In this document: one piece after another, positions 1 through 42,322 of the stretch
Layout of the letters: each line of letters starts with the position of its first letter
Numbering within the stretch: position 1 is the first letter of the stretch
Source of the DNA: Candidatus Aminicenantales bacterium
GTDB taxonomy: Bacteria > Acidobacteriota > Aminicenantia > Aminicenantales > Saccharicenantaceae
NCBI GenBank assembly: GCA_041736225.1
Contig: JBGSUG010000073.1
Coordinates: 1-42,322, forward strand
DNA length: 42,322 bases
Direction of reading: 5' to 3'
The notes under the pieces: model-generated
Databases searched by the model: none
Told to the model about the DNA's origin: nothing
The model's input: only the letters and a program-made list of their open reading frames with translations
Made by a program: the position numbers and the translations under genes

Positions 1-1778
1 TGGCCTTGGCGCGCGGCGGGATGACCCCGGCTGCGGCCGCCGGGCTCCTGGCCCCGCCCCCGGCCTGGGAGGGGATGCCGACGTCGGGCACGGTCAGGGT
101 CCTGGCCCTGCTCATCTCCTTCAACGACTATCCCGGGACGACGACGCCGGACTATTTCGCCTCCCGGCTCTTCGGGGACGGGGTCGGCGGCCCGCCCTTT
201 GACAGCCTCCGCGACTTCTACCTGCGCTCGTCCTACGACCGGCTGAGGATCGAGGGCAACGTCCTCGGCTGGTACCAGGCGCCCTACGCCCGGAGCACCG
301 TCGCCGAGACGGACGCCGGCCGGCAGAACCTGATCAAGGAGGCCTTGAACTTTTACGAGGCCCAAGGGCACGACTTCTCGCAGTACGACAACGACGGCGA
401 CGGGGCCGTCGACTATTTCTGCGTCTTCTGGGCCGGCCCTCACGGCGAGTGGGCGGAGTTCTGGTGGGGTTACTACACCTGGTTCGGGGACTCGAGCTTC
501 CGCCTCGACGGCAAGCGCCTGACGAACTACTCCTGGCAGTGGGAGCTCTACAACTACCCGAGCGGCACGTTCAACCCGAGCACGATCATCCACGAGACGG
601 GCCACGCCCTCGGCGTCCCCGACTACTACGACTACGACGATGCCGTCGGCCCCGACGGCGGGGTCGGCAACCTCGACATCATGGACGGCACCGGGGACCA
701 CAACTGCTTTTCCAAGTTCATGCTGGACTGGATCGCGCCGACGGTCGTCCCGGGGGGGACGCGTACGGTCTCCCTGAGGGCCTCGGGGCTCTATCCCGAC
801 GCCCTCCTCTTCATGCCCGGCGCGGTCGACGGCGAAATCTTCGGCGAGTTCTTCATGGTCCAGAACCGCCTCAGGTCGGGCAACGACGCGGGCCTGTTCA
901 CCGGGTCCGACGGCCTCGTCGTCTGGCACGTCGACGCGCGCCTCAACGCCTGGGGGAGCGATTTCCTCTACGACAATTCCTACACGGACCACAAGCTCCT
1001 GCGCCTGATGGAGGCCGACGGGCTGGAGGAGATCGAGACCTTTTCCGCCTCGGCCGACGCCGGGGATTACTACAAAGCGGGGGCGTCGTTCGGACCGCTG
1101 ACCTTCCCGAACACCTCGCGCTACGGGGGCGCGCCGACGTCCATGCTCATGACGTCCGTCACGGGTTCGACCGCGCCGATGGGCGTGACGATCGTCTTCG
1201 AGGACGCCGCGCCCGTCGTCGGGGTCGTCGACCCCGTCGAGGGCGAGACCGTCTACGGAACGGTCCCGGTCGAGGTCTCGGCGAGCGACGACAAGGGCGT
1301 CAGCCGCGTCGAGCTCTCCGTCGACGGCGCCCCGAACGGGACGCTGACGGCGGCGCCCTTCGTCTTCGGCCTCGACACGACGCTGCTTTCGAACGGAAGC
1401 CACACGCTCCGGGCCGTCGCGTACGACACGATCGGAACGAGCGCCGCGGCGGAGGTCTCCGTCGTCACGGAGAACATCTTCGCCCCGGCGAGCTTGAAAG
1501 CGGTCCGGACGCTCAACCGCGGCCTGCTCCTCCGGGAATACGTCGTGGTCCTGACCTGGGCGGAAAACTCCCGGAACACGAGCGTGACGAAATACCGGAT
1601 CTACCGGACGACGGGGGGAGTGCGGACGCTCGTCGGAGAGACGGCCAAGGCCGCGTCGAACACGACCAACAGGTATCTCGACCGGGGCGTGACCCGCACG
1701 GGAAGCTATGCCTACGAAGTGGTTGGCGTCAACGAGGGCGGCCGGGAAGGCCTGACGGCCGCTGCGACCGTCAGGTGA
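1..1778 (+). CDS. M6-family (immune inhibitor A-like) zinc metalloprotease with C-terminal Ig-like/FN3-like domains; 5' end probably lies outside the window
   Basis: The reading frame is open to the window edge and no signal peptide is visible. It has an HExxH zinc motif in HETGHALGVPDYYD and the N-terminal M6 block VRVLALLISFNDYPG. The C-terminal part is beta-rich (VEVSASDDKGVSRVELSVDG; YRIYRTTGG...YAYEVVGVN). Confidence 0.75.
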   Translation, partial: ALARGGMTPAAAAGLLAPPPAWEGMPTSGTVRVLALLISFNDYPGTTTPDYFASRLFGDGVGGPPFDSLRDFYLRSSYDRLRIEGNVLGWYQAPYARSTVAETDAGRQNLIKEALNFYEAQGHDFSQYDNDGDGAVDYFCVFWAGPHGEWAEFWWGYYTWFGDSSFRLDGKRLTNYSWQWELYNYPSGTFNPSTIIHETGHALGVPDYYDYDDAVGPDGGVGNLDIMDGTGDHNCFSKFMLDWIAPTVVPGGTRTVSLRASGLYPDALLFMPGAVDGEIFGEFFMVQNRLRSGNDAGLFTGSDGLVVWHVDARLNAWGSDFLYDNSYTDHKLLRLMEADGLEEIETFSASADAGDYYKAGASFGPLTFPNTSRYGGAPTSMLMTSVTGSTAPMGVTIVFEDAAPVVGVVDPVEGETVYGTVPVEVSASDDKGVSRVELSVDGAPNGTLTAAPFVFGLDTTLLSNGSHTLRAVAYDTIGTSAAAEVSVVTENIFAPASLKAVRTLNRGLLLREYVVVLTWAENSRNTSVTKYRIYRTTGGVRTLVGETAKAASNTTNRYLDRGVTRTGSYAYEVVGVNEGGREGLTAAATVR

Positions 1779-1784
1779 TGAACC

Positions 1785-1813
1785 GGGAACATGTACCTCC
1801 GGTACGTATCCCC
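1785..1813 (+). repeat. Degenerate copy of the 29-nt palindromic hairpin family (GGGAACATGTACC-TCC-GGTACGTATCCCC), 7 nt after the protease stop
   Basis: Read directly from the sequence. It has the same 13+3+13 architecture as the other copies, with three arm positions no longer Watson-Crick paired. Confidence 0.6.
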
Positions 1814-1828
1814 GTTCGAGAGAGAAGA

Positions 1829-1857
1829 GGGGACACGTACCCGGGGTACATGTCCCC
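1829..1857 (-). terminator. Palindromic hairpin family copy, oriented for the minus-strand transcript (downstream of the OmpA-like gene)
   Basis: The plus strand reads GGGGACACGTACC-CGG-GGTACATGTCCCC. On the minus strand this gives GGGGACATGTACC-CCG-GGTACGTGTCCCC, a 13-bp stem with one U.G pair. It lies 24 nt past the stop of the 1881..2516 gene and is followed on that strand by TCTTCTCTCTC. Confidence 0.55.
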
Positions 1858-1880
1858 CCTGTCTGTGTTCTGAGATTCGC

Positions 1881-2516
1881 TTATTCGTAGACCAGGATCT
1901 CGACCCGCCTGTTCTGGCTGCGGCCATCGCGTGATCCGTTGTCGGCGACGGGCACGGAGCTGCCCAGGCTGACGGCGGACATGCGGTGCAGCGGGATGCG
2001 GTGCTGCTTGTAGAGGTACATCATGACGGCTTCGGCCCGCTTCTGGCCGAGAGAGTGATTGATCTCGTCGCTTCCGGTGCTGTCGGTGTGGCCCTGGATC
2101 TCGATGTAGACGCCCTTGTTCTCGGTGATGAGCTTCTGGACGAACCCGTCGAGGATGCCCTTGGCCTCGGGGCTGAGCGCGGCGCTGTCGAAGCCGAACT
2201 TGGCGTCGCTGTTCTTGACGGTGGCGGTCAGGACGAGGTTGCCCTTGATGAGGGTCTTGACCTCTTCGATCTTGCCGTCGACCGCCTTGAACTGGCCGTC
2301 GTGCGCGCTGATGAGCGAGCCGATGGTCGCCAGCTGGTCGTCGTGCTCCTTGAGCCGCTTCTGGCTGGCCTCGACGTCGCTCGAGACCTCGGCGATCTTC
2401 TGGTCGAGGGTGGCGGATTCCGTCCGGACGAACTTCTTCGTGGCGCAGGCCGGCCCGGTGACGAGGGCGACCAGCAGGACGAAACCCGCGATGATGACGA
2501 ATGACTTGTTCTTCAT
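1881..2516 (-). CDS. OmpA-family lipoprotein (helical spacer plus C-terminal OmpA peptidoglycan-binding domain)
   Basis: The signal peptide has a lipobox (LVALVTGPAC). The C-terminal OmpA_C block reads GHTDSTGSDEINHSLGQKRAEAV...NRRVEILVYE. Confidence 0.9.
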   Translation of the reverse strand: MKNKSFVIIAGFVLLVALVTGPACATKKFVRTESATLDQKIAEVSSDVEASQKRLKEHDDQLATIGSLISAHDGQFKAVDGKIEEVKTLIKGNLVLTATVKNSDAKFGFDSAALSPEAKGILDGFVQKLITENKGVYIEIQGHTDSTGSDEINHSLGQKRAEAVMMYLYKQHRIPLHRMSAVSLGSSVPVADNGSRDGRSQNRRVEILVYE

Positions 2517-2669
2517 GAGAACCTCCTGTCTGTGATTCTTGACGGGCGGCGGGAAACCGACGCCGCTCCCAAACCCCGCTGGGTCAATAATAGGCCCTTT
2601 TCCATAATAAAGAAAGAGCCGGGGGCGTCAATACCCTTAACGGAGGATTCCCGGAAACGGGGTGATGCC

Positions 2670-3614
2670 TCAGTATCCCTGCCGCGTGCGGAGCTTGTGC
2701 TTGTAGTTCGGAGTGGTGATCCGGATCCAGCGGTAGAGCTCGGCCGTGTCCTGGTAGGACGTGTAGCCGATGATGTACTGGTGGCTCTGCTCGTTCTTGA
2801 TCTCTTGGACGACCCGGCCCAGGTCTTCGGGTTCGTTCAGGAACCAGGCCTTGCCGCCGGTGGCCGCCGAGAACCTGTCCAGGGTGGCGACGATGCCGGC
2901 CGAGGTCAGGCCGGAGGCCCGCTTGTGGGCCTCGAGCATCTGCTCGCTCCGGGGGATCTTGTAGCCGATGGTGTAGATGGGGACGTCGACCCGTTTGGCG
3001 ATCTCGAGGGCCTGCTCGGGGGTCGATTCGCTGTCGTTCTCGATGCCGTCGGTGAGGAGGAGCAGTGCCCGCTTCTCGTTTCTGGCCCGCGTTGCGAATT
3101 CCGGCGAGACGGCCACGGCGTCGTTGAGGGCGGTCTGGCCGTAGGCCTCGAGCTTGTCGAGGACGCGGAGGAACTCCTCTTTGTCGGTCGAGTGCTTGGC
3201 CGCGACCTCGACCTGGCCGTCGGCGAAGATGAGCAAGGCGATCTCGTCCCGGTAGCGGAGGAGCTTCGTGGCCAGGTGGCGCAGGGCCGCCTTGCATTCC
3301 GCGAGCTTGTTCTCGAGGCCCATGCTGCCGCTGACGTCCAGGAGGACGGTCAGGCTGAGGGGCGATCCGAAGTCGTGATCGAAGTAGGTGATGCCCTTTC
3401 TCTTGTTGTTCTCGTAGACGGTGAAGTCCTTCTCCACCAGGTTGTTGACGAACCGCCCCTTGGAATCCTGGACCGTGACGGCCAGGGTGATGGCCCGGAC
3501 GACGTACTCGTGGGCGGCCTGATCCTGGACCTGTTCCTGGGCCCGGGCCGCCCGGGCCGGCCAGACTGCGGCCAGGCAGGCGAGGACAAACACGATCAGA
3601 ACGTTTCTTTTCAT
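2670..3614 (-). CDS. VWA (von Willebrand factor A) domain protein of the VWFA-related Acidobacterial type, secreted
   Basis: The MIDAS-type motif VLLDVSGSM is present. The start was moved to the internal ATG (MKRNVLIVFVLACLAAVWPARAARAQ signal peptide). The N-terminal beta-sandwich and the C-terminal YIIGY..Y tail are typical of this family. Confidence 0.8.
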   Translation of the reverse strand: MKRNVLIVFVLACLAAVWPARAARAQEQVQDQAAHEYVVRAITLAVTVQDSKGRFVNNLVEKDFTVYENNKRKGITYFDHDFGSPLSLTVLLDVSGSMGLENKLAECKAALRHLATKLLRYRDEIALLIFADGQVEVAAKHSTDKEEFLRVLDKLEAYGQTALNDAVAVSPEFATRARNEKRALLLLTDGIENDSESTPEQALEIAKRVDVPIYTIGYKIPRSEQMLEAHKRASGLTSAGIVATLDRFSAATGGKAWFLNEPEDLGRVVQEIKNEQSHQYIIGYTSYQDTAELYRWIRITTPNYKHKLRTRQGY

Positions 3615-3758
3615 GGCTATTGCGCGGGGGTCGAGAGTCCAAAATACCACGCGCCAGGGGGCAAATCAAGGAACGGACGAAAATGCGCGCACTTCACAAG
3701 AGAGTTTTGTCGGGCGAAAGGCCCCGTTTTACGAAAAGGCCGTCGGGTCCCCGGTGAA

Positions 3759-4037
3759 CTAGCTGGGGAGCTGCTCGGCGCCGGAGGTCTCGACGTCGGA
3801 CGCGAAAAACGACATCTCGCATCCGGTGCCGCTTGGCTCGGCCTCGCAGAAATGCGGGGCCGTCCATGTGGCGATCTCGAGCGTGAGGAGCGGCTCTTCC
3901 TCCTGTTGCGCATCCTCGGGGGAGGCGACCGGACGCTCCTGGAACCTCGCCTGGACCTTCCGGGCGTCGGCCATCAGGCGGAAGAGATAGACAGTGGTGA
4001 CGAGGGGAATAACGCCGGCTGCGATCGCAATGCTCAC
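3759..4037 (-). CDS. Hypothetical small membrane-anchored protein (one N-terminal TM helix, acidic Cys-containing tail)
   Basis: The GTG start lies 1 nt after the stop of the upstream HTH gene, which suggests coupling. The N-terminus is hydrophobic (IAIAAGVIPLVTTVYLF). I recognise no family. Confidence 0.4.
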   Translation of the reverse strand: MSIAIAAGVIPLVTTVYLFRLMADARKVQARFQERPVASPEDAQQEEEPLLTLEIATWTAPHFCEAEPSGTGCEMSFFASDVETSGAEQLPS

Positions 4038-4038
4038 A

Positions 4039-4212
4039 CTATCGGCCCGTCCTTTTCACGAAGCCCCGCAGGTCCTTTTCCCAGACGCGTGTTATCCGCT
4101 TGCCTCCGAGGTGGAAGGCTTTGAGCTCGCCTTTGGCGATCCAGTAATGGACGCTCCGCCGGGTGACGCCGAGCGCCTGGCAGATCTCTTTGATGGTGTA
4201 CATGCGCTCCAT
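4039..4212 (-). CDS. Excisionase/MerR-superfamily helix-turn-helix DNA-binding protein (Xis/AlpA-like)
   Basis: MERMYTIKEICQALGVTRRSVHYWIAKGELKAFHLGGKRI matches the excisionase-family HTH pattern. I chose an internal ATG as the start. An AT-rich promoter-like region lies upstream. Confidence 0.7.
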   Translation of the reverse strand: MERMYTIKEICQALGVTRRSVHYWIAKGELKAFHLGGKRITRVWEKDLRGFVKRTGR

Positions 4213-4487
4213 CGGATCGCCTCGCCAAGGTCCGTTTATTTCACATGCTTGCACATGTTGTCAAGTCATTTGTTATCAATTAGTTATAAATATGCGAATG
4301 CAACAAGATGAAGGGCGTCTCCGGTCGTGCGGCCCAAGATATTGTGCGGGGAACGGGCGGGCCGGCCCTGGCGCCGGGCCTGCGCCCGGGGCCTGAATCG
4401 GGAACTCCGCGACCTTCGAGGGCGCGACATGATATATTATGAGCTCGAGCTCAATGCAGTTCGGACATTCGTGGTGGAGGTCGATCC

Positions 4488-5159
4488 GTGCCGAGGACAA
4501 GAAGGTCTCTTCCGTTGCTGTCGGTCGCCGTATTCTTCTTCGCGCTTCCGGCCGCGGCGCAGCATATGTCCCGGCCGCCGGCCGAGCAGATCTGGCTGGC
4601 CCCGCGTCAGAGCGTGCCCGTCTTCGATTTTCCGGCGAAAGGCCTGATCCTGGATATCGGCGGGGGCGGCTGGGGCGTCATCGGACAGCTGAAGGGCAAA
4701 CAGGTCGTCTCCATCGACATCAGCCCGCAGGAGCTCGTGGAAGCCCCGCCCGGGCCTCTCCTCAAGATCATCATGGACGCCCGGCAGCTCCTGTTCCTGG
4801 ACGACACCTTCCCGACGGTCACCGTGTTCTTCACCTTCATGTTCATGGCCCCGGCCGACCACGAGAAGGTCTTCCGCGAGCTCTACCGGGTCACCGAGCC
4901 GGGCGGGCGGCTTCTCATCTGGGATGTCGTCTTTCCCGACATCAGGGACCCGAAGAAGAGGTTTGCCACCTTCCCGGTCACCGTCAAGCTTCCCGGCAAG
5001 GATATCGACGCGGGCTACAGTACCTACCTGGTGCCCGGGGGGCAGGGGCTGCCGCACTTCGAGGCTTTGGCCGCTAAGACCGGTTTCGTGGTCGTCACCA
5101 AGAGAACTTCCCAGGATTGGTTCACCCTGGAGCTTGCCAAGCCGCGGATGGGCAAATAG
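4488..5159 (+). CDS. Class I SAM-dependent methyltransferase with an N-terminal signal-peptide/anchor-like segment
   Basis: The GTG start is preceded by GGTGGAGG. The SAM motif I is ILDIGGGGWG, and the Methyltransf_11-like core includes EPGGRLLIWD. The N-terminus reads MPRTRRSLPLLSVAVFFFALPAAAQ. Confidence 0.8.
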   Translation: MPRTRRSLPLLSVAVFFFALPAAAQHMSRPPAEQIWLAPRQSVPVFDFPAKGLILDIGGGGWGVIGQLKGKQVVSIDISPQELVEAPPGPLLKIIMDARQLLFLDDTFPTVTVFFTFMFMAPADHEKVFRELYRVTEPGGRLLIWDVVFPDIRDPKKRFATFPVTVKLPGKDIDAGYSTYLVPGGQGLPHFEALAAKTGFVVVTKRTSQDWFTLELAKPRMGK

Positions 5160-5170
5160 ACCGCCGGCCC

Positions 5171-5533
5171 ATGAAGCCCCGCTATCGGAGCATGCTCCGC
5201 AAGATGGAAGTCAGAGAGACCTCGGTTCCCTGGTCCCTCTATATCCTGAGATGCGGCGACGGGTCGTTCTATACCGGAGTGACGACCGACATCGAACGCC
5301 GTTTCCGCGAGCATGAGAAAGGCAAGGCTTCCCGGTATACGCGGACGCACCGGCCCGTCGTTCTCGTTTATCAGGAAATGTGCGGCAGCCGGTCCCAGGC
5401 GCTATTGCGGGAGTGCGCCGTCAAATCCCTGGGCCGGCAGGCGAAAGAAGATCTTGTCGCCGGGGGAATGGCCGGAGGCCGGCTGAAAACGCCGAAGCGG
5501 CGGAAAGCCGAAAGCACGGGAGCCCAGGACTAG
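5171..5533 (+). CDS. GIY-YIG nuclease family protein (small stand-alone type)
   Basis: The GIY-YIG signature is WSLYILRCGDGSFYTGVTTDIERRFREH...RYT. The start codon is uncertain; several in-frame ATGs lie between 5171 and 5210. Confidence 0.8.
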   Translation: MKPRYRSMLRKMEVRETSVPWSLYILRCGDGSFYTGVTTDIERRFREHEKGKASRYTRTHRPVVLVYQEMCGSRSQALLRECAVKSLGRQAKEDLVAGGMAGGRLKTPKRRKAESTGAQD

Positions 5534-5565
5534 GCTCCGGACGTCTTCGGCACGGGGGGCCGGGC

Positions 5566-7239
5566 TCATGTCGAAGCCTCCCAATCGCGGATCGCCAGAA
5601 TGGCTTCTTCCGGCGTCCGGACCGTCCTCAAGGCTTGCATGAGCGACCTGTTCTGGGAGGCCCGGCTGGCCAGGCCCAGGAGCTTGACCTGGGTGTCGGG
5701 GGTTCGGGCCGGTGACAGGATCAGGAAAACGATCTCGATGGGCTTGTCCGTCGCGACGTCGATGACCCCCTCCCGCGTCAATCCCAGGGCGATGACCGGA
5801 GCGGCCAAGCCCTCCACCCGGACATGGGGGAACGCCACGCCCTCGTTGAAGAACGTCGAGCTCTGGGTTTCCCGTTCCATGACGGATTTGTAAAGGCCCT
5901 CCCCGGCTTCCCTTCCGATGGTCGAGGCCAGGGTCCTGAGAACGGTCTCCTTCTCGACCGCCGCCTCCCAGACCACGACATGCTGCGGAGAAGTCAGCAA
6001 ACTGAGACGGGGGCGGTCGACCGGCCGGATCCCCGATCCCGCCGCCGGCTCCATGGAGGAGGGTGGGGCTTCCTCCGGCAGTCCGGGCCCTGGCCGGACG
6101 GAGACCGGCCGGTCCTCGCTCGTATCGAGGACGATGACCGTGACCTTCCGGGCGTTCCTGACGAGGTCCTCGACGACCGTCTTGTTCCGGCCGATCCTTT
6201 TCCAGAGGGGCCGGGGAAGGGCCCGGCCCATAACCATGTGACCGACCCGGTATTCCGCGGCGAACCGGAGGAGGGTGTCGGCGACGTCTTCGCCCTTGTA
6301 GGTGAAGACCATGGCCCCCAGCTGCTTGGCCAGGGTCAGCGTGTCCGAGAGGTGGCGTTGGACCTGGGCGTCGATGACCGTCGCCTCCTCGGCCGGCGTC
6401 TGGACGTAGACGGCATACCAGTTCCGGTTGAGCTTCCCCGCCAGGCGCGAGCCGTATCGCAGGAGCTTCTCGCTGTTCGGCCCGTGCGAGCTCAGGCAGA
6501 CCATGACCTGATCCGACGAGGCGCTCTCTTCCGTCCCCAGGTCTTCGCGGCGGCGCAGGTCGATCTGCGCCGCGAGCTCGCGGAGCGTCAGCTCCCGGAG
6601 CTTCTCCAGGTTGGACTTCGTGAAAAAGTTGGCCATCGCGGTCTCGATGCGCTCGGCCGGGTAGATCTTACCTTCTTCGAGGCGCTTCCGGAGGTCCGCG
6701 GTCGCCAGATCGACATCGACGATCTCGTCCGCTTCGGCCAGAACGGAATCCGGCAGACGCTCGCGGACCTTGACTCCGACGGCCGTCTCCACGATGTTGT
6801 AGAGGCTTTCGAGATGCTGGACGTTGAGCGTGCTGATGACGTGGATCCCCGCCGCCAGGATGTCCTGGACGTCCTCGTACCTCTTCGCGTTCCGGCTGCC
6901 CGGGATGTTGGTGTGGGCGAGCTCGTCGATGAGGGCGACTTGCGGCTTGCGCGCGATGACCGCCTCCGCGTCCATCTCCTCGATCGCTATGCCGTGGTAT
7001 TCCTGAGCGCGGCGGGGAACGACTTCCAGTCCCTCGGCGAGCCGGGCGATCTCCGCCCGGCCGTGCGTTTCGAGAAGGCCGATGACGACGTCGATGCCTT
7101 CGCTTTTTAGCCGTCGGCCTTCCTGGAGCATCTGATAGGTCTTACCGACGCCGGCCGAGTAACCGAGGTAGATCTTCAGCCGCCCCCGCCGGGACCGGCG
7201 GATCATCCGGAGGAAAGCGTCGGCCTTATCTTCCGGCAT
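5566..7239 (-). CDS. KdpD sensor half (KdpD N-terminal domain + USP domain) fused to a PTS EIIA type-2 (PtsN-like) domain; no histidine-kinase core
   Basis: The N-terminus GRLKIYLGYSAGVGKTYQML...LIDELAHTN...STLNVQHLES is the KdpD N-terminal domain. The middle segment VMVCLSSHGPNSEKLLRYGSRLA...HMVMG is USP-like. The C-terminus FFNEGVAFPHVRVEGL...IEIVFLILSP is the EIIA-2 fold with the conserved phosphorylatable His. No HisKA/HATPase motifs are present. The gene overlaps the kdpC stop by 14 nt. Confidence 0.85.
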   Translation of the reverse strand: MPEDKADAFLRMIRRSRRGRLKIYLGYSAGVGKTYQMLQEGRRLKSEGIDVVIGLLETHGRAEIARLAEGLEVVPRRAQEYHGIAIEEMDAEAVIARKPQVALIDELAHTNIPGSRNAKRYEDVQDILAAGIHVISTLNVQHLESLYNIVETAVGVKVRERLPDSVLAEADEIVDVDLATADLRKRLEEGKIYPAERIETAMANFFTKSNLEKLRELTLRELAAQIDLRRREDLGTEESASSDQVMVCLSSHGPNSEKLLRYGSRLAGKLNRNWYAVYVQTPAEEATVIDAQVQRHLSDTLTLAKQLGAMVFTYKGEDVADTLLRFAAEYRVGHMVMGRALPRPLWKRIGRNKTVVEDLVRNARKVTVIVLDTSEDRPVSVRPGPGLPEEAPPSSMEPAAGSGIRPVDRPRLSLLTSPQHVVVWEAAVEKETVLRTLASTIGREAGEGLYKSVMERETQSSTFFNEGVAFPHVRVEGLAAPVIALGLTREGVIDVATDKPIEIVFLILSPARTPDTQVKLLGLASRASQNRSLMQALRTVRTPEEAILAIRDWEAST

Positions 7240-7819
7240 CGAGGACTCCGTCCAGAGCGAGGTTCAGACGCAAGACGTTCACCCGGGGCTCGCCCAGGAT
7301 GCCCAGCGTGCGGCCTTCGGTGCAGGCCTCGATCCCGGCCAGGACGTCGGCCTCCGGGAGCCCCCGGGCTCGAGAGACCCGGCGGGCCTGGATCCGGGCG
7401 TTCTCCGGAGAGATGTGGGGATCGAGGCCGCTCGCCGAAGCCGTGACGGCATCGGCCGGTACCGTCGTCGCGGCATCGAGACGGTTCTCCTCGCGGTATG
7501 CGGCGATCCGATCCCGGACGGTTTCCGCGAGGGCCTTCGACAAGGGCCCGAGATTCGTCCCCCCGGACCGGCCGCCGTCGTATCCTTGGCCCGCGGCCGA
7601 AGGACGGGGGTGAAAATACTCCGGGGACGAGAACTTCAGGCCGATCAGACTCGACCCGGCGACGACCCCGTCGTGCACGATGAGCGAACCATTGGCCCGG
7701 CCGGGAAAAAGACCCTGGGCGAGGACCCAGGCGGCGAGCGGATAGAGGCCGCACAGGAGGACGGCCAGGACGGCCACGGCCAGGAACGACCTTCGGAGTT
7801 CGATGAGCCAACTCTTCAT
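7226..7819 (-). CDS. kdpC: Potassium-transporting ATPase subunit C
   Basis: It has one N-terminal TM helix and KdpC blocks (GSSLIG, ASGLDPHISPENA, VNVLRLNLALD). It sits in the kdpFABC order. Confidence 0.95.
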   Translation of the reverse strand: MKSWLIELRRSFLAVAVLAVLLCGLYPLAAWVLAQGLFPGRANGSLIVHDGVVAGSSLIGLKFSSPEYFHPRPSAAGQGYDGGRSGGTNLGPLSKALAETVRDRIAAYREENRLDAATTVPADAVTASASGLDPHISPENARIQARRVSRARGLPEADVLAGIEACTEGRTLGILGEPRVNVLRLNLALDGVLDAGR

Positions 7820-7840
7820 TTCCGTGCGGCCTTCTCCATG

Positions 7841-9868
7841 TTAAACGAGATGCAGGGCATTGACAACGACATCGATGAGCTTGATCCCCGGGAAGGGCGC
7901 GATGAGCCCGCCCAGGCCGTAGATCAGGAGATTGCGCCGGAGAAGGGCCGACGCCCCCAAGGGCCGGAAGCGCACGCCGCGGAGCGCCAGAGGGACCAGG
8001 GCGATGATGATCAGGGCGTTGAATATGACCGCGCTCAGGATGGCGCTCGTCGGCGAACGGAGCCCCATGACGTTCAGGGGCGCGATGACCGGGAAGACGC
8101 CGACCAGCAGGGCCGGTATGATGGCGAAGTACTTGGCCACGTCGTTGGCGATGCTGAAGGTCGTCAGCGCGCCGCGGGTGATGAGCATCTGCTTGCCGAT
8201 CTCGACGACCTCGATGAGCTTCGTCGGATTGGAGTCGAGATCGACCATGTTGCCGGCCTCCTTGGCGGCCTGGGTCCCCGTATTCATCGCCACCCCGACG
8301 TCCGCCTGGGCCAGAGCGGGAGCGTCGTTAGTGCCGTCGCCGGTCATGGCCACGAGGTGGCCGGCCGCCTGCTCTTTCCGGATGAGCGTCAGCTTGTCTT
8401 CCGGCTTGGCCTCGGCGACGAAATCGTCGACCCCGGCTTCCCGGGCGATCGCCGCCGCGGTGAGGGGGTTGTCGCCGGTGATCATGACCGTCTTGATCCC
8501 CATGGCCCGGAACCGTTCGAACCGGTCTTTCAAGCCGCCCTTGACGATATCCTTGAGATGGACGACGCCCAGGACCCTGGTTCCGTCGGCCACGAGAAGC
8601 GGCGTCCCTCCCTGGAGAGCCACTTGGTTGACCGTATCGTCGACCTCGAGGGGGACGCTCCCGCCGGTGAATTCCCGGATCGCGGCCGGGGCCCCTTTCC
8701 TGATGCGATGCGCCTCGAAGTCCACGCCGCTCATGCGGGTCTGGGCCGAGAAGGCGATGAAGACGGCTCCGGGCATGCCGGCGATGGAGCTCCCGCGCAG
8801 TCCGTATTTCTTCGCCAGGACGACGACGCTCCGCCCTTCGGGCGTTTCGTCGGCCAGGGAGGCGAGCCGGGCGGAGTCGGCCAGCTCCTCGACCGTGACC
8901 CCCGGCGCCGGGAGAAAAGCCGCGGCCTGGCGGTCGCCCAGGGTGATCGTCCCGGTCTTGTCGAGGAGCAGCACGTCCACATCGCCGGCGGCTTCGACGG
9001 CGCGCCCGCTCATGGCCAGGACGTTCTTCTGGACCATGCGGTCGATGCCGGCGATCCCGATGGCGTTCAGCAGGCCGCCGATCGTCGTCGGAATGAGGCA
9101 GACGAGGAGTGCGACGAGAACGGTCACGGTGAAGCGGACGCCGGAATATCCGCCGAAGGGCCTCAGGGACATGATGACGACGAGAAAGATGATCGTCAGG
9201 GCCGAGAGCAGGATGGTCAGAGCGATCTCGTTGGGTGTCTTTTGGCGCCGGGCCCCCTCGACCAGGCCGATCATCCGGTCGAGGAAGCTCGTCCCCGGGT
9301 CGGCCGTGACCCGGACCTTGATCTGGTCGGACAGGACCCGCGTCCCGCCGGTGACCGCGCTCCGGTCGCCGCCGGCCTCGCGGATGACCGGAGCGGATTC
9401 GCCGGTGATGGCGGACTCGTCCACCATGGCCGCACCCTCGACGATCTCCCCGTCGGCCGGGATGATCTCGCGGGCGGAGATGACGACCAGGTCGCCCTTG
9501 CGCAGCCGCTCCGAGGGGACCGACTCGACCGATCCGTCGGTCCGGAGGAGGCGGGCCGTCGTGGAAGCGCGCGTCTTGCGCAGCTCGTCGGCCTGGGCCT
9601 TCCCCCGGCCTTCGGCCATCGCCTCGGCGAAATTGGCGAACAGGACCGTGAACCACAGCCAAAGGGCCACTTGGAGCCCGAATCCGGCCGGCTCACCCTT
9701 CGATCTCATCAGCAGGCCGGCCGTCGTCAGCAGGGCCCCGACCTCGGTGACGAAGATGACGGGGTTCTTGAGCAGGTGCGACGGATTAAGCTTTTTAAAG
9801 GCCTCTAGCGACGCCCGGCCGACGATGGCTTTATCGAAAAGGGAGCGGTTGCGGGAGCGCACGGTCAT
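7841..9868 (-). CDS. kdpB: Potassium-transporting P-type ATPase subunit B
   Basis: The P-type ATPase motifs [20 protein letters not shown] and ITGES are present, along with the KdpB-type N-terminus. Confidence 0.98.
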
Positions 9869-9874
9869 CCTCGC

Positions 9875-11578
9875 TCAATACAGGATCCCCGATCCCGTCA
9901 TCAGGAAATGTTCGACGATGGGGCCGAGGGCCAGGGCAGGTAGAAAGGTCAAGGCGCCGACGACGAGAACGGTCCCGATAAGGATGATGACGAAGGTCGG
10001 GCCGCTGGCGGGAAAGCTCGCTTCGCTCGGCGGCAGGGCCCTTTTTCCCGCCAAGCTTCCGGCCAGGGCCAGGACCGGCAAGATGATCAGGAACCGCCCG
10101 AAGAGCATGGCCAGGGCCAGTGATATGTTGTAAGGGACCGTATCGCCGTTTAGGCCGGCGAAGGCGCTGCCGTTGTTGCCCGCGGTCGAGGAGAAGGCGT
10201 AGAGGATCTCGCTCAGCCCGTGCGGCCCCGCGTTGGCGGGACCGGCCAGGCCCCAGCGGCTCACCGCGGCCCAGGCGGCGAAGCCGAGGATACAGAAGAC
10301 CGGGACGAGTATGGCCAGCACGGAGACCTTGACGTCGAAAGCCTCGATCTTCTTGCCCATGTACTCCGGGGTCCGTCCGACCATCAGTCCGGTGAGAAAG
10401 ACGGCCAGGACGACGAAGAGGAGCATCCCGTAGAGTCCCGAGCCGACGCCGCCGAAGACCACTTCGCCGAGCTGGATGTCGAACAGCGGGACCAGGCCGC
10501 CGAGCGGGGTGAACGAATCGTGCATGGCGTTGACGGCCCCGCAGGAGGCCGCCGTGGTGACGGTGGCGAAAAGACTCGAGCCCGCGACGCCGAACCGGAC
10601 CTCCTTGCCCTCCATGTTGCCCGCGGCCGGATCGATACCCAGGGCTTGCAGGCGCGGATTGCCGGCGGTTTCCGCTTTCCAGCAGACCAGGACCGCGGCC
10701 AGAAAGAGCACGGCCATGGCGCTCCAGACGGCCCAGCCGTGCTTCTGGTTCCTGACCTTCCGCCCGAGGTAGTAGGTCAGGCCGCTGGGGATGAGGAAGA
10801 TCGCGAGCATCTGGACGAAGTTCGAAAGGGGAGTGGGGTTCTCGTAAGGATGGGCGGCGTTGGCGTTGAAGAAGCCGCCGCCGTTGGTCCCCAGCATCTT
10901 GATGGCCGCCTGGGAGGCCACCGGCCCCTGGGCGATGGTCTGAGCGGACCCGGTCTCGACGTACGGTTTGAAGTTCTGGATCGTCCCCTGCGAGGTCAGG
11001 AAGAGCGATAAGACGATCGCAAGGGGCAGAAGCAGATAGATGTTGATCCGGACCAGGTCGACCCAGAAGTTCCCCAGGGTTTTGGCGGAATGCCGGGAGA
11101 TGCCCCTGACGAGCGCCGCCGCCGCGGCGATCCCAGCGGCCGCCGAGACGAAATTCTGGAAGACGAGCCCGACCATCTGCGAAAAATAGGACAGGGTCGT
11201 TTCGCCCCCGTAGTTCTGCCAGTCCGTATTGGACGCGAAGCTGGCCGCGGTATTGAAAGCCAGGTCCGGCCGGACGGGCCCGAAACCTCGAGGGTTGAAC
11301 GGGAGGAGATGCTGGAGCCGGAGCACCGCGTACGTGAACAGAAGCCCGGCCAGGCTGAAAAGGAGCAGGGACCCCGCATAGCGCCGCCAATCCTGCTCTT
11401 TTCGCGGGTCGACGCCGAGGACCCTATAAAGGAGCCGTTCGACCGGCTTGGCCGGGCGGTCGAGCCAAGTCCGTCCCTCGGGCTCGAGGACCCGGATGAG
11501 ATAGAGCCCCAGCGGCTTCGTGACGGTGAACAGGACAACCATGAAGAGGATCAGTTGAAGCCAGCCGGAGAGTTCCAT
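9875..11578 (-). CDS. kdpA: Potassium-transporting ATPase subunit A (K+ channel-like subunit)
   Basis: The 567-aa polytopic protein has KdpA selectivity-filter-like blocks (NTDWQNYGGE, GTNGGGFFNAN, TAASCGAVN, SSTAGNNGSAF). Confidence 0.97.
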   Translation of the reverse strand: MELSGWLQLILFMVVLFTVTKPLGLYLIRVLEPEGRTWLDRPAKPVERLLYRVLGVDPRKEQDWRRYAGSLLLFSLAGLLFTYAVLRLQHLLPFNPRGFGPVRPDLAFNTAASFASNTDWQNYGGETTLSYFSQMVGLVFQNFVSAAAGIAAAAALVRGISRHSAKTLGNFWVDLVRINIYLLLPLAIVLSLFLTSQGTIQNFKPYVETGSAQTIAQGPVASQAAIKMLGTNGGGFFNANAAHPYENPTPLSNFVQMLAIFLIPSGLTYYLGRKVRNQKHGWAVWSAMAVLFLAAVLVCWKAETAGNPRLQALGIDPAAGNMEGKEVRFGVAGSSLFATVTTAASCGAVNAMHDSFTPLGGLVPLFDIQLGEVVFGGVGSGLYGMLLFVVLAVFLTGLMVGRTPEYMGKKIEAFDVKVSVLAILVPVFCILGFAAWAAVSRWGLAGPANAGPHGLSEILYAFSSTAGNNGSAFAGLNGDTVPYNISLALAMLFGRFLIILPVLALAGSLAGKRALPPSEASFPASGPTFVIILIGTVLVVGALTFLPALALGPIVEHFLMTGSGILY

Positions 11579-11591
11579 CGTCGTCGCCTTG

Positions 11592-11675
11592 TCAGAATTT
11601 TTCGGGCCGCAGGATGCTCCACAGCAGGTAGCCGATGAGCAGGATCCCGATGACGAATCCCAGGATGTTCGCCAT
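11592..11675 (-). CDS. kdpF: Potassium-transporting ATPase subunit F (27-aa single-TM peptide)
   Basis: The peptide is MANILGFVIGILLIGYLLWSILRPEKF. It starts 2 nt after the kinase stop and ends 13 nt before kdpA. The tail of track ORF 11592..12047 contains it. Confidence 0.75.
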   Translation of the reverse strand: MANILGFVIGILLIGYLLWSILRPEKF

Positions 11676-11677
11676 CG

Positions 11678-13522
11678 TCAGGACCTTTCGGCCTTTTCTT
11701 TCGGGAACAGGTCGACCCGTCTCAGGGTGAATGAGAAGCTGGCGCCTTTTCCCTCGCCGCTCTCGACGCCCACGGTGCCGCCGTGGGCTTCGACGATCTC
11801 CTTGACGATGGCCAGCCCGAGCCCGGCGCCCGTTTCGTTCTGACGGCCGGGAACCCGGAAGAAGGGCTCGAAGACCCGGGAGAGGAAGGCCGCGGGGATG
11901 CCCTCGCCCGTGTCGGAGACTCTGAAGCGGACCCAAGCCTCGTCGGCCTCTGCGGTCAGCGCGATCCGGCCGCCGGGCGAGGTGTGTTTGAGCGCGTTCG
12001 AGAGGAGGTTGCCGAAGACATGGCCGATCCGGGTCGTGTCCACCCAAACTTCGGGGAGGTCGGGCGGCACGTCCGCATGCAGGGTCACGCCACGGTCCTG
12101 GGCCTCCCTGCGGACAGATTCGACGGCATCCATGACGATCGACCGCGGGGAAAGGGCCCGGAATTCCATCCGGGCCTTGCCCGATTCGAACCGGCTCAGG
12201 TCCAGGAGACTGTCGAGGATCTCATGGAGGCGGTCGCTGTCTTCGCGGGCGGACACGAGGAGCTCCGCCTGCTTCTCGTTGAGGGCGCCGACCTTCTCGC
12301 CCAGGAGCAGATGGATGGCCATGCGCACCGATGTGAGGGGCGTGTTCAGCTGATGGGACACGGTCCGGACGACGCCCCTCTTGATCTCGTCCTGCTGCCG
12401 CAGCTGGGTGACGTCCTCGAGGACGAGGATCACTCCGGTCGTCAGGCGTTCGTTGTCCAGGATCGGGACCGCCTCGGGGCGGTAGTAGCGCTCTTCGCCC
12501 CGGACGAATTGCTGAATGGGCCTCTGCCCCTCGAGGAACGCGGCCCGGCTCTCCTGACGCGCGTCGCGGATGAGATCGGCCATCCAGCCGAACGGCAGGT
12601 CGCCGACGGAGACCCCTGGCTTCAACCCGAAGACGGTCCGCGCCGATTCCGTGGCGATCTCGACCCGCCCCTCCATGTCGACGACCGCGATCGCATCGGG
12701 AAGGCTGTCGAAGGCCTGCTGTGTGGCCCTTTGGATACGAAGCAGCTTGGCCTGGTCCGTCCGCCGGAACTCCCGCAGGCTCGCGGCCATGTCGTTAAAG
12801 GCTCCCGACAGGTGCCCGATCTCGTCCCGGGAATCGCCGGCCACGACGAGGTCCAGGTTGCCGCGCCGGATCTCGTCCGCCGACCGGATGAGGCTGTGGA
12901 TCGGCCGGAGGATCCATCTCCTGGTGAAGATGAGGAAGACGACGGCCAACGCCGTCCCGATGGACAGAAGGGCATACATTCGCCTTCTGGCGGACGCGGC
13001 GATCCGGCGGGCGCGGTCGTTGGCATCGCTCATGTTCCGCTGGTTCAGCCGGAGGATCTCGTCGGCTTGGTTCTTGATCTGGTCGAACAGCGGCAGGAGA
13101 GACGTGAAATAGCCCTGGGCGCGGAGCTCCGTGGGCCGGGCCGGATCGACGACGCTGTCCAATTGGACTTCGTAACGCCTGAAAAGATCCTGCAGCCGGG
13201 CGGCCTTGTCCCCCTCGGCCGGGAGGGTGATGTTGCTGAGCTCGGCTTGAAGGGACACCTCGAAAGCGGCCCGATTGTCGCGGACGAGCTCGTTCCCCTC
13301 CCGCGTGTGGCCGAGAAGGACGAACAGGGTCCCGCTGTCCATTCGCTCCAGGGCTTCCTTCATCTGTTGGCAGGCAATGACGCTCCGGTAGTTCTCGCGC
13401 AGGATGACGTCGATCGAAACACCCAATCTGGAAAGATGAAGGATGCTCTGGGTTCCGATGACGAGGATGATGATCAGGAGCGCGCTGAATCCCAGGGAGA
13501 TCTTTTGGCGAAGACCGAGCAT
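11678..13522 (-). CDS. Membrane sensor histidine kinase (four-helix-bundle-like sensor, HAMP, PAS, HisKA, HATPase_c), first gene of the kdp transcription unit
   Basis: It has two TM segments and a HAMP region (RRWILRPIHSLIRSADEIRRGNLD...). The H-box is VSHQLNTPLTSV. The N and G boxes are LLSNALKHT, DTGEGIP and GAGLGLAIV. Its architecture is unrelated to the KdpD C-terminal half. Confidence 0.9.
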   Translation of the reverse strand: MLGLRQKISLGFSALLIIILVIGTQSILHLSRLGVSIDVILRENYRSVIACQQMKEALERMDSGTLFVLLGHTREGNELVRDNRAAFEVSLQAELSNITLPAEGDKAARLQDLFRRYEVQLDSVVDPARPTELRAQGYFTSLLPLFDQIKNQADEILRLNQRNMSDANDRARRIAASARRRMYALLSIGTALAVVFLIFTRRWILRPIHSLIRSADEIRRGNLDLVVAGDSRDEIGHLSGAFNDMAASLREFRRTDQAKLLRIQRATQQAFDSLPDAIAVVDMEGRVEIATESARTVFGLKPGVSVGDLPFGWMADLIRDARQESRAAFLEGQRPIQQFVRGEERYYRPEAVPILDNERLTTGVILVLEDVTQLRQQDEIKRGVVRTVSHQLNTPLTSVRMAIHLLLGEKVGALNEKQAELLVSAREDSDRLHEILDSLLDLSRFESGKARMEFRALSPRSIVMDAVESVRREAQDRGVTLHADVPPDLPEVWVDTTRIGHVFGNLLSNALKHTSPGGRIALTAEADEAWVRFRVSDTGEGIPAAFLSRVFEPFFRVPGRQNETGAGLGLAIVKEIVEAHGGTVGVESGEGKGASFSFTLRRVDLFPKEKAERS

Positions 13523-13549
13523 GATGTTCTTTCCTTCCGCTCCTGATCA

Positions 13550-13565
13550 AGCAAGACTCATGCCA
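13550..13565 (-). promoter_or_regulatory. Sigma54 (-24/-12) promoter upstream of the kinase-kdpFABC unit
   Basis: The minus strand reads TGGCAT-GAGTC-TTGCT, which has the same spacing as the TGGCAC-N5-TTGCW consensus. The inferred +1 is about 17 nt upstream of the kinase ATG, and GGAAGGAAAG lies between them as a ribosome-binding site. Confidence 0.6.
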
Positions 13566-13678
13566 GAGCAGACCTCTCGTATCGAATAGATAATGAATGA
13601 GTTGGTCAGATGGCCGCGGATGGGGGGCTTGCATTCATCAAGGGATGGCCCGATGGTCCATTGAAATACGCAAGGCTC

Positions 13679-15046
13679 TTAGATGCCGTATTCTTTTCGC
13701 CGCCGCCAGAGGGTGGCTTGATCGATGCCGAGAACGGCGGCCGCTTCCTGAAGGGACCTGGTGTTGGCCAGGACCCGACGGATATGGGATTCCTCGATCT
13801 TGTCGAGGCTGACGGCGTCGCCGATCCTGACTTCGGCTCCGCCGGGAGCGAGGTTCGCCGGGAGGCATTCCGGGCCAATGCGGTCGGCCGGGCAGAGGAT
13901 CGCGGCGCGCTCGATGGCGTTGCTCAGTTCCCGGACGTTCCCCGGCCAGGAATGAGCGGCGAGCGCCCGGAGCGCGTCGTCCTTGAATCCCAGGAACGAA
14001 CGGTGGTTGTTCCGGGCGTGAAAGGCCAGCAGGCGTTCCGCCAGGACGGGCAGGTCTTCCGATCTCTCCCGGAGAGGAGGGATCTCGATCGGGATGACGC
14101 TGAGCCGGAAATAGAGGTCCTCCCGGAACCGGCCCGCCTTGACGGCGTCAACCAGGTTCGTGTTGGTGGCGGCGATCAACCGCACGTCCGCCTTCCGCGT
14201 GACGGTGTCGCCGACGCGCTCGAATTCCCGCTCCTGGACGAAACGCAGGAGCTTCGGCTGGAGGGGTAGCGGCAGGTCGCCGATCTCGTCCAGGAAGAGG
14301 GTGCCGCCGTCGGTCACAGCGATCCGGCCCGGGTTGTCGCGGACGGCCCCCGTGAAGGCGCCCTTCGCGTGACCGAAAAGCTCGCTTTCCAGGAGCTCGG
14401 GCGGGAACGAAGGGCAAGAGATGAGGCTGAACGGCTTGGCCGCCCTGGCGCTCCATGAATGGATGGCCCGGGCCAGGACGGTCTTGCCCGTGCCGCTCTC
14501 CCCGCAGAGGAGGATCGTGGCTTCGGATATGGCGGCTTGGCGCGCCACGGCCACGGCTCTCTGCATCCGAGGGCTCGCGCTCGAGAAATCGACTTCGGGA
14601 TGCTGGCGCCCGAGGTCCTCTTGCAGGGACGCGACCTTCTGCTCCAGGAGCCGGACCTCGAACACCTTGTGCACCGACAGGGAGATCTGGGCGGGGGTGA
14701 ACGGCTTGGGGATGTAATCGGTGGCCCCCCGCCGGATGGCCTCGACGGCCGTGTCGATGGAGGCGTAAGCGGTGATGACGATGATCTTGAGCCAGGGCGA
14801 GGCGGCCAGAAGGGCCGGGATGAGATCGAGGCCGTCGTCCGTGCCCAGCCGGAGATCCACGAAAGCGAGCTCGAAGGACCTGCGCGAGGCCTCCGCCAGG
14901 GCATCCTGGAAGTTGCTGACAGCCGTGACTTTATGTCCTTCCGTCTCGAGAGCGATGGTTAGGGTCTTCCGGATATTGATCTCGTCGTCGACGACGAGGA
15001 CATGGAGGGGGGCATCGACGATCGGGCCGCTCTTTTCAGGTCCCAT
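13679..15046 (-). CDS. Sigma54-dependent response regulator (NtrC family: receiver + AAA+ activator + Fis-type HTH)
   Basis: The receiver begins HVLVVDDEINIRKTL. The AAA+ domain has Walker A GESGTGKT, GAFTGA, ESELFGH and RFREDLYFRL. The C-terminal HTH is SLQEAAAVLGIDQATLWRRRKEYGI. An alternative TTG start at 15070 overlaps the flavodoxin stop. Confidence 0.92.
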   Translation of the reverse strand: MGPEKSGPIVDAPLHVLVVDDEINIRKTLTIALETEGHKVTAVSNFQDALAEASRRSFELAFVDLRLGTDDGLDLIPALLAASPWLKIIVITAYASIDTAVEAIRRGATDYIPKPFTPAQISLSVHKVFEVRLLEQKVASLQEDLGRQHPEVDFSSASPRMQRAVAVARQAAISEATILLCGESGTGKTVLARAIHSWSARAAKPFSLISCPSFPPELLESELFGHAKGAFTGAVRDNPGRIAVTDGGTLFLDEIGDLPLPLQPKLLRFVQEREFERVGDTVTRKADVRLIAATNTNLVDAVKAGRFREDLYFRLSVIPIEIPPLRERSEDLPVLAERLLAFHARNNHRSFLGFKDDALRALAAHSWPGNVRELSNAIERAAILCPADRIGPECLPANLAPGGAEVRIGDAVSLDKIEESHIRRVLANTRSLQEAAAVLGIDQATLWRRRKEYGI

Positions 15047-15066
15047 TCGATTATCCGTCTCGGGCC

Positions 15067-15546
15067 TCAAGCAGAAAAGAGCTTCTTCGTCAGGTCGGCC
15101 AGGTTCTTGGCGTGGGATTCGCAGCAGTCGAGCGACCTCTTGTCGGGCCGGCCGATCGAGACCGGGCCGTAGTGGTCGAACTGGTGGTTCCCGCGGACGA
15201 CCATGCCGTGAATGAGCAGCGCCTGGAGGATATCGAGGACCGTCGTCTCGTTGCCGCCGCCGATATTGGCCGAGGAGGTGAAAGCCCCGCCGACCTTACC
15301 CCGGAGCTTTCCGTGATACTTGACGCTCTCGTCGAGGAGCTTTTTCAGCTCCCAGGACATCGTGCCGTAGTACGTCGGGGACCCGAGGACGATGCAGTCG
15401 TAGCCGAGGAGGTCGGCCGGGGCCGTGTCCTCGACCGTCTTGAGATCCACTGCGAGGCCTTGCGATTCGAGGACCTCGGCGATACGGGCCGCCATACTCT
15501 TGGTATTTCCCGTCCGGGAATAATAGGAAACCAGGGCTTTGGGCAT
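15067..15546 (-). CDS. Flavodoxin-fold protein (WrbA/NAD(P)H-quinone oxidoreductase-like)
   Basis: The FMN-binding loop is MPKALVSYYSRTGNTKSMA, and GSPTYYGTMSWELKKLLD is also present. The start was trimmed to the ATG preceded by GGAGGA. Confidence 0.85.
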   Translation of the reverse strand: MPKALVSYYSRTGNTKSMAARIAEVLESQGLAVDLKTVEDTAPADLLGYDCIVLGSPTYYGTMSWELKKLLDESVKYHGKLRGKVGGAFTSSANIGGGNETTVLDILQALLIHGMVVRGNHQFDHYGPVSIGRPDKRSLDCCESHAKNLADLTKKLFSA

Positions 15547-15570
15547 CGCGTTCCTCCTGGGACGCCGCCG

Positions 15571-15599
15571 ATTATGACCAAGGCGGAGCCCTAAGTCAA
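15571..15599 (-). promoter_or_regulatory. Sigma70-type promoter for the flavodoxin/response-regulator unit
   Basis: The minus strand reads TTGACT-17 nt-CATAAT, followed by GGAGGA and the flavodoxin ATG. Confidence 0.45.
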
Positions 15600-15677
15600 A
15601 CCGGCAGCAAACAGGATTGAACACATCGCTCCAAAATAGTAGCATCGGTCGATCGCGACGGAAGTGAGGAGATCGAG

Positions 15678-16706
15678 ATGAGCAGGCCCCGCATGATTTT
15701 CAGAGGTCTCTTCGCCCCTTATCTGATGGGTATCATAACGCTGACCGGGGCTTGGGCCGCGTTCCTCCCGCCGGCAGCGCCCGGGCAGGTTCCGCCGGCC
15801 ACTCTGAGCCCGAACCTCACCATCGGCGTCGATGACGGGGATGAGAAACTGATGTTCGGCATGATCGTCCGCGTCGATGTCGATGGCCGGGGGGATATCT
15901 ATATCCTCGACTACAAGTTCAGCCGGGTCGGAGTCTTCGACAGCAAGGGCCACTTCCTGAGGCAGATCGCCGTACCGGAAGGGCAGGGCCCGCAGGAGAC
16001 GACGGGTATGCCCGGAATCGCCGTGACCCCCAACGGGACGCTGTTCATCAACGATACGCGGAAGGTGATCGTCTATGATCCGGACGGCAGATATGTCCGG
16101 ACTTTTCCGGCCGGGTTCACGATCATTTCGACCGGCTGCCCCGGCACGGAGGATTTGGTTGTCCTGGGGCTGCACGAGGGAAAGATCTTGCATGTGTTCG
16201 ACGCCCGAGGCGAATGGGTCGCCTCTTTCGGCGATATGTTCGTGCCGCCTAAAAAGTTCGAGCCGATGAAGGAGGCGCCGATCATCGGTGCTCCTCTTCG
16301 GTTTAGTTGCGCAAAGGACGGACGCGTATTCGTCCTGAACCCCCATCGGTACGAGGTCTCGGTATTCAAGGACCGGAAGCTAGAGGGCGTCATCGAAGGC
16401 CGGAGTGATGCCTTCAAGCCCGTCCGGAAGACGGCCTTCGGCTTTGCGTCCCCGGTCGCGGAGATCGTTCCCAGCGGCGATCTCGTCTTCGTCGCTCTCT
16501 TGACGATGTATCCGAAGGCCATGATGACGGCCGACGTATTTCGAGCCGGCCGGCGGATCGGAGCGATCGACCTGCCGGGGGAGCCCATGGCCGCGGATCG
16601 CCACGGCATGATCTATGTGGCCGAACAGGAAGAGGGGCCTTTCGGGCGCCAGCTGGCAGAAGGGAGCTTCCCAAAGGTCGTCCGCTACGCGGTCATTAAG
16701 AACTGA
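15678..16706 (+). CDS. Secreted 6-bladed beta-propeller (NHL-repeat-like) protein
   Basis: It has a signal peptide and repeated GxIYIxD / G.lfV.n-type beta-propeller blades (GDIYILDYKFSRVGVFDSKG, GTLFINDTRKVIVYDPDG, GRVFVLNPHRYEVSVF, GMIYVAEQ). Confidence 0.7.
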   Translation: MSRPRMIFRGLFAPYLMGIITLTGAWAAFLPPAAPGQVPPATLSPNLTIGVDDGDEKLMFGMIVRVDVDGRGDIYILDYKFSRVGVFDSKGHFLRQIAVPEGQGPQETTGMPGIAVTPNGTLFINDTRKVIVYDPDGRYVRTFPAGFTIISTGCPGTEDLVVLGLHEGKILHVFDARGEWVASFGDMFVPPKKFEPMKEAPIIGAPLRFSCAKDGRVFVLNPHRYEVSVFKDRKLEGVIEGRSDAFKPVRKTAFGFASPVAEIVPSGDLVFVALLTMYPKAMMTADVFRAGRRIGAIDLPGEPMAADRHGMIYVAEQEEGPFGRQLAEGSFPKVVRYAVIKN

Positions 16707-16741
16707 CCCGATACCGGAACTGCGTATATCGAAATCCGCCG

Positions 16742-17680
16742 CTAGGCCTCTTCGACAAGGCCCCGCTTGGCCCCAACGCAGTCGTTACGGTCCTTCTGCC
16801 GGCTTTCGAGCCTCCGGCGGAGATCGGCGACGAGGGCGGCCATTCTGACATGCATCTTGCGGGCCGCGTCGAGCGATCGGCTGATCTTGGACTGGACGAT
16901 CCAATCGAAGATCAGGCCGTCGAAGAGATAGTCCGCGAACTTCTCGAAGGAGCTGATCTCGATGCCCAACGGGACTTCGGGTCCGATCCGGAGGTCTGCG
17001 AGCTCTCTCCGGAACCGCCCCAGACGGGTTTGGACCTCGTGGATCGCCGCCTTGGCCCGGTCGATCTTGGAGTGCTTGACCGCCGTGATGATGAGGCCTC
17101 CGCCGATGAGGTCGACGATCCCCCAGTTCCCGGCGCTCTTGAAATAGGCGATGACGCTGTCGAGCCCGGCGAGGACCTCGTCGCCCGCCGCGACGGCTTC
17201 GCCGATCTCCTTGATGTCGGAGTTGACCTCGGCGATCCTCTCCGTCAACCGGAGCAGGTCGGCGCGGCCGGCCCCCTCGATCCGAAGTTCTTTCTGCTCG
17301 AGAGCCCGGGCGTATTCGGCCTCAGGCTCGCCGATGGCGGCCAGCCGGCCCTCCATGTCCGCGATGTCGCGCTCGAGCGAAGCGACCTCGTGGGCGCTCT
17401 GGTCGTACTTCAGTTTGGCGGTAAGAACCTCTTGCCTTTCCTTGTTGAGATGGTCCTCCTTGTTCCCCAGGAATTGGCTGAACATGGCCGTCAGGCTCAA
17501 TCCCTCGAGCTTCCGGACGTCGGCCTCCTCTTTCTCGAGAACGACGCCGAGCTCGGCCGACCGCGTTTTTTCGGAGGCCAGGCTTTGGCGGGCTTCGCGA
17601 ACGGAGCTCTCGAGCTTCTGCTTCGCCCGGATCCTCTCCCGGGCTTCGATAATTACATCGTCGGGTGCCCTGGACGTCAT
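16742..17680 (-). CDS. Hypothetical coiled-coil protein (long heptad-rich N-terminal half, glycine-rich hydrophobic patch, helical C-terminal half)
   Basis: The ATG start is preceded by GGTGGAGGA; the track ORF starts 12 nt further upstream at a GTG. The composition is E/K/R/L-rich. The segment GNWGIVDLIGGGLIITAV is hydrophobic. I recognise no family. Confidence 0.5.
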   Translation of the reverse strand: MTSRAPDDVIIEARERIRAKQKLESSVREARQSLASEKTRSAELGVVLEKEEADVRKLEGLSLTAMFSQFLGNKEDHLNKERQEVLTAKLKYDQSAHEVASLERDIADMEGRLAAIGEPEAEYARALEQKELRIEGAGRADLLRLTERIAEVNSDIKEIGEAVAAGDEVLAGLDSVIAYFKSAGNWGIVDLIGGGLIITAVKHSKIDRAKAAIHEVQTRLGRFRRELADLRIGPEVPLGIEISSFEKFADYLFDGLIFDWIVQSKISRSLDAARKMHVRMAALVADLRRRLESRQKDRNDCVGAKRGLVEEA

Positions 17681-17787
17681 GTGATCCTCCACCTAATAAT
17701 ACTGATTTGGGCCGAATGCGTTCAAGGCGAGAAGGCGCCGCTCGATACCCGGCGGTCAGGACAGGGCGGCCGGGGAGCGGCGTTAAG

Positions 17788-18726
17788 TCAAACCGGCGGT
17801 CTCCGGCCGAGCAGGCCGAGCTGAAGCCGGTTCTTCACGCGCGCCTTCTGGTAGATGCTGGAGAGGTGCTTCTTGACGGTGTCGAGGGATATGAAGAGCT
17901 GGGCCCCGATCTCCTTGTTGCTGTACCCCCGCCGGACCAAGGCGACGATCTCCGTTTCCCGCGGCGTGAAGCCCATCCCTTCCAGCCGCTGCGAGGCCTC
18001 GGGAACCTCAGAGTCCGACCGCCGGGCCCCGGCCCGGCGCCGGGCATAAAGGGCCAGGGCGGCCAGGACGGGGAAGTGGAAACCGATCTGGATCACGGCA
18101 ATGGCGTAATCGGGGCCGGTGAGAAGTTGGACCGGGATGAGCCCGGAGACGCACAACTGGAAAACCAGGTATCCAGCGACATAGGCGCCGGCGACAAGCC
18201 GCAGGGCCCGGCCTTCGCCCGGCGTCCCGCTTTTGCGCGCATGGACGAACAGATAACCCATCGAGCCGAAGACCGTCGCCGTCTTGAGGGCCAGGAAGGC
18301 GATCGAGTAGGCCGGGGTGAATATGCCGCCGGCCGCGAGGGTCCCTTGGCCGGCCTTGAGGACAAAGTAAAGGGCCAGGCCGGACCAAAGGGCGATCGAG
18401 AAGCCCAGGAGCCAGCGTGACGGCCTCGCGCCGGCCGCCTGGGCGGCGAAAACGATCAGGAAGTTCATGCTCACGGCGGCCAGGAGAAGGATGACCGGTC
18501 CGGTCACGAAAGCCAGGGGAGCCAAGGAAACCCGGGGAAGGAACACGGTGCCCAGGATGAACTGCATGACCAAAACCAGGGCGTGGCCGTTCCAGAAAGC
18601 CAGGTGGAGGGCGTAGGACCGCAGAAAAGCCTGGCCGCGGTCCCGGAACATACGGTCGGCCAGAAAGATCCCGAGTCCCGCCAGGCCGAAGAGCAGAAAG
18701 AACGCCAACAGAGGTCCCGTGCTCAT
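17788..18726 (-). CDS. Membrane-embedded LuxR-family one-component regulator (about 7 TM helices + C-terminal LuxR/GerE HTH)
   Basis: The C-terminus FTPRETEIVALVRRGYSNKEIGAQLFISLDTVKKHLSSIYQKARV is a canonical GerE HTH. The N-terminal 240 aa consist of consecutive hydrophobic helices. The start was trimmed to MSTGPLLAFF because the longer ORF would run into the divergent flippase gene. Confidence 0.8.
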   Translation of the reverse strand: MSTGPLLAFFLLFGLAGLGIFLADRMFRDRGQAFLRSYALHLAFWNGHALVLVMQFILGTVFLPRVSLAPLAFVTGPVILLLAAVSMNFLIVFAAQAAGARPSRWLLGFSIALWSGLALYFVLKAGQGTLAAGGIFTPAYSIAFLALKTATVFGSMGYLFVHARKSGTPGEGRALRLVAGAYVAGYLVFQLCVSGLIPVQLLTGPDYAIAVIQIGFHFPVLAALALYARRRAGARRSDSEVPEASQRLEGMGFTPRETEIVALVRRGYSNKEIGAQLFISLDTVKKHLSSIYQKARVKNRLQLGLLGRRPPV

Positions 18727-18766
18727 GCCCCCGAATTTACCACAAAAAGGGGCGTATCGTCCCTCG

Positions 18767-18783
18767 GTTTTCCACCTTTGGGT
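18767..18783 (+). repeat. 17-nt motif GTTTTCCACCTTTGGGT, copy 1 (upstream of the flippase promoter)
   Basis: It is an exact match, in the same orientation, to 21321..21337. Both copies are intergenic. Confidence 0.8.
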
Positions 18784-18802
18784 TGTGTGACAGGCACTTA
18801 GG

Positions 18803-18831
18803 TTGACAGCGCCAACGTCATCTTCTATCAT
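18803..18831 (+). promoter_or_regulatory. Sigma70-type promoter for the flippase/QueC-like unit
   Basis: TTGACA-17 nt-TATCAT lies about 75 nt upstream of the ATG at 18910. Confidence 0.45.
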
Positions 18832-18909
18832 TGGCGGCCGATATCTCGAGCCCAGAACAAAGCCTGGCATTTTGATCCTACGCCTCGCGAATCCGGGAAC
18901 GGAGGCTGA

Positions 18910-20460
18910 ATGGGACTGAGACAGGTGAAACGCCCGATGAACCCTCTTTCCGACGCCCGGTTCGATATCGATCCGGGAGAGCTCAAGGAAAGATCTGTGC
19001 GGAGCGGCGCCATCACCTTGATAGACCAGGGATTTGCCACGCTCATCCACATGGTCTCGGTCGTCGTCCTGGCCCGCCTGCTGACGCCCGAGGATTACGG
19101 GACCGTCATGATGGTCACGGCCATCACCGGGTTCATCGAGCTCTTCCGGGAACTGGGCTTATCGAGCGCTACGGTCCGGACACGCGGCATCACCCATGAC
19201 CAGGTCAGCAACCTCTTCTGGATCAACGTCGGCCTCGGCGCCGCCATCACCCTGATCATCGCCGCGTCCGGTCCCATCCTGGCCTGGTTCTACCACAAGC
19301 CGGAGTTGACCCTGGTCGCAGCCGGCATCTCGTTGACCTCCATCTTGAACAGTCTGGGGACCCAGCACGGCGCCCTGATCAATCGGGACATGCGTTTTGC
19401 CACCATGGCCGTCATTCGTGTCTCGGCCCTGCTCGCGGGGTTCCTCGCCGCCCTCGCCGTGGCCCTGTCCGGAGGGACCTATTGGGCGCTCGTCGCGAGC
19501 GCCGTGGTCACCGCGGTTTGGCATTCAGCCGGGAATTGGATCGCCTCCGGTTTCCGTCCCGGACGGTACAAAAAGAGGGTCGGACTTCGATCGCTCGTCC
19601 GCTTCGGCGCCACTGTCGCCGGTGCCGATATCGTCACTTACATCCACCGGAACGCGGACAATGTCCTGATCGGACGGGCTTGGGGAGCAGGGGAGCTGGG
19701 GCTCTACAACAAGGCCTACTCCCTGCTCATGCTGCCGGTCTCTAATTTGAGATACCCCCTCAACCGGGTCGCCTTCCCAGCCTTGAGCCGGCTGCAGGAG
19801 GACCCGAAGGCTTTCCGGGCCTATTTCACAAAGTACTGTGCGCTGCTCTCGTTCGTCACCATGCCTGTTGTGACCTATCTGTTCGCCTCCTCGGAACATG
19901 TCATCAAGCTGTTCTTGGGCCCGCGCTGGATCGGGGCGTCCGATCTGTTCAGCATCCTCGCGCTTGTCGCTTTCATCCAGGCGCCGGCCGGCTTGAAATC
20001 GATCGTCCAAACCTCGCTGGGCCGGGGGGGCAGGCTTTTTCGCCTGTCGCTCATCACCGCGGTCGCCGCAGTCGCCTCATTTTTCATCGGCCTGCCCTGG
20101 GGCGCCCGGGGTGTGGCCATCGGCTATGTCATCAGCACGTACCTTGTCCTCCATCCGACCTTGGTCTATGCCTTCCGCGATACGCCGATACGCCCGTCCG
20201 ATTTCTATCGATCGATCCTGAAACCTACCGTCGCCAGCCTCTCGATGGCGGCGGCGCTCGTGTTCATCGAAGGCCGATTCACGGGGTTAGGGGACGCCGC
20301 TCTCCTCGTTCTCATGGTCCCGGCGGGGGCTTTGATCTACCTGGGCGTCTTTGCTCTCTTGCCGAAAGGAAGACAAGAGATCGCCGGCTATCTGGGATAT
20401 GTGAAAATACTCTGGCACGGAGCCCTGAAAGCGTTCTCCAGGATCAGGGGGAGGTCATGA
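18910..20460 (+). CDS. Polysaccharide/O-antigen flippase of the MOP superfamily (Wzx-like lipopolysaccharide biosynthesis protein)
   Basis: The 516-aa polytopic protein has an N-terminus (GAITLIDQGFATLIHMVSVVVLARLLTPEDYG...) typical of the Polysacc_synt family, and about 12-14 TM helices. Confidence 0.85.
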   Translation: MGLRQVKRPMNPLSDARFDIDPGELKERSVRSGAITLIDQGFATLIHMVSVVVLARLLTPEDYGTVMMVTAITGFIELFRELGLSSATVRTRGITHDQVSNLFWINVGLGAAITLIIAASGPILAWFYHKPELTLVAAGISLTSILNSLGTQHGALINRDMRFATMAVIRVSALLAGFLAALAVALSGGTYWALVASAVVTAVWHSAGNWIASGFRPGRYKKRVGLRSLVRFGATVAGADIVTYIHRNADNVLIGRAWGAGELGLYNKAYSLLMLPVSNLRYPLNRVAFPALSRLQEDPKAFRAYFTKYCALLSFVTMPVVTYLFASSEHVIKLFLGPRWIGASDLFSILALVAFIQAPAGLKSIVQTSLGRGGRLFRLSLITAVAAVASFFIGLPWGARGVAIGYVISTYLVLHPTLVYAFRDTPIRPSDFYRSILKPTVASLSMAAALVFIEGRFTGLGDAALLVLMVPAGALIYLGVFALLPKGRQEIAGYLGYVKILWHGALKAFSRIRGRS

Positions 20461-21305
20461 CCGCAACCTTGGAAGACACGGCACACGGCATGAATCCGGC
20501 CCGCTTGTTGTGGACGGGAGGATGGGATTCGACTTACAGACTGCTGGATCTTCTTTTAGTCAAGCAGAAGCCCGTCCAGCCCTATTACTTCATCGACACC
20601 GCGCGCCGGTCGTTCGCCACGGAGATCCTGGCCATGAACGCGATCAAGCAGCGTCTGGCCGGGAAATATCCGGACCGGTTCTCCCTGCTCCGGCCGACGA
20701 TTTTCAGGGATGTCCTCGATATTCCGCCCGATGACGAGATCCAGGCCTGCTATCAGAGGATCTGCGCCCGGAACCATGTCGGCGTCCAATACGAGTGGGG
20801 CGCCCGATTCGCCCGCGCCGAAGGGCTCTCGGAGCTCGAGCTGTCGCTTATCGGCGGCGGGCACATGTTCAAGGTCTTCGGACCCTATCTCGAGCAGCGC
20901 GATGCCGGGAACGACATCGTCTGGGAGTTGGGCAAGGGCCACGAAGGCGACGATCTCTATCGTCTGTTCAAGTGCTATCGATTCCCCTTGATCTTCACGA
21001 CCAAGCAGGACATGTTCGCTCAGGCCAAGCAGCACGGATTCGAAGAGCTCATGCTTCTGACCGTTTTTTGCCACACCCCCCGTCCGGACGGAAAGCCATG
21101 CGGCGTGTGCATCCCTTGCGGGATCGCCGTCGAGAACGGGCTCGGCTGGCGGTTGTCGCGAAGGAGCCTGGCCAAGCTCCGCCTGAAACTGCTCTATCGG
21201 AAGGGACGTGGTTCCTTGGAGCGATATCCTCGCCTGTTTGCCCCGGCCCAGAAGATCGCGCGGAAATTCAAGAAGCCCAAGAAGCCGATCTTCCCCGTTT
21301 CTTAG
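20457..21305 (+). CDS. QueC-like / PP-loop (adenine nucleotide alpha-hydrolase) superfamily protein with a variant P-loop
   Basis: LLWTGGWDSTY occupies the position of the SGGxDS PP-loop. A C-terminal Cys cluster (FCH...KPCGVCIPCG) resembles the QueC zinc site. An ATGA overlap with the flippase stop suggests translational coupling. Confidence 0.55.
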   Translation: MTATLEDTAHGMNPARLLWTGGWDSTYRLLDLLLVKQKPVQPYYFIDTARRSFATEILAMNAIKQRLAGKYPDRFSLLRPTIFRDVLDIPPDDEIQACYQRICARNHVGVQYEWGARFARAEGLSELELSLIGGGHMFKVFGPYLEQRDAGNDIVWELGKGHEGDDLYRLFKCYRFPLIFTTKQDMFAQAKQHGFEELMLLTVFCHTPRPDGKPCGVCIPCGIAVENGLGWRLSRRSLAKLRLKLLYRKGRGSLERYPRLFAPAQKIARKFKKPKKPIFPVS

Positions 21306-21320
21306 GGCCCGCCGCCGTCA

Positions 21321-21337
21321 GTTTTCCACCTTTGGGT
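21321..21337 (+). repeat. 17-nt motif GTTTTCCACCTTTGGGT, copy 2 (just downstream of the QueC-like gene)
   Basis: It is an exact match to 18767..18783. Confidence 0.8.
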
Positions 21338-21389
21338 AATAGACATAACGCCGGCCGGACGCTATCCATGAGGGCGAGGAGGCCATTCC

Positions 21390-22229
21390 ATGAACAAATC
21401 AAAACTGATGATGCTGTTGGTCGCCGGACTGCTGCTTGCCGGTATCGCCGCGGCCCAGGACGCGCCTGACGACGACGCCGTTTGGAGCGCCTTCACCGGT
21501 TGGTTCCGGACGGCGCCGCAGGAACGAGACCTGTTCGGGATGTATTCGGCCAAGCTGGGGGCGGAGGGCGTTCCCGAAGCCGAGGTCCGGCGAAGGCTGG
21601 CGGTCATCGTCAGGCTGTTCGCCGAGAGGCCCGAGGGCGCCGAGATATTCTACGACCGGGCCTACTCCCGCCCGCTGACGGGCGATCCCTCCCTGGATTC
21701 GCCGCGCGCGCCGAGCGCTTTCGTCGTCGAGGCGGCCAAGGGCCTGACGCCCGGCGCGGCGCTCGACCTGGGGATGGGGCAGGGCCGGAACGCCGTCTAT
21801 CTCGCGACTCAGGGCTGGGACGTCACAGGCCTGGACATCTCGCAGGCGGGGTTGGATGAGGCTAAGGCCAACGCGGCCAAGGCCGGTGTCAGCGTCCGAA
21901 CGATGAAGGGCACATACGAAGCCTACGATCCGGGCGTCGACCGGTGGGACCTCATCGTCGTTGCTTTCGCCTGGGCCCCCGTCGAGGACCCTTCCTTCTT
22001 GGCCAAGCTGAAGGCTTCTCTGAAGCCTGGCGGCGTCGTCCTATTTGAGCACTTCGTCACGGACAGCGAGCATCCCTACGCACCGATGGTCCGGGCGCTC
22101 AAGCCGGACGGGTTGAAGACGCTTTTCGCGGACTTCGAGCTGGTGTCCTATGAGGAGAAGGAGGTGACGGCGGATTGGGGAGGCCCCGGTTCCCTGGTCG
22201 TGCGCATGGCGGCCCGGAAGAGGTCCTGA
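21390..22229 (+). CDS. Class I SAM-dependent methyltransferase (TehB-like core) with an N-terminal signal-peptide-like segment
   Basis: MNKSKLMMLLVAGLLLAGIAAAQ is followed by an approximately 80-aa helical region. The SAM motif is ALDLGMGQGRNAVYLATQGWDVTGLDIS. GAGGAGG lies upstream of the ATG. Confidence 0.8.
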   Translation: MNKSKLMMLLVAGLLLAGIAAAQDAPDDDAVWSAFTGWFRTAPQERDLFGMYSAKLGAEGVPEAEVRRRLAVIVRLFAERPEGAEIFYDRAYSRPLTGDPSLDSPRAPSAFVVEAAKGLTPGAALDLGMGQGRNAVYLATQGWDVTGLDISQAGLDEAKANAAKAGVSVRTMKGTYEAYDPGVDRWDLIVVAFAWAPVEDPSFLAKLKASLKPGGVVLFEHFVTDSEHPYAPMVRALKPDGLKTLFADFELVSYEEKEVTADWGGPGSLVVRMAARKRS

Positions 22230-22233
22230 GAGC

Positions 22234-24087
22234 TCAATAGACGTCTCCGGACCGATCGATAAAGACGCGGGAAGCGTGGCCCAGCACAGCGCGCTTTCTC
22301 TCCTTGAAATCCAGGATCTTCTTGCGCATGCGGAGCGAGGCGGGCGTCACTTCCAGCAATTCGTCCTCGTTGATATAGTCCATCATCTGGTCCAGCGCCA
22401 GGATGGCGGGTGCGTCGATCTTGATGGCGATATCCGACGTGGAGGACCTCATATTCGTGAGATGTTTCTGCTTGGTGGGATTGACCGTCAGGTCTTGGGC
22501 CTGCATGGTCTCACCGACGATCTGGCCGGCGTAGACCTTGTCTCCGGCGGACACGAAAAGCCGGCCGCGGTCCTGGATGTTCGATACGGCGTATGCGGCG
22601 ACGGTCCCGGCGCGGTCGGCGACCAGGACGCCGTTCCTGCGGCCTGTGATCTTACCGGCCCACTCGCGGTAGCCGAGATACGTGTGGGCCATGACGCCGT
22701 TGCCCCGGGTCTGGCTCAGGAACTCCATTCGGAAGCCGAATAGCCCGCGCATGGGCACCGTAAAGGTCAATCGGGTATAGGTCCCCTTCAGGTCGATGAT
22801 CCGTTCCAAGACGCCCTTTTTCTCGCCCAACATGCGGATGACCGTGCCGGCCCATTCCTTCGGCATGTCCGCGACCAGGCTCTCGTAGGGTTCGAGCACT
22901 CTTTCTCCATCGGTCTTCGTGATGACCTGGGGCATCGAGACCTGGAATTCGTAGCCTTCCCGGCGCATCTGTTCGATGAGGACGGCCAGCTGCAGCTCGC
23001 CGCGGCCGGCGACCGTGAACCGGTCGGGCGAATCGCCCCATTCGACGGAGATGGAGACGTTCGTCCGCAGCTCCTTTTCGACGCGTTCGCGCAGCTTGCG
23101 GGAGGTGACATGCTGACCCTCCCGGCCGCCGAACGGGCTGTTGTTGACCAGGAAGATCATGGACACGGTCGGCGGCTCGATGGTCAGCACGTTGAGGCGG
23201 ATGGGCCTCTCGGGGTCGGCGAGGGCATCGCCGATGGTGACGGAAGGGATGCCCGCGAAAGCGAAGAGCTCGCCCGCTTCGACGGCGGGCACCTCGGTCC
23301 GTTCGAGTCCCTCGAAGACGAACAGCTTCTGGACCTGTCCCAGGACCTGCTTGTCGTCGCCGGACAGGACCGCGATCGGGTCGCCGGTCCGGACCCGGCC
23401 TCCCAGGAGGCGGCCGATGCCGATGCGTCCGATATAGTCGTCGTGGCTGATGTTGGTGATCAGGGCTGAGAGCGGGCTCTCAGGATCGTATTCCGGGGCC
23501 GGCACATGCTCCAGGATGGACCGGAAGAGCGGGGTCAGGTCCTTCGCCGGATCGGCCAGGTCCGTCGTCGACGTGCCGTTCCGGCCCGACGCGTAGATGA
23601 CCGGGAAATTCCATTGCTCGTCGTCGGCGTCGAGCTCGATGAAGAGGTCGACGGTCTCGTCGAGCACTTCGCGGATCCGGGCGTCCGGGCGGTCGATCTT
23701 GTTGATGACGACGATGGGACGCAGGCCCAGCTCCAGGGCTTTCTTGAGCACGAAACGGGTCTGCGGCAGCGGGCCTTCCGCCGCGTCGATGAGGAGCAGG
23801 ACGCCGTCGACCATCCGGAGGACGCGCTCCACCTCGCCGCCGAAGTCCGAGTGGCCGGGCGTGTCGACGATGTTGATCTTGACGCCCTGCCAGACGAGCG
23901 ACATGTTCTTGGCGACGATGGTGATGCCCCGCTCCCGCTCGAGATCGCCCGAATCGAGAATGCAATCGCCCATCTGGTCGATATTGCGGAACAGCTTGCA
24001 CTGACGCATCATCGCGTCGACCAGCGTCGTTTTTCCGTGATCGACGTGGGCGATGATGCCGACGTTGCGGATATCTTGCCTGCGCAC
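22234..24087 (-). CDS. typA: Translational GTPase TypA/BipA
   Basis: The GTPase motifs are IRNVGIIAHVDHGKTTLVD, DTPGH and NKID, with BipA-specific C-terminal domains. I prefer the GTG start at 24087, which is preceded by AAGGAG. The track ORF begins at a TTG at 24153. Confidence 0.93.
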   Translation of the reverse strand: MRRQDIRNVGIIAHVDHGKTTLVDAMMRQCKLFRNIDQMGDCILDSGDLERERGITIVAKNMSLVWQGVKINIVDTPGHSDFGGEVERVLRMVDGVLLLIDAAEGPLPQTRFVLKKALELGLRPIVVINKIDRPDARIREVLDETVDLFIELDADDEQWNFPVIYASGRNGTSTTDLADPAKDLTPLFRSILEHVPAPEYDPESPLSALITNISHDDYIGRIGIGRLLGGRVRTGDPIAVLSGDDKQVLGQVQKLFVFEGLERTEVPAVEAGELFAFAGIPSVTIGDALADPERPIRLNVLTIEPPTVSMIFLVNNSPFGGREGQHVTSRKLRERVEKELRTNVSISVEWGDSPDRFTVAGRGELQLAVLIEQMRREGYEFQVSMPQVITKTDGERVLEPYESLVADMPKEWAGTVIRMLGEKKGVLERIIDLKGTYTRLTFTVPMRGLFGFRMEFLSQTRGNGVMAHTYLGYREWAGKITGRRNGVLVADRAGTVAAYAVSNIQDRGRLFVSAGDKVYAGQIVGETMQAQDLTVNPTKQKHLTNMRSSTSDIAIKIDAPAILALDQMMDYINEDELLEVTPASLRMRKKILDFKERKRAVLGHASRVFIDRSGDVY

Positions 24088-24437
24088 AGGGCTCCTTTGG
24101 GCTTTGAGTTCTCCGTCCGGGGATAGATCACCAGGGGAAAACGGGAGGAACAACTATTATACACCCGGCCCGAAATTCGGGGCATTCTCAGGGCAGAGAG
24201 GGGGCGGCGCGGTGGTACGGCTCTGCCAAGAATGGCCGACCGGGGCTGTCGCCGGTGAAAATGTCATATGGGGTCAGTTAGTTACGCGATTTTTAACCCT
24301 TGTTCGACACCTGACGATGAGGCCTCTTATTGCCTGTCTGAAGCCCTAAACCCAGCCCAATTCCGGACCTGCAACGCAAGCGAAGGGGGATTGAAGGGCA
24401 AATCTGAAGATGATATGATACAAAAAAGGGGTAAAAA

Positions 24438-24872
24438 ATGGATGCGTCTAGGAAAATACTCTGGATTCTCACTTTAGGGGTTTTTATCATCGCCTTCGCC
24501 ACCGGAGCCTGCAAGTCAACGACCGGGCCCGACCTCAAAGGCGGCATTCTGACAACCTTTGAGGTCGTCGATGAGCAATACAGTGTTTTCATAACAAATA
24601 CGGAGACGATTGATAAGGTGATGCTCAACTGGAATAAATGGCAAAATGCGGGAGGCATTCCCGCGGGTCGCGTAACCAAGGGACAGGTGTCCTACAACAA
24701 ACCATGGAGTTGGCATATCGATCCTGAGGATATCAGTATCGTCGACGGTGCGATAGAAATACAAGACGGTCGCCCGTCCTATGTTGAGGCAAATGTCGAC
24801 GCCTGGATTAAAAACGTCGTTTATTATTCCCCGTCCGGCGCACAGCTCATATCGGTCAAGGACTACCGCTGA
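24438..24872 (+). CDS. Hypothetical lipoprotein in a low-GC islet
   Basis: The signal peptide has a lipobox (FIIAFATGAC). Codon usage is visibly AT-richer than in neighbouring genes. I do not recognise a family with any confidence. Confidence 0.6.
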   Translation: MDASRKILWILTLGVFIIAFATGACKSTTGPDLKGGILTTFEVVDEQYSVFITNTETIDKVMLNWNKWQNAGGIPAGRVTKGQVSYNKPWSWHIDPEDISIVDGAIEIQDGRPSYVEANVDAWIKNVVYYSPSGAQLISVKDYR

Positions 24873-24908
24873 GAGGCTGTCGCGGCCAGTAGCTAATAAA
24901 AGAATTGG

Positions 24909-24985
24909 TGGGGTGAGTGAGGGGAATCGAACCCCCAACCTTCGGATCCACAGTCCGATGCTCTAACCGTTGAGCTACACTCACC
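24909..24985 (-). tRNA. tRNA-His (anticodon GUG) with encoded G-1 and encoded CCA
   Basis: The reverse complement folds as a cloverleaf: GGUGAGUG acceptor including the extra 5' G, UAGCUCAACGGUUAGAGC D-arm, anticodon loop CUGUGGA, and GGGGGUUCGAUUCCCCU T-arm. The discriminator C pairs with G-1, followed by CCA. Confidence 0.95.
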
Positions 24986-25001
24986 ATAAGGTTGGCGAGG
25001 A

Positions 25002-25030
25002 ATTATCGCATTTGGGGAAAAAGTAGTCAA
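25002..25030 (-). promoter_or_regulatory. Sigma70-type promoter for tRNA-His
   Basis: The minus strand reads TTGACT-17 nt-GATAAT. The inferred +1 is about 10 nt upstream of the mature tRNA 5' end. Confidence 0.55.
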
Positions 25031-25046
25031 ATCAGGGAGGAAACGC

Positions 25047-25086
25047 TAAAAAAGAATGGGGACACGTACCAAGGGTACATGTCCCC
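25047..25086 (-). terminator. Intrinsic terminator of era, built from a palindromic hairpin family copy
   Basis: The minus strand reads GGGGACATGTACC-CTT-GGTACGTGTCCCC (13-bp stem with one U.G pair) followed directly by ATTCTTTTTT. It lies 14 nt past the era stop. Confidence 0.8.
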
Positions 25087-25100
25087 GACCTTTTCCCGAA

Positions 25101-26117
25101 TTAGCCCTTCTGGCCCTCGATGAGGTCGAGGACGTCCTCGGAGTCGCGCCAGTTCTCGCGGACGCGCACTTGAAGCTCCAGATAGACCTTGTGGCCGATG
25201 TATTCCGCGATCTCCTGGCGGGCCTCGATGCCGACCTGCTTGACGAGCGAGCCGTGGCGGCCGATGACGATCTTGCGGTGGTTGTCCTTCTCGACGAAGA
25301 TCGCGGCCCGGATATGCGTCAGGGGCCGCATCTCGCCGGGCTTCTTCCAGTCCGGCTGTTCTTTGTTCTCGATGGACTCGATGTAGACGGCCGTGACGAA
25401 GGGCAGCTCCTGGGTGACGTACTTGAGGATCTTCTCCCGGACGATCTCGGCGAAGAGGAAGCGCTCCGACTGGTCGGAGATCTCCTCGTCGGAGTAAAGC
25501 TTGGGGGCCTCCGGCAGGGCCTCCGTCAGGAGCTTCTCCAGGACGTCGAGGTTGACGCCTTTGAGGGCCGAGATGGGGATGATCTCCCGGAAGGGGAAGA
25601 GGTCCTTGTAGCGGTCGATGATCGGCAGGACCTTGTCCTTGCGGACGATGTCCACCTTGTTGATGAGCAGGAAGACGGGCGTCTTGACCTTGCGCAGGGT
25701 CTCCAGGACGTACTCGTCGCCGTGGCCGAACTTCTCCGTCGCGTCGACGAGCAGGCAGACGAGGTCGGACGTCTCCAGCGCCGAGTAGACGAAGTTCATC
25801 ATCCTCTTGTTGAGCGTGTGGAGCGGCTTGTGGATGCCCGGGTTGTCGACGAAGACGGTCTGGCCCTTGTCCGTCGTCTTGATGCCCAGGATGCTGATCC
25901 GGGTCGTCTGGGGCTTGTCCGAAACGATGGCCACCTTCTGGCCGATCAAGGCGTTGAGCAGGGTCGACTTTCCCGTGTTCGGCCGCCCGACGAGGGCTAC
26001 GTATCCGGTCTTGTAGACCGGCTTCGGGGCCGCCTTCTTCCGGGCGGGCGCCCGCTTCTTCGGGGCGGGCTTGGCCGGCTTTTCCGCCTCTGCGGTTTTC
26101 TTGGTCGTCCTCGGCAT
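25101..26117 (-). CDS. era: GTPase Era with a 37-aa Lys/Ala/Pro-rich N-terminal extension
   Basis: The motifs are GYVALVGRPNTGKSTLLNAL, DTPG-equivalent DNPGIH and NKVD, with a C-terminal KH domain. The ATG at 26117 is preceded by GAGGGGGA. Confidence 0.95.
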   Translation of the reverse strand: MPRTTKKTAEAEKPAKPAPKKRAPARKKAAPKPVYKTGYVALVGRPNTGKSTLLNALIGQKVAIVSDKPQTTRISILGIKTTDKGQTVFVDNPGIHKPLHTLNKRMMNFVYSALETSDLVCLLVDATEKFGHGDEYVLETLRKVKTPVFLLINKVDIVRKDKVLPIIDRYKDLFPFREIIPISALKGVNLDVLEKLLTEALPEAPKLYSDEEISDQSERFLFAEIVREKILKYVTQELPFVTAVYIESIENKEQPDWKKPGEMRPLTHIRAAIFVEKDNHRKIVIGRHGSLVKQVGIEARQEIAEYIGHKVYLELQVRVRENWRDSEDVLDLIEGQKG

Positions 26118-26136
26118 GGTTCCCCCTCGGCCCGCG

Positions 26137-27363
26137 TCAGGCCCTCCGGATCCTCAGCTTCTTGACCTTCTTCTGGTCGACGTCGATGACCTCGAGCGTG
26201 AGGCCCTTGATGGCGAGCGACTCGCCCTTGTGGGGCAGCCGGCCCAGCTCGTGGGTGATGAGCCCGCCGACCGTGATGAAATCGTCCTCGGCCAGCTCGA
26301 CGTCGAACAGCTCCTCGAGCTCCTCGACCTCGGTCGCCCCGGACACGGTGAAGTCGAGGGGCGCGTTCTCGAGGATCATGGCCTCTTCGGTGTCGTACTC
26401 GTCCTGGATCTCGCCGACGATCTCCTCGACGACGTCCTCCATGGTGACGAGGCCGGAGACGCCGCCGTGCTCGTCGACGACGATGGCCAGCTTCTGCTTG
26501 ACCTTCTGGAACTCGCGCAGGAGGTCGGGGACGGGCATGGATTCGGGGACGTAGGCAACGGGCCGGATGAGGGCCTCGATGGGCTGGAGCTTGTGCTTGT
26601 CGTCGGAGTACTCGAGGATGTCCTTGGCCATGACGATCCCGTCCATGTTGTCGAGCCGGTCCTTGTAGACGGGGATCCGCGAGTACTTCTCCTTGATGAT
26701 GAGGTCCTTGAGGTTGTCGATGGTGGCGTCGCGGCGGATGCAGACCATGTTGCTCCGGGACGTCATGACCTCCCGGACGACGGTGTCGCCGAACTCGACG
26801 ACGCTGCGCAGGAGCTCGTCCTCGCCCTTGTCGATGATGCCCTCCTCGGTGGCCTCGTCGATGAAGGTCTCGATCTCCTCGTCGGACGCCTCGCGGTCCG
26901 CCTCGTTCTCCTCCCTCTGCTCCTCGCGCTCCAGGAGGTTGCGGGAGATGACGAGCAGGGGAGAGGCGATGAGCCGGACCGCCGGGAACGCGGGCAGGAA
27001 CATCTTGAGGAGGGCCGGCTTGCCGACGTAGACGAGAAGGCGCGGGACGAGGTCGAGGCAGACGCCGTAGACGGCCAGGGCGGCCAGGAAGAGCCCGATC
27101 GGCCTGATCCCGGCTCCCTGGGAGACGACGAAGCCGTAGACGACCAGGGCCAGGAGGGCGACGATCCTCAGGAACTCGACGGCGAGCAGGGTCTCCTCGA
27201 AGCTGCCGAGGATCCGGGCGCGCTCGGCCTTGTCCCGGTTCTCCAGGAAGCGGCTGAGGGAGATCTTCGAATAGGCGCCGAGGACGATGTGGAGAAGCGA
27301 CAGCAGGAAGGCGGCCAGGAAGGCCAGGCCCAGTCCGATCCAAGTGACGGCCGACGCGGTCAT
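26137..27363 (-). CDS. Hemolysin-family / CorC-type transporter-associated protein (DUF21 membrane domain + CBS pair + CorC_HlyC)
   Basis: It has four N-terminal TM helices and a CBS pair (VREVMTSRSNMV...; PVYKDRLDNMDGIV). The C-terminal transporter-associated domain includes GGLITHELGRLPHKGESL. Confidence 0.9.
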   Translation of the reverse strand: MTASAVTWIGLGLAFLAAFLLSLLHIVLGAYSKISLSRFLENRDKAERARILGSFEETLLAVEFLRIVALLALVVYGFVVSQGAGIRPIGLFLAALAVYGVCLDLVPRLLVYVGKPALLKMFLPAFPAVRLIASPLLVISRNLLEREEQREENEADREASDEEIETFIDEATEEGIIDKGEDELLRSVVEFGDTVVREVMTSRSNMVCIRRDATIDNLKDLIIKEKYSRIPVYKDRLDNMDGIVMAKDILEYSDDKHKLQPIEALIRPVAYVPESMPVPDLLREFQKVKQKLAIVVDEHGGVSGLVTMEDVVEEIVGEIQDEYDTEEAMILENAPLDFTVSGATEVEELEELFDVELAEDDFITVGGLITHELGRLPHKGESLAIKGLTLEVIDVDQKKVKKLRIRRA

Positions 27364-27770
27364 GCCAGGTAGAGCCCGTGGGCCTTCCGCTCCTCTTCCT
27401 CGATGCCGGCGAAGTGGTCGAAGCCGAGAAGATGGAGGTAGCCGTGGATGGCGAGCAGGCGCAGCTCGCGGTCGAGCGAGTGGCCCTTCTCCCGGGCCTG
27501 GCGGTCGGCGACCGGCACGGCGATGACGATGTCGCCCAGATAGTACTTGCCGTCCGGACCCTTCTCCCCGAGAGGGAAGCTGAGGACGTCGGTCGGCCGG
27601 TCTTTCTTCATGAACTTGCGGTTCAGGGTCCGGATGGCTTTGTCGCCGACGAAGGCCAGGGTGACCTCCGGGTCGGCGAGCCGGTACTGCCGGCCGAGGT
27701 CCGCGAGCAGGCGCTCAAACGCTTTTGTCCGGATCCGGTGCTTTTTCTGGCGGTTGATGATCTCGATCAT
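27360..27770 (-). CDS. ybeY: rRNA maturation endoribonuclease YbeY
   Basis: The zinc motif HGYLHLLGFDH is present. Its size and its position in the phoH...era operon fit YbeY. Confidence 0.93.
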   Translation of the reverse strand: MIEIINRQKKHRIRTKAFERLLADLGRQYRLADPEVTLAFVGDKAIRTLNRKFMKKDRPTDVLSFPLGEKGPDGKYYLGDIVIAVPVADRQAREKGHSLDRELRLLAIHGYLHLLGFDHFAGIEEEERKAHGLYLA

Positions 27771-30114
27771 GGTCCTTTTTCTTGTTGCCGTTCGCCCCGT
27801 CTTTCCGGGCCGGCCGGCCGTTGAAGCCGAAGCCCGGGTATTCGATGCGGGGATGGTAGATGGCGAAAAGGATGGTCAGGAACGACGCGGCGACGTTGCG
27901 CAGTTCCCGCAGGGAGAAATCGCAGGCGTCGAGCTGCCCGTCCTGGAGGGTGGCGTTGATGATGTCGGTGATGACCCGCTTGAGGTTGTCCTTGGTCGGC
28001 GCCTTGAGGCTGCGCGAGGCGGCCTCGACCGCGTCGGCCAGCATGACCAGGCCGGCCTCCTTCGACTGGGGCGGCGGCCCCGGATAGCGGAAGGGCTCCT
28101 CGCCCACGGTCTGTCCTTCGGGGTCGTAGAGCTGCTTGGCCTTGGCGTAGAAGAAGCGGACGAGCGAGTTACCGTGGTGCTGCTCGATGATCTCGCGGAT
28201 GGGCCGGGGCAGCTTGAGCTTGCGGGCGATCTCGGCCCCTTCCTTGACGTGGTTCTTGATGACCAGCGTGCTCATCGAGGGCGTCAGGTCCTTGTGGAGG
28301 TCGAATTCCCGGGACCGGTTCTCGATGAAGTACTCCGGCATCTTGGTCTTGCCGATGTCGTGGTAGAGGGCCCCGGCTTTCGTCAGCTGGGTGTCCAGGC
28401 CGAGCTCCTCGGCCGCCTTTTCGGCGAGCGAGGCGACGACGAGGGAATGATGGTACGAGCCCGGGGCCTCCTCGGAAAGCTGGCGGAAAATGGGCAGATC
28501 GGAGTTGGTCAGCTCCAGGAGCTTCGAGCCGGTCACGAAGCCGAAGGCCGATTCCACGAGGGGCAGGAGGAGGAAGGCCAGCACGGCGCTGGCCGCCCCG
28601 CCGATGACTCCCATGATGATCCGGGCCGTGAGCCCGGCCAGGTCGCCCCCGCCTTCGATGAGGCTGAAGGCGAGGAGGATGAAGGCGTTGGCCGCGGGCA
28701 GAACGATGAAACCGGCCCGGAGCGTCGCCGCCCGGAAGCGCCTCTTGTAGAGCTTGACGCCGTAACCCGCGGCCAGGCCGCCCAGGAAGCTGAACATGGT
28801 CAGGGTGAAATCGCCCCCGAACAGGATACCGACGGTCACGGTGTTGAGGATGATGCAGAGGAGCGTGATCTGGGCGGGGACGAGGAAGGCGAAGACGAGG
28901 ACCGCCGCCTGCAGGGGGAAAGCGAAATAGAAGGTCTCGACGCGCGAGAACGCCGGCGTCGCGAAGGCCCCGGAGACGGCCGCGGCCAGGACCAGAAAGA
29001 TCTTGTAGAGGACGAGGCTGCCGAGGAGCGCCGCGCCCATCATCCGGAACTGACGCTCGGCCTCGCGGGGCTTGGCGGTGGCCCGGAGATAGCTCCAGAG
29101 GGCGAAGAAGAGGAGCCCGTAGAGCAGGAAAGCGCCGGCGAAGCGCGGCAGCCAGCTCGAGCGCCGCCGCATCCTCTGGTTATAGGGCTCCAGGACCTTG
29201 AGCGTATCGGCCGTGACTTCGTCGCCTTTGCGGACGATGATCCGGTCCTTCTTGACGGTCAAGGTGACCGTGCCGACCGCGTCCCTGGCCTGCGCTTTCC
29301 TCTTATCGGTCTCGATCTTGTTGTAGGTGACGTTGGAGGTCAGGAAGATCTGTCCCAGGTTGGAGAGCAGCGTCCGGTCCCTGGCCGGGAGCTCGATCTT
29401 GTCGAGGTCGGCGGCGAAGCGGCTCTCGCTCTCGCGGATGTCGAGGAGGTCGCCGACGCGGACCGTCCGCTCGCCGCGCTGCCCGTCGAGGAGGGTCATG
29501 CCCCTGTCCGCTTCGCCGTGGATGAAGAGGTTCTTGGCGACGATGATGCCCTGGTCGAAGGTCTTGGCCGTCAGGTTGACCAGCATCTCTTCGAGCTCGG
29601 CCGGGAATTTCAGCCGGGCCAGGGTCGCGACGTCCGCGGCCTCGAGATCGACGCCCAGCTTGTCGAGGAGCACCGAACGGAGCTCTTCCGGGGGACGGCC
29701 CCCGGGGGCCTTGGAAGTCCAGTCGCGGCCTTCGGCGAACAGCCGCCGGATCTTGTCCTCGGTGACGGCGAAGACGTTGGGATCGTACGTATAGACGGGC
29801 AGGATGGCGTCGGCGGCCTCGGTCTTTTTCTGGAGCGTCGCTTCGTCGTCCTCGATGAGAAGGTCGAAGGGCGCGACGACGTCCGCCGGAGCGATGTCGT
29901 CCAAGGCGAGCGCCGACAGGCCCTGCGAGGGCAGGCGGACCAGGAAGAGCGCGGCGACGACGGCGACGATCGCCAGAAAGACCCAGGGGCTGTCGAAAAA
30001 GCCTCGGCCCGGGGGCTGGCCCTTCTCCTCTTCGCCGGATTCGGCGGCGGGCCGTCCGGGCTGGATCTCGGCGCCCTTGAAGAGCTTGATCTTGTCGAAG
30101 AAGCGGTCGGGCAT
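27715..30114 (-). CDS. pgpH: Membrane 7TM-HD phosphohydrolase (PgpH/YqfF family, HDIG domain)
   Basis: It has an extracellular N-terminal domain, a 7TM block and an HD domain (HHSLVVASLAE...LYHDIGK...EQHHG). The ORF tail overlaps the ybeY start by 56 nt. Confidence 0.88.
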   Translation of the reverse strand: MPDRFFDKIKLFKGAEIQPGRPAAESGEEEKGQPPGRGFFDSPWVFLAIVAVVAALFLVRLPSQGLSALALDDIAPADVVAPFDLLIEDDEATLQKKTEAADAILPVYTYDPNVFAVTEDKIRRLFAEGRDWTSKAPGGRPPEELRSVLLDKLGVDLEAADVATLARLKFPAELEEMLVNLTAKTFDQGIIVAKNLFIHGEADRGMTLLDGQRGERTVRVGDLLDIRESESRFAADLDKIELPARDRTLLSNLGQIFLTSNVTYNKIETDKRKAQARDAVGTVTLTVKKDRIIVRKGDEVTADTLKVLEPYNQRMRRRSSWLPRFAGAFLLYGLLFFALWSYLRATAKPREAERQFRMMGAALLGSLVLYKIFLVLAAAVSGAFATPAFSRVETFYFAFPLQAAVLVFAFLVPAQITLLCIILNTVTVGILFGGDFTLTMFSFLGGLAAGYGVKLYKRRFRAATLRAGFIVLPAANAFILLAFSLIEGGGDLAGLTARIIMGVIGGAASAVLAFLLLPLVESAFGFVTGSKLLELTNSDLPIFRQLSEEAPGSYHHSLVVASLAEKAAEELGLDTQLTKAGALYHDIGKTKMPEYFIENRSREFDLHKDLTPSMSTLVIKNHVKEGAEIARKLKLPRPIREIIEQHHGNSLVRFFYAKAKQLYDPEGQTVGEEPFRYPGPPPQSKEAGLVMLADAVEAASRSLKAPTKDNLKRVITDIINATLQDGQLDACDFSLRELRNVAASFLTILFAIYHPRIEYPGFGFNGRPARKDGANGNKKKDHDRDHQPPEKAPDPDKSV

Positions 30115-30120
30115 GGCGCG

Positions 30121-31068
30121 TCAGCTCTCCCGGGATTCGGCCTTCTGGTAGGCCTTGACGATCTTCTGGACGAGCGGGTGGCGGACGACGTCCTTGTCGT
30201 TGAACTGGATGAAGGCGATCTCCGGGAGGGAGATGAGGATCTTCATCGCCTGGAGGACGCCCGACTTGCGGGGCTGGGGCAGGTCGATCTGGGTGATGTC
30301 GGCCGTGATGACCAGCTTCGAGTCGAAGCCGGCCCGGGTCAGGATCATCTTCATCTGCTCCCGGGTCGTGTTCTGGGCCTCGTCGAGGATGATGAAGGCG
30401 CCGTTGAGCGTCCGGCCGCGCATGAAGGCCAGGGGCGCGATCTCGATGACCCCCCGTTCGATCAGGCGGTTGGCCTGGTCGTACTGGGAGAGGTCGAACA
30501 GGGCGTCGTAGAGGGGCCGAAGGTAGGGATTGATCTTTTGGATGAGGTCCCCGGGCAGGAAACCGAGCTTTTCGCCCGCCTCGACAGCCGGGCGGGTGAG
30601 GATAATGCGGTTGACGGCCTTGTTCTGGAGGAAGGCCAGGGCCATGGCCATGGCCAGGTAGGTCTTGCCCGTGCCGGCCGGGCCGATGCCGAAGACCAGG
30701 TCGTGGGTCTTGATGGCCTGGATGTAGGCCTGCTGGTTGAGGCTCCTGGGGGTGACCGATTTCCGGGACAGGGCCAGGGGCTCGGCCGGCGCGTAGCCTT
30801 CCAGGGAGGCGGGCGATCCCTCTTCGACCATGTCCAGGGCGATCAGGAGGTCCTCCTCGCGGAGCTGGTGGCCCTTCTCGCCGAGCTGGCGGAGGCGATC
30901 GAAGTAGCTCTTGGCGAAGGCGACCCGGTGGGAGTCCCCGTCGACGAGGAGCTGGTCGCCGCGCAGGGCCAGGCTGACGCCCAGGCGGGATTCCAGCTTT
31001 TTCAGGGTTTTCCCCTGGACGCCGGACAGGGCAGATTCGTTCATCAGAGGAAGAGTGATCTTTTCCAT
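30121..31068 (-). CDS. phoH: PhoH-family ATPase (YbeZ-like)
   Basis: The Walker A motif is GPAGTGKTYLA, with ILDEAQN and a PhoH C-terminal block. Confidence 0.93.
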   Translation of the reverse strand: MEKITLPLMNESALSGVQGKTLKKLESRLGVSLALRGDQLLVDGDSHRVAFAKSYFDRLRQLGEKGHQLREEDLLIALDMVEEGSPASLEGYAPAEPLALSRKSVTPRSLNQQAYIQAIKTHDLVFGIGPAGTGKTYLAMAMALAFLQNKAVNRIILTRPAVEAGEKLGFLPGDLIQKINPYLRPLYDALFDLSQYDQANRLIERGVIEIAPLAFMRGRTLNGAFIILDEAQNTTREQMKMILTRAGFDSKLVITADITQIDLPQPRKSGVLQAMKILISLPEIAFIQFNDKDVVRHPLVQKIVKAYQKAESRES

Positions 31069-31121
31069 TTTTTTCAGGGGCGGGGGGCCCGAGCGGGTTC
31101 GGTTTCCGTCATTATCAAGGC

Positions 31122-31152
31122 ATTATACCCATAACGCCGCGCCCCTTGTCAA
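31122..31152 (-). promoter_or_regulatory. Sigma70-type promoter for the phoH operon
   Basis: The minus strand reads TTGACA-19 nt-TATAAT. The long spacer lowers confidence. Confidence 0.4.
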
Positions 31153-31166
31153 GCGACCCTCCCAGC

Positions 31167-31195
31167 GGGGACACGTACCAAGGGTACGTGTCCCC
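31167..31195. repeat. Perfectly symmetric copy of the palindromic hairpin family, centred between the divergent phoH and RHH promoters
   Basis: GGGGACACGTACC-AAG-GGTACGTGTCCCC has all 13 arm positions complementary. It sits 14-15 nt upstream of each predicted -35 element. Confidence 0.8.
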
Positions 31196-31208
31196 GGAGC
31201 ACAGGCCC

Positions 31209-31237
31209 TTGAAAATCGGGCCCGTCTGGGGTATAAA
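31209..31237 (+). promoter_or_regulatory. Sigma70-type promoter that predicts a leaderless RHH-sat transcript
   Basis: In TTGAAA-17 nt-TATAAA, the last -10 base is 7 nt before the A of the ATG at 31244. No Shine-Dalgarno sequence is possible in that space. Confidence 0.5.
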
Positions 31238-31243
31238 TCCACC

Positions 31244-31459
31244 ATGGACAAAGAATTCACGACGGTATCGATACCCACCTCGCTCCACAAGAAGATCGAG
31301 GAGTTCATCAAGGGGACGGAATACGCCTCCGTCTCGAGCTATGCGGCCAAGGTCCTCAGGGAAAGCCTGTCCAAGCCGGAGCCGGCGACCGAGGTCTTCA
31401 GCAAGGACGAGGAAGAGAAGGTCAAGGAACGCCTGAAGGCCCTGGGATACATCGACTGA
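31244..31459 (+). CDS. Ribbon-helix-helix (CopG/Arc-like) DNA-binding protein
   Basis: MDKEFTTVSIPTSLHKKIEEFIKG...YAAKVLRESL fits a beta-strand/helix/helix RHH pattern. The gene is an internal segment of track ORF 30911..31459. Confidence 0.6.
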   Translation: MDKEFTTVSIPTSLHKKIEEFIKGTEYASVSSYAAKVLRESLSKPEPATEVFSKDEEEKVKERLKALGYID

Positions 31460-31514
31460 CCCGCCCGGCCGCCCGATCGCCCTATCCTTCCGGAATAGGA
31501 ACAAGGAGAGAACC

Positions 31515-32663
31515 ATGATCCAGCCTCACGGCGGAAAGCTCGTCGACAGGGTCCTGACGGACAAGAAAAGGGACGCGGCGCTCACCGGGGCCGGGCGGCT
31601 GGCCCGCCTGACGGTCGATTCCGAGATCGTCTCCGACCTCGAGAACATCGCCACGGGGGTCTATAGCCCCCTCGAGGGCTTCCTCGGAGAGGCCGACTTC
31701 CGGAGCGTTCTCGCCGGGAGCCGCCTGCGTTCGGATGTCGCCTGGACCGTGCCCATCGTGCTCGACGCCGACGAGGCGACGGCCGGCAAGCTCAAGATCG
31801 GGGACGAGGTGTTGCTCGCGGCCGAGGACGGGCGGCCCGTCGCCATCCTCCATCTCGAGGAAAAGTACAGCTACGACAAGGGCGAGATGGCCGATAAGGT
31901 CTTCGGGACGCGCGACGCGGCCCACCCCGGCGTCGCCAAGGTCCTCAAGATGAAGGACGTCCTCCTGGCCGGGCCGATCGATCTCATCGAGATCACGCCG
32001 ACGCCGTTCGACCGCTGGAAGCTCGCGCCGAAGGAGACCCGGGTCCTCTTCGAGGCCAAGGGCTGGAAGACGGTCGTCGGCTTCCAGACGCGCAACACCC
32101 CCCACCTGGGGCACGAATACGTCCAGAAGGCGGCCCTGACCTTCACCGACGGCCTGTTCATCAACCCCGTCATCGGCCGCAAGAAGAAGGGCGATTTCAA
32201 GGACGAGATCATTCTGGCGTCCTACGAGGAGGCCATCCGGCGCTACTACGTCAAGGAGCGGACGGCCCTGGCCATCCTCCAGATGGAGATGCGCTACGCC
32301 GGGCCGCGCGAGGCCATCCACCACGCCATCCTGCGCAAGAATTTCGGCTGCACCCACATCATCATCGGCCGGGACCATGCCGGAGTGGGCTCCTATTACG
32401 CCCCGTTCGCCGCTCAGGACATCTTCGCCGACTTCCCCGACCTGGGCATCGCGCCGATGTTCTTCCGGTCGTTCAGCTGGTGCAAGACCTGCGGGGCGGT
32501 CGTCAACGAGAAGATCTGCCCCCACCCGCCGGCCGAGCATGTTCAGTTCAGCGGCACGAAGATCCGCGACCTCCTGGTGAACGGCGAGTGCCCGCCGCCG
32601 GAGCTGATGCGGCCGGAGGTGGCCGACGTCATCATGCGCTTCAAGGATCCGTTCAATGAATGA
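31515..32663 (+). CDS. sat: Sulfate adenylyltransferase (ATP sulfurylase)
   Basis: The motifs are GFQTRNTPHLGHEY and IIGRDHAGVG, with a PUA-like N-terminal domain. AAGGAGAG lies upstream of the ATG. Confidence 0.95.
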   Translation: MIQPHGGKLVDRVLTDKKRDAALTGAGRLARLTVDSEIVSDLENIATGVYSPLEGFLGEADFRSVLAGSRLRSDVAWTVPIVLDADEATAGKLKIGDEVLLAAEDGRPVAILHLEEKYSYDKGEMADKVFGTRDAAHPGVAKVLKMKDVLLAGPIDLIEITPTPFDRWKLAPKETRVLFEAKGWKTVVGFQTRNTPHLGHEYVQKAALTFTDGLFINPVIGRKKKGDFKDEIILASYEEAIRRYYVKERTALAILQMEMRYAGPREAIHHAILRKNFGCTHIIIGRDHAGVGSYYAPFAAQDIFADFPDLGIAPMFFRSFSWCKTCGAVVNEKICPHPPAEHVQFSGTKIRDLLVNGECPPPELMRPEVADVIMRFKDPFNE

Positions 32664-34038
32664 CCGGAAGGTCGTCGTCGTCGGGCTCGACTGCGCGCCG
32701 CCCGAGATCGTCTTCGACCGGCGCGGGGAGTTCCCGGTCCTGAACGGGCTGATCGAGAAAGGGCTCTGGGGAAAGCTCCGCAGCTCCGACCCGCCCATCA
32801 CCATCCCGGCCTGGATGGTCATGGCCACCGGGCTCGACCCGGGACGGCTGGGGCTCTACGGCTTCCGCCACCGCACGGGCTATTCCTACGACAAGATGTG
32901 GATCGCCAACTCGAAGGCGGTCAAGGAGAAGCGCCTCTGGGATTACATCGGCGAGGCGGGCGGGACGAGCACCCTCGTCAGCGTGCCGCCGAGCTACCCG
33001 CCCTATCCCGTGGCCGGGAACCTCGTCTCCTGCTTCATCACGCCCCCGGGGCCGGGGAAGGAAACGACCTGGCCGGCCGGGCTCAAAGCCGAGATCGAGG
33101 AGAGGTTCGGGCCCTATATCTTCGACGTCGTCTTCCGCACGGAGGACCGCGACCAGATCCTGCGCGAGATCTACGCCATGACCGACAAGCGCTTCGAGGT
33201 CATGGAGTGGCTCATCGAGACCAAGCCCTGGAACCTGTTCATGTTCGTCGAGATCGGGGTCGACCGCGTCCATCACGCTTTCTGGAAGTACATGGACCGG
33301 GCGCACCACCTTTACGAGCCGGGCAACCGTTTCGAGACGGCCATCGTCGACTACTACAAGCACCTCGACGCGAAGATCGGCCGGCTCCTGGCCAAGGCGG
33401 GCGACGGCACGGCCGTGCTGGTGGTCTCCGACCACGGCGCGAAAAGGATGAAGGGCGCCTTCTGCGTCAACGAGTGGCTGATCGAGAAGGGCTGGCTGGC
33501 CGTCAAGGAGCGTCCGGCGAAGCCGACGAGCCTCGACGACCTGGCCATCGACTGGGAGAAGACCCGGGCCTGGGCCTGGGGCGGTTATTACGCCCGCGTC
33601 TTCCTCAACGTCGAAGGGCGCGAGCCCAAGGGCGTCATCCCCGCCGAGGATTACGAGAAGGTGCGCGACGAGCTTCTGGCCGAGATCGAGGCCGTCCGGG
33701 GGCCGGCGGGGGAGGCCTGGGCGACCAAGGTCATCAAGCCGCAGGAATATTACGAGGTGCTCGAGGGCGAGTACCCCGATCTCATGGTCTACTTCGACGA
33801 CCTCTACTGGCGGTCGGCGGGGACGCTCGGCTACGGAACGATGTACCTCCCGGAGAACGACACCGGGCCGGACGACGCCGTCCACGCCCAGCACGGGATC
33901 TACATCCTGAGCGACCCGGCGAGCGGCCGCGCGGGACGTCGCGACGGCGACATCCTGGACATCGCGCCGACCGTCCTCGACATCATGGGCCTCCCCATCC
34001 CAGAAAAAATGAAAGGCCGGGTCCTCCGGCCGGAATGA
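32656..34038 (+). CDS. Alkaline-phosphatase superfamily protein (type I phosphodiesterase / nucleotide pyrophosphatase family)
   Basis: The N-terminal metal-site block is VVVVGLDCAPPE...PITIPAWMVMATG, followed later by VSDHG. The start overlaps the sat stop by 8 nt. Confidence 0.8.
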   Translation: MNDRKVVVVGLDCAPPEIVFDRRGEFPVLNGLIEKGLWGKLRSSDPPITIPAWMVMATGLDPGRLGLYGFRHRTGYSYDKMWIANSKAVKEKRLWDYIGEAGGTSTLVSVPPSYPPYPVAGNLVSCFITPPGPGKETTWPAGLKAEIEERFGPYIFDVVFRTEDRDQILREIYAMTDKRFEVMEWLIETKPWNLFMFVEIGVDRVHHAFWKYMDRAHHLYEPGNRFETAIVDYYKHLDAKIGRLLAKAGDGTAVLVVSDHGAKRMKGAFCVNEWLIEKGWLAVKERPAKPTSLDDLAIDWEKTRAWAWGGYYARVFLNVEGREPKGVIPAEDYEKVRDELLAEIEAVRGPAGEAWATKVIKPQEYYEVLEGEYPDLMVYFDDLYWRSAGTLGYGTMYLPENDTGPDDAVHAQHGIYILSDPASGRAGRRDGDILDIAPTVLDIMGLPIPEKMKGRVLRPE

Positions 34039-34053
34039 AAGGAAAGAGAGCGC

Positions 34054-34587
34054 ATGTGCGGAGAACATGAAGGCTTCACGCTGTGGTTCACGGGACTGCC
34101 GTGTTCAGGGAAATCGGCCGTCGGCGACAAGGTCGCCGAGATCCTCAAGGAAAGAGGGCATCACGTCGAGAGGCTCGACGGGGACGTGGTCAGGCAGGAC
34201 CTGACCCGCGACCTGGGCTTCTCCAAGAAGGACAGGGACGAGAACATCCGCCGGGTCACGTTCGTGGCCAAGCTCCTGTCGCGCAACGGCGTCGCCGTCT
34301 TGACCTCGTTCATCTCGCCCTACCGGGAGATGCGCGACCGGGCCCGGAAGGAGACGACCCACTTCGTCGAGGTCTACGCCAAGTGCCCGCTCGAGGTCTG
34401 CATCCAGCGCGACGTCAAGGGCATGTACCAGAAGGCCATCCGCGGCGAGATCAAGGAATTCACGGGTATTTCCGATCCCTACGAGGAGCCGACGAACGCC
34501 GAGATCGTCCTCGAGACGGATAAGGAGACGATCGACGAGAGCGTCGAGAAGGTCTTCCGCCGCCTCGGAGAACTGGGCCTGCTCTGA
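34054..34587 (+). CDS. cysC: Adenylyl-sulfate (APS) kinase
   Basis: The P-loop is WFTGLPCSGKSAV, with LDGDVVRQ, ISPYREMR and the size typical of CysC. Confidence 0.95.
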   Translation: MCGEHEGFTLWFTGLPCSGKSAVGDKVAEILKERGHHVERLDGDVVRQDLTRDLGFSKKDRDENIRRVTFVAKLLSRNGVAVLTSFISPYREMRDRARKETTHFVEVYAKCPLEVCIQRDVKGMYQKAIRGEIKEFTGISDPYEEPTNAEIVLETDKETIDESVEKVFRRLGELGLL

Positions 34588-34600
34588 TGGGGGATCTGAT

Positions 34601-34629
34601 GGGGACATGTACCTTCGGTACGTGTCCCC
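34601..34629 (+). terminator. Palindromic hairpin family copy downstream of cysC, oriented for the plus-strand transcript
   Basis: GGGGACATGTACC-TTC-GGTACGTGTCCCC (one U.G pair in plus-strand RNA) lies 13 nt after the cysC stop. It is followed by CCTCTTTCCCGTCCTCATTTCC, which is pyrimidine-rich but not a clean U-tract. Confidence 0.55.
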
Positions 34630-34655
34630 CCTCTTTCCCGTCCTCATTTCCCGGC

Positions 34656-34683
34656 TTGACCGACTAAACTAAACTAATATAAT
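34656..34683 (+). promoter_or_regulatory. Sigma70-type promoter for the epimerase/dehydrogenase pair
   Basis: TTGACC-16 nt-TATAAT lies 22 nt upstream of the ATG at 34706. The spacer contains (ACTAA)x3. Confidence 0.55.
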
Positions 34684-34705
34684 CAATCCTTTAGGGAAAG
34701 AACCC

Positions 34706-35656
34706 ATGGCGAGATATCTGGTGACCGGCGGGGCGGGCTTCATCGGTTCGCACATCGCCGAGAGCCTCGTCGCGAGAGGGGACGAAGTCCGCGTCCTGGA
34801 CAACCTCTCGACGGGGAAAATGGAGAACCTCGACTCGGTCGCGGACCGCATCGAGTTCGTCGAGGGCGACATCCGCGATCTCGCGACCTGCCGGCGGGCC
34901 GTCGAGGGGGTCGAGACCGTCTTCCACGAGGCCGCTCTGGCCTCGGTCGCGAAGTCGGTCGAGGACCCGCTCCTCAACAACGCCATCAACGTCACCGGGA
35001 CGCTCAACATGCTCGTGGCGGCCCGGGACGCCGGCGTCGGGGGCTTCGTCCTGGCCTCTTCCTCGGCCGTCTACGGCGACGATCCGGCCATGCCCAAGGT
35101 CGAGGGCCGGGAGGGGCGCCCTGTCTCGCCCTACGGCGCGAGCAAGCTCTTCGACGAGAAATACGCCCAGGCCTTCCACGCCCTTTACGGCCTGAAAGCG
35201 GTCGCCCTGCGCTACTTCAACGTCTTCGGGCCGCGCCAGGACCCGCACTCCGAGTATTCCGCGGTCATCCCGCTCTTCATCTCCAGGATCCTCCAGGGCG
35301 AGCGTCCGACGATCTTCGGGGACGGGGAGCAGTCGCGCGATTTCATCTACGTCGGGGACGTCGTCCGGGCCAACCTCGCGGCCGCCGCGTCGGCCGCCGC
35401 GGCGGGGGAGGCCCTCAACGTCGCCAGCGGGACGGGGACCACCGTGAACGGCCTGCTCGACGCCGTCAACGGGGCCCTCGGAACGAAGGTCGAGGCCGTC
35501 CGCACGGCGCCCCGCCCCGGCGACATCCTCCACTCGACGGCCGACATCACCAAGGCCGGGCGGCTCATGGGATTCGCCCCGAGCCTGTCTTTCACGGACG
35601 GTCTGAGACGGACCGCCGACTGGTACAAGAAAAGGAGTTCACAGAATGAACGCTGA
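34706..35656 (+). CDS. NAD-dependent nucleotide-sugar epimerase (SDR family; WbpP/TviC-like UDP-GlcNAc(A) 4-epimerase)
   Basis: The Rossmann motif is VTGGAGFIGSH and the catalytic motif is YGASKL. The substrate assignment rests only on the pairing with the adjacent dehydrogenase. Confidence 0.85.
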   Translation: MARYLVTGGAGFIGSHIAESLVARGDEVRVLDNLSTGKMENLDSVADRIEFVEGDIRDLATCRRAVEGVETVFHEAALASVAKSVEDPLLNNAINVTGTLNMLVAARDAGVGGFVLASSSAVYGDDPAMPKVEGREGRPVSPYGASKLFDEKYAQAFHALYGLKAVALRYFNVFGPRQDPHSEYSAVIPLFISRILQGERPTIFGDGEQSRDFIYVGDVVRANLAAAASAAAAGEALNVASGTGTTVNGLLDAVNGALGTKVEAVRTAPRPGDILHSTADITKAGRLMGFAPSLSFTDGLRRTADWYKKRSSQNER

Positions 35657-36965
35657 AGCGACCAAGCTGCTGAAGAAGATCGAATCCAAGAGCGCCGTCG
35701 TCGGGGTCATCGGCCTGGGCTACGTCGGCCTGCCGCTGGTCAAGACGTTCCTCAAGAAGGGGTTCCGCGTCATGGGCTTCGACATCGACCCCAAGAAGGT
35801 CGACATGCTCAACCGCGGCAAGAGCTACATCCGCCACATCTCGGCGGCCGAGCTCAAGGATTTCCTGGGCCGCAAGATGTTCAAAGCCTCGGCCGATTTC
35901 GGCGGCCTCAAGAAGGTCGATGCCATTCTCATCTGCGTCCCGACGCCGCTCGACGGCCACGGCAGCCCGGACCTGTCCTACGTCCTCAACTCGACGATCA
36001 GCGTCGCCGAGAACGTCCGCAAGGGCCAGCTCGTGGTCCTCGAGAGCACGACCTACCCGGGGACGACCGACGAGGAGATGCGCCCCATCCTCGAAGCGGG
36101 AGGCCTCAAGGCCGGCAAGGACTTCTTCCTGGCCTTCTCGCCCGAACGCGAGGACCCGGGCAACAAGAACTTCTCGACGGCCACGACCCCCAAGGTCGTC
36201 GGCGGACTGACGCCCGACTGCCTGCGCGTGGCCAAGGCCCTCTACGACCAGATCATCGTCAAGACCGTGCCGGTGTCCTCGACCCGGGCGGCCGAGTCGA
36301 CCAAGCTGCTCGAGAACATCTTCCGCTCGGTCAACATCGCCCTGGTCAACGAGCTGAAGATGATCTTCGACCGCATGGACATCGACGTCTGGGAGGTCAT
36401 CCGGGCCGCCTCGTCCAAGCCCTTCGGCTTCATGCCCTTCTATCCCGGGCCGGGGCTCGGCGGGCACTGCATTCCGATCGACCCCTTCTACCTGACCTGG
36501 AAGGCCAAGGAGGTCGACTACCAGACGAAGTTCATCGAGCTCGCCGGCGAGATCAACACCTTCATGCCCTATTACGTCCGAGAGAAGACGGTCGAGGCCC
36601 TGAACGACCGGGGCAAGTCGGTCAAGAACGCCAGGGTGCTCGTGCTCGGGCTGGCCTACAAGAAGGACATCGACGATTCGCGCGAGTCGCCCTCCCTCAA
36701 GATCATCACGCTCTTCCAGGCGAAGGGTGCCAAGGTCTCCTACAACGACCCGTACGTGCCCCACGTCGTCGGCCACCGCGAATACCCCGGCCTCGAGCTC
36801 AAGTCGGTCCCGCTGACGAAGGCCCTGCTGAAAAAGACGGACGCCGTCATAATCGCCACGGACCACACCGTCTACGATTACGACATGATCGTCAAGAACG
36901 CGCCGCTCGTCGTCGATACGCGGAACGCCGTCAAGAGGCACAGGAAGAACGTCGTTAAAGCCTAA
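35646..36965 (+). CDS. Nucleotide-sugar dehydrogenase (UDP-N-acetyl-hexosamine dehydrogenase type, WbpO/TviB/WecC-like)
   Basis: The N-terminal NAD fold is VGVIGLGYVGLPL and the catalytic Cys block is GPGLGGHCIPIDP. AAGGAG lies 8 nt upstream of the ATG. The gene overlaps the epimerase by 11 nt. Confidence 0.88.
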   Translation: MNAEATKLLKKIESKSAVVGVIGLGYVGLPLVKTFLKKGFRVMGFDIDPKKVDMLNRGKSYIRHISAAELKDFLGRKMFKASADFGGLKKVDAILICVPTPLDGHGSPDLSYVLNSTISVAENVRKGQLVVLESTTYPGTTDEEMRPILEAGGLKAGKDFFLAFSPEREDPGNKNFSTATTPKVVGGLTPDCLRVAKALYDQIIVKTVPVSSTRAAESTKLLENIFRSVNIALVNELKMIFDRMDIDVWEVIRAASSKPFGFMPFYPGPGLGGHCIPIDPFYLTWKAKEVDYQTKFIELAGEINTFMPYYVREKTVEALNDRGKSVKNARVLVLGLAYKKDIDDSRESPSLKIITLFQAKGAKVSYNDPYVPHVVGHREYPGLELKSVPLTKALLKKTDAVIIATDHTVYDYDMIVKNAPLVVDTRNAVKRHRKNVVKA

Positions 36966-36975
36966 AAGGTCGCCC

Positions 36976-37285
36976 AAGAAGGGACCTGGTCTTCACAACC
37001 ATCCGTTTTCCCCTGGTGGTGTGAAGACCTGGTCCCTCCGTTCTTTGGTCCTGTCCCGGGGCGTCCCTGCCCGGCTTGGCTCTACTCATCCCCCAGAGGG
37101 ACCCCTTTCGCCTCGGGCGGGCAGGGACTGGTCCCATGCCACCCATCGGCTTCAATCGTCGCGTCCGGAAAACGAGGTGCGTTTAATAAAATATTGATCT
37201 AAAGAAGAGACCAGGTCTCAAGACGGGACCAGGTCTTCACAGCTTCAGGGAGAAACCGGCATTTGTGAAGACCAGGTCCCTTCTT
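36976..37285. repeat. 310-bp non-coding element bounded by 61-nt inverted modules, each an internal hairpin (MITE-like or structured RNA locus)
   Basis: AAGAAGGGACCTGGTCTTCACA (36976-36997) is the perfect reverse complement of 37264-37285. TGTGAAGACCTGGTCCC (37020-37036) is the perfect reverse complement of 37225-37241. The two 22-nt loops are related (about 12 of 22 positions match when module B is inverted). A partial fifth copy lies at 37202-37220. Confidence 0.7.
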
Positions 37286-37288
37286 TTT

Positions 37289-38281
37289 TTAACAAATACG
37301 GGGGAGGAGCTCGGAGGTCAGGGGCTCGAGGAGGCGCAATCCGCCGGCGGCCGTCCGCAGCAGCAGCTCGCCCGGCCGGCCCACGCCGTCCTGGAACTCG
37401 CCGATGATAGCGGCTTTGCGGCCGAGCGGATGGCGGCGCATCAGGCGGACGAACTCGTCGGCCCGCTTCGCCGGGGCGACGACGACCGCTTTCCCCTCGC
37501 AGGCCATGTAGAGGGGATCGATCCCGAGCAGCTCTCCCGCCGCCCGGACGGGTCTCGATAGAGGTATGCTATCTTCTTCTATGAGAAGGGGATAGGGGAG
37601 ATGTTCGGCCAGCTCGAAGAGCACGGTCGCGAGGCCGCCCCGGGTGACGTCGCGCATCCAACGTGCGCCGCGCTTCCAGAGCGGCAGCAGGAAGAGAAGC
37701 GGCGCGCAATCGCTCCGCACGGCCGATTTCAGGCCGAAGTCGCCGCGGGCGAGTATCACCGCCAGGCTGTGGTCGCCGAGCGTCCCGGTCACGACGATCT
37801 TGTCCCCACGGCGGATGCCGCCGATCCGGGGCCGCGCGACCGACCGGCCGACCCCGGCCGTGTTGATGAAGACCTTGTCCCCCTGCCCGCGGCGGACGAC
37901 CTTGGTGTCGCCGGTCACGATCCGAACGCGCGCCGCGCGGGCCGCCTTGCGGATCGAACCGATGACCCGGTCGAGAACGGCCGTCTCGAGCCCCTCCTCG
38001 ATGATCAGGGCCAGGGACAGGAACCGCGGCTCGGCCCCCGACACGACCAGGTCGTTGACCGTCCCGTTGACGGCCAGCCGGCCGATGTCGCCGCCGGGGA
38101 AGAAGAGGGGATCGACGACGTAGCTGTCGGTCGTGAACGCGATGCCCTCCGGCAGGTGGACGGCGTCGGTAAGCTCTCCGAGAAGGGGATCGCGGAACGC
38201 GGGCACGATCTTCTCCGCGATGAACTGGCGCATCAGGCGGCCGCCGCCGCCGAGGTCCAGGCTGATCCTTTTCTCGCTCAC
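37289..38281 (-). CDS. hypE: [NiFe]-hydrogenase maturation protein HypE (carbamoyl dehydratase)
   Basis: It has the C-terminal PRIC motif and an AIR-synthase-like fold (LDLGGGG..., VTGDTKVV). The GTG start overlaps the hypD stop (GTGA). Confidence 0.9.
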   Translation of the reverse strand: MSEKRISLDLGGGGRLMRQFIAEKIVPAFRDPLLGELTDAVHLPEGIAFTTDSYVVDPLFFPGGDIGRLAVNGTVNDLVVSGAEPRFLSLALIIEEGLETAVLDRVIGSIRKAARAARVRIVTGDTKVVRRGQGDKVFINTAGVGRSVARPRIGGIRRGDKIVVTGTLGDHSLAVILARGDFGLKSAVRSDCAPLLFLLPLWKRGARWMRDVTRGGLATVLFELAEHLPYPLLIEEDSIPLSRPVRAAGELLGIDPLYMACEGKAVVVAPAKRADEFVRLMRRHPLGRKAAIIGEFQDGVGRPGELLLRTAAGGLRLLEPLTSELLPRIC

Positions 38282-39390
38282 GATGCCGACCTCCCCGGGC
38301 TGCCGTACTTGAAGTGGATGAGGCAGATCCCTTCGAAGGACACCATGCAGGGCCCGAGAGGCGAGTCGGGCCGGCACTTCTTGCCGAAGAGCCGGCAGCC
38401 CTCGGGCCGGATAATGCCGCGGAGGACGTCGCCGCACCGGCAACCCGGCAGATCGCGTCCGGGGTCGGCGGTCCCGAGCCCGAGCCGCGCCCCGGCGTCG
38501 AACGGAGCGTAGGCTTTCCGGAAGCGGAGGCCGCTGACCGGGATCTTCCCGAGCCCCCGCCAGACGGCGTCGAAGGGCTCGAAGACCTCGTCCATGAGCG
38601 CACGCGCCACGGGATTGCCGTCGTAGGCGATGGCCCGCGAATATTCGTTGGCCACGCGGGGCTTGCCCTCGACGGCCTGCTCGAGGACCGACCGGACGGC
38701 GAGCAGGATGTCCCCCGGCTCGAACCCGGCGATGGCCCCGGGGATGCCGTGGCCCCGGGCCACGAACTCGTAGGGACCGGCGCCGATGACGGCGCTGACG
38801 TGCCCCGGGTAGATGAAGCCGTCGACCGCGGTCTCTCCCGCGTCCAGGACCGCCCGCAGGGCCGGCGGCACGAGCCAGAGGGCCGGAAGGACGGAGAAAT
38901 TATGCAGCCCCTCCGCCGCGGCGCGCTTGGCCGTGTAGGCGATCGACGGGATCGTCGTCTCGAATCCGGCCCCGAAAAAGACGACCTCTCGACCCGGGTC
39001 GCGGCGGGCCTCGTCCAGGGCCTCTTCGGGGGAATAGACGATGCGCAGGCGCGAGTTCCGGGCCGGGACGGCCGTCTGCAGGGATCCGGTGCGGGTCGGC
39101 ACGCGGGTCATGTCGCCGAAGGTGGCCAGAATCAGACCCTCTTTCTCCGTGACCGCGGCGATGGCGGCCTCATGGATGCCGTTCGGCGTGATGCAGACGG
39201 GGCAGCCGGGGCCCGAGACCATTTCGACCCCGACCTCGGCGAGCAGGGGAGTGAGGCCGTTCTTGAAGAGGGCCATCGTATGGGTGCCGCAGACCTCCAT
39301 GAGGCGTGGCCTACGGCCGAGGGACCGGGCTTTCTCCCCGATGTCCCCGAGGAGCCGGCGCAGTGCGGCGGGGTTCCTGAGCTCCTTCAT
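38278..39390 (-). CDS. hypD: [NiFe]-hydrogenase maturation protein HypD
   Basis: The motifs are MEVCGTHT, GPGCPVCITP and FEPxD..., with a C-terminal Cys cluster (CRCGDV...GPCMVSFEGIC). The start was trimmed to MKELRNP; it forms an ATGA overlap with the hypC stop. Confidence 0.92.
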   Translation of the reverse strand: MKELRNPAALRRLLGDIGEKARSLGRRPRLMEVCGTHTMALFKNGLTPLLAEVGVEMVSGPGCPVCITPNGIHEAAIAAVTEKEGLILATFGDMTRVPTRTGSLQTAVPARNSRLRIVYSPEEALDEARRDPGREVVFFGAGFETTIPSIAYTAKRAAAEGLHNFSVLPALWLVPPALRAVLDAGETAVDGFIYPGHVSAVIGAGPYEFVARGHGIPGAIAGFEPGDILLAVRSVLEQAVEGKPRVANEYSRAIAYDGNPVARALMDEVFEPFDAVWRGLGKIPVSGLRFRKAYAPFDAGARLGLGTADPGRDLPGCRCGDVLRGIIRPEGCRLFGKKCRPDSPLGPCMVSFEGICLIHFKYGSPGRSAS

Positions 39391-39614
39391 CGGTCGGACG
39401 CGTCGGCCATTTCCTTGAAGAGGCGGAGCGTCTCGCGGGCCTCCTCTTCGTCCATGACCGAGATGGCGAACCCGGCGTGGATGATGACCCAGTCGCCGCG
39501 CTTGGCCTGGGGGACGAGGCTGAAATTGGCGCGGACCTCGCTGCCCATGTACGCGGCCGTGCCGTGGCCCGTTTCGTCGAGCCGGGTGATCTTGGCGGGA
39601 ACGGCCAGGCACAT
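39387..39614 (-). CDS. hypC: [NiFe]-hydrogenase maturation chaperone HypC
   Basis: It has the MCLAVPAKI N-terminus with the essential Cys2 and is 75 aa long. Confidence 0.9.
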   Translation of the reverse strand: MCLAVPAKITRLDETGHGTAAYMGSEVRANFSLVPQAKRGDWVIIHAGFAISVMDEEEARETLRLFKEMADASDR

Positions 39615-39670
39615 CGTCGTTTCTCTCCGGCCACCCACTTTACCAGATTCATCCGGTCCGGTCCACCTTA

Positions 39671-39679
39671 TGCTATAAT
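39671..39679 (+). promoter_or_regulatory. Extended -10 promoter (TGcTATAAT) immediately upstream of uppS
   Basis: TGCTATAAT ends 9 nt before the uppS ATG at 39689. This implies a leaderless or near-leaderless mRNA. Confidence 0.4.
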
Positions 39680-39688
39680 GGGGGGCCG

Positions 39689-40483
39689 ATGGAGTCCTAT
39701 CTCGAGGAATATTTCCCGCCGGGGACGGAGGAACACCGGCTCCTCCTCCAGATCGATCTCGCCCGCCTGCCCCGCCACATAGCCGTGATCATGGACGGCA
39801 ACGGGCGCTGGGCCCAACAGAGGGGGCTCACCCGCATCCAGGGGCACGACGCCGGCTCGGCCTCGGTCCGTGAGGTCGTCGAGGCCTCGGCCCGGCTTGG
39901 CCTCGGCTTCCTGACCCTCTACGCATTCTCGAGCGAGAACTGGAAACGGCCGCGCCGGGAGGTCGGAGGCCTCTGGCGCCTCCTCCGGGAGTACCTGGGC
40001 AAGGAAGACAGCCTTCTCGTCAAGAACGACCTCCGGCTCCGGGTCATCGGCCGGAAGCAGGGCATCCCCGGGCCTGTGCTCAGGGAGCTCGAGCGGGTCG
40101 AAGCCCTGACCCGGGACAACAAGCGGATGACGCTCATCGTCGCCCTCAACTACGGCGGCCGCGGCGAGATCGTGGACGCGGCCCGGCGGATCATGGAAGA
40201 GGGGAAAGTCCCGGCCTCCCGCCTCGACGAGGAAACCTTCGCCGCCTACCTCTCGACCGGGGACATCCCCGACCCGGACCTCCTCGTCCGGACGAGCGGC
40301 GAACTCAGGATATCGAACTTCCTGCTCTGGCAGATCGCCTACGCCGAGATCTTCGTCACCCCGGTCCTGTGGCCGGATTTCCGGCGCCGCCACCTGCTCG
40401 AGGCCGTCATCGAGTATCAAAAGCGGGAACGCCGGTTCGGCGACGTCCGGCCGGCCGGGAAGAAACCCCGGGGGAGGAGATGA
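39689..40483 (+). CDS. uppS: Isoprenyl transferase (undecaprenyl-diphosphate synthase)
   Basis: The motifs are HIAVIMDGNGRWA, FSSENWKRP, RTSGELRISNFLLWQ and YAE. Confidence 0.95.
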   Translation: MESYLEEYFPPGTEEHRLLLQIDLARLPRHIAVIMDGNGRWAQQRGLTRIQGHDAGSASVREVVEASARLGLGFLTLYAFSSENWKRPRREVGGLWRLLREYLGKEDSLLVKNDLRLRVIGRKQGIPGPVLRELERVEALTRDNKRMTLIVALNYGGRGEIVDAARRIMEEGKVPASRLDEETFAAYLSTGDIPDPDLLVRTSGELRISNFLLWQIAYAEIFVTPVLWPDFRRRHLLEAVIEYQKRERRFGDVRPAGKKPRGRR

Positions 40484-40489
40484 TCTGAC

Positions 40490-41296
40490 ATGGATCTGAT
40501 CAAGCGCACGGCCACGGCCGCCGTCCTCCTCGGCATCCTGTTCGTCATCGTCCAGTACGCCCCCCGGGCCGTCTTCTTCCTGTTCGGTCAGGTCTTCATC
40601 GTCGCCGCCCTGCTCGAATTCTACAGCCTGAACGCCAAGAAGGACCTGGCGCCCCGAAAGGCCCTGGGAGCGGTCCTGGCACTCGTCGTCGGCGCCTCTT
40701 TCTTCTTCCGTGCCGTCCCTCTCAAGGCCGCCCTCTTCGCCTGCCTCCTCGTCGCGGGCGTCTATTTCGTCGCGGCGACCGGCACGGCCGCGAAGCTCGA
40801 CCGGTTCCCGGCCGCGTTCGCCGTCACCCTGGTCGGGGTCTTCTACATCGTCTTTCCCCTGAACTTTCTCTACAGGATCCGCCTGGAGATGGGCCCGCTG
40901 CCTCTCTATTTCCTCTTCGCCGTCATCTTCCTCGGCGACACGGGCGCCTTCTTCATCGGCAAGCCCTTCGGACGCCACAAGATGACGCCGATCGCCAGCC
41001 CGAACAAGTCCTGGGAGGGGAGCGCAGGGGGGATCCTTTTCGCCCTGGCCGCGGCCGCCCTGTCCCGCTGGCTTTTCCTGCCCGATGTGCCGCTCGTGAC
41101 GGCCCTCCTGACCGCCGTCGTCGTCCACGCCGCCGCCCAGGTCAGCGATCCGCTGGAGTCCCTTTTCAAGCGTGCCGTCGGGGTCAAGGATTCCTCCAAC
41201 GCCCTGCCCGGCCACGGCGGCTTCTTCGACCGCATCGACAGCCTCATCCTGGCCGGCCCCCTTTTCTATTTCATCGTCTCCTACCTCTGGAAATAG
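40490..41296 (+). CDS. cdsA: Phosphatidate cytidylyltransferase
   Basis: The CTP-transferase signature is SLFKRAVGVKDSSNALPGHGGFFDRIDS, in a polytopic membrane protein. Confidence 0.93.
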   Translation: MDLIKRTATAAVLLGILFVIVQYAPRAVFFLFGQVFIVAALLEFYSLNAKKDLAPRKALGAVLALVVGASFFFRAVPLKAALFACLLVAGVYFVAATGTAAKLDRFPAAFAVTLVGVFYIVFPLNFLYRIRLEMGPLPLYFLFAVIFLGDTGAFFIGKPFGRHKMTPIASPNKSWEGSAGGILFALAAAALSRWLFLPDVPLVTALLTAVVVHAAAQVSDPLESLFKRAVGVKDSSNALPGHGGFFDRIDSLILAGPLFYFIVSYLWK

Positions 41297-41299
41297 GCT

Positions 41300-42322
41300 T
41301 TGGGACAGACGACGCGCGGCCTCGCCATCCTCGGCTCGACGGGTTCCATCGGAACGAGCACGCTCGACGTCGTCGACCGCCTGGGCGGGCGCTTCCGCGT
41401 GATCGCCCTGGCCGCGGGGTCCAACACGGCCCTCCTCGCCTCCCAGATCGGGAAGTACCGGCCTGCGCTCGTCTCGGTCCGCGCGAAGAAGGACGCCGAC
41501 CGGATCCGCGGCCTGGGGAAAGGGTGGCGGATGCGCGTCGTCCACGGGCCGGAAGGGGCCGTCGAGGTCGCCCGGGCCGAGGGTGCGGACACCGTCCTCT
41601 CGGCCATCACCGGGATCGCCGGCCTGGAGCCGACCCTCGAGGCCGTCCGGGCCGGGCGGCGCGTGGCCCTGGCCAACAAGGAATCCATGGTCGTCGGCGG
41701 AGGCCTCCTCAGGCGTGAAGCGGCCCGTTCCGGCGCCCGGATCATCCCCGTCGACAGCGAGCACAGCGGTGTCTTCCAGTGCCTGGGCCGCGAAAGGCGG
41801 CATGTCCGCAGGGTCATCCTGACCGCCTCGGGCGGTCCCTTCTTCCGGACCCCCTTGAAGGACATGGACCGTAAAACCCTCGAAGAAACCCTGCGCCACC
41901 CCCGCTGGGTCATGGGCCGGAAGGTCACGGTCGATTCCGCGACGCTCATGAACAAGGGGCTCGAGCTCATCGAGGCCCGCTGGCTCTTCGATCTGGAGCC
42001 CGCCCGCCTCGGCGTCCTCATCCATCCCCAGAGCGCCGTTCACGCCCTGGTCGAGATGGCGGACGGCTCCATCCTGGCCCAGCTCGGCGCGACCGACATG
42101 CGCCTGCCCATCCAGTACGCCCTCAGCTATCCCGAGAAGTGGGAGGCGGCGATCCCGGGGATGGACTTCACGAAGGCCCTGCAGCTCGACTTCGCCCCGC
42201 CCGACCGGTCGAAGTTCCCCTGCCTCTCGCTCGCCTACCGTGCGCTCGAGAAAGGCGGCACGGCGCCGGCGGCGCTCAACGCGGCCAACGAGGAGGCGGT
42301 GGCGGCGTTCCTCGACGACCGC
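41300..42322 (+). CDS. dxr: 1-deoxy-D-xylulose-5-phosphate reductoisomerase, 3' end outside the window
   Basis: This gene is not in the ORF track because it has no stop in the window. My own translation from the TTG at 41300 (the first possible start after an in-frame TAG) gives [19 protein letters not shown]...LANKES...PVDSEHS...LTASGGPF...HPRWVMG...NKGLELIEA. It is antisense to the spurious 791-aa ORF. Confidence 0.93.

Follow-up and report, generated by a model that had tools for sequence, protein, structure and literature searches.

Why should a 29-nt palindrome, always between genes, occur five times in 42,322 nt of bacterial DNA (the window, that is, the whole stretch that was analysed), and why should three of its copies carry the same asymmetry with respect to the gene that ends just upstream? 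A pattern search of the window with GGGGACAYGTACC-N3-GGTACRTGTCCCC found again every copy listed in the sequence-only reading, at 1785 (with 2 mismatches), 1829, 25058, 31167 and 34601; none of 100 shuffled sequences contained a match, and the number expected by chance is 0. All five lie between genes in our own gene calls, as had been claimed, with the caveat that the copy at 31167 is not at any gene end. The arms of copies 1829, 25058 and 34601 were again identical, GGGGACATGTACC...GGTACGTGTCCCC, when read in the direction of the upstream-ending gene, whose stop codon lies 23, 14 and 13 nt away, respectively.

The first two copies form a REPIN-like convergent (tail-to-tail) doublet between convergent genes (1785..1857), in which two inverted copies are separated by a 15-nt spacer. 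One of them (1785..1813, + strand), 6 nt past the stop of a peptidase-like gene, is a degenerate T..G copy, GGGAACATGTACC-TCC-GGTACGTATCCCC, with two additional broken pairs and an RNA fold of -18.4 kcal/mol (z -3.2). Its partner (1829..1857, - strand), past the stop of an OmpA-family gene (1881-2516, - strand), is a consensus copy in the T..G form and folds at -28.8 kcal/mol (z -5.2). Another consensus T..G copy (25058..25086, - strand) stands behind the era stop codon, folds at -24.5 kcal/mol (z -6.3) and is followed directly on its 3' side by a T-rich tail, ATTCTTTTTT (25048..25057, - strand), and then by a tRNA promoter (25030-25002). The copy behind cysC, the gene for APS kinase (34601..34629, + strand), also has the consensus T..G form; a promoter-like site lies downstream of it (34656-34683), and its 5' junction carries a tandem duplication with a 12-nt period, TCTGATGGGG-GA-TCTGATGGGG (34583..34604, + strand), which takes in the stop codon of cysC as well as the hairpin's first GGGG. 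The copy at 31167..31195 is a perfectly paired C-G copy without the polarity mark and sits between divergent promoter regions; its neighbours, phoH (- strand) and a 71-aa ORF (31244-31459, + strand), are divergent, and no gene ends there.

Folding energies were computed for both strands. Copies 1829, 25058 and 34601 gave -23.8 to -28.8 kcal/mol (z -5.2 to -6.3) when read in the sense (U.G) direction, and the antisense (C.A) read gave -20.5 kcal/mol for 25058 and -21.0 kcal/mol for 34601; the sense fold is favoured by about 4 kcal/mol. The copy at 25058, previously singled out for its good U-tract, was indeed the only one in the window that passed a scan for a hairpin followed by a T-tract. Rfam at gathering thresholds gave no match at the hairpins, its sole hit being a tRNA at 24912-24984.

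A genome-wide search with the consensus found 74 copies in this 2.9-Mb Aminicenantes MAG (G000), so the family reaches far beyond the five sites of the window, and 84 copies in the sister genome G018. The repeats are 29-31 nt long, and in both genomes most copies are intergenic, with a minority inside ORF calls. The host of the repeat is one high-GC genus of Candidatus Aminicenantes, in which 25 of 26 species carry the family at 0-106 copies per genome. Eight other families of the order, represented by 12 genomes, had no copy of the hairpin, and a reversed control pattern gave no matches in the genomes searched for range. A literature search on palindromic repeats in Aminicenantes returned nothing relevant.

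The asymmetry seen in the window turned out to be a true family property rather than chance. A single T.G position (C.A on the opposite strand) is found in 66 of 74 copies of this genome and in 78 of 84 copies of G018; by form, the 74 copies comprise 37 T..G, 29 C..A, 4 perfect C-G, 2 perfect T-A and 2 other, the perfectly paired forms being rare (6/74). Read in the T.G orientation, loop positions 1 and 2 are pyrimidines and the 3' tail is T-rich (3.04 vs 2.24 T per 8 nt, p = 7e-5), at least four T within 8 nt after the stem being present in 61 of 144 copies. Outside the stem, sequence preference is weak and limited to c/aaa and gTTcTT in the flanks. Taken as feet, the arms read GGGGACAT on one strand and GGGGACAC on the other. 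Stem mutations within the genome mostly break pairs, as they do in a master-copy population; within-genome covariation, considered as a proof of RNA structure, was rejected on this ground. The suggestion that the asymmetry reflects directional copying was supported.

The accompanying claim, that the U.G strand is sense to the gene ending upstream, stood only in part: it holds for all four oriented copies of the window (4/4), but over two genomes it becomes a 2:1 bias, with 37 sense and 17 antisense among the stop-proximal copies (p about 0.009). The 111 scored copies consist of 37 that are sense only, 17 that are antisense only, 11 in tight convergent spacers and 46 near no gene end, and these context counts are approximate because the gene calls rest on our own GC3-based caller. 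Many copies lie 1-40 nt past stop codons, about 40% are not near any gene 3' end, some are found between divergent genes, and some lie in frame within ORFs. In tandem spacers the counts were 21 sense and 26 antisense, by which a strict sense-orientation rule was rejected. Since the sense rule is only a 2:1 bias and tandem, divergent and in-ORF copies occur, the polarity (T.G, pyrimidine loop and T-rich tail) is a property of the element and not mainly set by transcription. Most copies are singlets; of 25 close pairs in the two genomes, 23 have both copies oriented, 12 tail-to-tail ('><', the commonest arrangement), 3 head-to-head and 8 direct. Hairpin orientation is associated with local GC skew. 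The orientation blocks of G018 showed no association with gene-strand bias, which was therefore rejected as their cause.

Four sister species (G013, G009, G018 and G034) carry a Y1 transposase gene flanked by inverted copies of the hairpin (L106, L107, L118 and L119), with T..G copies upstream, C..A copies downstream and the last copy overlapping or abutting the 3' end of the gene. In the tree these four genes form one clade (support 97/94). Their protein passed the Pfam Y1_Tnp cut-off (36.9 bits vs 23), and its sole NCBIfam hit, NF047646 (REP-associated tyrosine transposase), covers the whole profile with a score below the cut-off (56.6 bits vs 80). Reading by eye, we recognised the motifs NHVH (HUH), WQGRF, Y-x3-NP and a C-terminal GxPLGxEDF; a PDB sequence search with the Y1 protein gave no hit. 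A separate Y1 clade (support 87/95) is flanked by a second repeat, TIR2 (GGGGACATGATACC...), whose family reads GGGGACATGATACC or GGGGACACAATACC. A sister gene of the hairpin-flanked clade, in G032, has a variant palindrome, GGGGACACACAC-N-GTGTGTGTCCCC, on its flanks, and a DnaA_C-type Y1 gene on contig C10 is flanked by a third repeat family. Gene lineage and repeat type therefore co-vary.

The two Y1 genes of this genome were considered as owners of the hairpin and rejected, as neither is hairpin-flanked and each has its own repeat family. A gene of the cognate clade is missing from this MAG, and only 4 of the 26 genomes of the genus that were searched yielded one; some genomes hold 40-72 copies with no cognate Y1 gene in the assembly, and most such assemblies are fragmented. 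The cognate gene may have been lost or left unassembled in this MAG, and a related Y1 enzyme encoded on contig C227, a candidate only, may serve in its place.

The history of the sites was read from their presence or absence in relatives. This genome shares 42 syntenic sites with G018. Both genomes carry the hairpin at 16 of them, and G018 lacks it at the remaining 26, where several sites are cleanly empty. The cysC-side site of copy 34601 is empty in G018, and the era-side site of copy 25058 is filled, variant or empty among relatives. This polymorphism, which is indirect evidence of movement, and the dedicated Y1/RAYT-like clade flanked by the repeat in sister species support the earlier suggestion that the family may be REP-like or mobile; it is REP-like and probably mobile. 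Junction duplications like that at 34583..34604 were found at 9-11 of 144 copies vs 8 of 5000 random GGGG sites. Where species share an orthologous copy, its arms hardly differ while its loop has diverged; it retains its orientation, its T.G and its pairing, with a few compensatory changes between species. Such conservation of arms and pairing shows constraint on single copies, so host function, not mobility, may maintain them today.

We consider it likely that the hairpin family is a REP/RAYT-type (TIRYT-like, GGGGWSAS-footed) non-autonomous repeat with a cognate Y1/HUH transposase, the decisive evidence being the hairpin-flanked Y1 clade of the four sister species; the family would then be new, but of an already known kind of bacterial mobile repeat. 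A small RAYT/TIRYT-type Y1/HUH tyrosine transposase would have the hairpin as its cognate DNA and, if it works like TnpA(REP) of E. coli and like IS200/IS605, would act on it as a folded single strand. The arms of the hairpin would be slightly different feet, and therefore one strand has a T.G wobble and the other a C.A mismatch. The T.G position, the pyrimidine-first loop and the T-rich 3' tail would give the element a built-in polarity that is copied with it and kept under constraint. Copies would have been seeded into intergenic DNA, mostly directly past stop codons and in convergent spacers, and then inherited vertically for a long time. Judging from their sequence, sense copies with a U-rich tail probably have a secondary role in intrinsic termination or 3'-end stabilisation, which would explain the 2:1 sense bias.

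Could that role instead be the primary one? The hairpin would then serve the host chiefly as RNA, terminating transcription intrinsically or stabilising 3' ends with a conserved sequence; its U.G would have been selected in the transcript, and its association with Y1 would be secondary, as these genes may simply carry terminators. With a GC-rich 13-bp stem and a 3-nt loop, the hairpin does resemble an intrinsic (Rho-independent) terminator, many copies directly past stops have a U-rich tail, and some in convergent spacers look bidirectional. The proximity to stop codons, the excess of sense over antisense copies there, the T-rich tail that is stronger on the U.G side, the greater stability of the sense fold, the promoters downstream of copies 25058 and 34601, and the arms, pairing and U.G kept at orthologous sites with compensatory changes all speak in this direction. 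However, tandem spacers show no sense preference and the orientation is often antisense, 46 of the 111 scored copies are near no 3' end, and there are copies that lie in frame in ORFs or, like 31167, between divergent promoters. Most tails are short or interrupted: fewer than half of the copies (61/144) reach four T in 8 nt and one of the five in the window passes the terminator scan. Moreover, terminators need no conserved 26-nt sequence, whereas here the sequence and not the structure alone is conserved, and one particular transposase clade has several copies, in inverted order, on either side of its genes. We therefore regard a host RNA element as an improbable primary identity, and a putative terminator or stabiliser role of the sense copies as plausible from their sequence. 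Public data with this organism are DNA metagenomes only; contigs of a sediment metatranscriptome belong to relatives at ~90% identity, and their ends were uninformative.

A near-perfect 13+13 inverted repeat could also be the double-stranded site of a dimeric host protein, be it a nucleoid or regulatory protein, an uptake signal or something related to restriction-modification. The arms are strongly conserved between species with a drifting loop, and one copy lies between divergent promoters, as such a site might. Yet the family keeps one asymmetric position, an asymmetric loop and an asymmetric tail, none of which a symmetric dimer site needs; perfect forms are the rare ones, sites are filled in some genomes and empty in others, and Y1 genes are flanked by the repeat. 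The compensatory stem changes point to a folded single strand, and we judge a duplex site to be very unlikely.

The REP/RAYT-type reading can be compared with known systems. Like the REPs and REPINs of E. coli (TnpA(REP)/BIMEs) and Pseudomonas, the repeats are short imperfect palindromes, mostly extragenic, at tens to ~100 copies per genome, occurring as singlets and in some inverted close pairs, with occasional in-frame copies in genes and long vertical persistence; a single-copy Y1/HUH gene has its own repeats on its flanks, and gene clade and repeat are paired in each lineage. Unlike in those systems, the classical GTAG or GT[AG]G foot is absent from the consensus GGGGACATGTACC-N3-GGTACGTGTCCCC, in which the foot, GGGGACAY, is the base of the stem; copies are fewer than in Pseudomonas or E. 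coli, the protein falls below the cut-off of the NCBIfam RAYT model, and the host belongs to the Aminicenantes (Acidobacteriota) and not to the Proteobacteria, with the cognate gene in only 4 of 26 assemblies. IS200/IS605 elements (IS608, ISDra2) share the Y1/HUH enzyme, left and right ends that differ slightly and, by analogy, imperfect hairpins recognised on one strand only; their coupling to the lagging-strand template has a parallel in the GC-skew association. Here, however, the repeat unit contains no transposase, a single 29-nt hairpin would supply both 'ends', and no TTAC-like target was identified. Rickettsia palindromic elements are referred to in PMC3733652. They are ~100-150 bp long, CGTC-tagged and without an associated transposase and also occur in frame within protein-coding genes, but the hairpin is 29 nt long and associated with Y1 genes.

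The foot resembles that of the TIRYTs, or TIRtrons. In these, inverted repeats that carry the foot GGGG[AT][CG]A[CG] stand on either side of a Y1 gene, and the hosts include Acidobacteria (PMC3733652, PMC6006769). These genes (Di Nocera et al. 2013, PMC3733652) correspond to TnpA(Y1) subclass 2.1, or RAYT group 1 of Bertels, according to Quentin et al. 2018, who found no REP-like structures adjoining subclass 2.1 genes (PMC6006769). A C-terminal extension or an HTH marks the proteins of this subclass or group. Our Y1 genes likewise have inverted repeats with this start, one arm reading GGGGACAC, and both systems have moderately abundant families, some self-complementary, in dimers or clusters. 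On the other hand, the repeat described here is a compact self-folding hairpin of 29 nt with a fixed T.G asymmetry and at most 106 copies, REP-like rather than a long TIR. It is possible, though we hold this more specific proposal only tentatively as a whole, that in Aminicenantes a TIRYT/group-1-like Y1 lineage has a true REP population of its own. A single 29-nt hairpin would then be the smallest unit able to move, with GGGGACAT and GGGGACAC as non-identical left and right feet; during single-strand transposition at the replication fork, T.G/C.A would signal which strand to use, the one-sided 12-nt junction duplications would be the footprint of the insertion chemistry, and the host would later have co-opted sense copies as terminators.

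A REP/RAYT system here would bring an acidobacterial class without cultured members into the range of such systems. It would also add TIRYTs with a GGGGWSAS foot, whose association with abundant REP-like repeats had previously lacked a clear demonstration. A single genome with three Y1 lineages and three private repeat families offers a compact system for studying how Y1 enzymes recognise hairpins and what the fixed wobble does, and the copies are useful as markers for strain typing and terminator annotation in the genus. Hairpin copies probably also break short-read assemblies, and the hairpin explains a recurrent motif in Aminicenantes MAGs that gives rise to spurious ORF extensions and to peptide strings (GDTY..YMSP, GHVP.VHVP).

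The window, which is contig C350 of a MAG of 2.93 Mb in 423 contigs with 65.7% GC and whose Era protein has relatives all named as Candidatus Aminicenantes or Acidobacteriota MAGs, was scanned for GGGGACAYGTACC-N3-GGTACRTGTCCCC at a tolerance of 3 mismatches. The scan recovered all five copies reported by the sequence-only reading, at 1785 (2 mismatches), 1829, 25058, 31167 and 34601, and none of 100 shuffled controls held a match. Using our own GC3-based gene calls and Pfam, we found that the copies at 1785 and 1829 form a tail-to-tail doublet with a peptidase-like gene (+) on one side and an OmpA-family gene (−) on the other, and that the copy at 34601 lies 13 nt past cysC with a promoter-like site next to it. 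The copy at 25058 lies 14 nt past era and is followed by ATTCTTTTTT and then by the near-consensus promoter (TTGACT-17-GATAAT, 25030-25002, minus strand) of a tRNA gene at 24912-24984 on the minus strand; it had been singled out for its good U-tract, and it is indeed the sole window copy that passes a classical terminator scan. The perfectly paired copy at 31167 sits between two divergent promoter regions, those of phoH and of a 71-aa ORF. This ORF (31244-31459, plus strand) has no Pfam match and is immediately preceded by a TTGAAA-17-TATAAA promoter-like site.

When 2 substitutions were allowed per arm, the family amounted to 74 copies in the window's own genome. The single non-Watson-Crick position that had been described in the window recurs in most of them: 37 are T..G and 29 are C..A, the same form on the opposite strand, while 6 are perfectly paired and 2 are of another kind. 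The T..G form predominates also in other species of the genus, in which the 29-mer was found in 25 of 26 species with 0-106 copies each; there was none in 12 genomes from eight other families of the order, and a reversed control pattern had no match in any genome scanned. After all copies were turned to the T..G orientation, the loop opened with pyrimidines (position 1: T 64, C 38, G 16, A 1; position 2: C 61, T 36) and the 3' flank was T-rich with the consensus gTTcTT, containing 3.04 T per 8 nt compared with 2.24 on the opposite side (p = 7e-5; the genomic T frequency is 16%). RNA folding predicts that the U.G orientation is about 4 kcal/mol more stable than the C.A orientation.

Orientation relative to genes was analyzed in full in the own genome and in G018, a single-contig sister species, with genes called by GC3 periodicity. 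With the hairpin (H) in T..G orientation, the contexts >H<, >H>, <H< and <H> comprised 21, 11, 9 and 10 copies in the own genome and 17, 10, 17 and 11 copies in G018, and a further 10 and 21 copies, respectively, fell inside ORF calls. Of the copies no more than 40 nt from a gene end, 37 were sense-only and 17 antisense-only (p = 0.009), our home-made gene caller being crude but its errors expected to be symmetric for this comparison; 11 others lay in tight convergent spacers and 46 near no gene end. The proposed rule that U.G appears in the sense of the upstream gene therefore holds for 4 of 4 oriented copies in the window, but genome-wide it shrinks to a 2:1 excess, so that what looked like a rule is a bias, seen in the window at its most favourable. 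Antisense copies, among them C319:20446 and C421:2168, occur between closely spaced co-directional genes. Given the excess of sense copies and the T-rich 3' flank, we suggest that the sense copies are putative terminators or stabilisers. Orientation in G018 also runs in blocks: between 0.72 and 1.35 Mb, 17 of 20 copies have T..G on the plus strand, and between 1.35 and 2.43 Mb, 26 of 34 have it on the minus strand (loci L120-L241 make up the whole contig). It is associated with local GC skew (odds ratio ~4.4, p ~0.004 at 10-25 kb) and showed no association with the gene-strand majority. A replication-coupled single-strand process would fit this association, a reading that is only suggestive because of the weak skew and the post hoc change points.

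Comparison of orthologous sites revealed both presence and absence of the hairpin. Among 42 syntenic sites, whose flanks are 75-90% identical between the own genome and G018, 16 are occupied in both genomes and 26 lack a copy in G018. The clean empty sites include those matching window 34601, C298:709, C100:2650 and C395:577; the copy at C395:577 adds 48 nt in frame to a CDS relative to G018. At shared sites the orientation agrees almost always, the T.G position is kept, the arms are nearly identical and the loops differ, and a few compensatory stem changes were found (C147, C259 and C396:29173, the last GTAC -> GCGC). These features indicate that the shared copies are old, vertically inherited and constrained in both arm sequence and pairing. 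Variants within a genome mostly break stem pairs, as expected from decay of a master sequence, with the exception of a sub-family with C-G changed to G-C at stem position 13. Downstream of era, relatives have this 29-mer, its arms around a 14-nt loop, another palindrome, or nothing, the tRNA promoter directly following the era stop codon. Other Aminicenantes genera (L015-L065) have related hairpins there, for example GGGGACATGACCCATTTCTCCTGAAATGGGATCGTGTCCCC, that have in common no more than the stem base GGGGACAUG...CGUGUCCCC with its U.G. One era-downstream locus, L020, contains four tandem GTGTCCCCnATTTTC half-sites.

The 29-mer is associated with one clade of Y1 transposase genes. Two Y1_Tnp (PF01797) genes are present in the own genome, on contigs C227 and C10; we set both aside as owners since neither has 29-mer flanks. 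With the C227 protein as a genus-wide query and the resulting loci scanned for the 29-mer, a sub-clade emerged that is about 50% identical to that protein and has the 29-mer on its flanks in G013, G009, G018 and G034, four species in all. Relative to the gene, the upstream copies are T..G and the downstream ones C..A, and the last copy overlaps or abuts the gene at its 3' end. The proteins are intact at ~203-208 aa (apparent internal stops are their natural stop codons), bear NHVH and Y-x3-NP motifs and pass Pfam Y1_Tnp with 36.9 bits (cut-off 23); their sole NCBIfam match is NF047646, the REP-associated tyrosine transposase, at 56.6 bits, short of the equivalog cut-off (80). In a tree they form a clade (97/94) distinct from both the C227-type clade (87/95) and the long DnaA_C-type genes. 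A sister gene in G032 (L108, on its contig C57) is bracketed by a palindrome of variant sequence with perfect pairing, GGGGACACACAC-N-GTGTGTGTCCCC (1416-1450 and 2104-2134), and G032 additionally has 39 standard 29-mer copies. The cognate gene is absent from the own assembly and was found in 4 of 26 genus genomes; those without it are mostly fragmented short-read MAGs.

The other two Y1 lineages are flanked by repeats of their own. The C227 gene (7573-8232, minus strand; locus L095) has repeats of a second family, GGGGACATGATACC...GGTATCATGTCCCC, also read GGGGACATGATACC(Y)ATTTCC... plus its inverted partner, ~85 nt upstream and ~10 nt downstream. This family has 36 + 34 arms in the own genome, and C227-type orthologues are also repeat-flanked, other species showing the variant GGGGACACAATACC. 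The DnaA_C-type gene on C10 has one unit of a third hairpin family, GGGACCWGGTCTTCAC-N-GTGAAGACCWGGTCCC (62 arms in the own genome, 1 in G018), on each side, at C10 2147-2202 and 3237-3292; units of this family at 36981-37036 and 37225-37280 of the window make up a 310-bp element between convergent genes. Thus, three Y1 lineages have three private repeat families, which is the REPtron/TIRtron picture.

The polarity of the 29-mer is intrinsic, its sites are polymorphic and its arm sequence is constrained. By analogy with TnpA(REP) and IS608 (PMC6006769, PMC3733652), the Y1 enzyme would recognise a folded single strand of the hairpin, and the non-identical feet GGGGACAT and GGGGACAC together with the T.G/C.A position would tell the strands apart. 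Among described systems, REP/REPIN-RAYT comes closest, and in particular the TIRYT/TIRtrons of Di Nocera et al., whose flanking repeats have GGGGWSAS in common and whose hosts include Acidobacteria (PMC3733652). Quentin et al. equated TIRYT/TIRtrons with subclass 2.1 and reported no REP-like structures beside such genes (PMC6006769), and in the work of Bertels et al. only groups 2 and 3 had abundant 16-mers in their flanks. Unlike classical REPs, the 29-mer family lacks a GTAG foot, has a lower copy number and flanks a protein that matches the RAYT model below threshold. We file it with the already described REP/RAYT-type systems.

Just 5' of the T..G-oriented hairpin, the junction of flank and GGGG is sometimes tandemly duplicated with a period of 12-17 nt. 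Such duplications were found at 9-11 of 144 copies, while the 3' side showed them at 1 of 144 and random GGGG sites at 8 of 5000; they occur at 34583-34604 in the window, at C230:4773, C243:540, C60:3675 and C238:14756 elsewhere in the own genome, at 235618, 1353514 and 1428700 in G018, and near 2090-2112 of locus L106. Empty-site targets already read ...TGATGGGG(A). Some copies are in frame inside ORFs with coding-type GC3 on both sides, namely C395:577, C243:540 and C157:6599 in the own genome, and G018 has in-frame copies at 555038-558076 (three) and 1390654-1392126 (two). The 29-mer has no stop codon in any of the six frames, which explains the recurring peptides GDTY..YMSP, GHVP.VHVP and GTCT.GTCP.

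Follow-up and report, generated by a model that had tools for sequence, protein, structure and literature searches.

Control of potassium homeostasis by PtsN has been known since 2007–2009, although there is debate on how it works, and species seem to differ in this. PtsN (EIIA-Ntr) proper is a free-standing protein of about 150–160 aa, usually encoded near rpoN, and in E. coli the free protein contacts both KdpD and PhoR. Only in 2024 was a serine kinase function found for the N-terminal domain of KdpD. This domain alone is an atypical serine kinase that phosphorylates Ser162 of KdpB and switches KdpB off (Silberberg 2024, PMC11018627), and for short proteins made of KdpD_N and Usp domains KdpB phosphorylation is the only function, no histidine kinase being needed (PMC11018627). 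PtsN regulates Kdp in several proteobacteria, ptsN2 lies within the rhizobial kdp cluster, and the part of E. coli KdpD bound by PtsN is the transmitter domain (PMC13104625); in S. fredii the contact is the GAF domain of KdpD. The PTS-Ntr has been described mainly for proteobacteria (PMC13104625). Experimental mapping in Desulfovibrio vulgaris Hildenborough had put a kdp operon with a 'split' KdpD under sigma-54 control in 2011 (Rajeev 2011, PMC3333781): its upstream region is bound by the sigma-54 response regulator DVU3334, and among its genes is one for a KdpD_N/Usp protein, which the authors read together with the kinase as a split kinase.

The window analysed here, a stretch of 42,322 nt from a Candidatus Aminicenantales bacterium, carries on its minus strand an operon with the gene order two-TM HAMP-PAS histidine kinase, kdpF, kdpA, kdpB, kdpC and a gene for a fusion of KdpD_N and Usp domains with a PTS EIIA domain. 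Upstream of it follow a sigma-54 promoter, two palindromes and the gene of an NtrC-type activator (Table 1), for which an ATG lying 7 codons further on may be the true start instead of the TTG listed. The start of kdpF is only 2 nt past the kinase stop codon and the last 14 nt of kdpC are shared with the start of the fusion gene. Neither kdpF nor the promoter and palindromes were part of the first-pass annotation of this locus. A flavodoxin-like ORF is the neighbour of the activator gene; it had been described as co-transcribed with the activator, but we do not count it as part of the system, as among the related loci it is present in only two (L003 and L006).

Table 1: Features of the kdp locus (positions in the window).
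Feature	Position	Strand	Evidence or remark
NtrC-family sigma-54 activator	13679..15070	-	Pfam: REC + Sigma54_activat + HTH_8; translation
Enhancer-like palindrome 1, TTGCGTATTTCAA	13661..13673	-	family consensus TTGCAAAATGCAA
Enhancer-like palindrome 2, TTGATGAATGCAA	13629..13641	-	32 bp from palindrome 1
Sigma-54 -24/-12 promoter, TGGCATGAGTCTTGCT	13550..13565	-	3' end 27 nt before kinase ATG
Membrane histidine kinase	11678..13522	-	Pfam + hydropathy
kdpF, 27 aa, MANILGFVIGILLIGYLLWSILRPEKF	11592..11675	-	TIGR02115 31.1 bits (cut-off 26.85)
kdpA	9875..11578	-	PF03814, E=1.4e-233
kdpB (P-type ATPase)	7841..9868	-	TGES motif with Glu157/Ser158; DKTGT at residue 303
kdpC	7226..7819	-	PF02669
Soluble KdpD_N-Usp-linker-EIIA fusion protein, 557 aa	5566..7239	-	Pfam, NCBIfam, AlphaFold/Foldseek
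KdpD N-terminal (atypical serine kinase) domain, residues 17-226	6562..7191	-	Pfam
Usp-like domain, residues ~243-372	6124..6513	-	NCBIfam profile coverage; Foldseek 7JI4
Pro/Ala/Ser-rich disordered linker, residues ~373-416	5992..6123	-	pLDDT; alignment variability
PTS EIIA type-2 domain, PtsN-like, residues 417-550	5590..5991	-	PF00359; His472 codon 5824..5826
Flavodoxin/WrbA-like ORF	15067..15645	-	Pfam; overlaps activator gene start

With the canonical KdpD/KdpE system the locus shares the KdpD_N and Usp domains and their position beside kdpFABC, but its KdpD-like protein has no TM, GAF or DHp/CA part, and a sigma-54 enhancer-binding protein acting at a -24/-12 promoter replaces the OmpR-family KdpE. 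Pfam searches and comparison with KdpD revealed neither a full-length KdpD (TM, GAF, DHp/CA) nor an OmpR-type KdpE at the locus. Closer is DVU3339.1-DVU3334 of D. vulgaris (PMC3333781; Kazakov 2015, PMC4641369), where kdpFABC is likewise accompanied by a KdpD_N+Usp protein that has no kinase part (DVU3336), by a PAS histidine kinase as a protein of its own (DVU3335) and by an NtrC-type sigma-54 regulator (DVU3334), again with no OmpR-type KdpE; kinase and regulator are likened to ours by their description. The gene order there is kdpFABC-kdpD'-kinase-regulator, whereas here the regulator precedes kinase-kdpFABC-fusion, and DVU3336 has been described with K+ sensor and UspA domains only, lacking an EIIA domain. 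The architecture had at first been regarded as unknown among characterised systems; given the experimental mapping of DVU3334-3339.1 this cannot be upheld. The combination of a sigma-54 regulator, a separate kinase, a KdpD_N/Usp protein and kdpFABC is already described and only the addition of EIIA appears to be new, our literature search having found no paper on a KdpD_N-Usp-EIIA fusion.

The domain calls made for the fusion protein from the start were borne out. KdpD_N matches PF02702 (E=2.9e-90) and, with 50% identity, the structure 2R8R. The Usp model PF00582 stays below the Pfam threshold in the protein itself and is called in its homologues, but the NCBIfam profile NF038185 ('KdpD-like non-kinase potassium sensor') aligns end-to-end over residues 7-371 (370/373 profile positions; at 358 bits the score is below the cut-off of 550), and the AlphaFold model of the Usp region resembles the KdpD USP domain 7JI4 with a TM of 0.86 (Foldseek). 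Behind it follows a linker with a pLDDT below 50 at residues 376-408, variable in length and sequence among the aligned fusions. Pfam gave no match to HisKA, HATPase, GAF or DUF4118, and hydropathy no TM segment. Thus, the protein is confirmed as a soluble KdpD_N and Usp unit joined by a flexible linker to PTS_EIIA_2, with the membrane, GAF and kinase parts absent as first noted. Taking the roles of the catalytic residues from PMC11018627, Walker A is G26-X5-G32-K33-T34 (X5 = YSAGV) and Walker B D105/E106; both are identical in 76 of 76 fusion sequences, as is R186, the counterpart of R190 in the adenine-coordinating pair W39/R190 of E. coli. The W39 counterpart is an aromatic Tyr here instead of Trp, and across the 76 fusions the position holds 72 Y, 2 F, 1 H and 1 W. 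In its domains and Walker motifs the protein is similar to the short KdpD/Usp serine kinases, such as DgKdpD from Deinococcus geothermalis (PMC11018627). These too are soluble, are encoded with kdpFABC and combine KdpD_N with Usp while lacking TM, GAF and DHp/CA; their Walker A (G-X5-GKT) and Walker B (DE) motifs are intact, and KdpB has kept the target Ser. Our protein differs from them by the extra C-terminal EIIA and by the co-occurring two-component system dedicated to transcription.

The EIIA domain matches PF00359 with E=1.1e-15 (58.3 bits, cut-off 27). It is modelled with a pLDDT of about 85-95 and, in the model, with a TM of 0.75-0.82 to PtsN structures, and its closest PDB entries by sequence and fold are all PtsN (2A0J, 1A6J, 3URR and 4GQX). 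Its phosphorylatable histidine is retained, as had been noted: His472 in GVAFPHVRV aligns to His73 of E. coli PtsN (1A6J) and does not vary among 12 divergent fusions or among 76 taken from genomes. Conserved along with it are R456 (75/76), E457, S461, T462 and P471. The domain nevertheless stays well short of the PtsN equivalog cut-offs (TIGR01419 32.2 bits vs 138.7; PRK10896 29.4 vs 221), and with 38.3 bits the model of the fructose EIIA domain is slightly ahead of the PtsN models. With the PtsN control of KdpD known from E. coli, P. putida and rhizobia (PMC13104625, PMC9239096) the locus has in common an EIIA-2 domain with a phospho-acceptor His, PtsN as nearest solved structure and a connection, functional as well as genomic, of an EIIA-Ntr-type protein to Kdp. 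Here, however, EIIA is the C-terminus of a longer protein and covalently joined to the N-terminal half of KdpD, the transmitter and GAF contact sites are missing from the fusion, and the hosts are non-proteobacterial or Thermodesulfobacteriota.

Could such a protein be the product of an assembly or gene-calling error, with a short kdpD and an originally separate ptsN-like gene run together? Frameshifts do occur in a few database entries (L004 locus and P0243), but 75 independent genome assemblies, including that of the isolate Syntrophorhabdus aromaticivorans UI, encode the fusion as one in-frame ORF of about 550-620 aa, and hundreds of metagenome clusters have both Pfam domains in one protein. 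These independent ORFs refute an artefact, to which we assign practically no probability. At least 80 species from several phyla have kept the fusion, as a rule at the end of a kdp operon, and both names given to it in public annotation, 'PTS sugar transporter subunit IIA' and 'sensor histidine kinase KdpD', are misnomers. A survey of fusions and their neighbourhoods, as suggested by the first-pass annotation, gave the order activator-kinase-kdpABC-fusion in 46 of the 56 related loci that have enough upstream sequence. This module occurs in Aminicenantes, Krumholzibacteriia, Thermodesulfobacteriota and the cultured S. aromaticivorans UI, and its order is kept in divergent members with 38-53% identity. 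The overlap of kdpC and the fusion gene amounts to 14 nt in 29 related loci and to 4 nt in 6, and a kdpF-like small ORF is present in 41/44.

The histidine kinase consists of TM1, an extracytoplasmic domain of ~145 aa resembling a four-helix bundle (weak Pfam match to 4HB_MCP), TM2, HAMP, PAS, HisKA with His390 and HATPase_c, both TM segments being derived from hydropathy. Its likeness to full-length KdpD is confined to the DHp/CA core (32% over 227 aa), in agreement with its early description as a kinase of non-KdpD type. The activator shows a REC domain with Asp72, an AAA+ domain with GAFTGA at residue 237 and HTH_8. That it stands in place of KdpE is strengthened by the conserved sites in front of the kinase gene, which keep their positions across phyla. 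The promoter reads TGGCAT-N5-TTGCT, and a -24/-12 element 39-51 nt before the kinase ATG was found in 41 of 53 related loci with a single match elsewhere, most of the remaining loci having near-matches at the same place. Upstream of it lie the enhancer-like palindromes TTGC-N5-GCAA, in related loci about 110-160 nt before the kinase ATG: 47 of the 53 kinase-upstream regions have at least one site and 29 at least two, against a background of 0.15 per 260 nt. The activator is predicted to bind these palindromes.

From these data we favour, with somewhat better than even confidence, a Kdp control system with two layers, sigma-54 transcription and a post-translational brake. The first layer is well supported. 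In it the membrane kinase would phosphorylate the activator, which from its two palindromes would switch on the sigma-54 promoter and a single transcript from the kinase gene through kdpFABC to the fusion gene; as this promoter drives the kinase gene too, the kinase would be under positive feedback. The second layer we infer from the fusion protein. Its gene would be translationally coupled to kdpC, and its Walker A/B domain would act, like that of other short KdpD proteins, as atypical serine kinase on Ser158 of KdpB, where ITGES contains E157 and S158 as equivalents of E. coli E161 and S162. Phosphorylation of Ser158 would turn the pump off once K+ uptake is no longer wanted, and the Usp domain and the tethered PtsN-like EIIA would set the activity of the serine kinase. 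In our best reading of the sequence, the fusion protein would brake the pump post-translationally and take a phospho-input of the PTS type.

The near-constant co-occurrence with a histidine kinase counts against this two-layer reading, being no less compatible with a role in transcriptional signalling. Kinase and fusion gene are found together in 55 of 56 loci and remain adjacent where the order is rearranged to kinase-fusion-kdpABC. The fusion may have an additional or alternative role as co-sensor of the kinase. If this were its main role, it would be the cytoplasmic part of a 'split KdpD' whose EIIA contacts the DHp/CA core and tunes activator phosphorylation, which we consider rather unlikely, although it is compatible with the serine kinase role. 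It would agree with the split-kinase reading of the D. vulgaris authors and with the binding of PtsN to the E. coli transmitter domain; furthermore, PhoR, PnpS and WalK types are among the curated families closest to the kinase, and a flexible linker of ~40 residues would let EIIA reach a partner. But the KdpD parts that bind PtsN, transmitter and GAF, are not those fused here, and strict Walker A/B invariance is the need of a kinase and not of a scaffold. As short KdpD/Usp proteins act on KdpB without a histidine kinase (PMC11018627), their sole function being that of a serine kinase, the initial interpretation as accessory sensor, made for what was then called the sensor half of KdpD, is no longer the default. 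One divergent fusion (P0244) has kdpABC beside it with neither kinase nor activator nearby, which fits the pump as the constant partner of the fusion. The sequence of the P0244 locus is prone to errors, and its setting is that of a mobile element.

Within the two-layer reading, His472 would be phosphorylated by an HPr/NPr-type carrier, so that the brake would read PEP and the carbon/nitrogen state. As Kdp is favoured by unphosphorylated PtsN in E. coli and rhizobia, unphosphorylated EIIA might by analogy restrain the brake and/or stimulate the kinase, the direction being conjecture. Neither the window nor 1.5 Mb of related loci contains an HPr, NPr, EI, HprK or rpoN gene, which makes the earlier argument from rpoN-ptsN linkage circumstantial. 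PTS genes usually are unlinked to their regulatory targets, and the absence of donor genes nearby therefore says little. It is quite improbable, in our view, that the EIIA domain stands outside any phosphorelay, as a ligand-binding, dimerisation or docking module in lineages without PTS donors. None of the ~90 loci has a PTS gene in the vicinity, the mainly proteobacterial record of the PTS-Ntr and the scores far below the PtsN cut-offs point in the same direction, and Gln stands in 74/76 close relatives where many EIIA-2 domains have their second His. Against it, His472 and the RE..GST..PH motif are invariant despite only 25-52% identity in the EIIA region, and without catalysis or phospho-acceptance such constancy would be difficult to account for. 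As points against the two-layer reading we also count the Tyr at the E. coli Trp position, the AlphaFold model of the fusion, in which no contact of EIIA to the kinase domain is confident (pTM 0.35), the missing donor genes and the flawed P0244 locus.

The fusion had also been interpreted as a Rosetta stone of the PtsN-KdpD interaction. It does reflect the known link between PtsN and Kdp, but not strictly at the domain level, as the PtsN-binding transmitter and GAF domains are absent. Tentatively, and with less than even confidence, we propose that the tethered EIIA makes the KdpB serine kinase, the off-switch, directly dependent on the PTS phosphorylation state, so that one polypeptide couples PEP and carbon/nitrogen status to K+ pump gating; the same protein might feed back on the histidine kinase behind sigma-54 transcription.

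In summary, sigma-54-dependent control of kdp now extends from Desulfovibrio to Aminicenantes, Krumholzibacteriia and Syntrophorhabdus, and the finding would correct the naming of the fusion family. With a short KdpD of another phylum already known to phosphorylate E. coli KdpB, the fusion is a compact construct for in vitro work. This natural fusion of a PtsN-like EIIA with KdpD_N points to the pump's post-translational brake as a possible target of PTS-type signalling and may link carbon/nitrogen signalling directly to the potassium pump. If this is true, the serine kinase arm of KdpD, and not only its histidine kinase arm, would be an overlooked target of PtsN-type proteins.

Domain profiles, structure matches and the alignment of the active-site histidine confirm that the last gene of the kdp unit encodes a fusion of a KdpD N-terminal domain, a Usp domain and a PtsN-like EIIA domain that retains its phosphorylatable histidine, as the first-pass annotation had proposed. 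Pfam assigns residues 17–226 to KdpD_N (E=2.9e-90) and residues 417–550 to PTS_EIIA_2 (E=1.1e-15); GAF, HisKA and HATPase domains are lacking, and hydropathy gives no transmembrane segment. Residues 243–372 are missed by the Pfam Usp model; the NCBIfam profile 'KdpD-like non-kinase potassium sensor' spans residues 7–371, and 7JI4, the USP domain of S. aureus KdpD, is matched by the AlphaFold model of residues 243–372 with a TM score of 0.86. At the N terminus, the domain shares 50% identity with 2R8R (KdpD N-terminal region). The C-terminal domain model matched four PtsN structures (TM 0.75–0.82), the best PDB sequence matches of the EIIA domain are PtsN entries as well, and His472 in GVAFPHVRV is aligned to His73 of E. 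coli PtsN in the PDB sequence search. Compared by eye with its S. aureus counterpart, the Usp domain matches the c-di-AMP motif only in part, and no c-di-AMP binding is claimed. A disordered linker of about 40 residues tethers the EIIA domain. The whole-protein AlphaFold model, in which EIIA docked on the kinase domain was sought, reached a pTM of 0.35 with low confidence for residues 143–241 and the linker, and thus carries no inter-domain information.

All genes from the flavodoxin to the fusion gene are located on the minus strand (see the table). In the window and in 29 relatives, the start of the fusion gene overlaps the end of kdpC by 14 nt, an arrangement indicative of translational coupling to the pump subunits. 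The histidine kinase resembles KdpD in the DHp/CA core only (32% over 227 aa) and possesses its own extracytoplasmic sensor domain of about 145 aa between two transmembrane helices. The -24/-12 element in front of its gene is one mismatch away from the sigma-54 consensus TGGCAC-N5-TTGCW and would form, together with the two palindromes, a textbook enhancer-dependent promoter, predicted to drive kinase, kdpFABC and fusion gene as a single unit with the activator gene outside of it. Such an element is found in 41 of 53 related loci, 39–51 nt upstream of the kinase ATG; one further match occurs in the rest of these regions, and most loci lacking the full element show near-matches at the same position. 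Sites of the type TTGC-N5-GCAA occur at least once in 47 and at least twice in 29 of the 53 loci, at two preferred distances and against a background of 0.15 per region. In 11/53 loci, though not in the window, the stretch that separates the enhancer sites from the promoter includes an exact IHF-type sequence WATCAANNNNTTR. Neither the window nor the region preceding the kinase-less locus P0244 gave an Rfam riboswitch match, for example of the c-di-AMP type, and a terminator scan gave predictions no better than those from shuffled sequences.

Features of the kdp locus in transcription order, followed by an additional gene found in related loci
Feature	Position	Strand	Remarks
Flavodoxin/WrbA-like ORF	15645..15067	-	first in transcription order
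NtrC-family activator	15070..13679	-	REC, Sigma54_activat with GAFTGA, HTH_8
Intergenic region, 156 nt	between activator and kinase genes		
Two 13-nt palindromes, TTGCGTATTTCAA and TTGATGAATGCAA	further upstream of the -24/-12 element		32 bp apart; overlooked in the first-pass annotation
Sigma-54 -24/-12 element TGGCATGAGTCTTGCT	3' end 27 nt before kinase ATG		overlooked in the first-pass annotation
Histidine kinase	13522..11678	-	
kdpF	11675..11592	-	begins 2 nt past kinase stop codon; overlooked in the first-pass annotation
kdpA	11578..9875	-	
kdpB	9868..7841	-	
kdpC	7819..7226	-	
KdpD_N-Usp-EIIA fusion gene	7239..5566	-	last of unit
Gene for 416-aa protein	L048:7755-9005	+	same place in L049, L056, L058, L060, L061

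The flavodoxin had been regarded as co-transcribed with the activator. We reject it as a part of the system: the gene is present in two related loci only and is thus a local neighbour. Its Pfam match starts at residue ~34, so its true start is probably further downstream than listed. A sigma-70-like element, TTGACT-17-CATAAT (10/12), inside the 5' end of the listed ORF (15571..15599, minus strand) may drive transcription of the flavodoxin-activator pair. Elsewhere in the window, a stretch of lower GC content (24153..25101, 0.57 vs ~0.65) contains a tRNA gene (24912..24984, minus strand) as well as a small ORF (24438..24872, plus strand) whose product has a BP74_N domain. It is followed by a conserved string of phoH, a 7TM-HD receptor gene, ybeY, corC/CNNM and era (25101..31068, minus strand), which are associated with ribosome maturation and Mg transport. 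Genes for ATP sulfurylase, a type I phosphodiesterase/sulfatase-like protein and APS kinase stand beside a UDP-sugar epimerase and dehydrogenase (31515..36965, plus strand), and all of these, taken with a polysaccharide flippase (18910..20460), hint at the synthesis of a sulfated polysaccharide. Near the hydrogenase-maturation gene hypD (38278..39612, minus strand), the ORFs scanned include no further hyp gene and none for a hydrogenase.

The fusion is widespread. Public data hold hundreds of 90%-identity clusters, the best 120 of which all show both Pfam domains, and at 50% clustering the fusion architecture is shared by roughly a dozen clusters of full-length proteins, plus several fragments, down to 36–38% identity; annotation names are 'PTS sugar transporter subunit IIA' or 'sensor histidine kinase KdpD'. 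Scanning one genome per GTDB species with a four-sequence alignment of the Usp-linker-EIIA region yielded 471 candidate stretches. The best 80 of these cover the query from end to end and belong to Aminicenantes/Acidobacteriota, Krumholzibacteriia, Thermodesulfobacteriota/'delta proteobacterium' MAGs, Syntrophorhabdaceae and the cultured Syntrophorhabdus aromaticivorans UI. The neighbourhood is conserved too: of 56 loci whose upstream sequence reaches 9 kb or more, 46 have the order activator-kinase-kdpA-kdpB-kdpC-fusion, the remainder showing kinase-kdpABC-fusion (7/56), kinase-fusion-kdpABC (2/56) and activator-kdpABC-fusion (1/56). Even the divergent homologues P0242 (53%), P0255 (45%) and P0281 (38%) have the kinase in front of kdpABC-fusion, and the activator as well where the contig is long enough; at P0251 the activator gene is convergent and just downstream. 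P0244 (L083, contig ctg77684l, 4300..6137) accompanies kdpB, kdpC and a kdpA that is truncated or frameshifted, on an error-prone contig rich in mobile elements. DUF932, DUF6094, reverse transcriptase and HsdM genes flank it, but neither kinase nor activator does; a mobile island may carry this kdp-fusion unit, or the locus may be in decay. P0243, considered as a variant with a different C-terminal domain, turned out to be a frameshifted fusion. Six Thermodesulfobacteriota/'delta proteobacterium' loci carry an additional gene between kdpC and the fusion gene, absent from the window, for a 416-aa protein of Usp, DUF4118 (the KdpD 4-TM block) and GAF without a kinase. The protein corresponds to the central, K+-sensing part of canonical KdpD on its own, and KdpD is thus split into pieces in these loci. 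P0248 and about 20 other proteins of ~750 aa consist of two tandem KdpD_N+Usp modules with intact Walker A/B in both and no kinase domain.

In the first-pass annotation the architecture was not recognised as a characterised system, which holds for one part of it only. An operon of Desulfovibrio vulgaris comprises kdpFABC, DVU3336 (a kinase-less protein of K+ sensor domain and UspA), the kinase DVU3335 and the sigma-54 response regulator DVU3334, which binds upstream of this operon; DVU3336 and DVU3335 are interpreted by the authors as a split KdpD (PMC3333781; PMC4641369). As in the window, a separate kinase and a sigma-54 regulator accompany a kinase-less KdpD_N/Usp protein, so that the replacement of KdpD/KdpE by a foreign kinase and a sigma-54 activator is a known kind of transcriptional rewiring. 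No mention of a KdpD_N-Usp-EIIA fusion was found in the literature searched, and as far as could be found a covalent EIIA domain on a short KdpD is undescribed.

What such a protein might do is suggested by the finding, made in 2024, that the KdpD N-terminal domain is an atypical serine kinase, which phosphorylates KdpB at Ser162 and inactivates the pump; residues 1–230 are enough for this reaction, and short KdpD/Usp proteins, for example from Deinococcus geothermalis, have the serine-kinase function only and are c-di-AMP-responsive (PMC11018627). The residues on which serine-kinase activity depends according to that work, namely Walker A (G26-X5-G32-K33-T34), Walker B (D105/E106) and R186 (the equivalent of E. 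coli R190), are invariant among 76 fusion proteins, the position of E. coli Trp39 is occupied by an aromatic Tyr, and KdpB of the window retains Glu157-Ser158 in TGES. All 76 sequences share E457, S461, T462, P471 and H472 in the EIIA domain, and 75 of them R456; among divergent fusions the identity of this region is only 25–52%, yet the active-site signature residues are kept. Residue 517 (window 5689..5691), the second-His site of many EIIA-2 domains, is Gln in 74/76 close relatives and His in more divergent fusions and in PtsN ('THLH'). Because of the invariant serine-kinase residues, the retained TGES serine, the kdpC overlap, the invariant EIIA signature and the tethering linker, we favour a two-layer model of Kdp control, in which kinase, activator and sigma-54 would determine kdp transcription and the fusion protein would act as a post-translational brake on KdpB with its EIIA domain as phospho-input. 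The direction of any EIIA effect is conjecture. Neither the window nor 1.5 Mb of related loci contains EI, HPr/NPr, free PtsN, canonical KdpDE or a diadenylate cyclase, and no PTS donor turned up across 90 loci, either by tblastn with E. coli HPr and NPr or by scanning for signatures of EI, HprK and the HPr His15 region.

The original proposal that the fusion protein is a co-sensor for the histidine kinase is a serious rival and is compatible with the brake. The kinase is a near-constant neighbour of the fusion gene, and HisKA-type transmitter domains are among the known targets of PtsN. In E. coli, KdpD is bound by PtsN at its transmitter domain; PtsN also binds KdpD in P. putida and, at the GAF domain, in rhizobia, and a second ptsN lies inside the kdp cluster of rhizobia (PMC13104625; PMC9239096); in S. 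fredii the PtsN-binding domain is GAF. However, these contact sites known so far are absent from the fusion protein, and the Rosetta-stone interpretation is therefore valid for the whole proteins and not for the mapped domains.

The fusion is best seen as joining two known regulatory themes. For specialists in Kdp and the nitrogen PTS it should be of moderate to high interest, mainly because it suggests a new and directly testable target of PtsN-type signalling.
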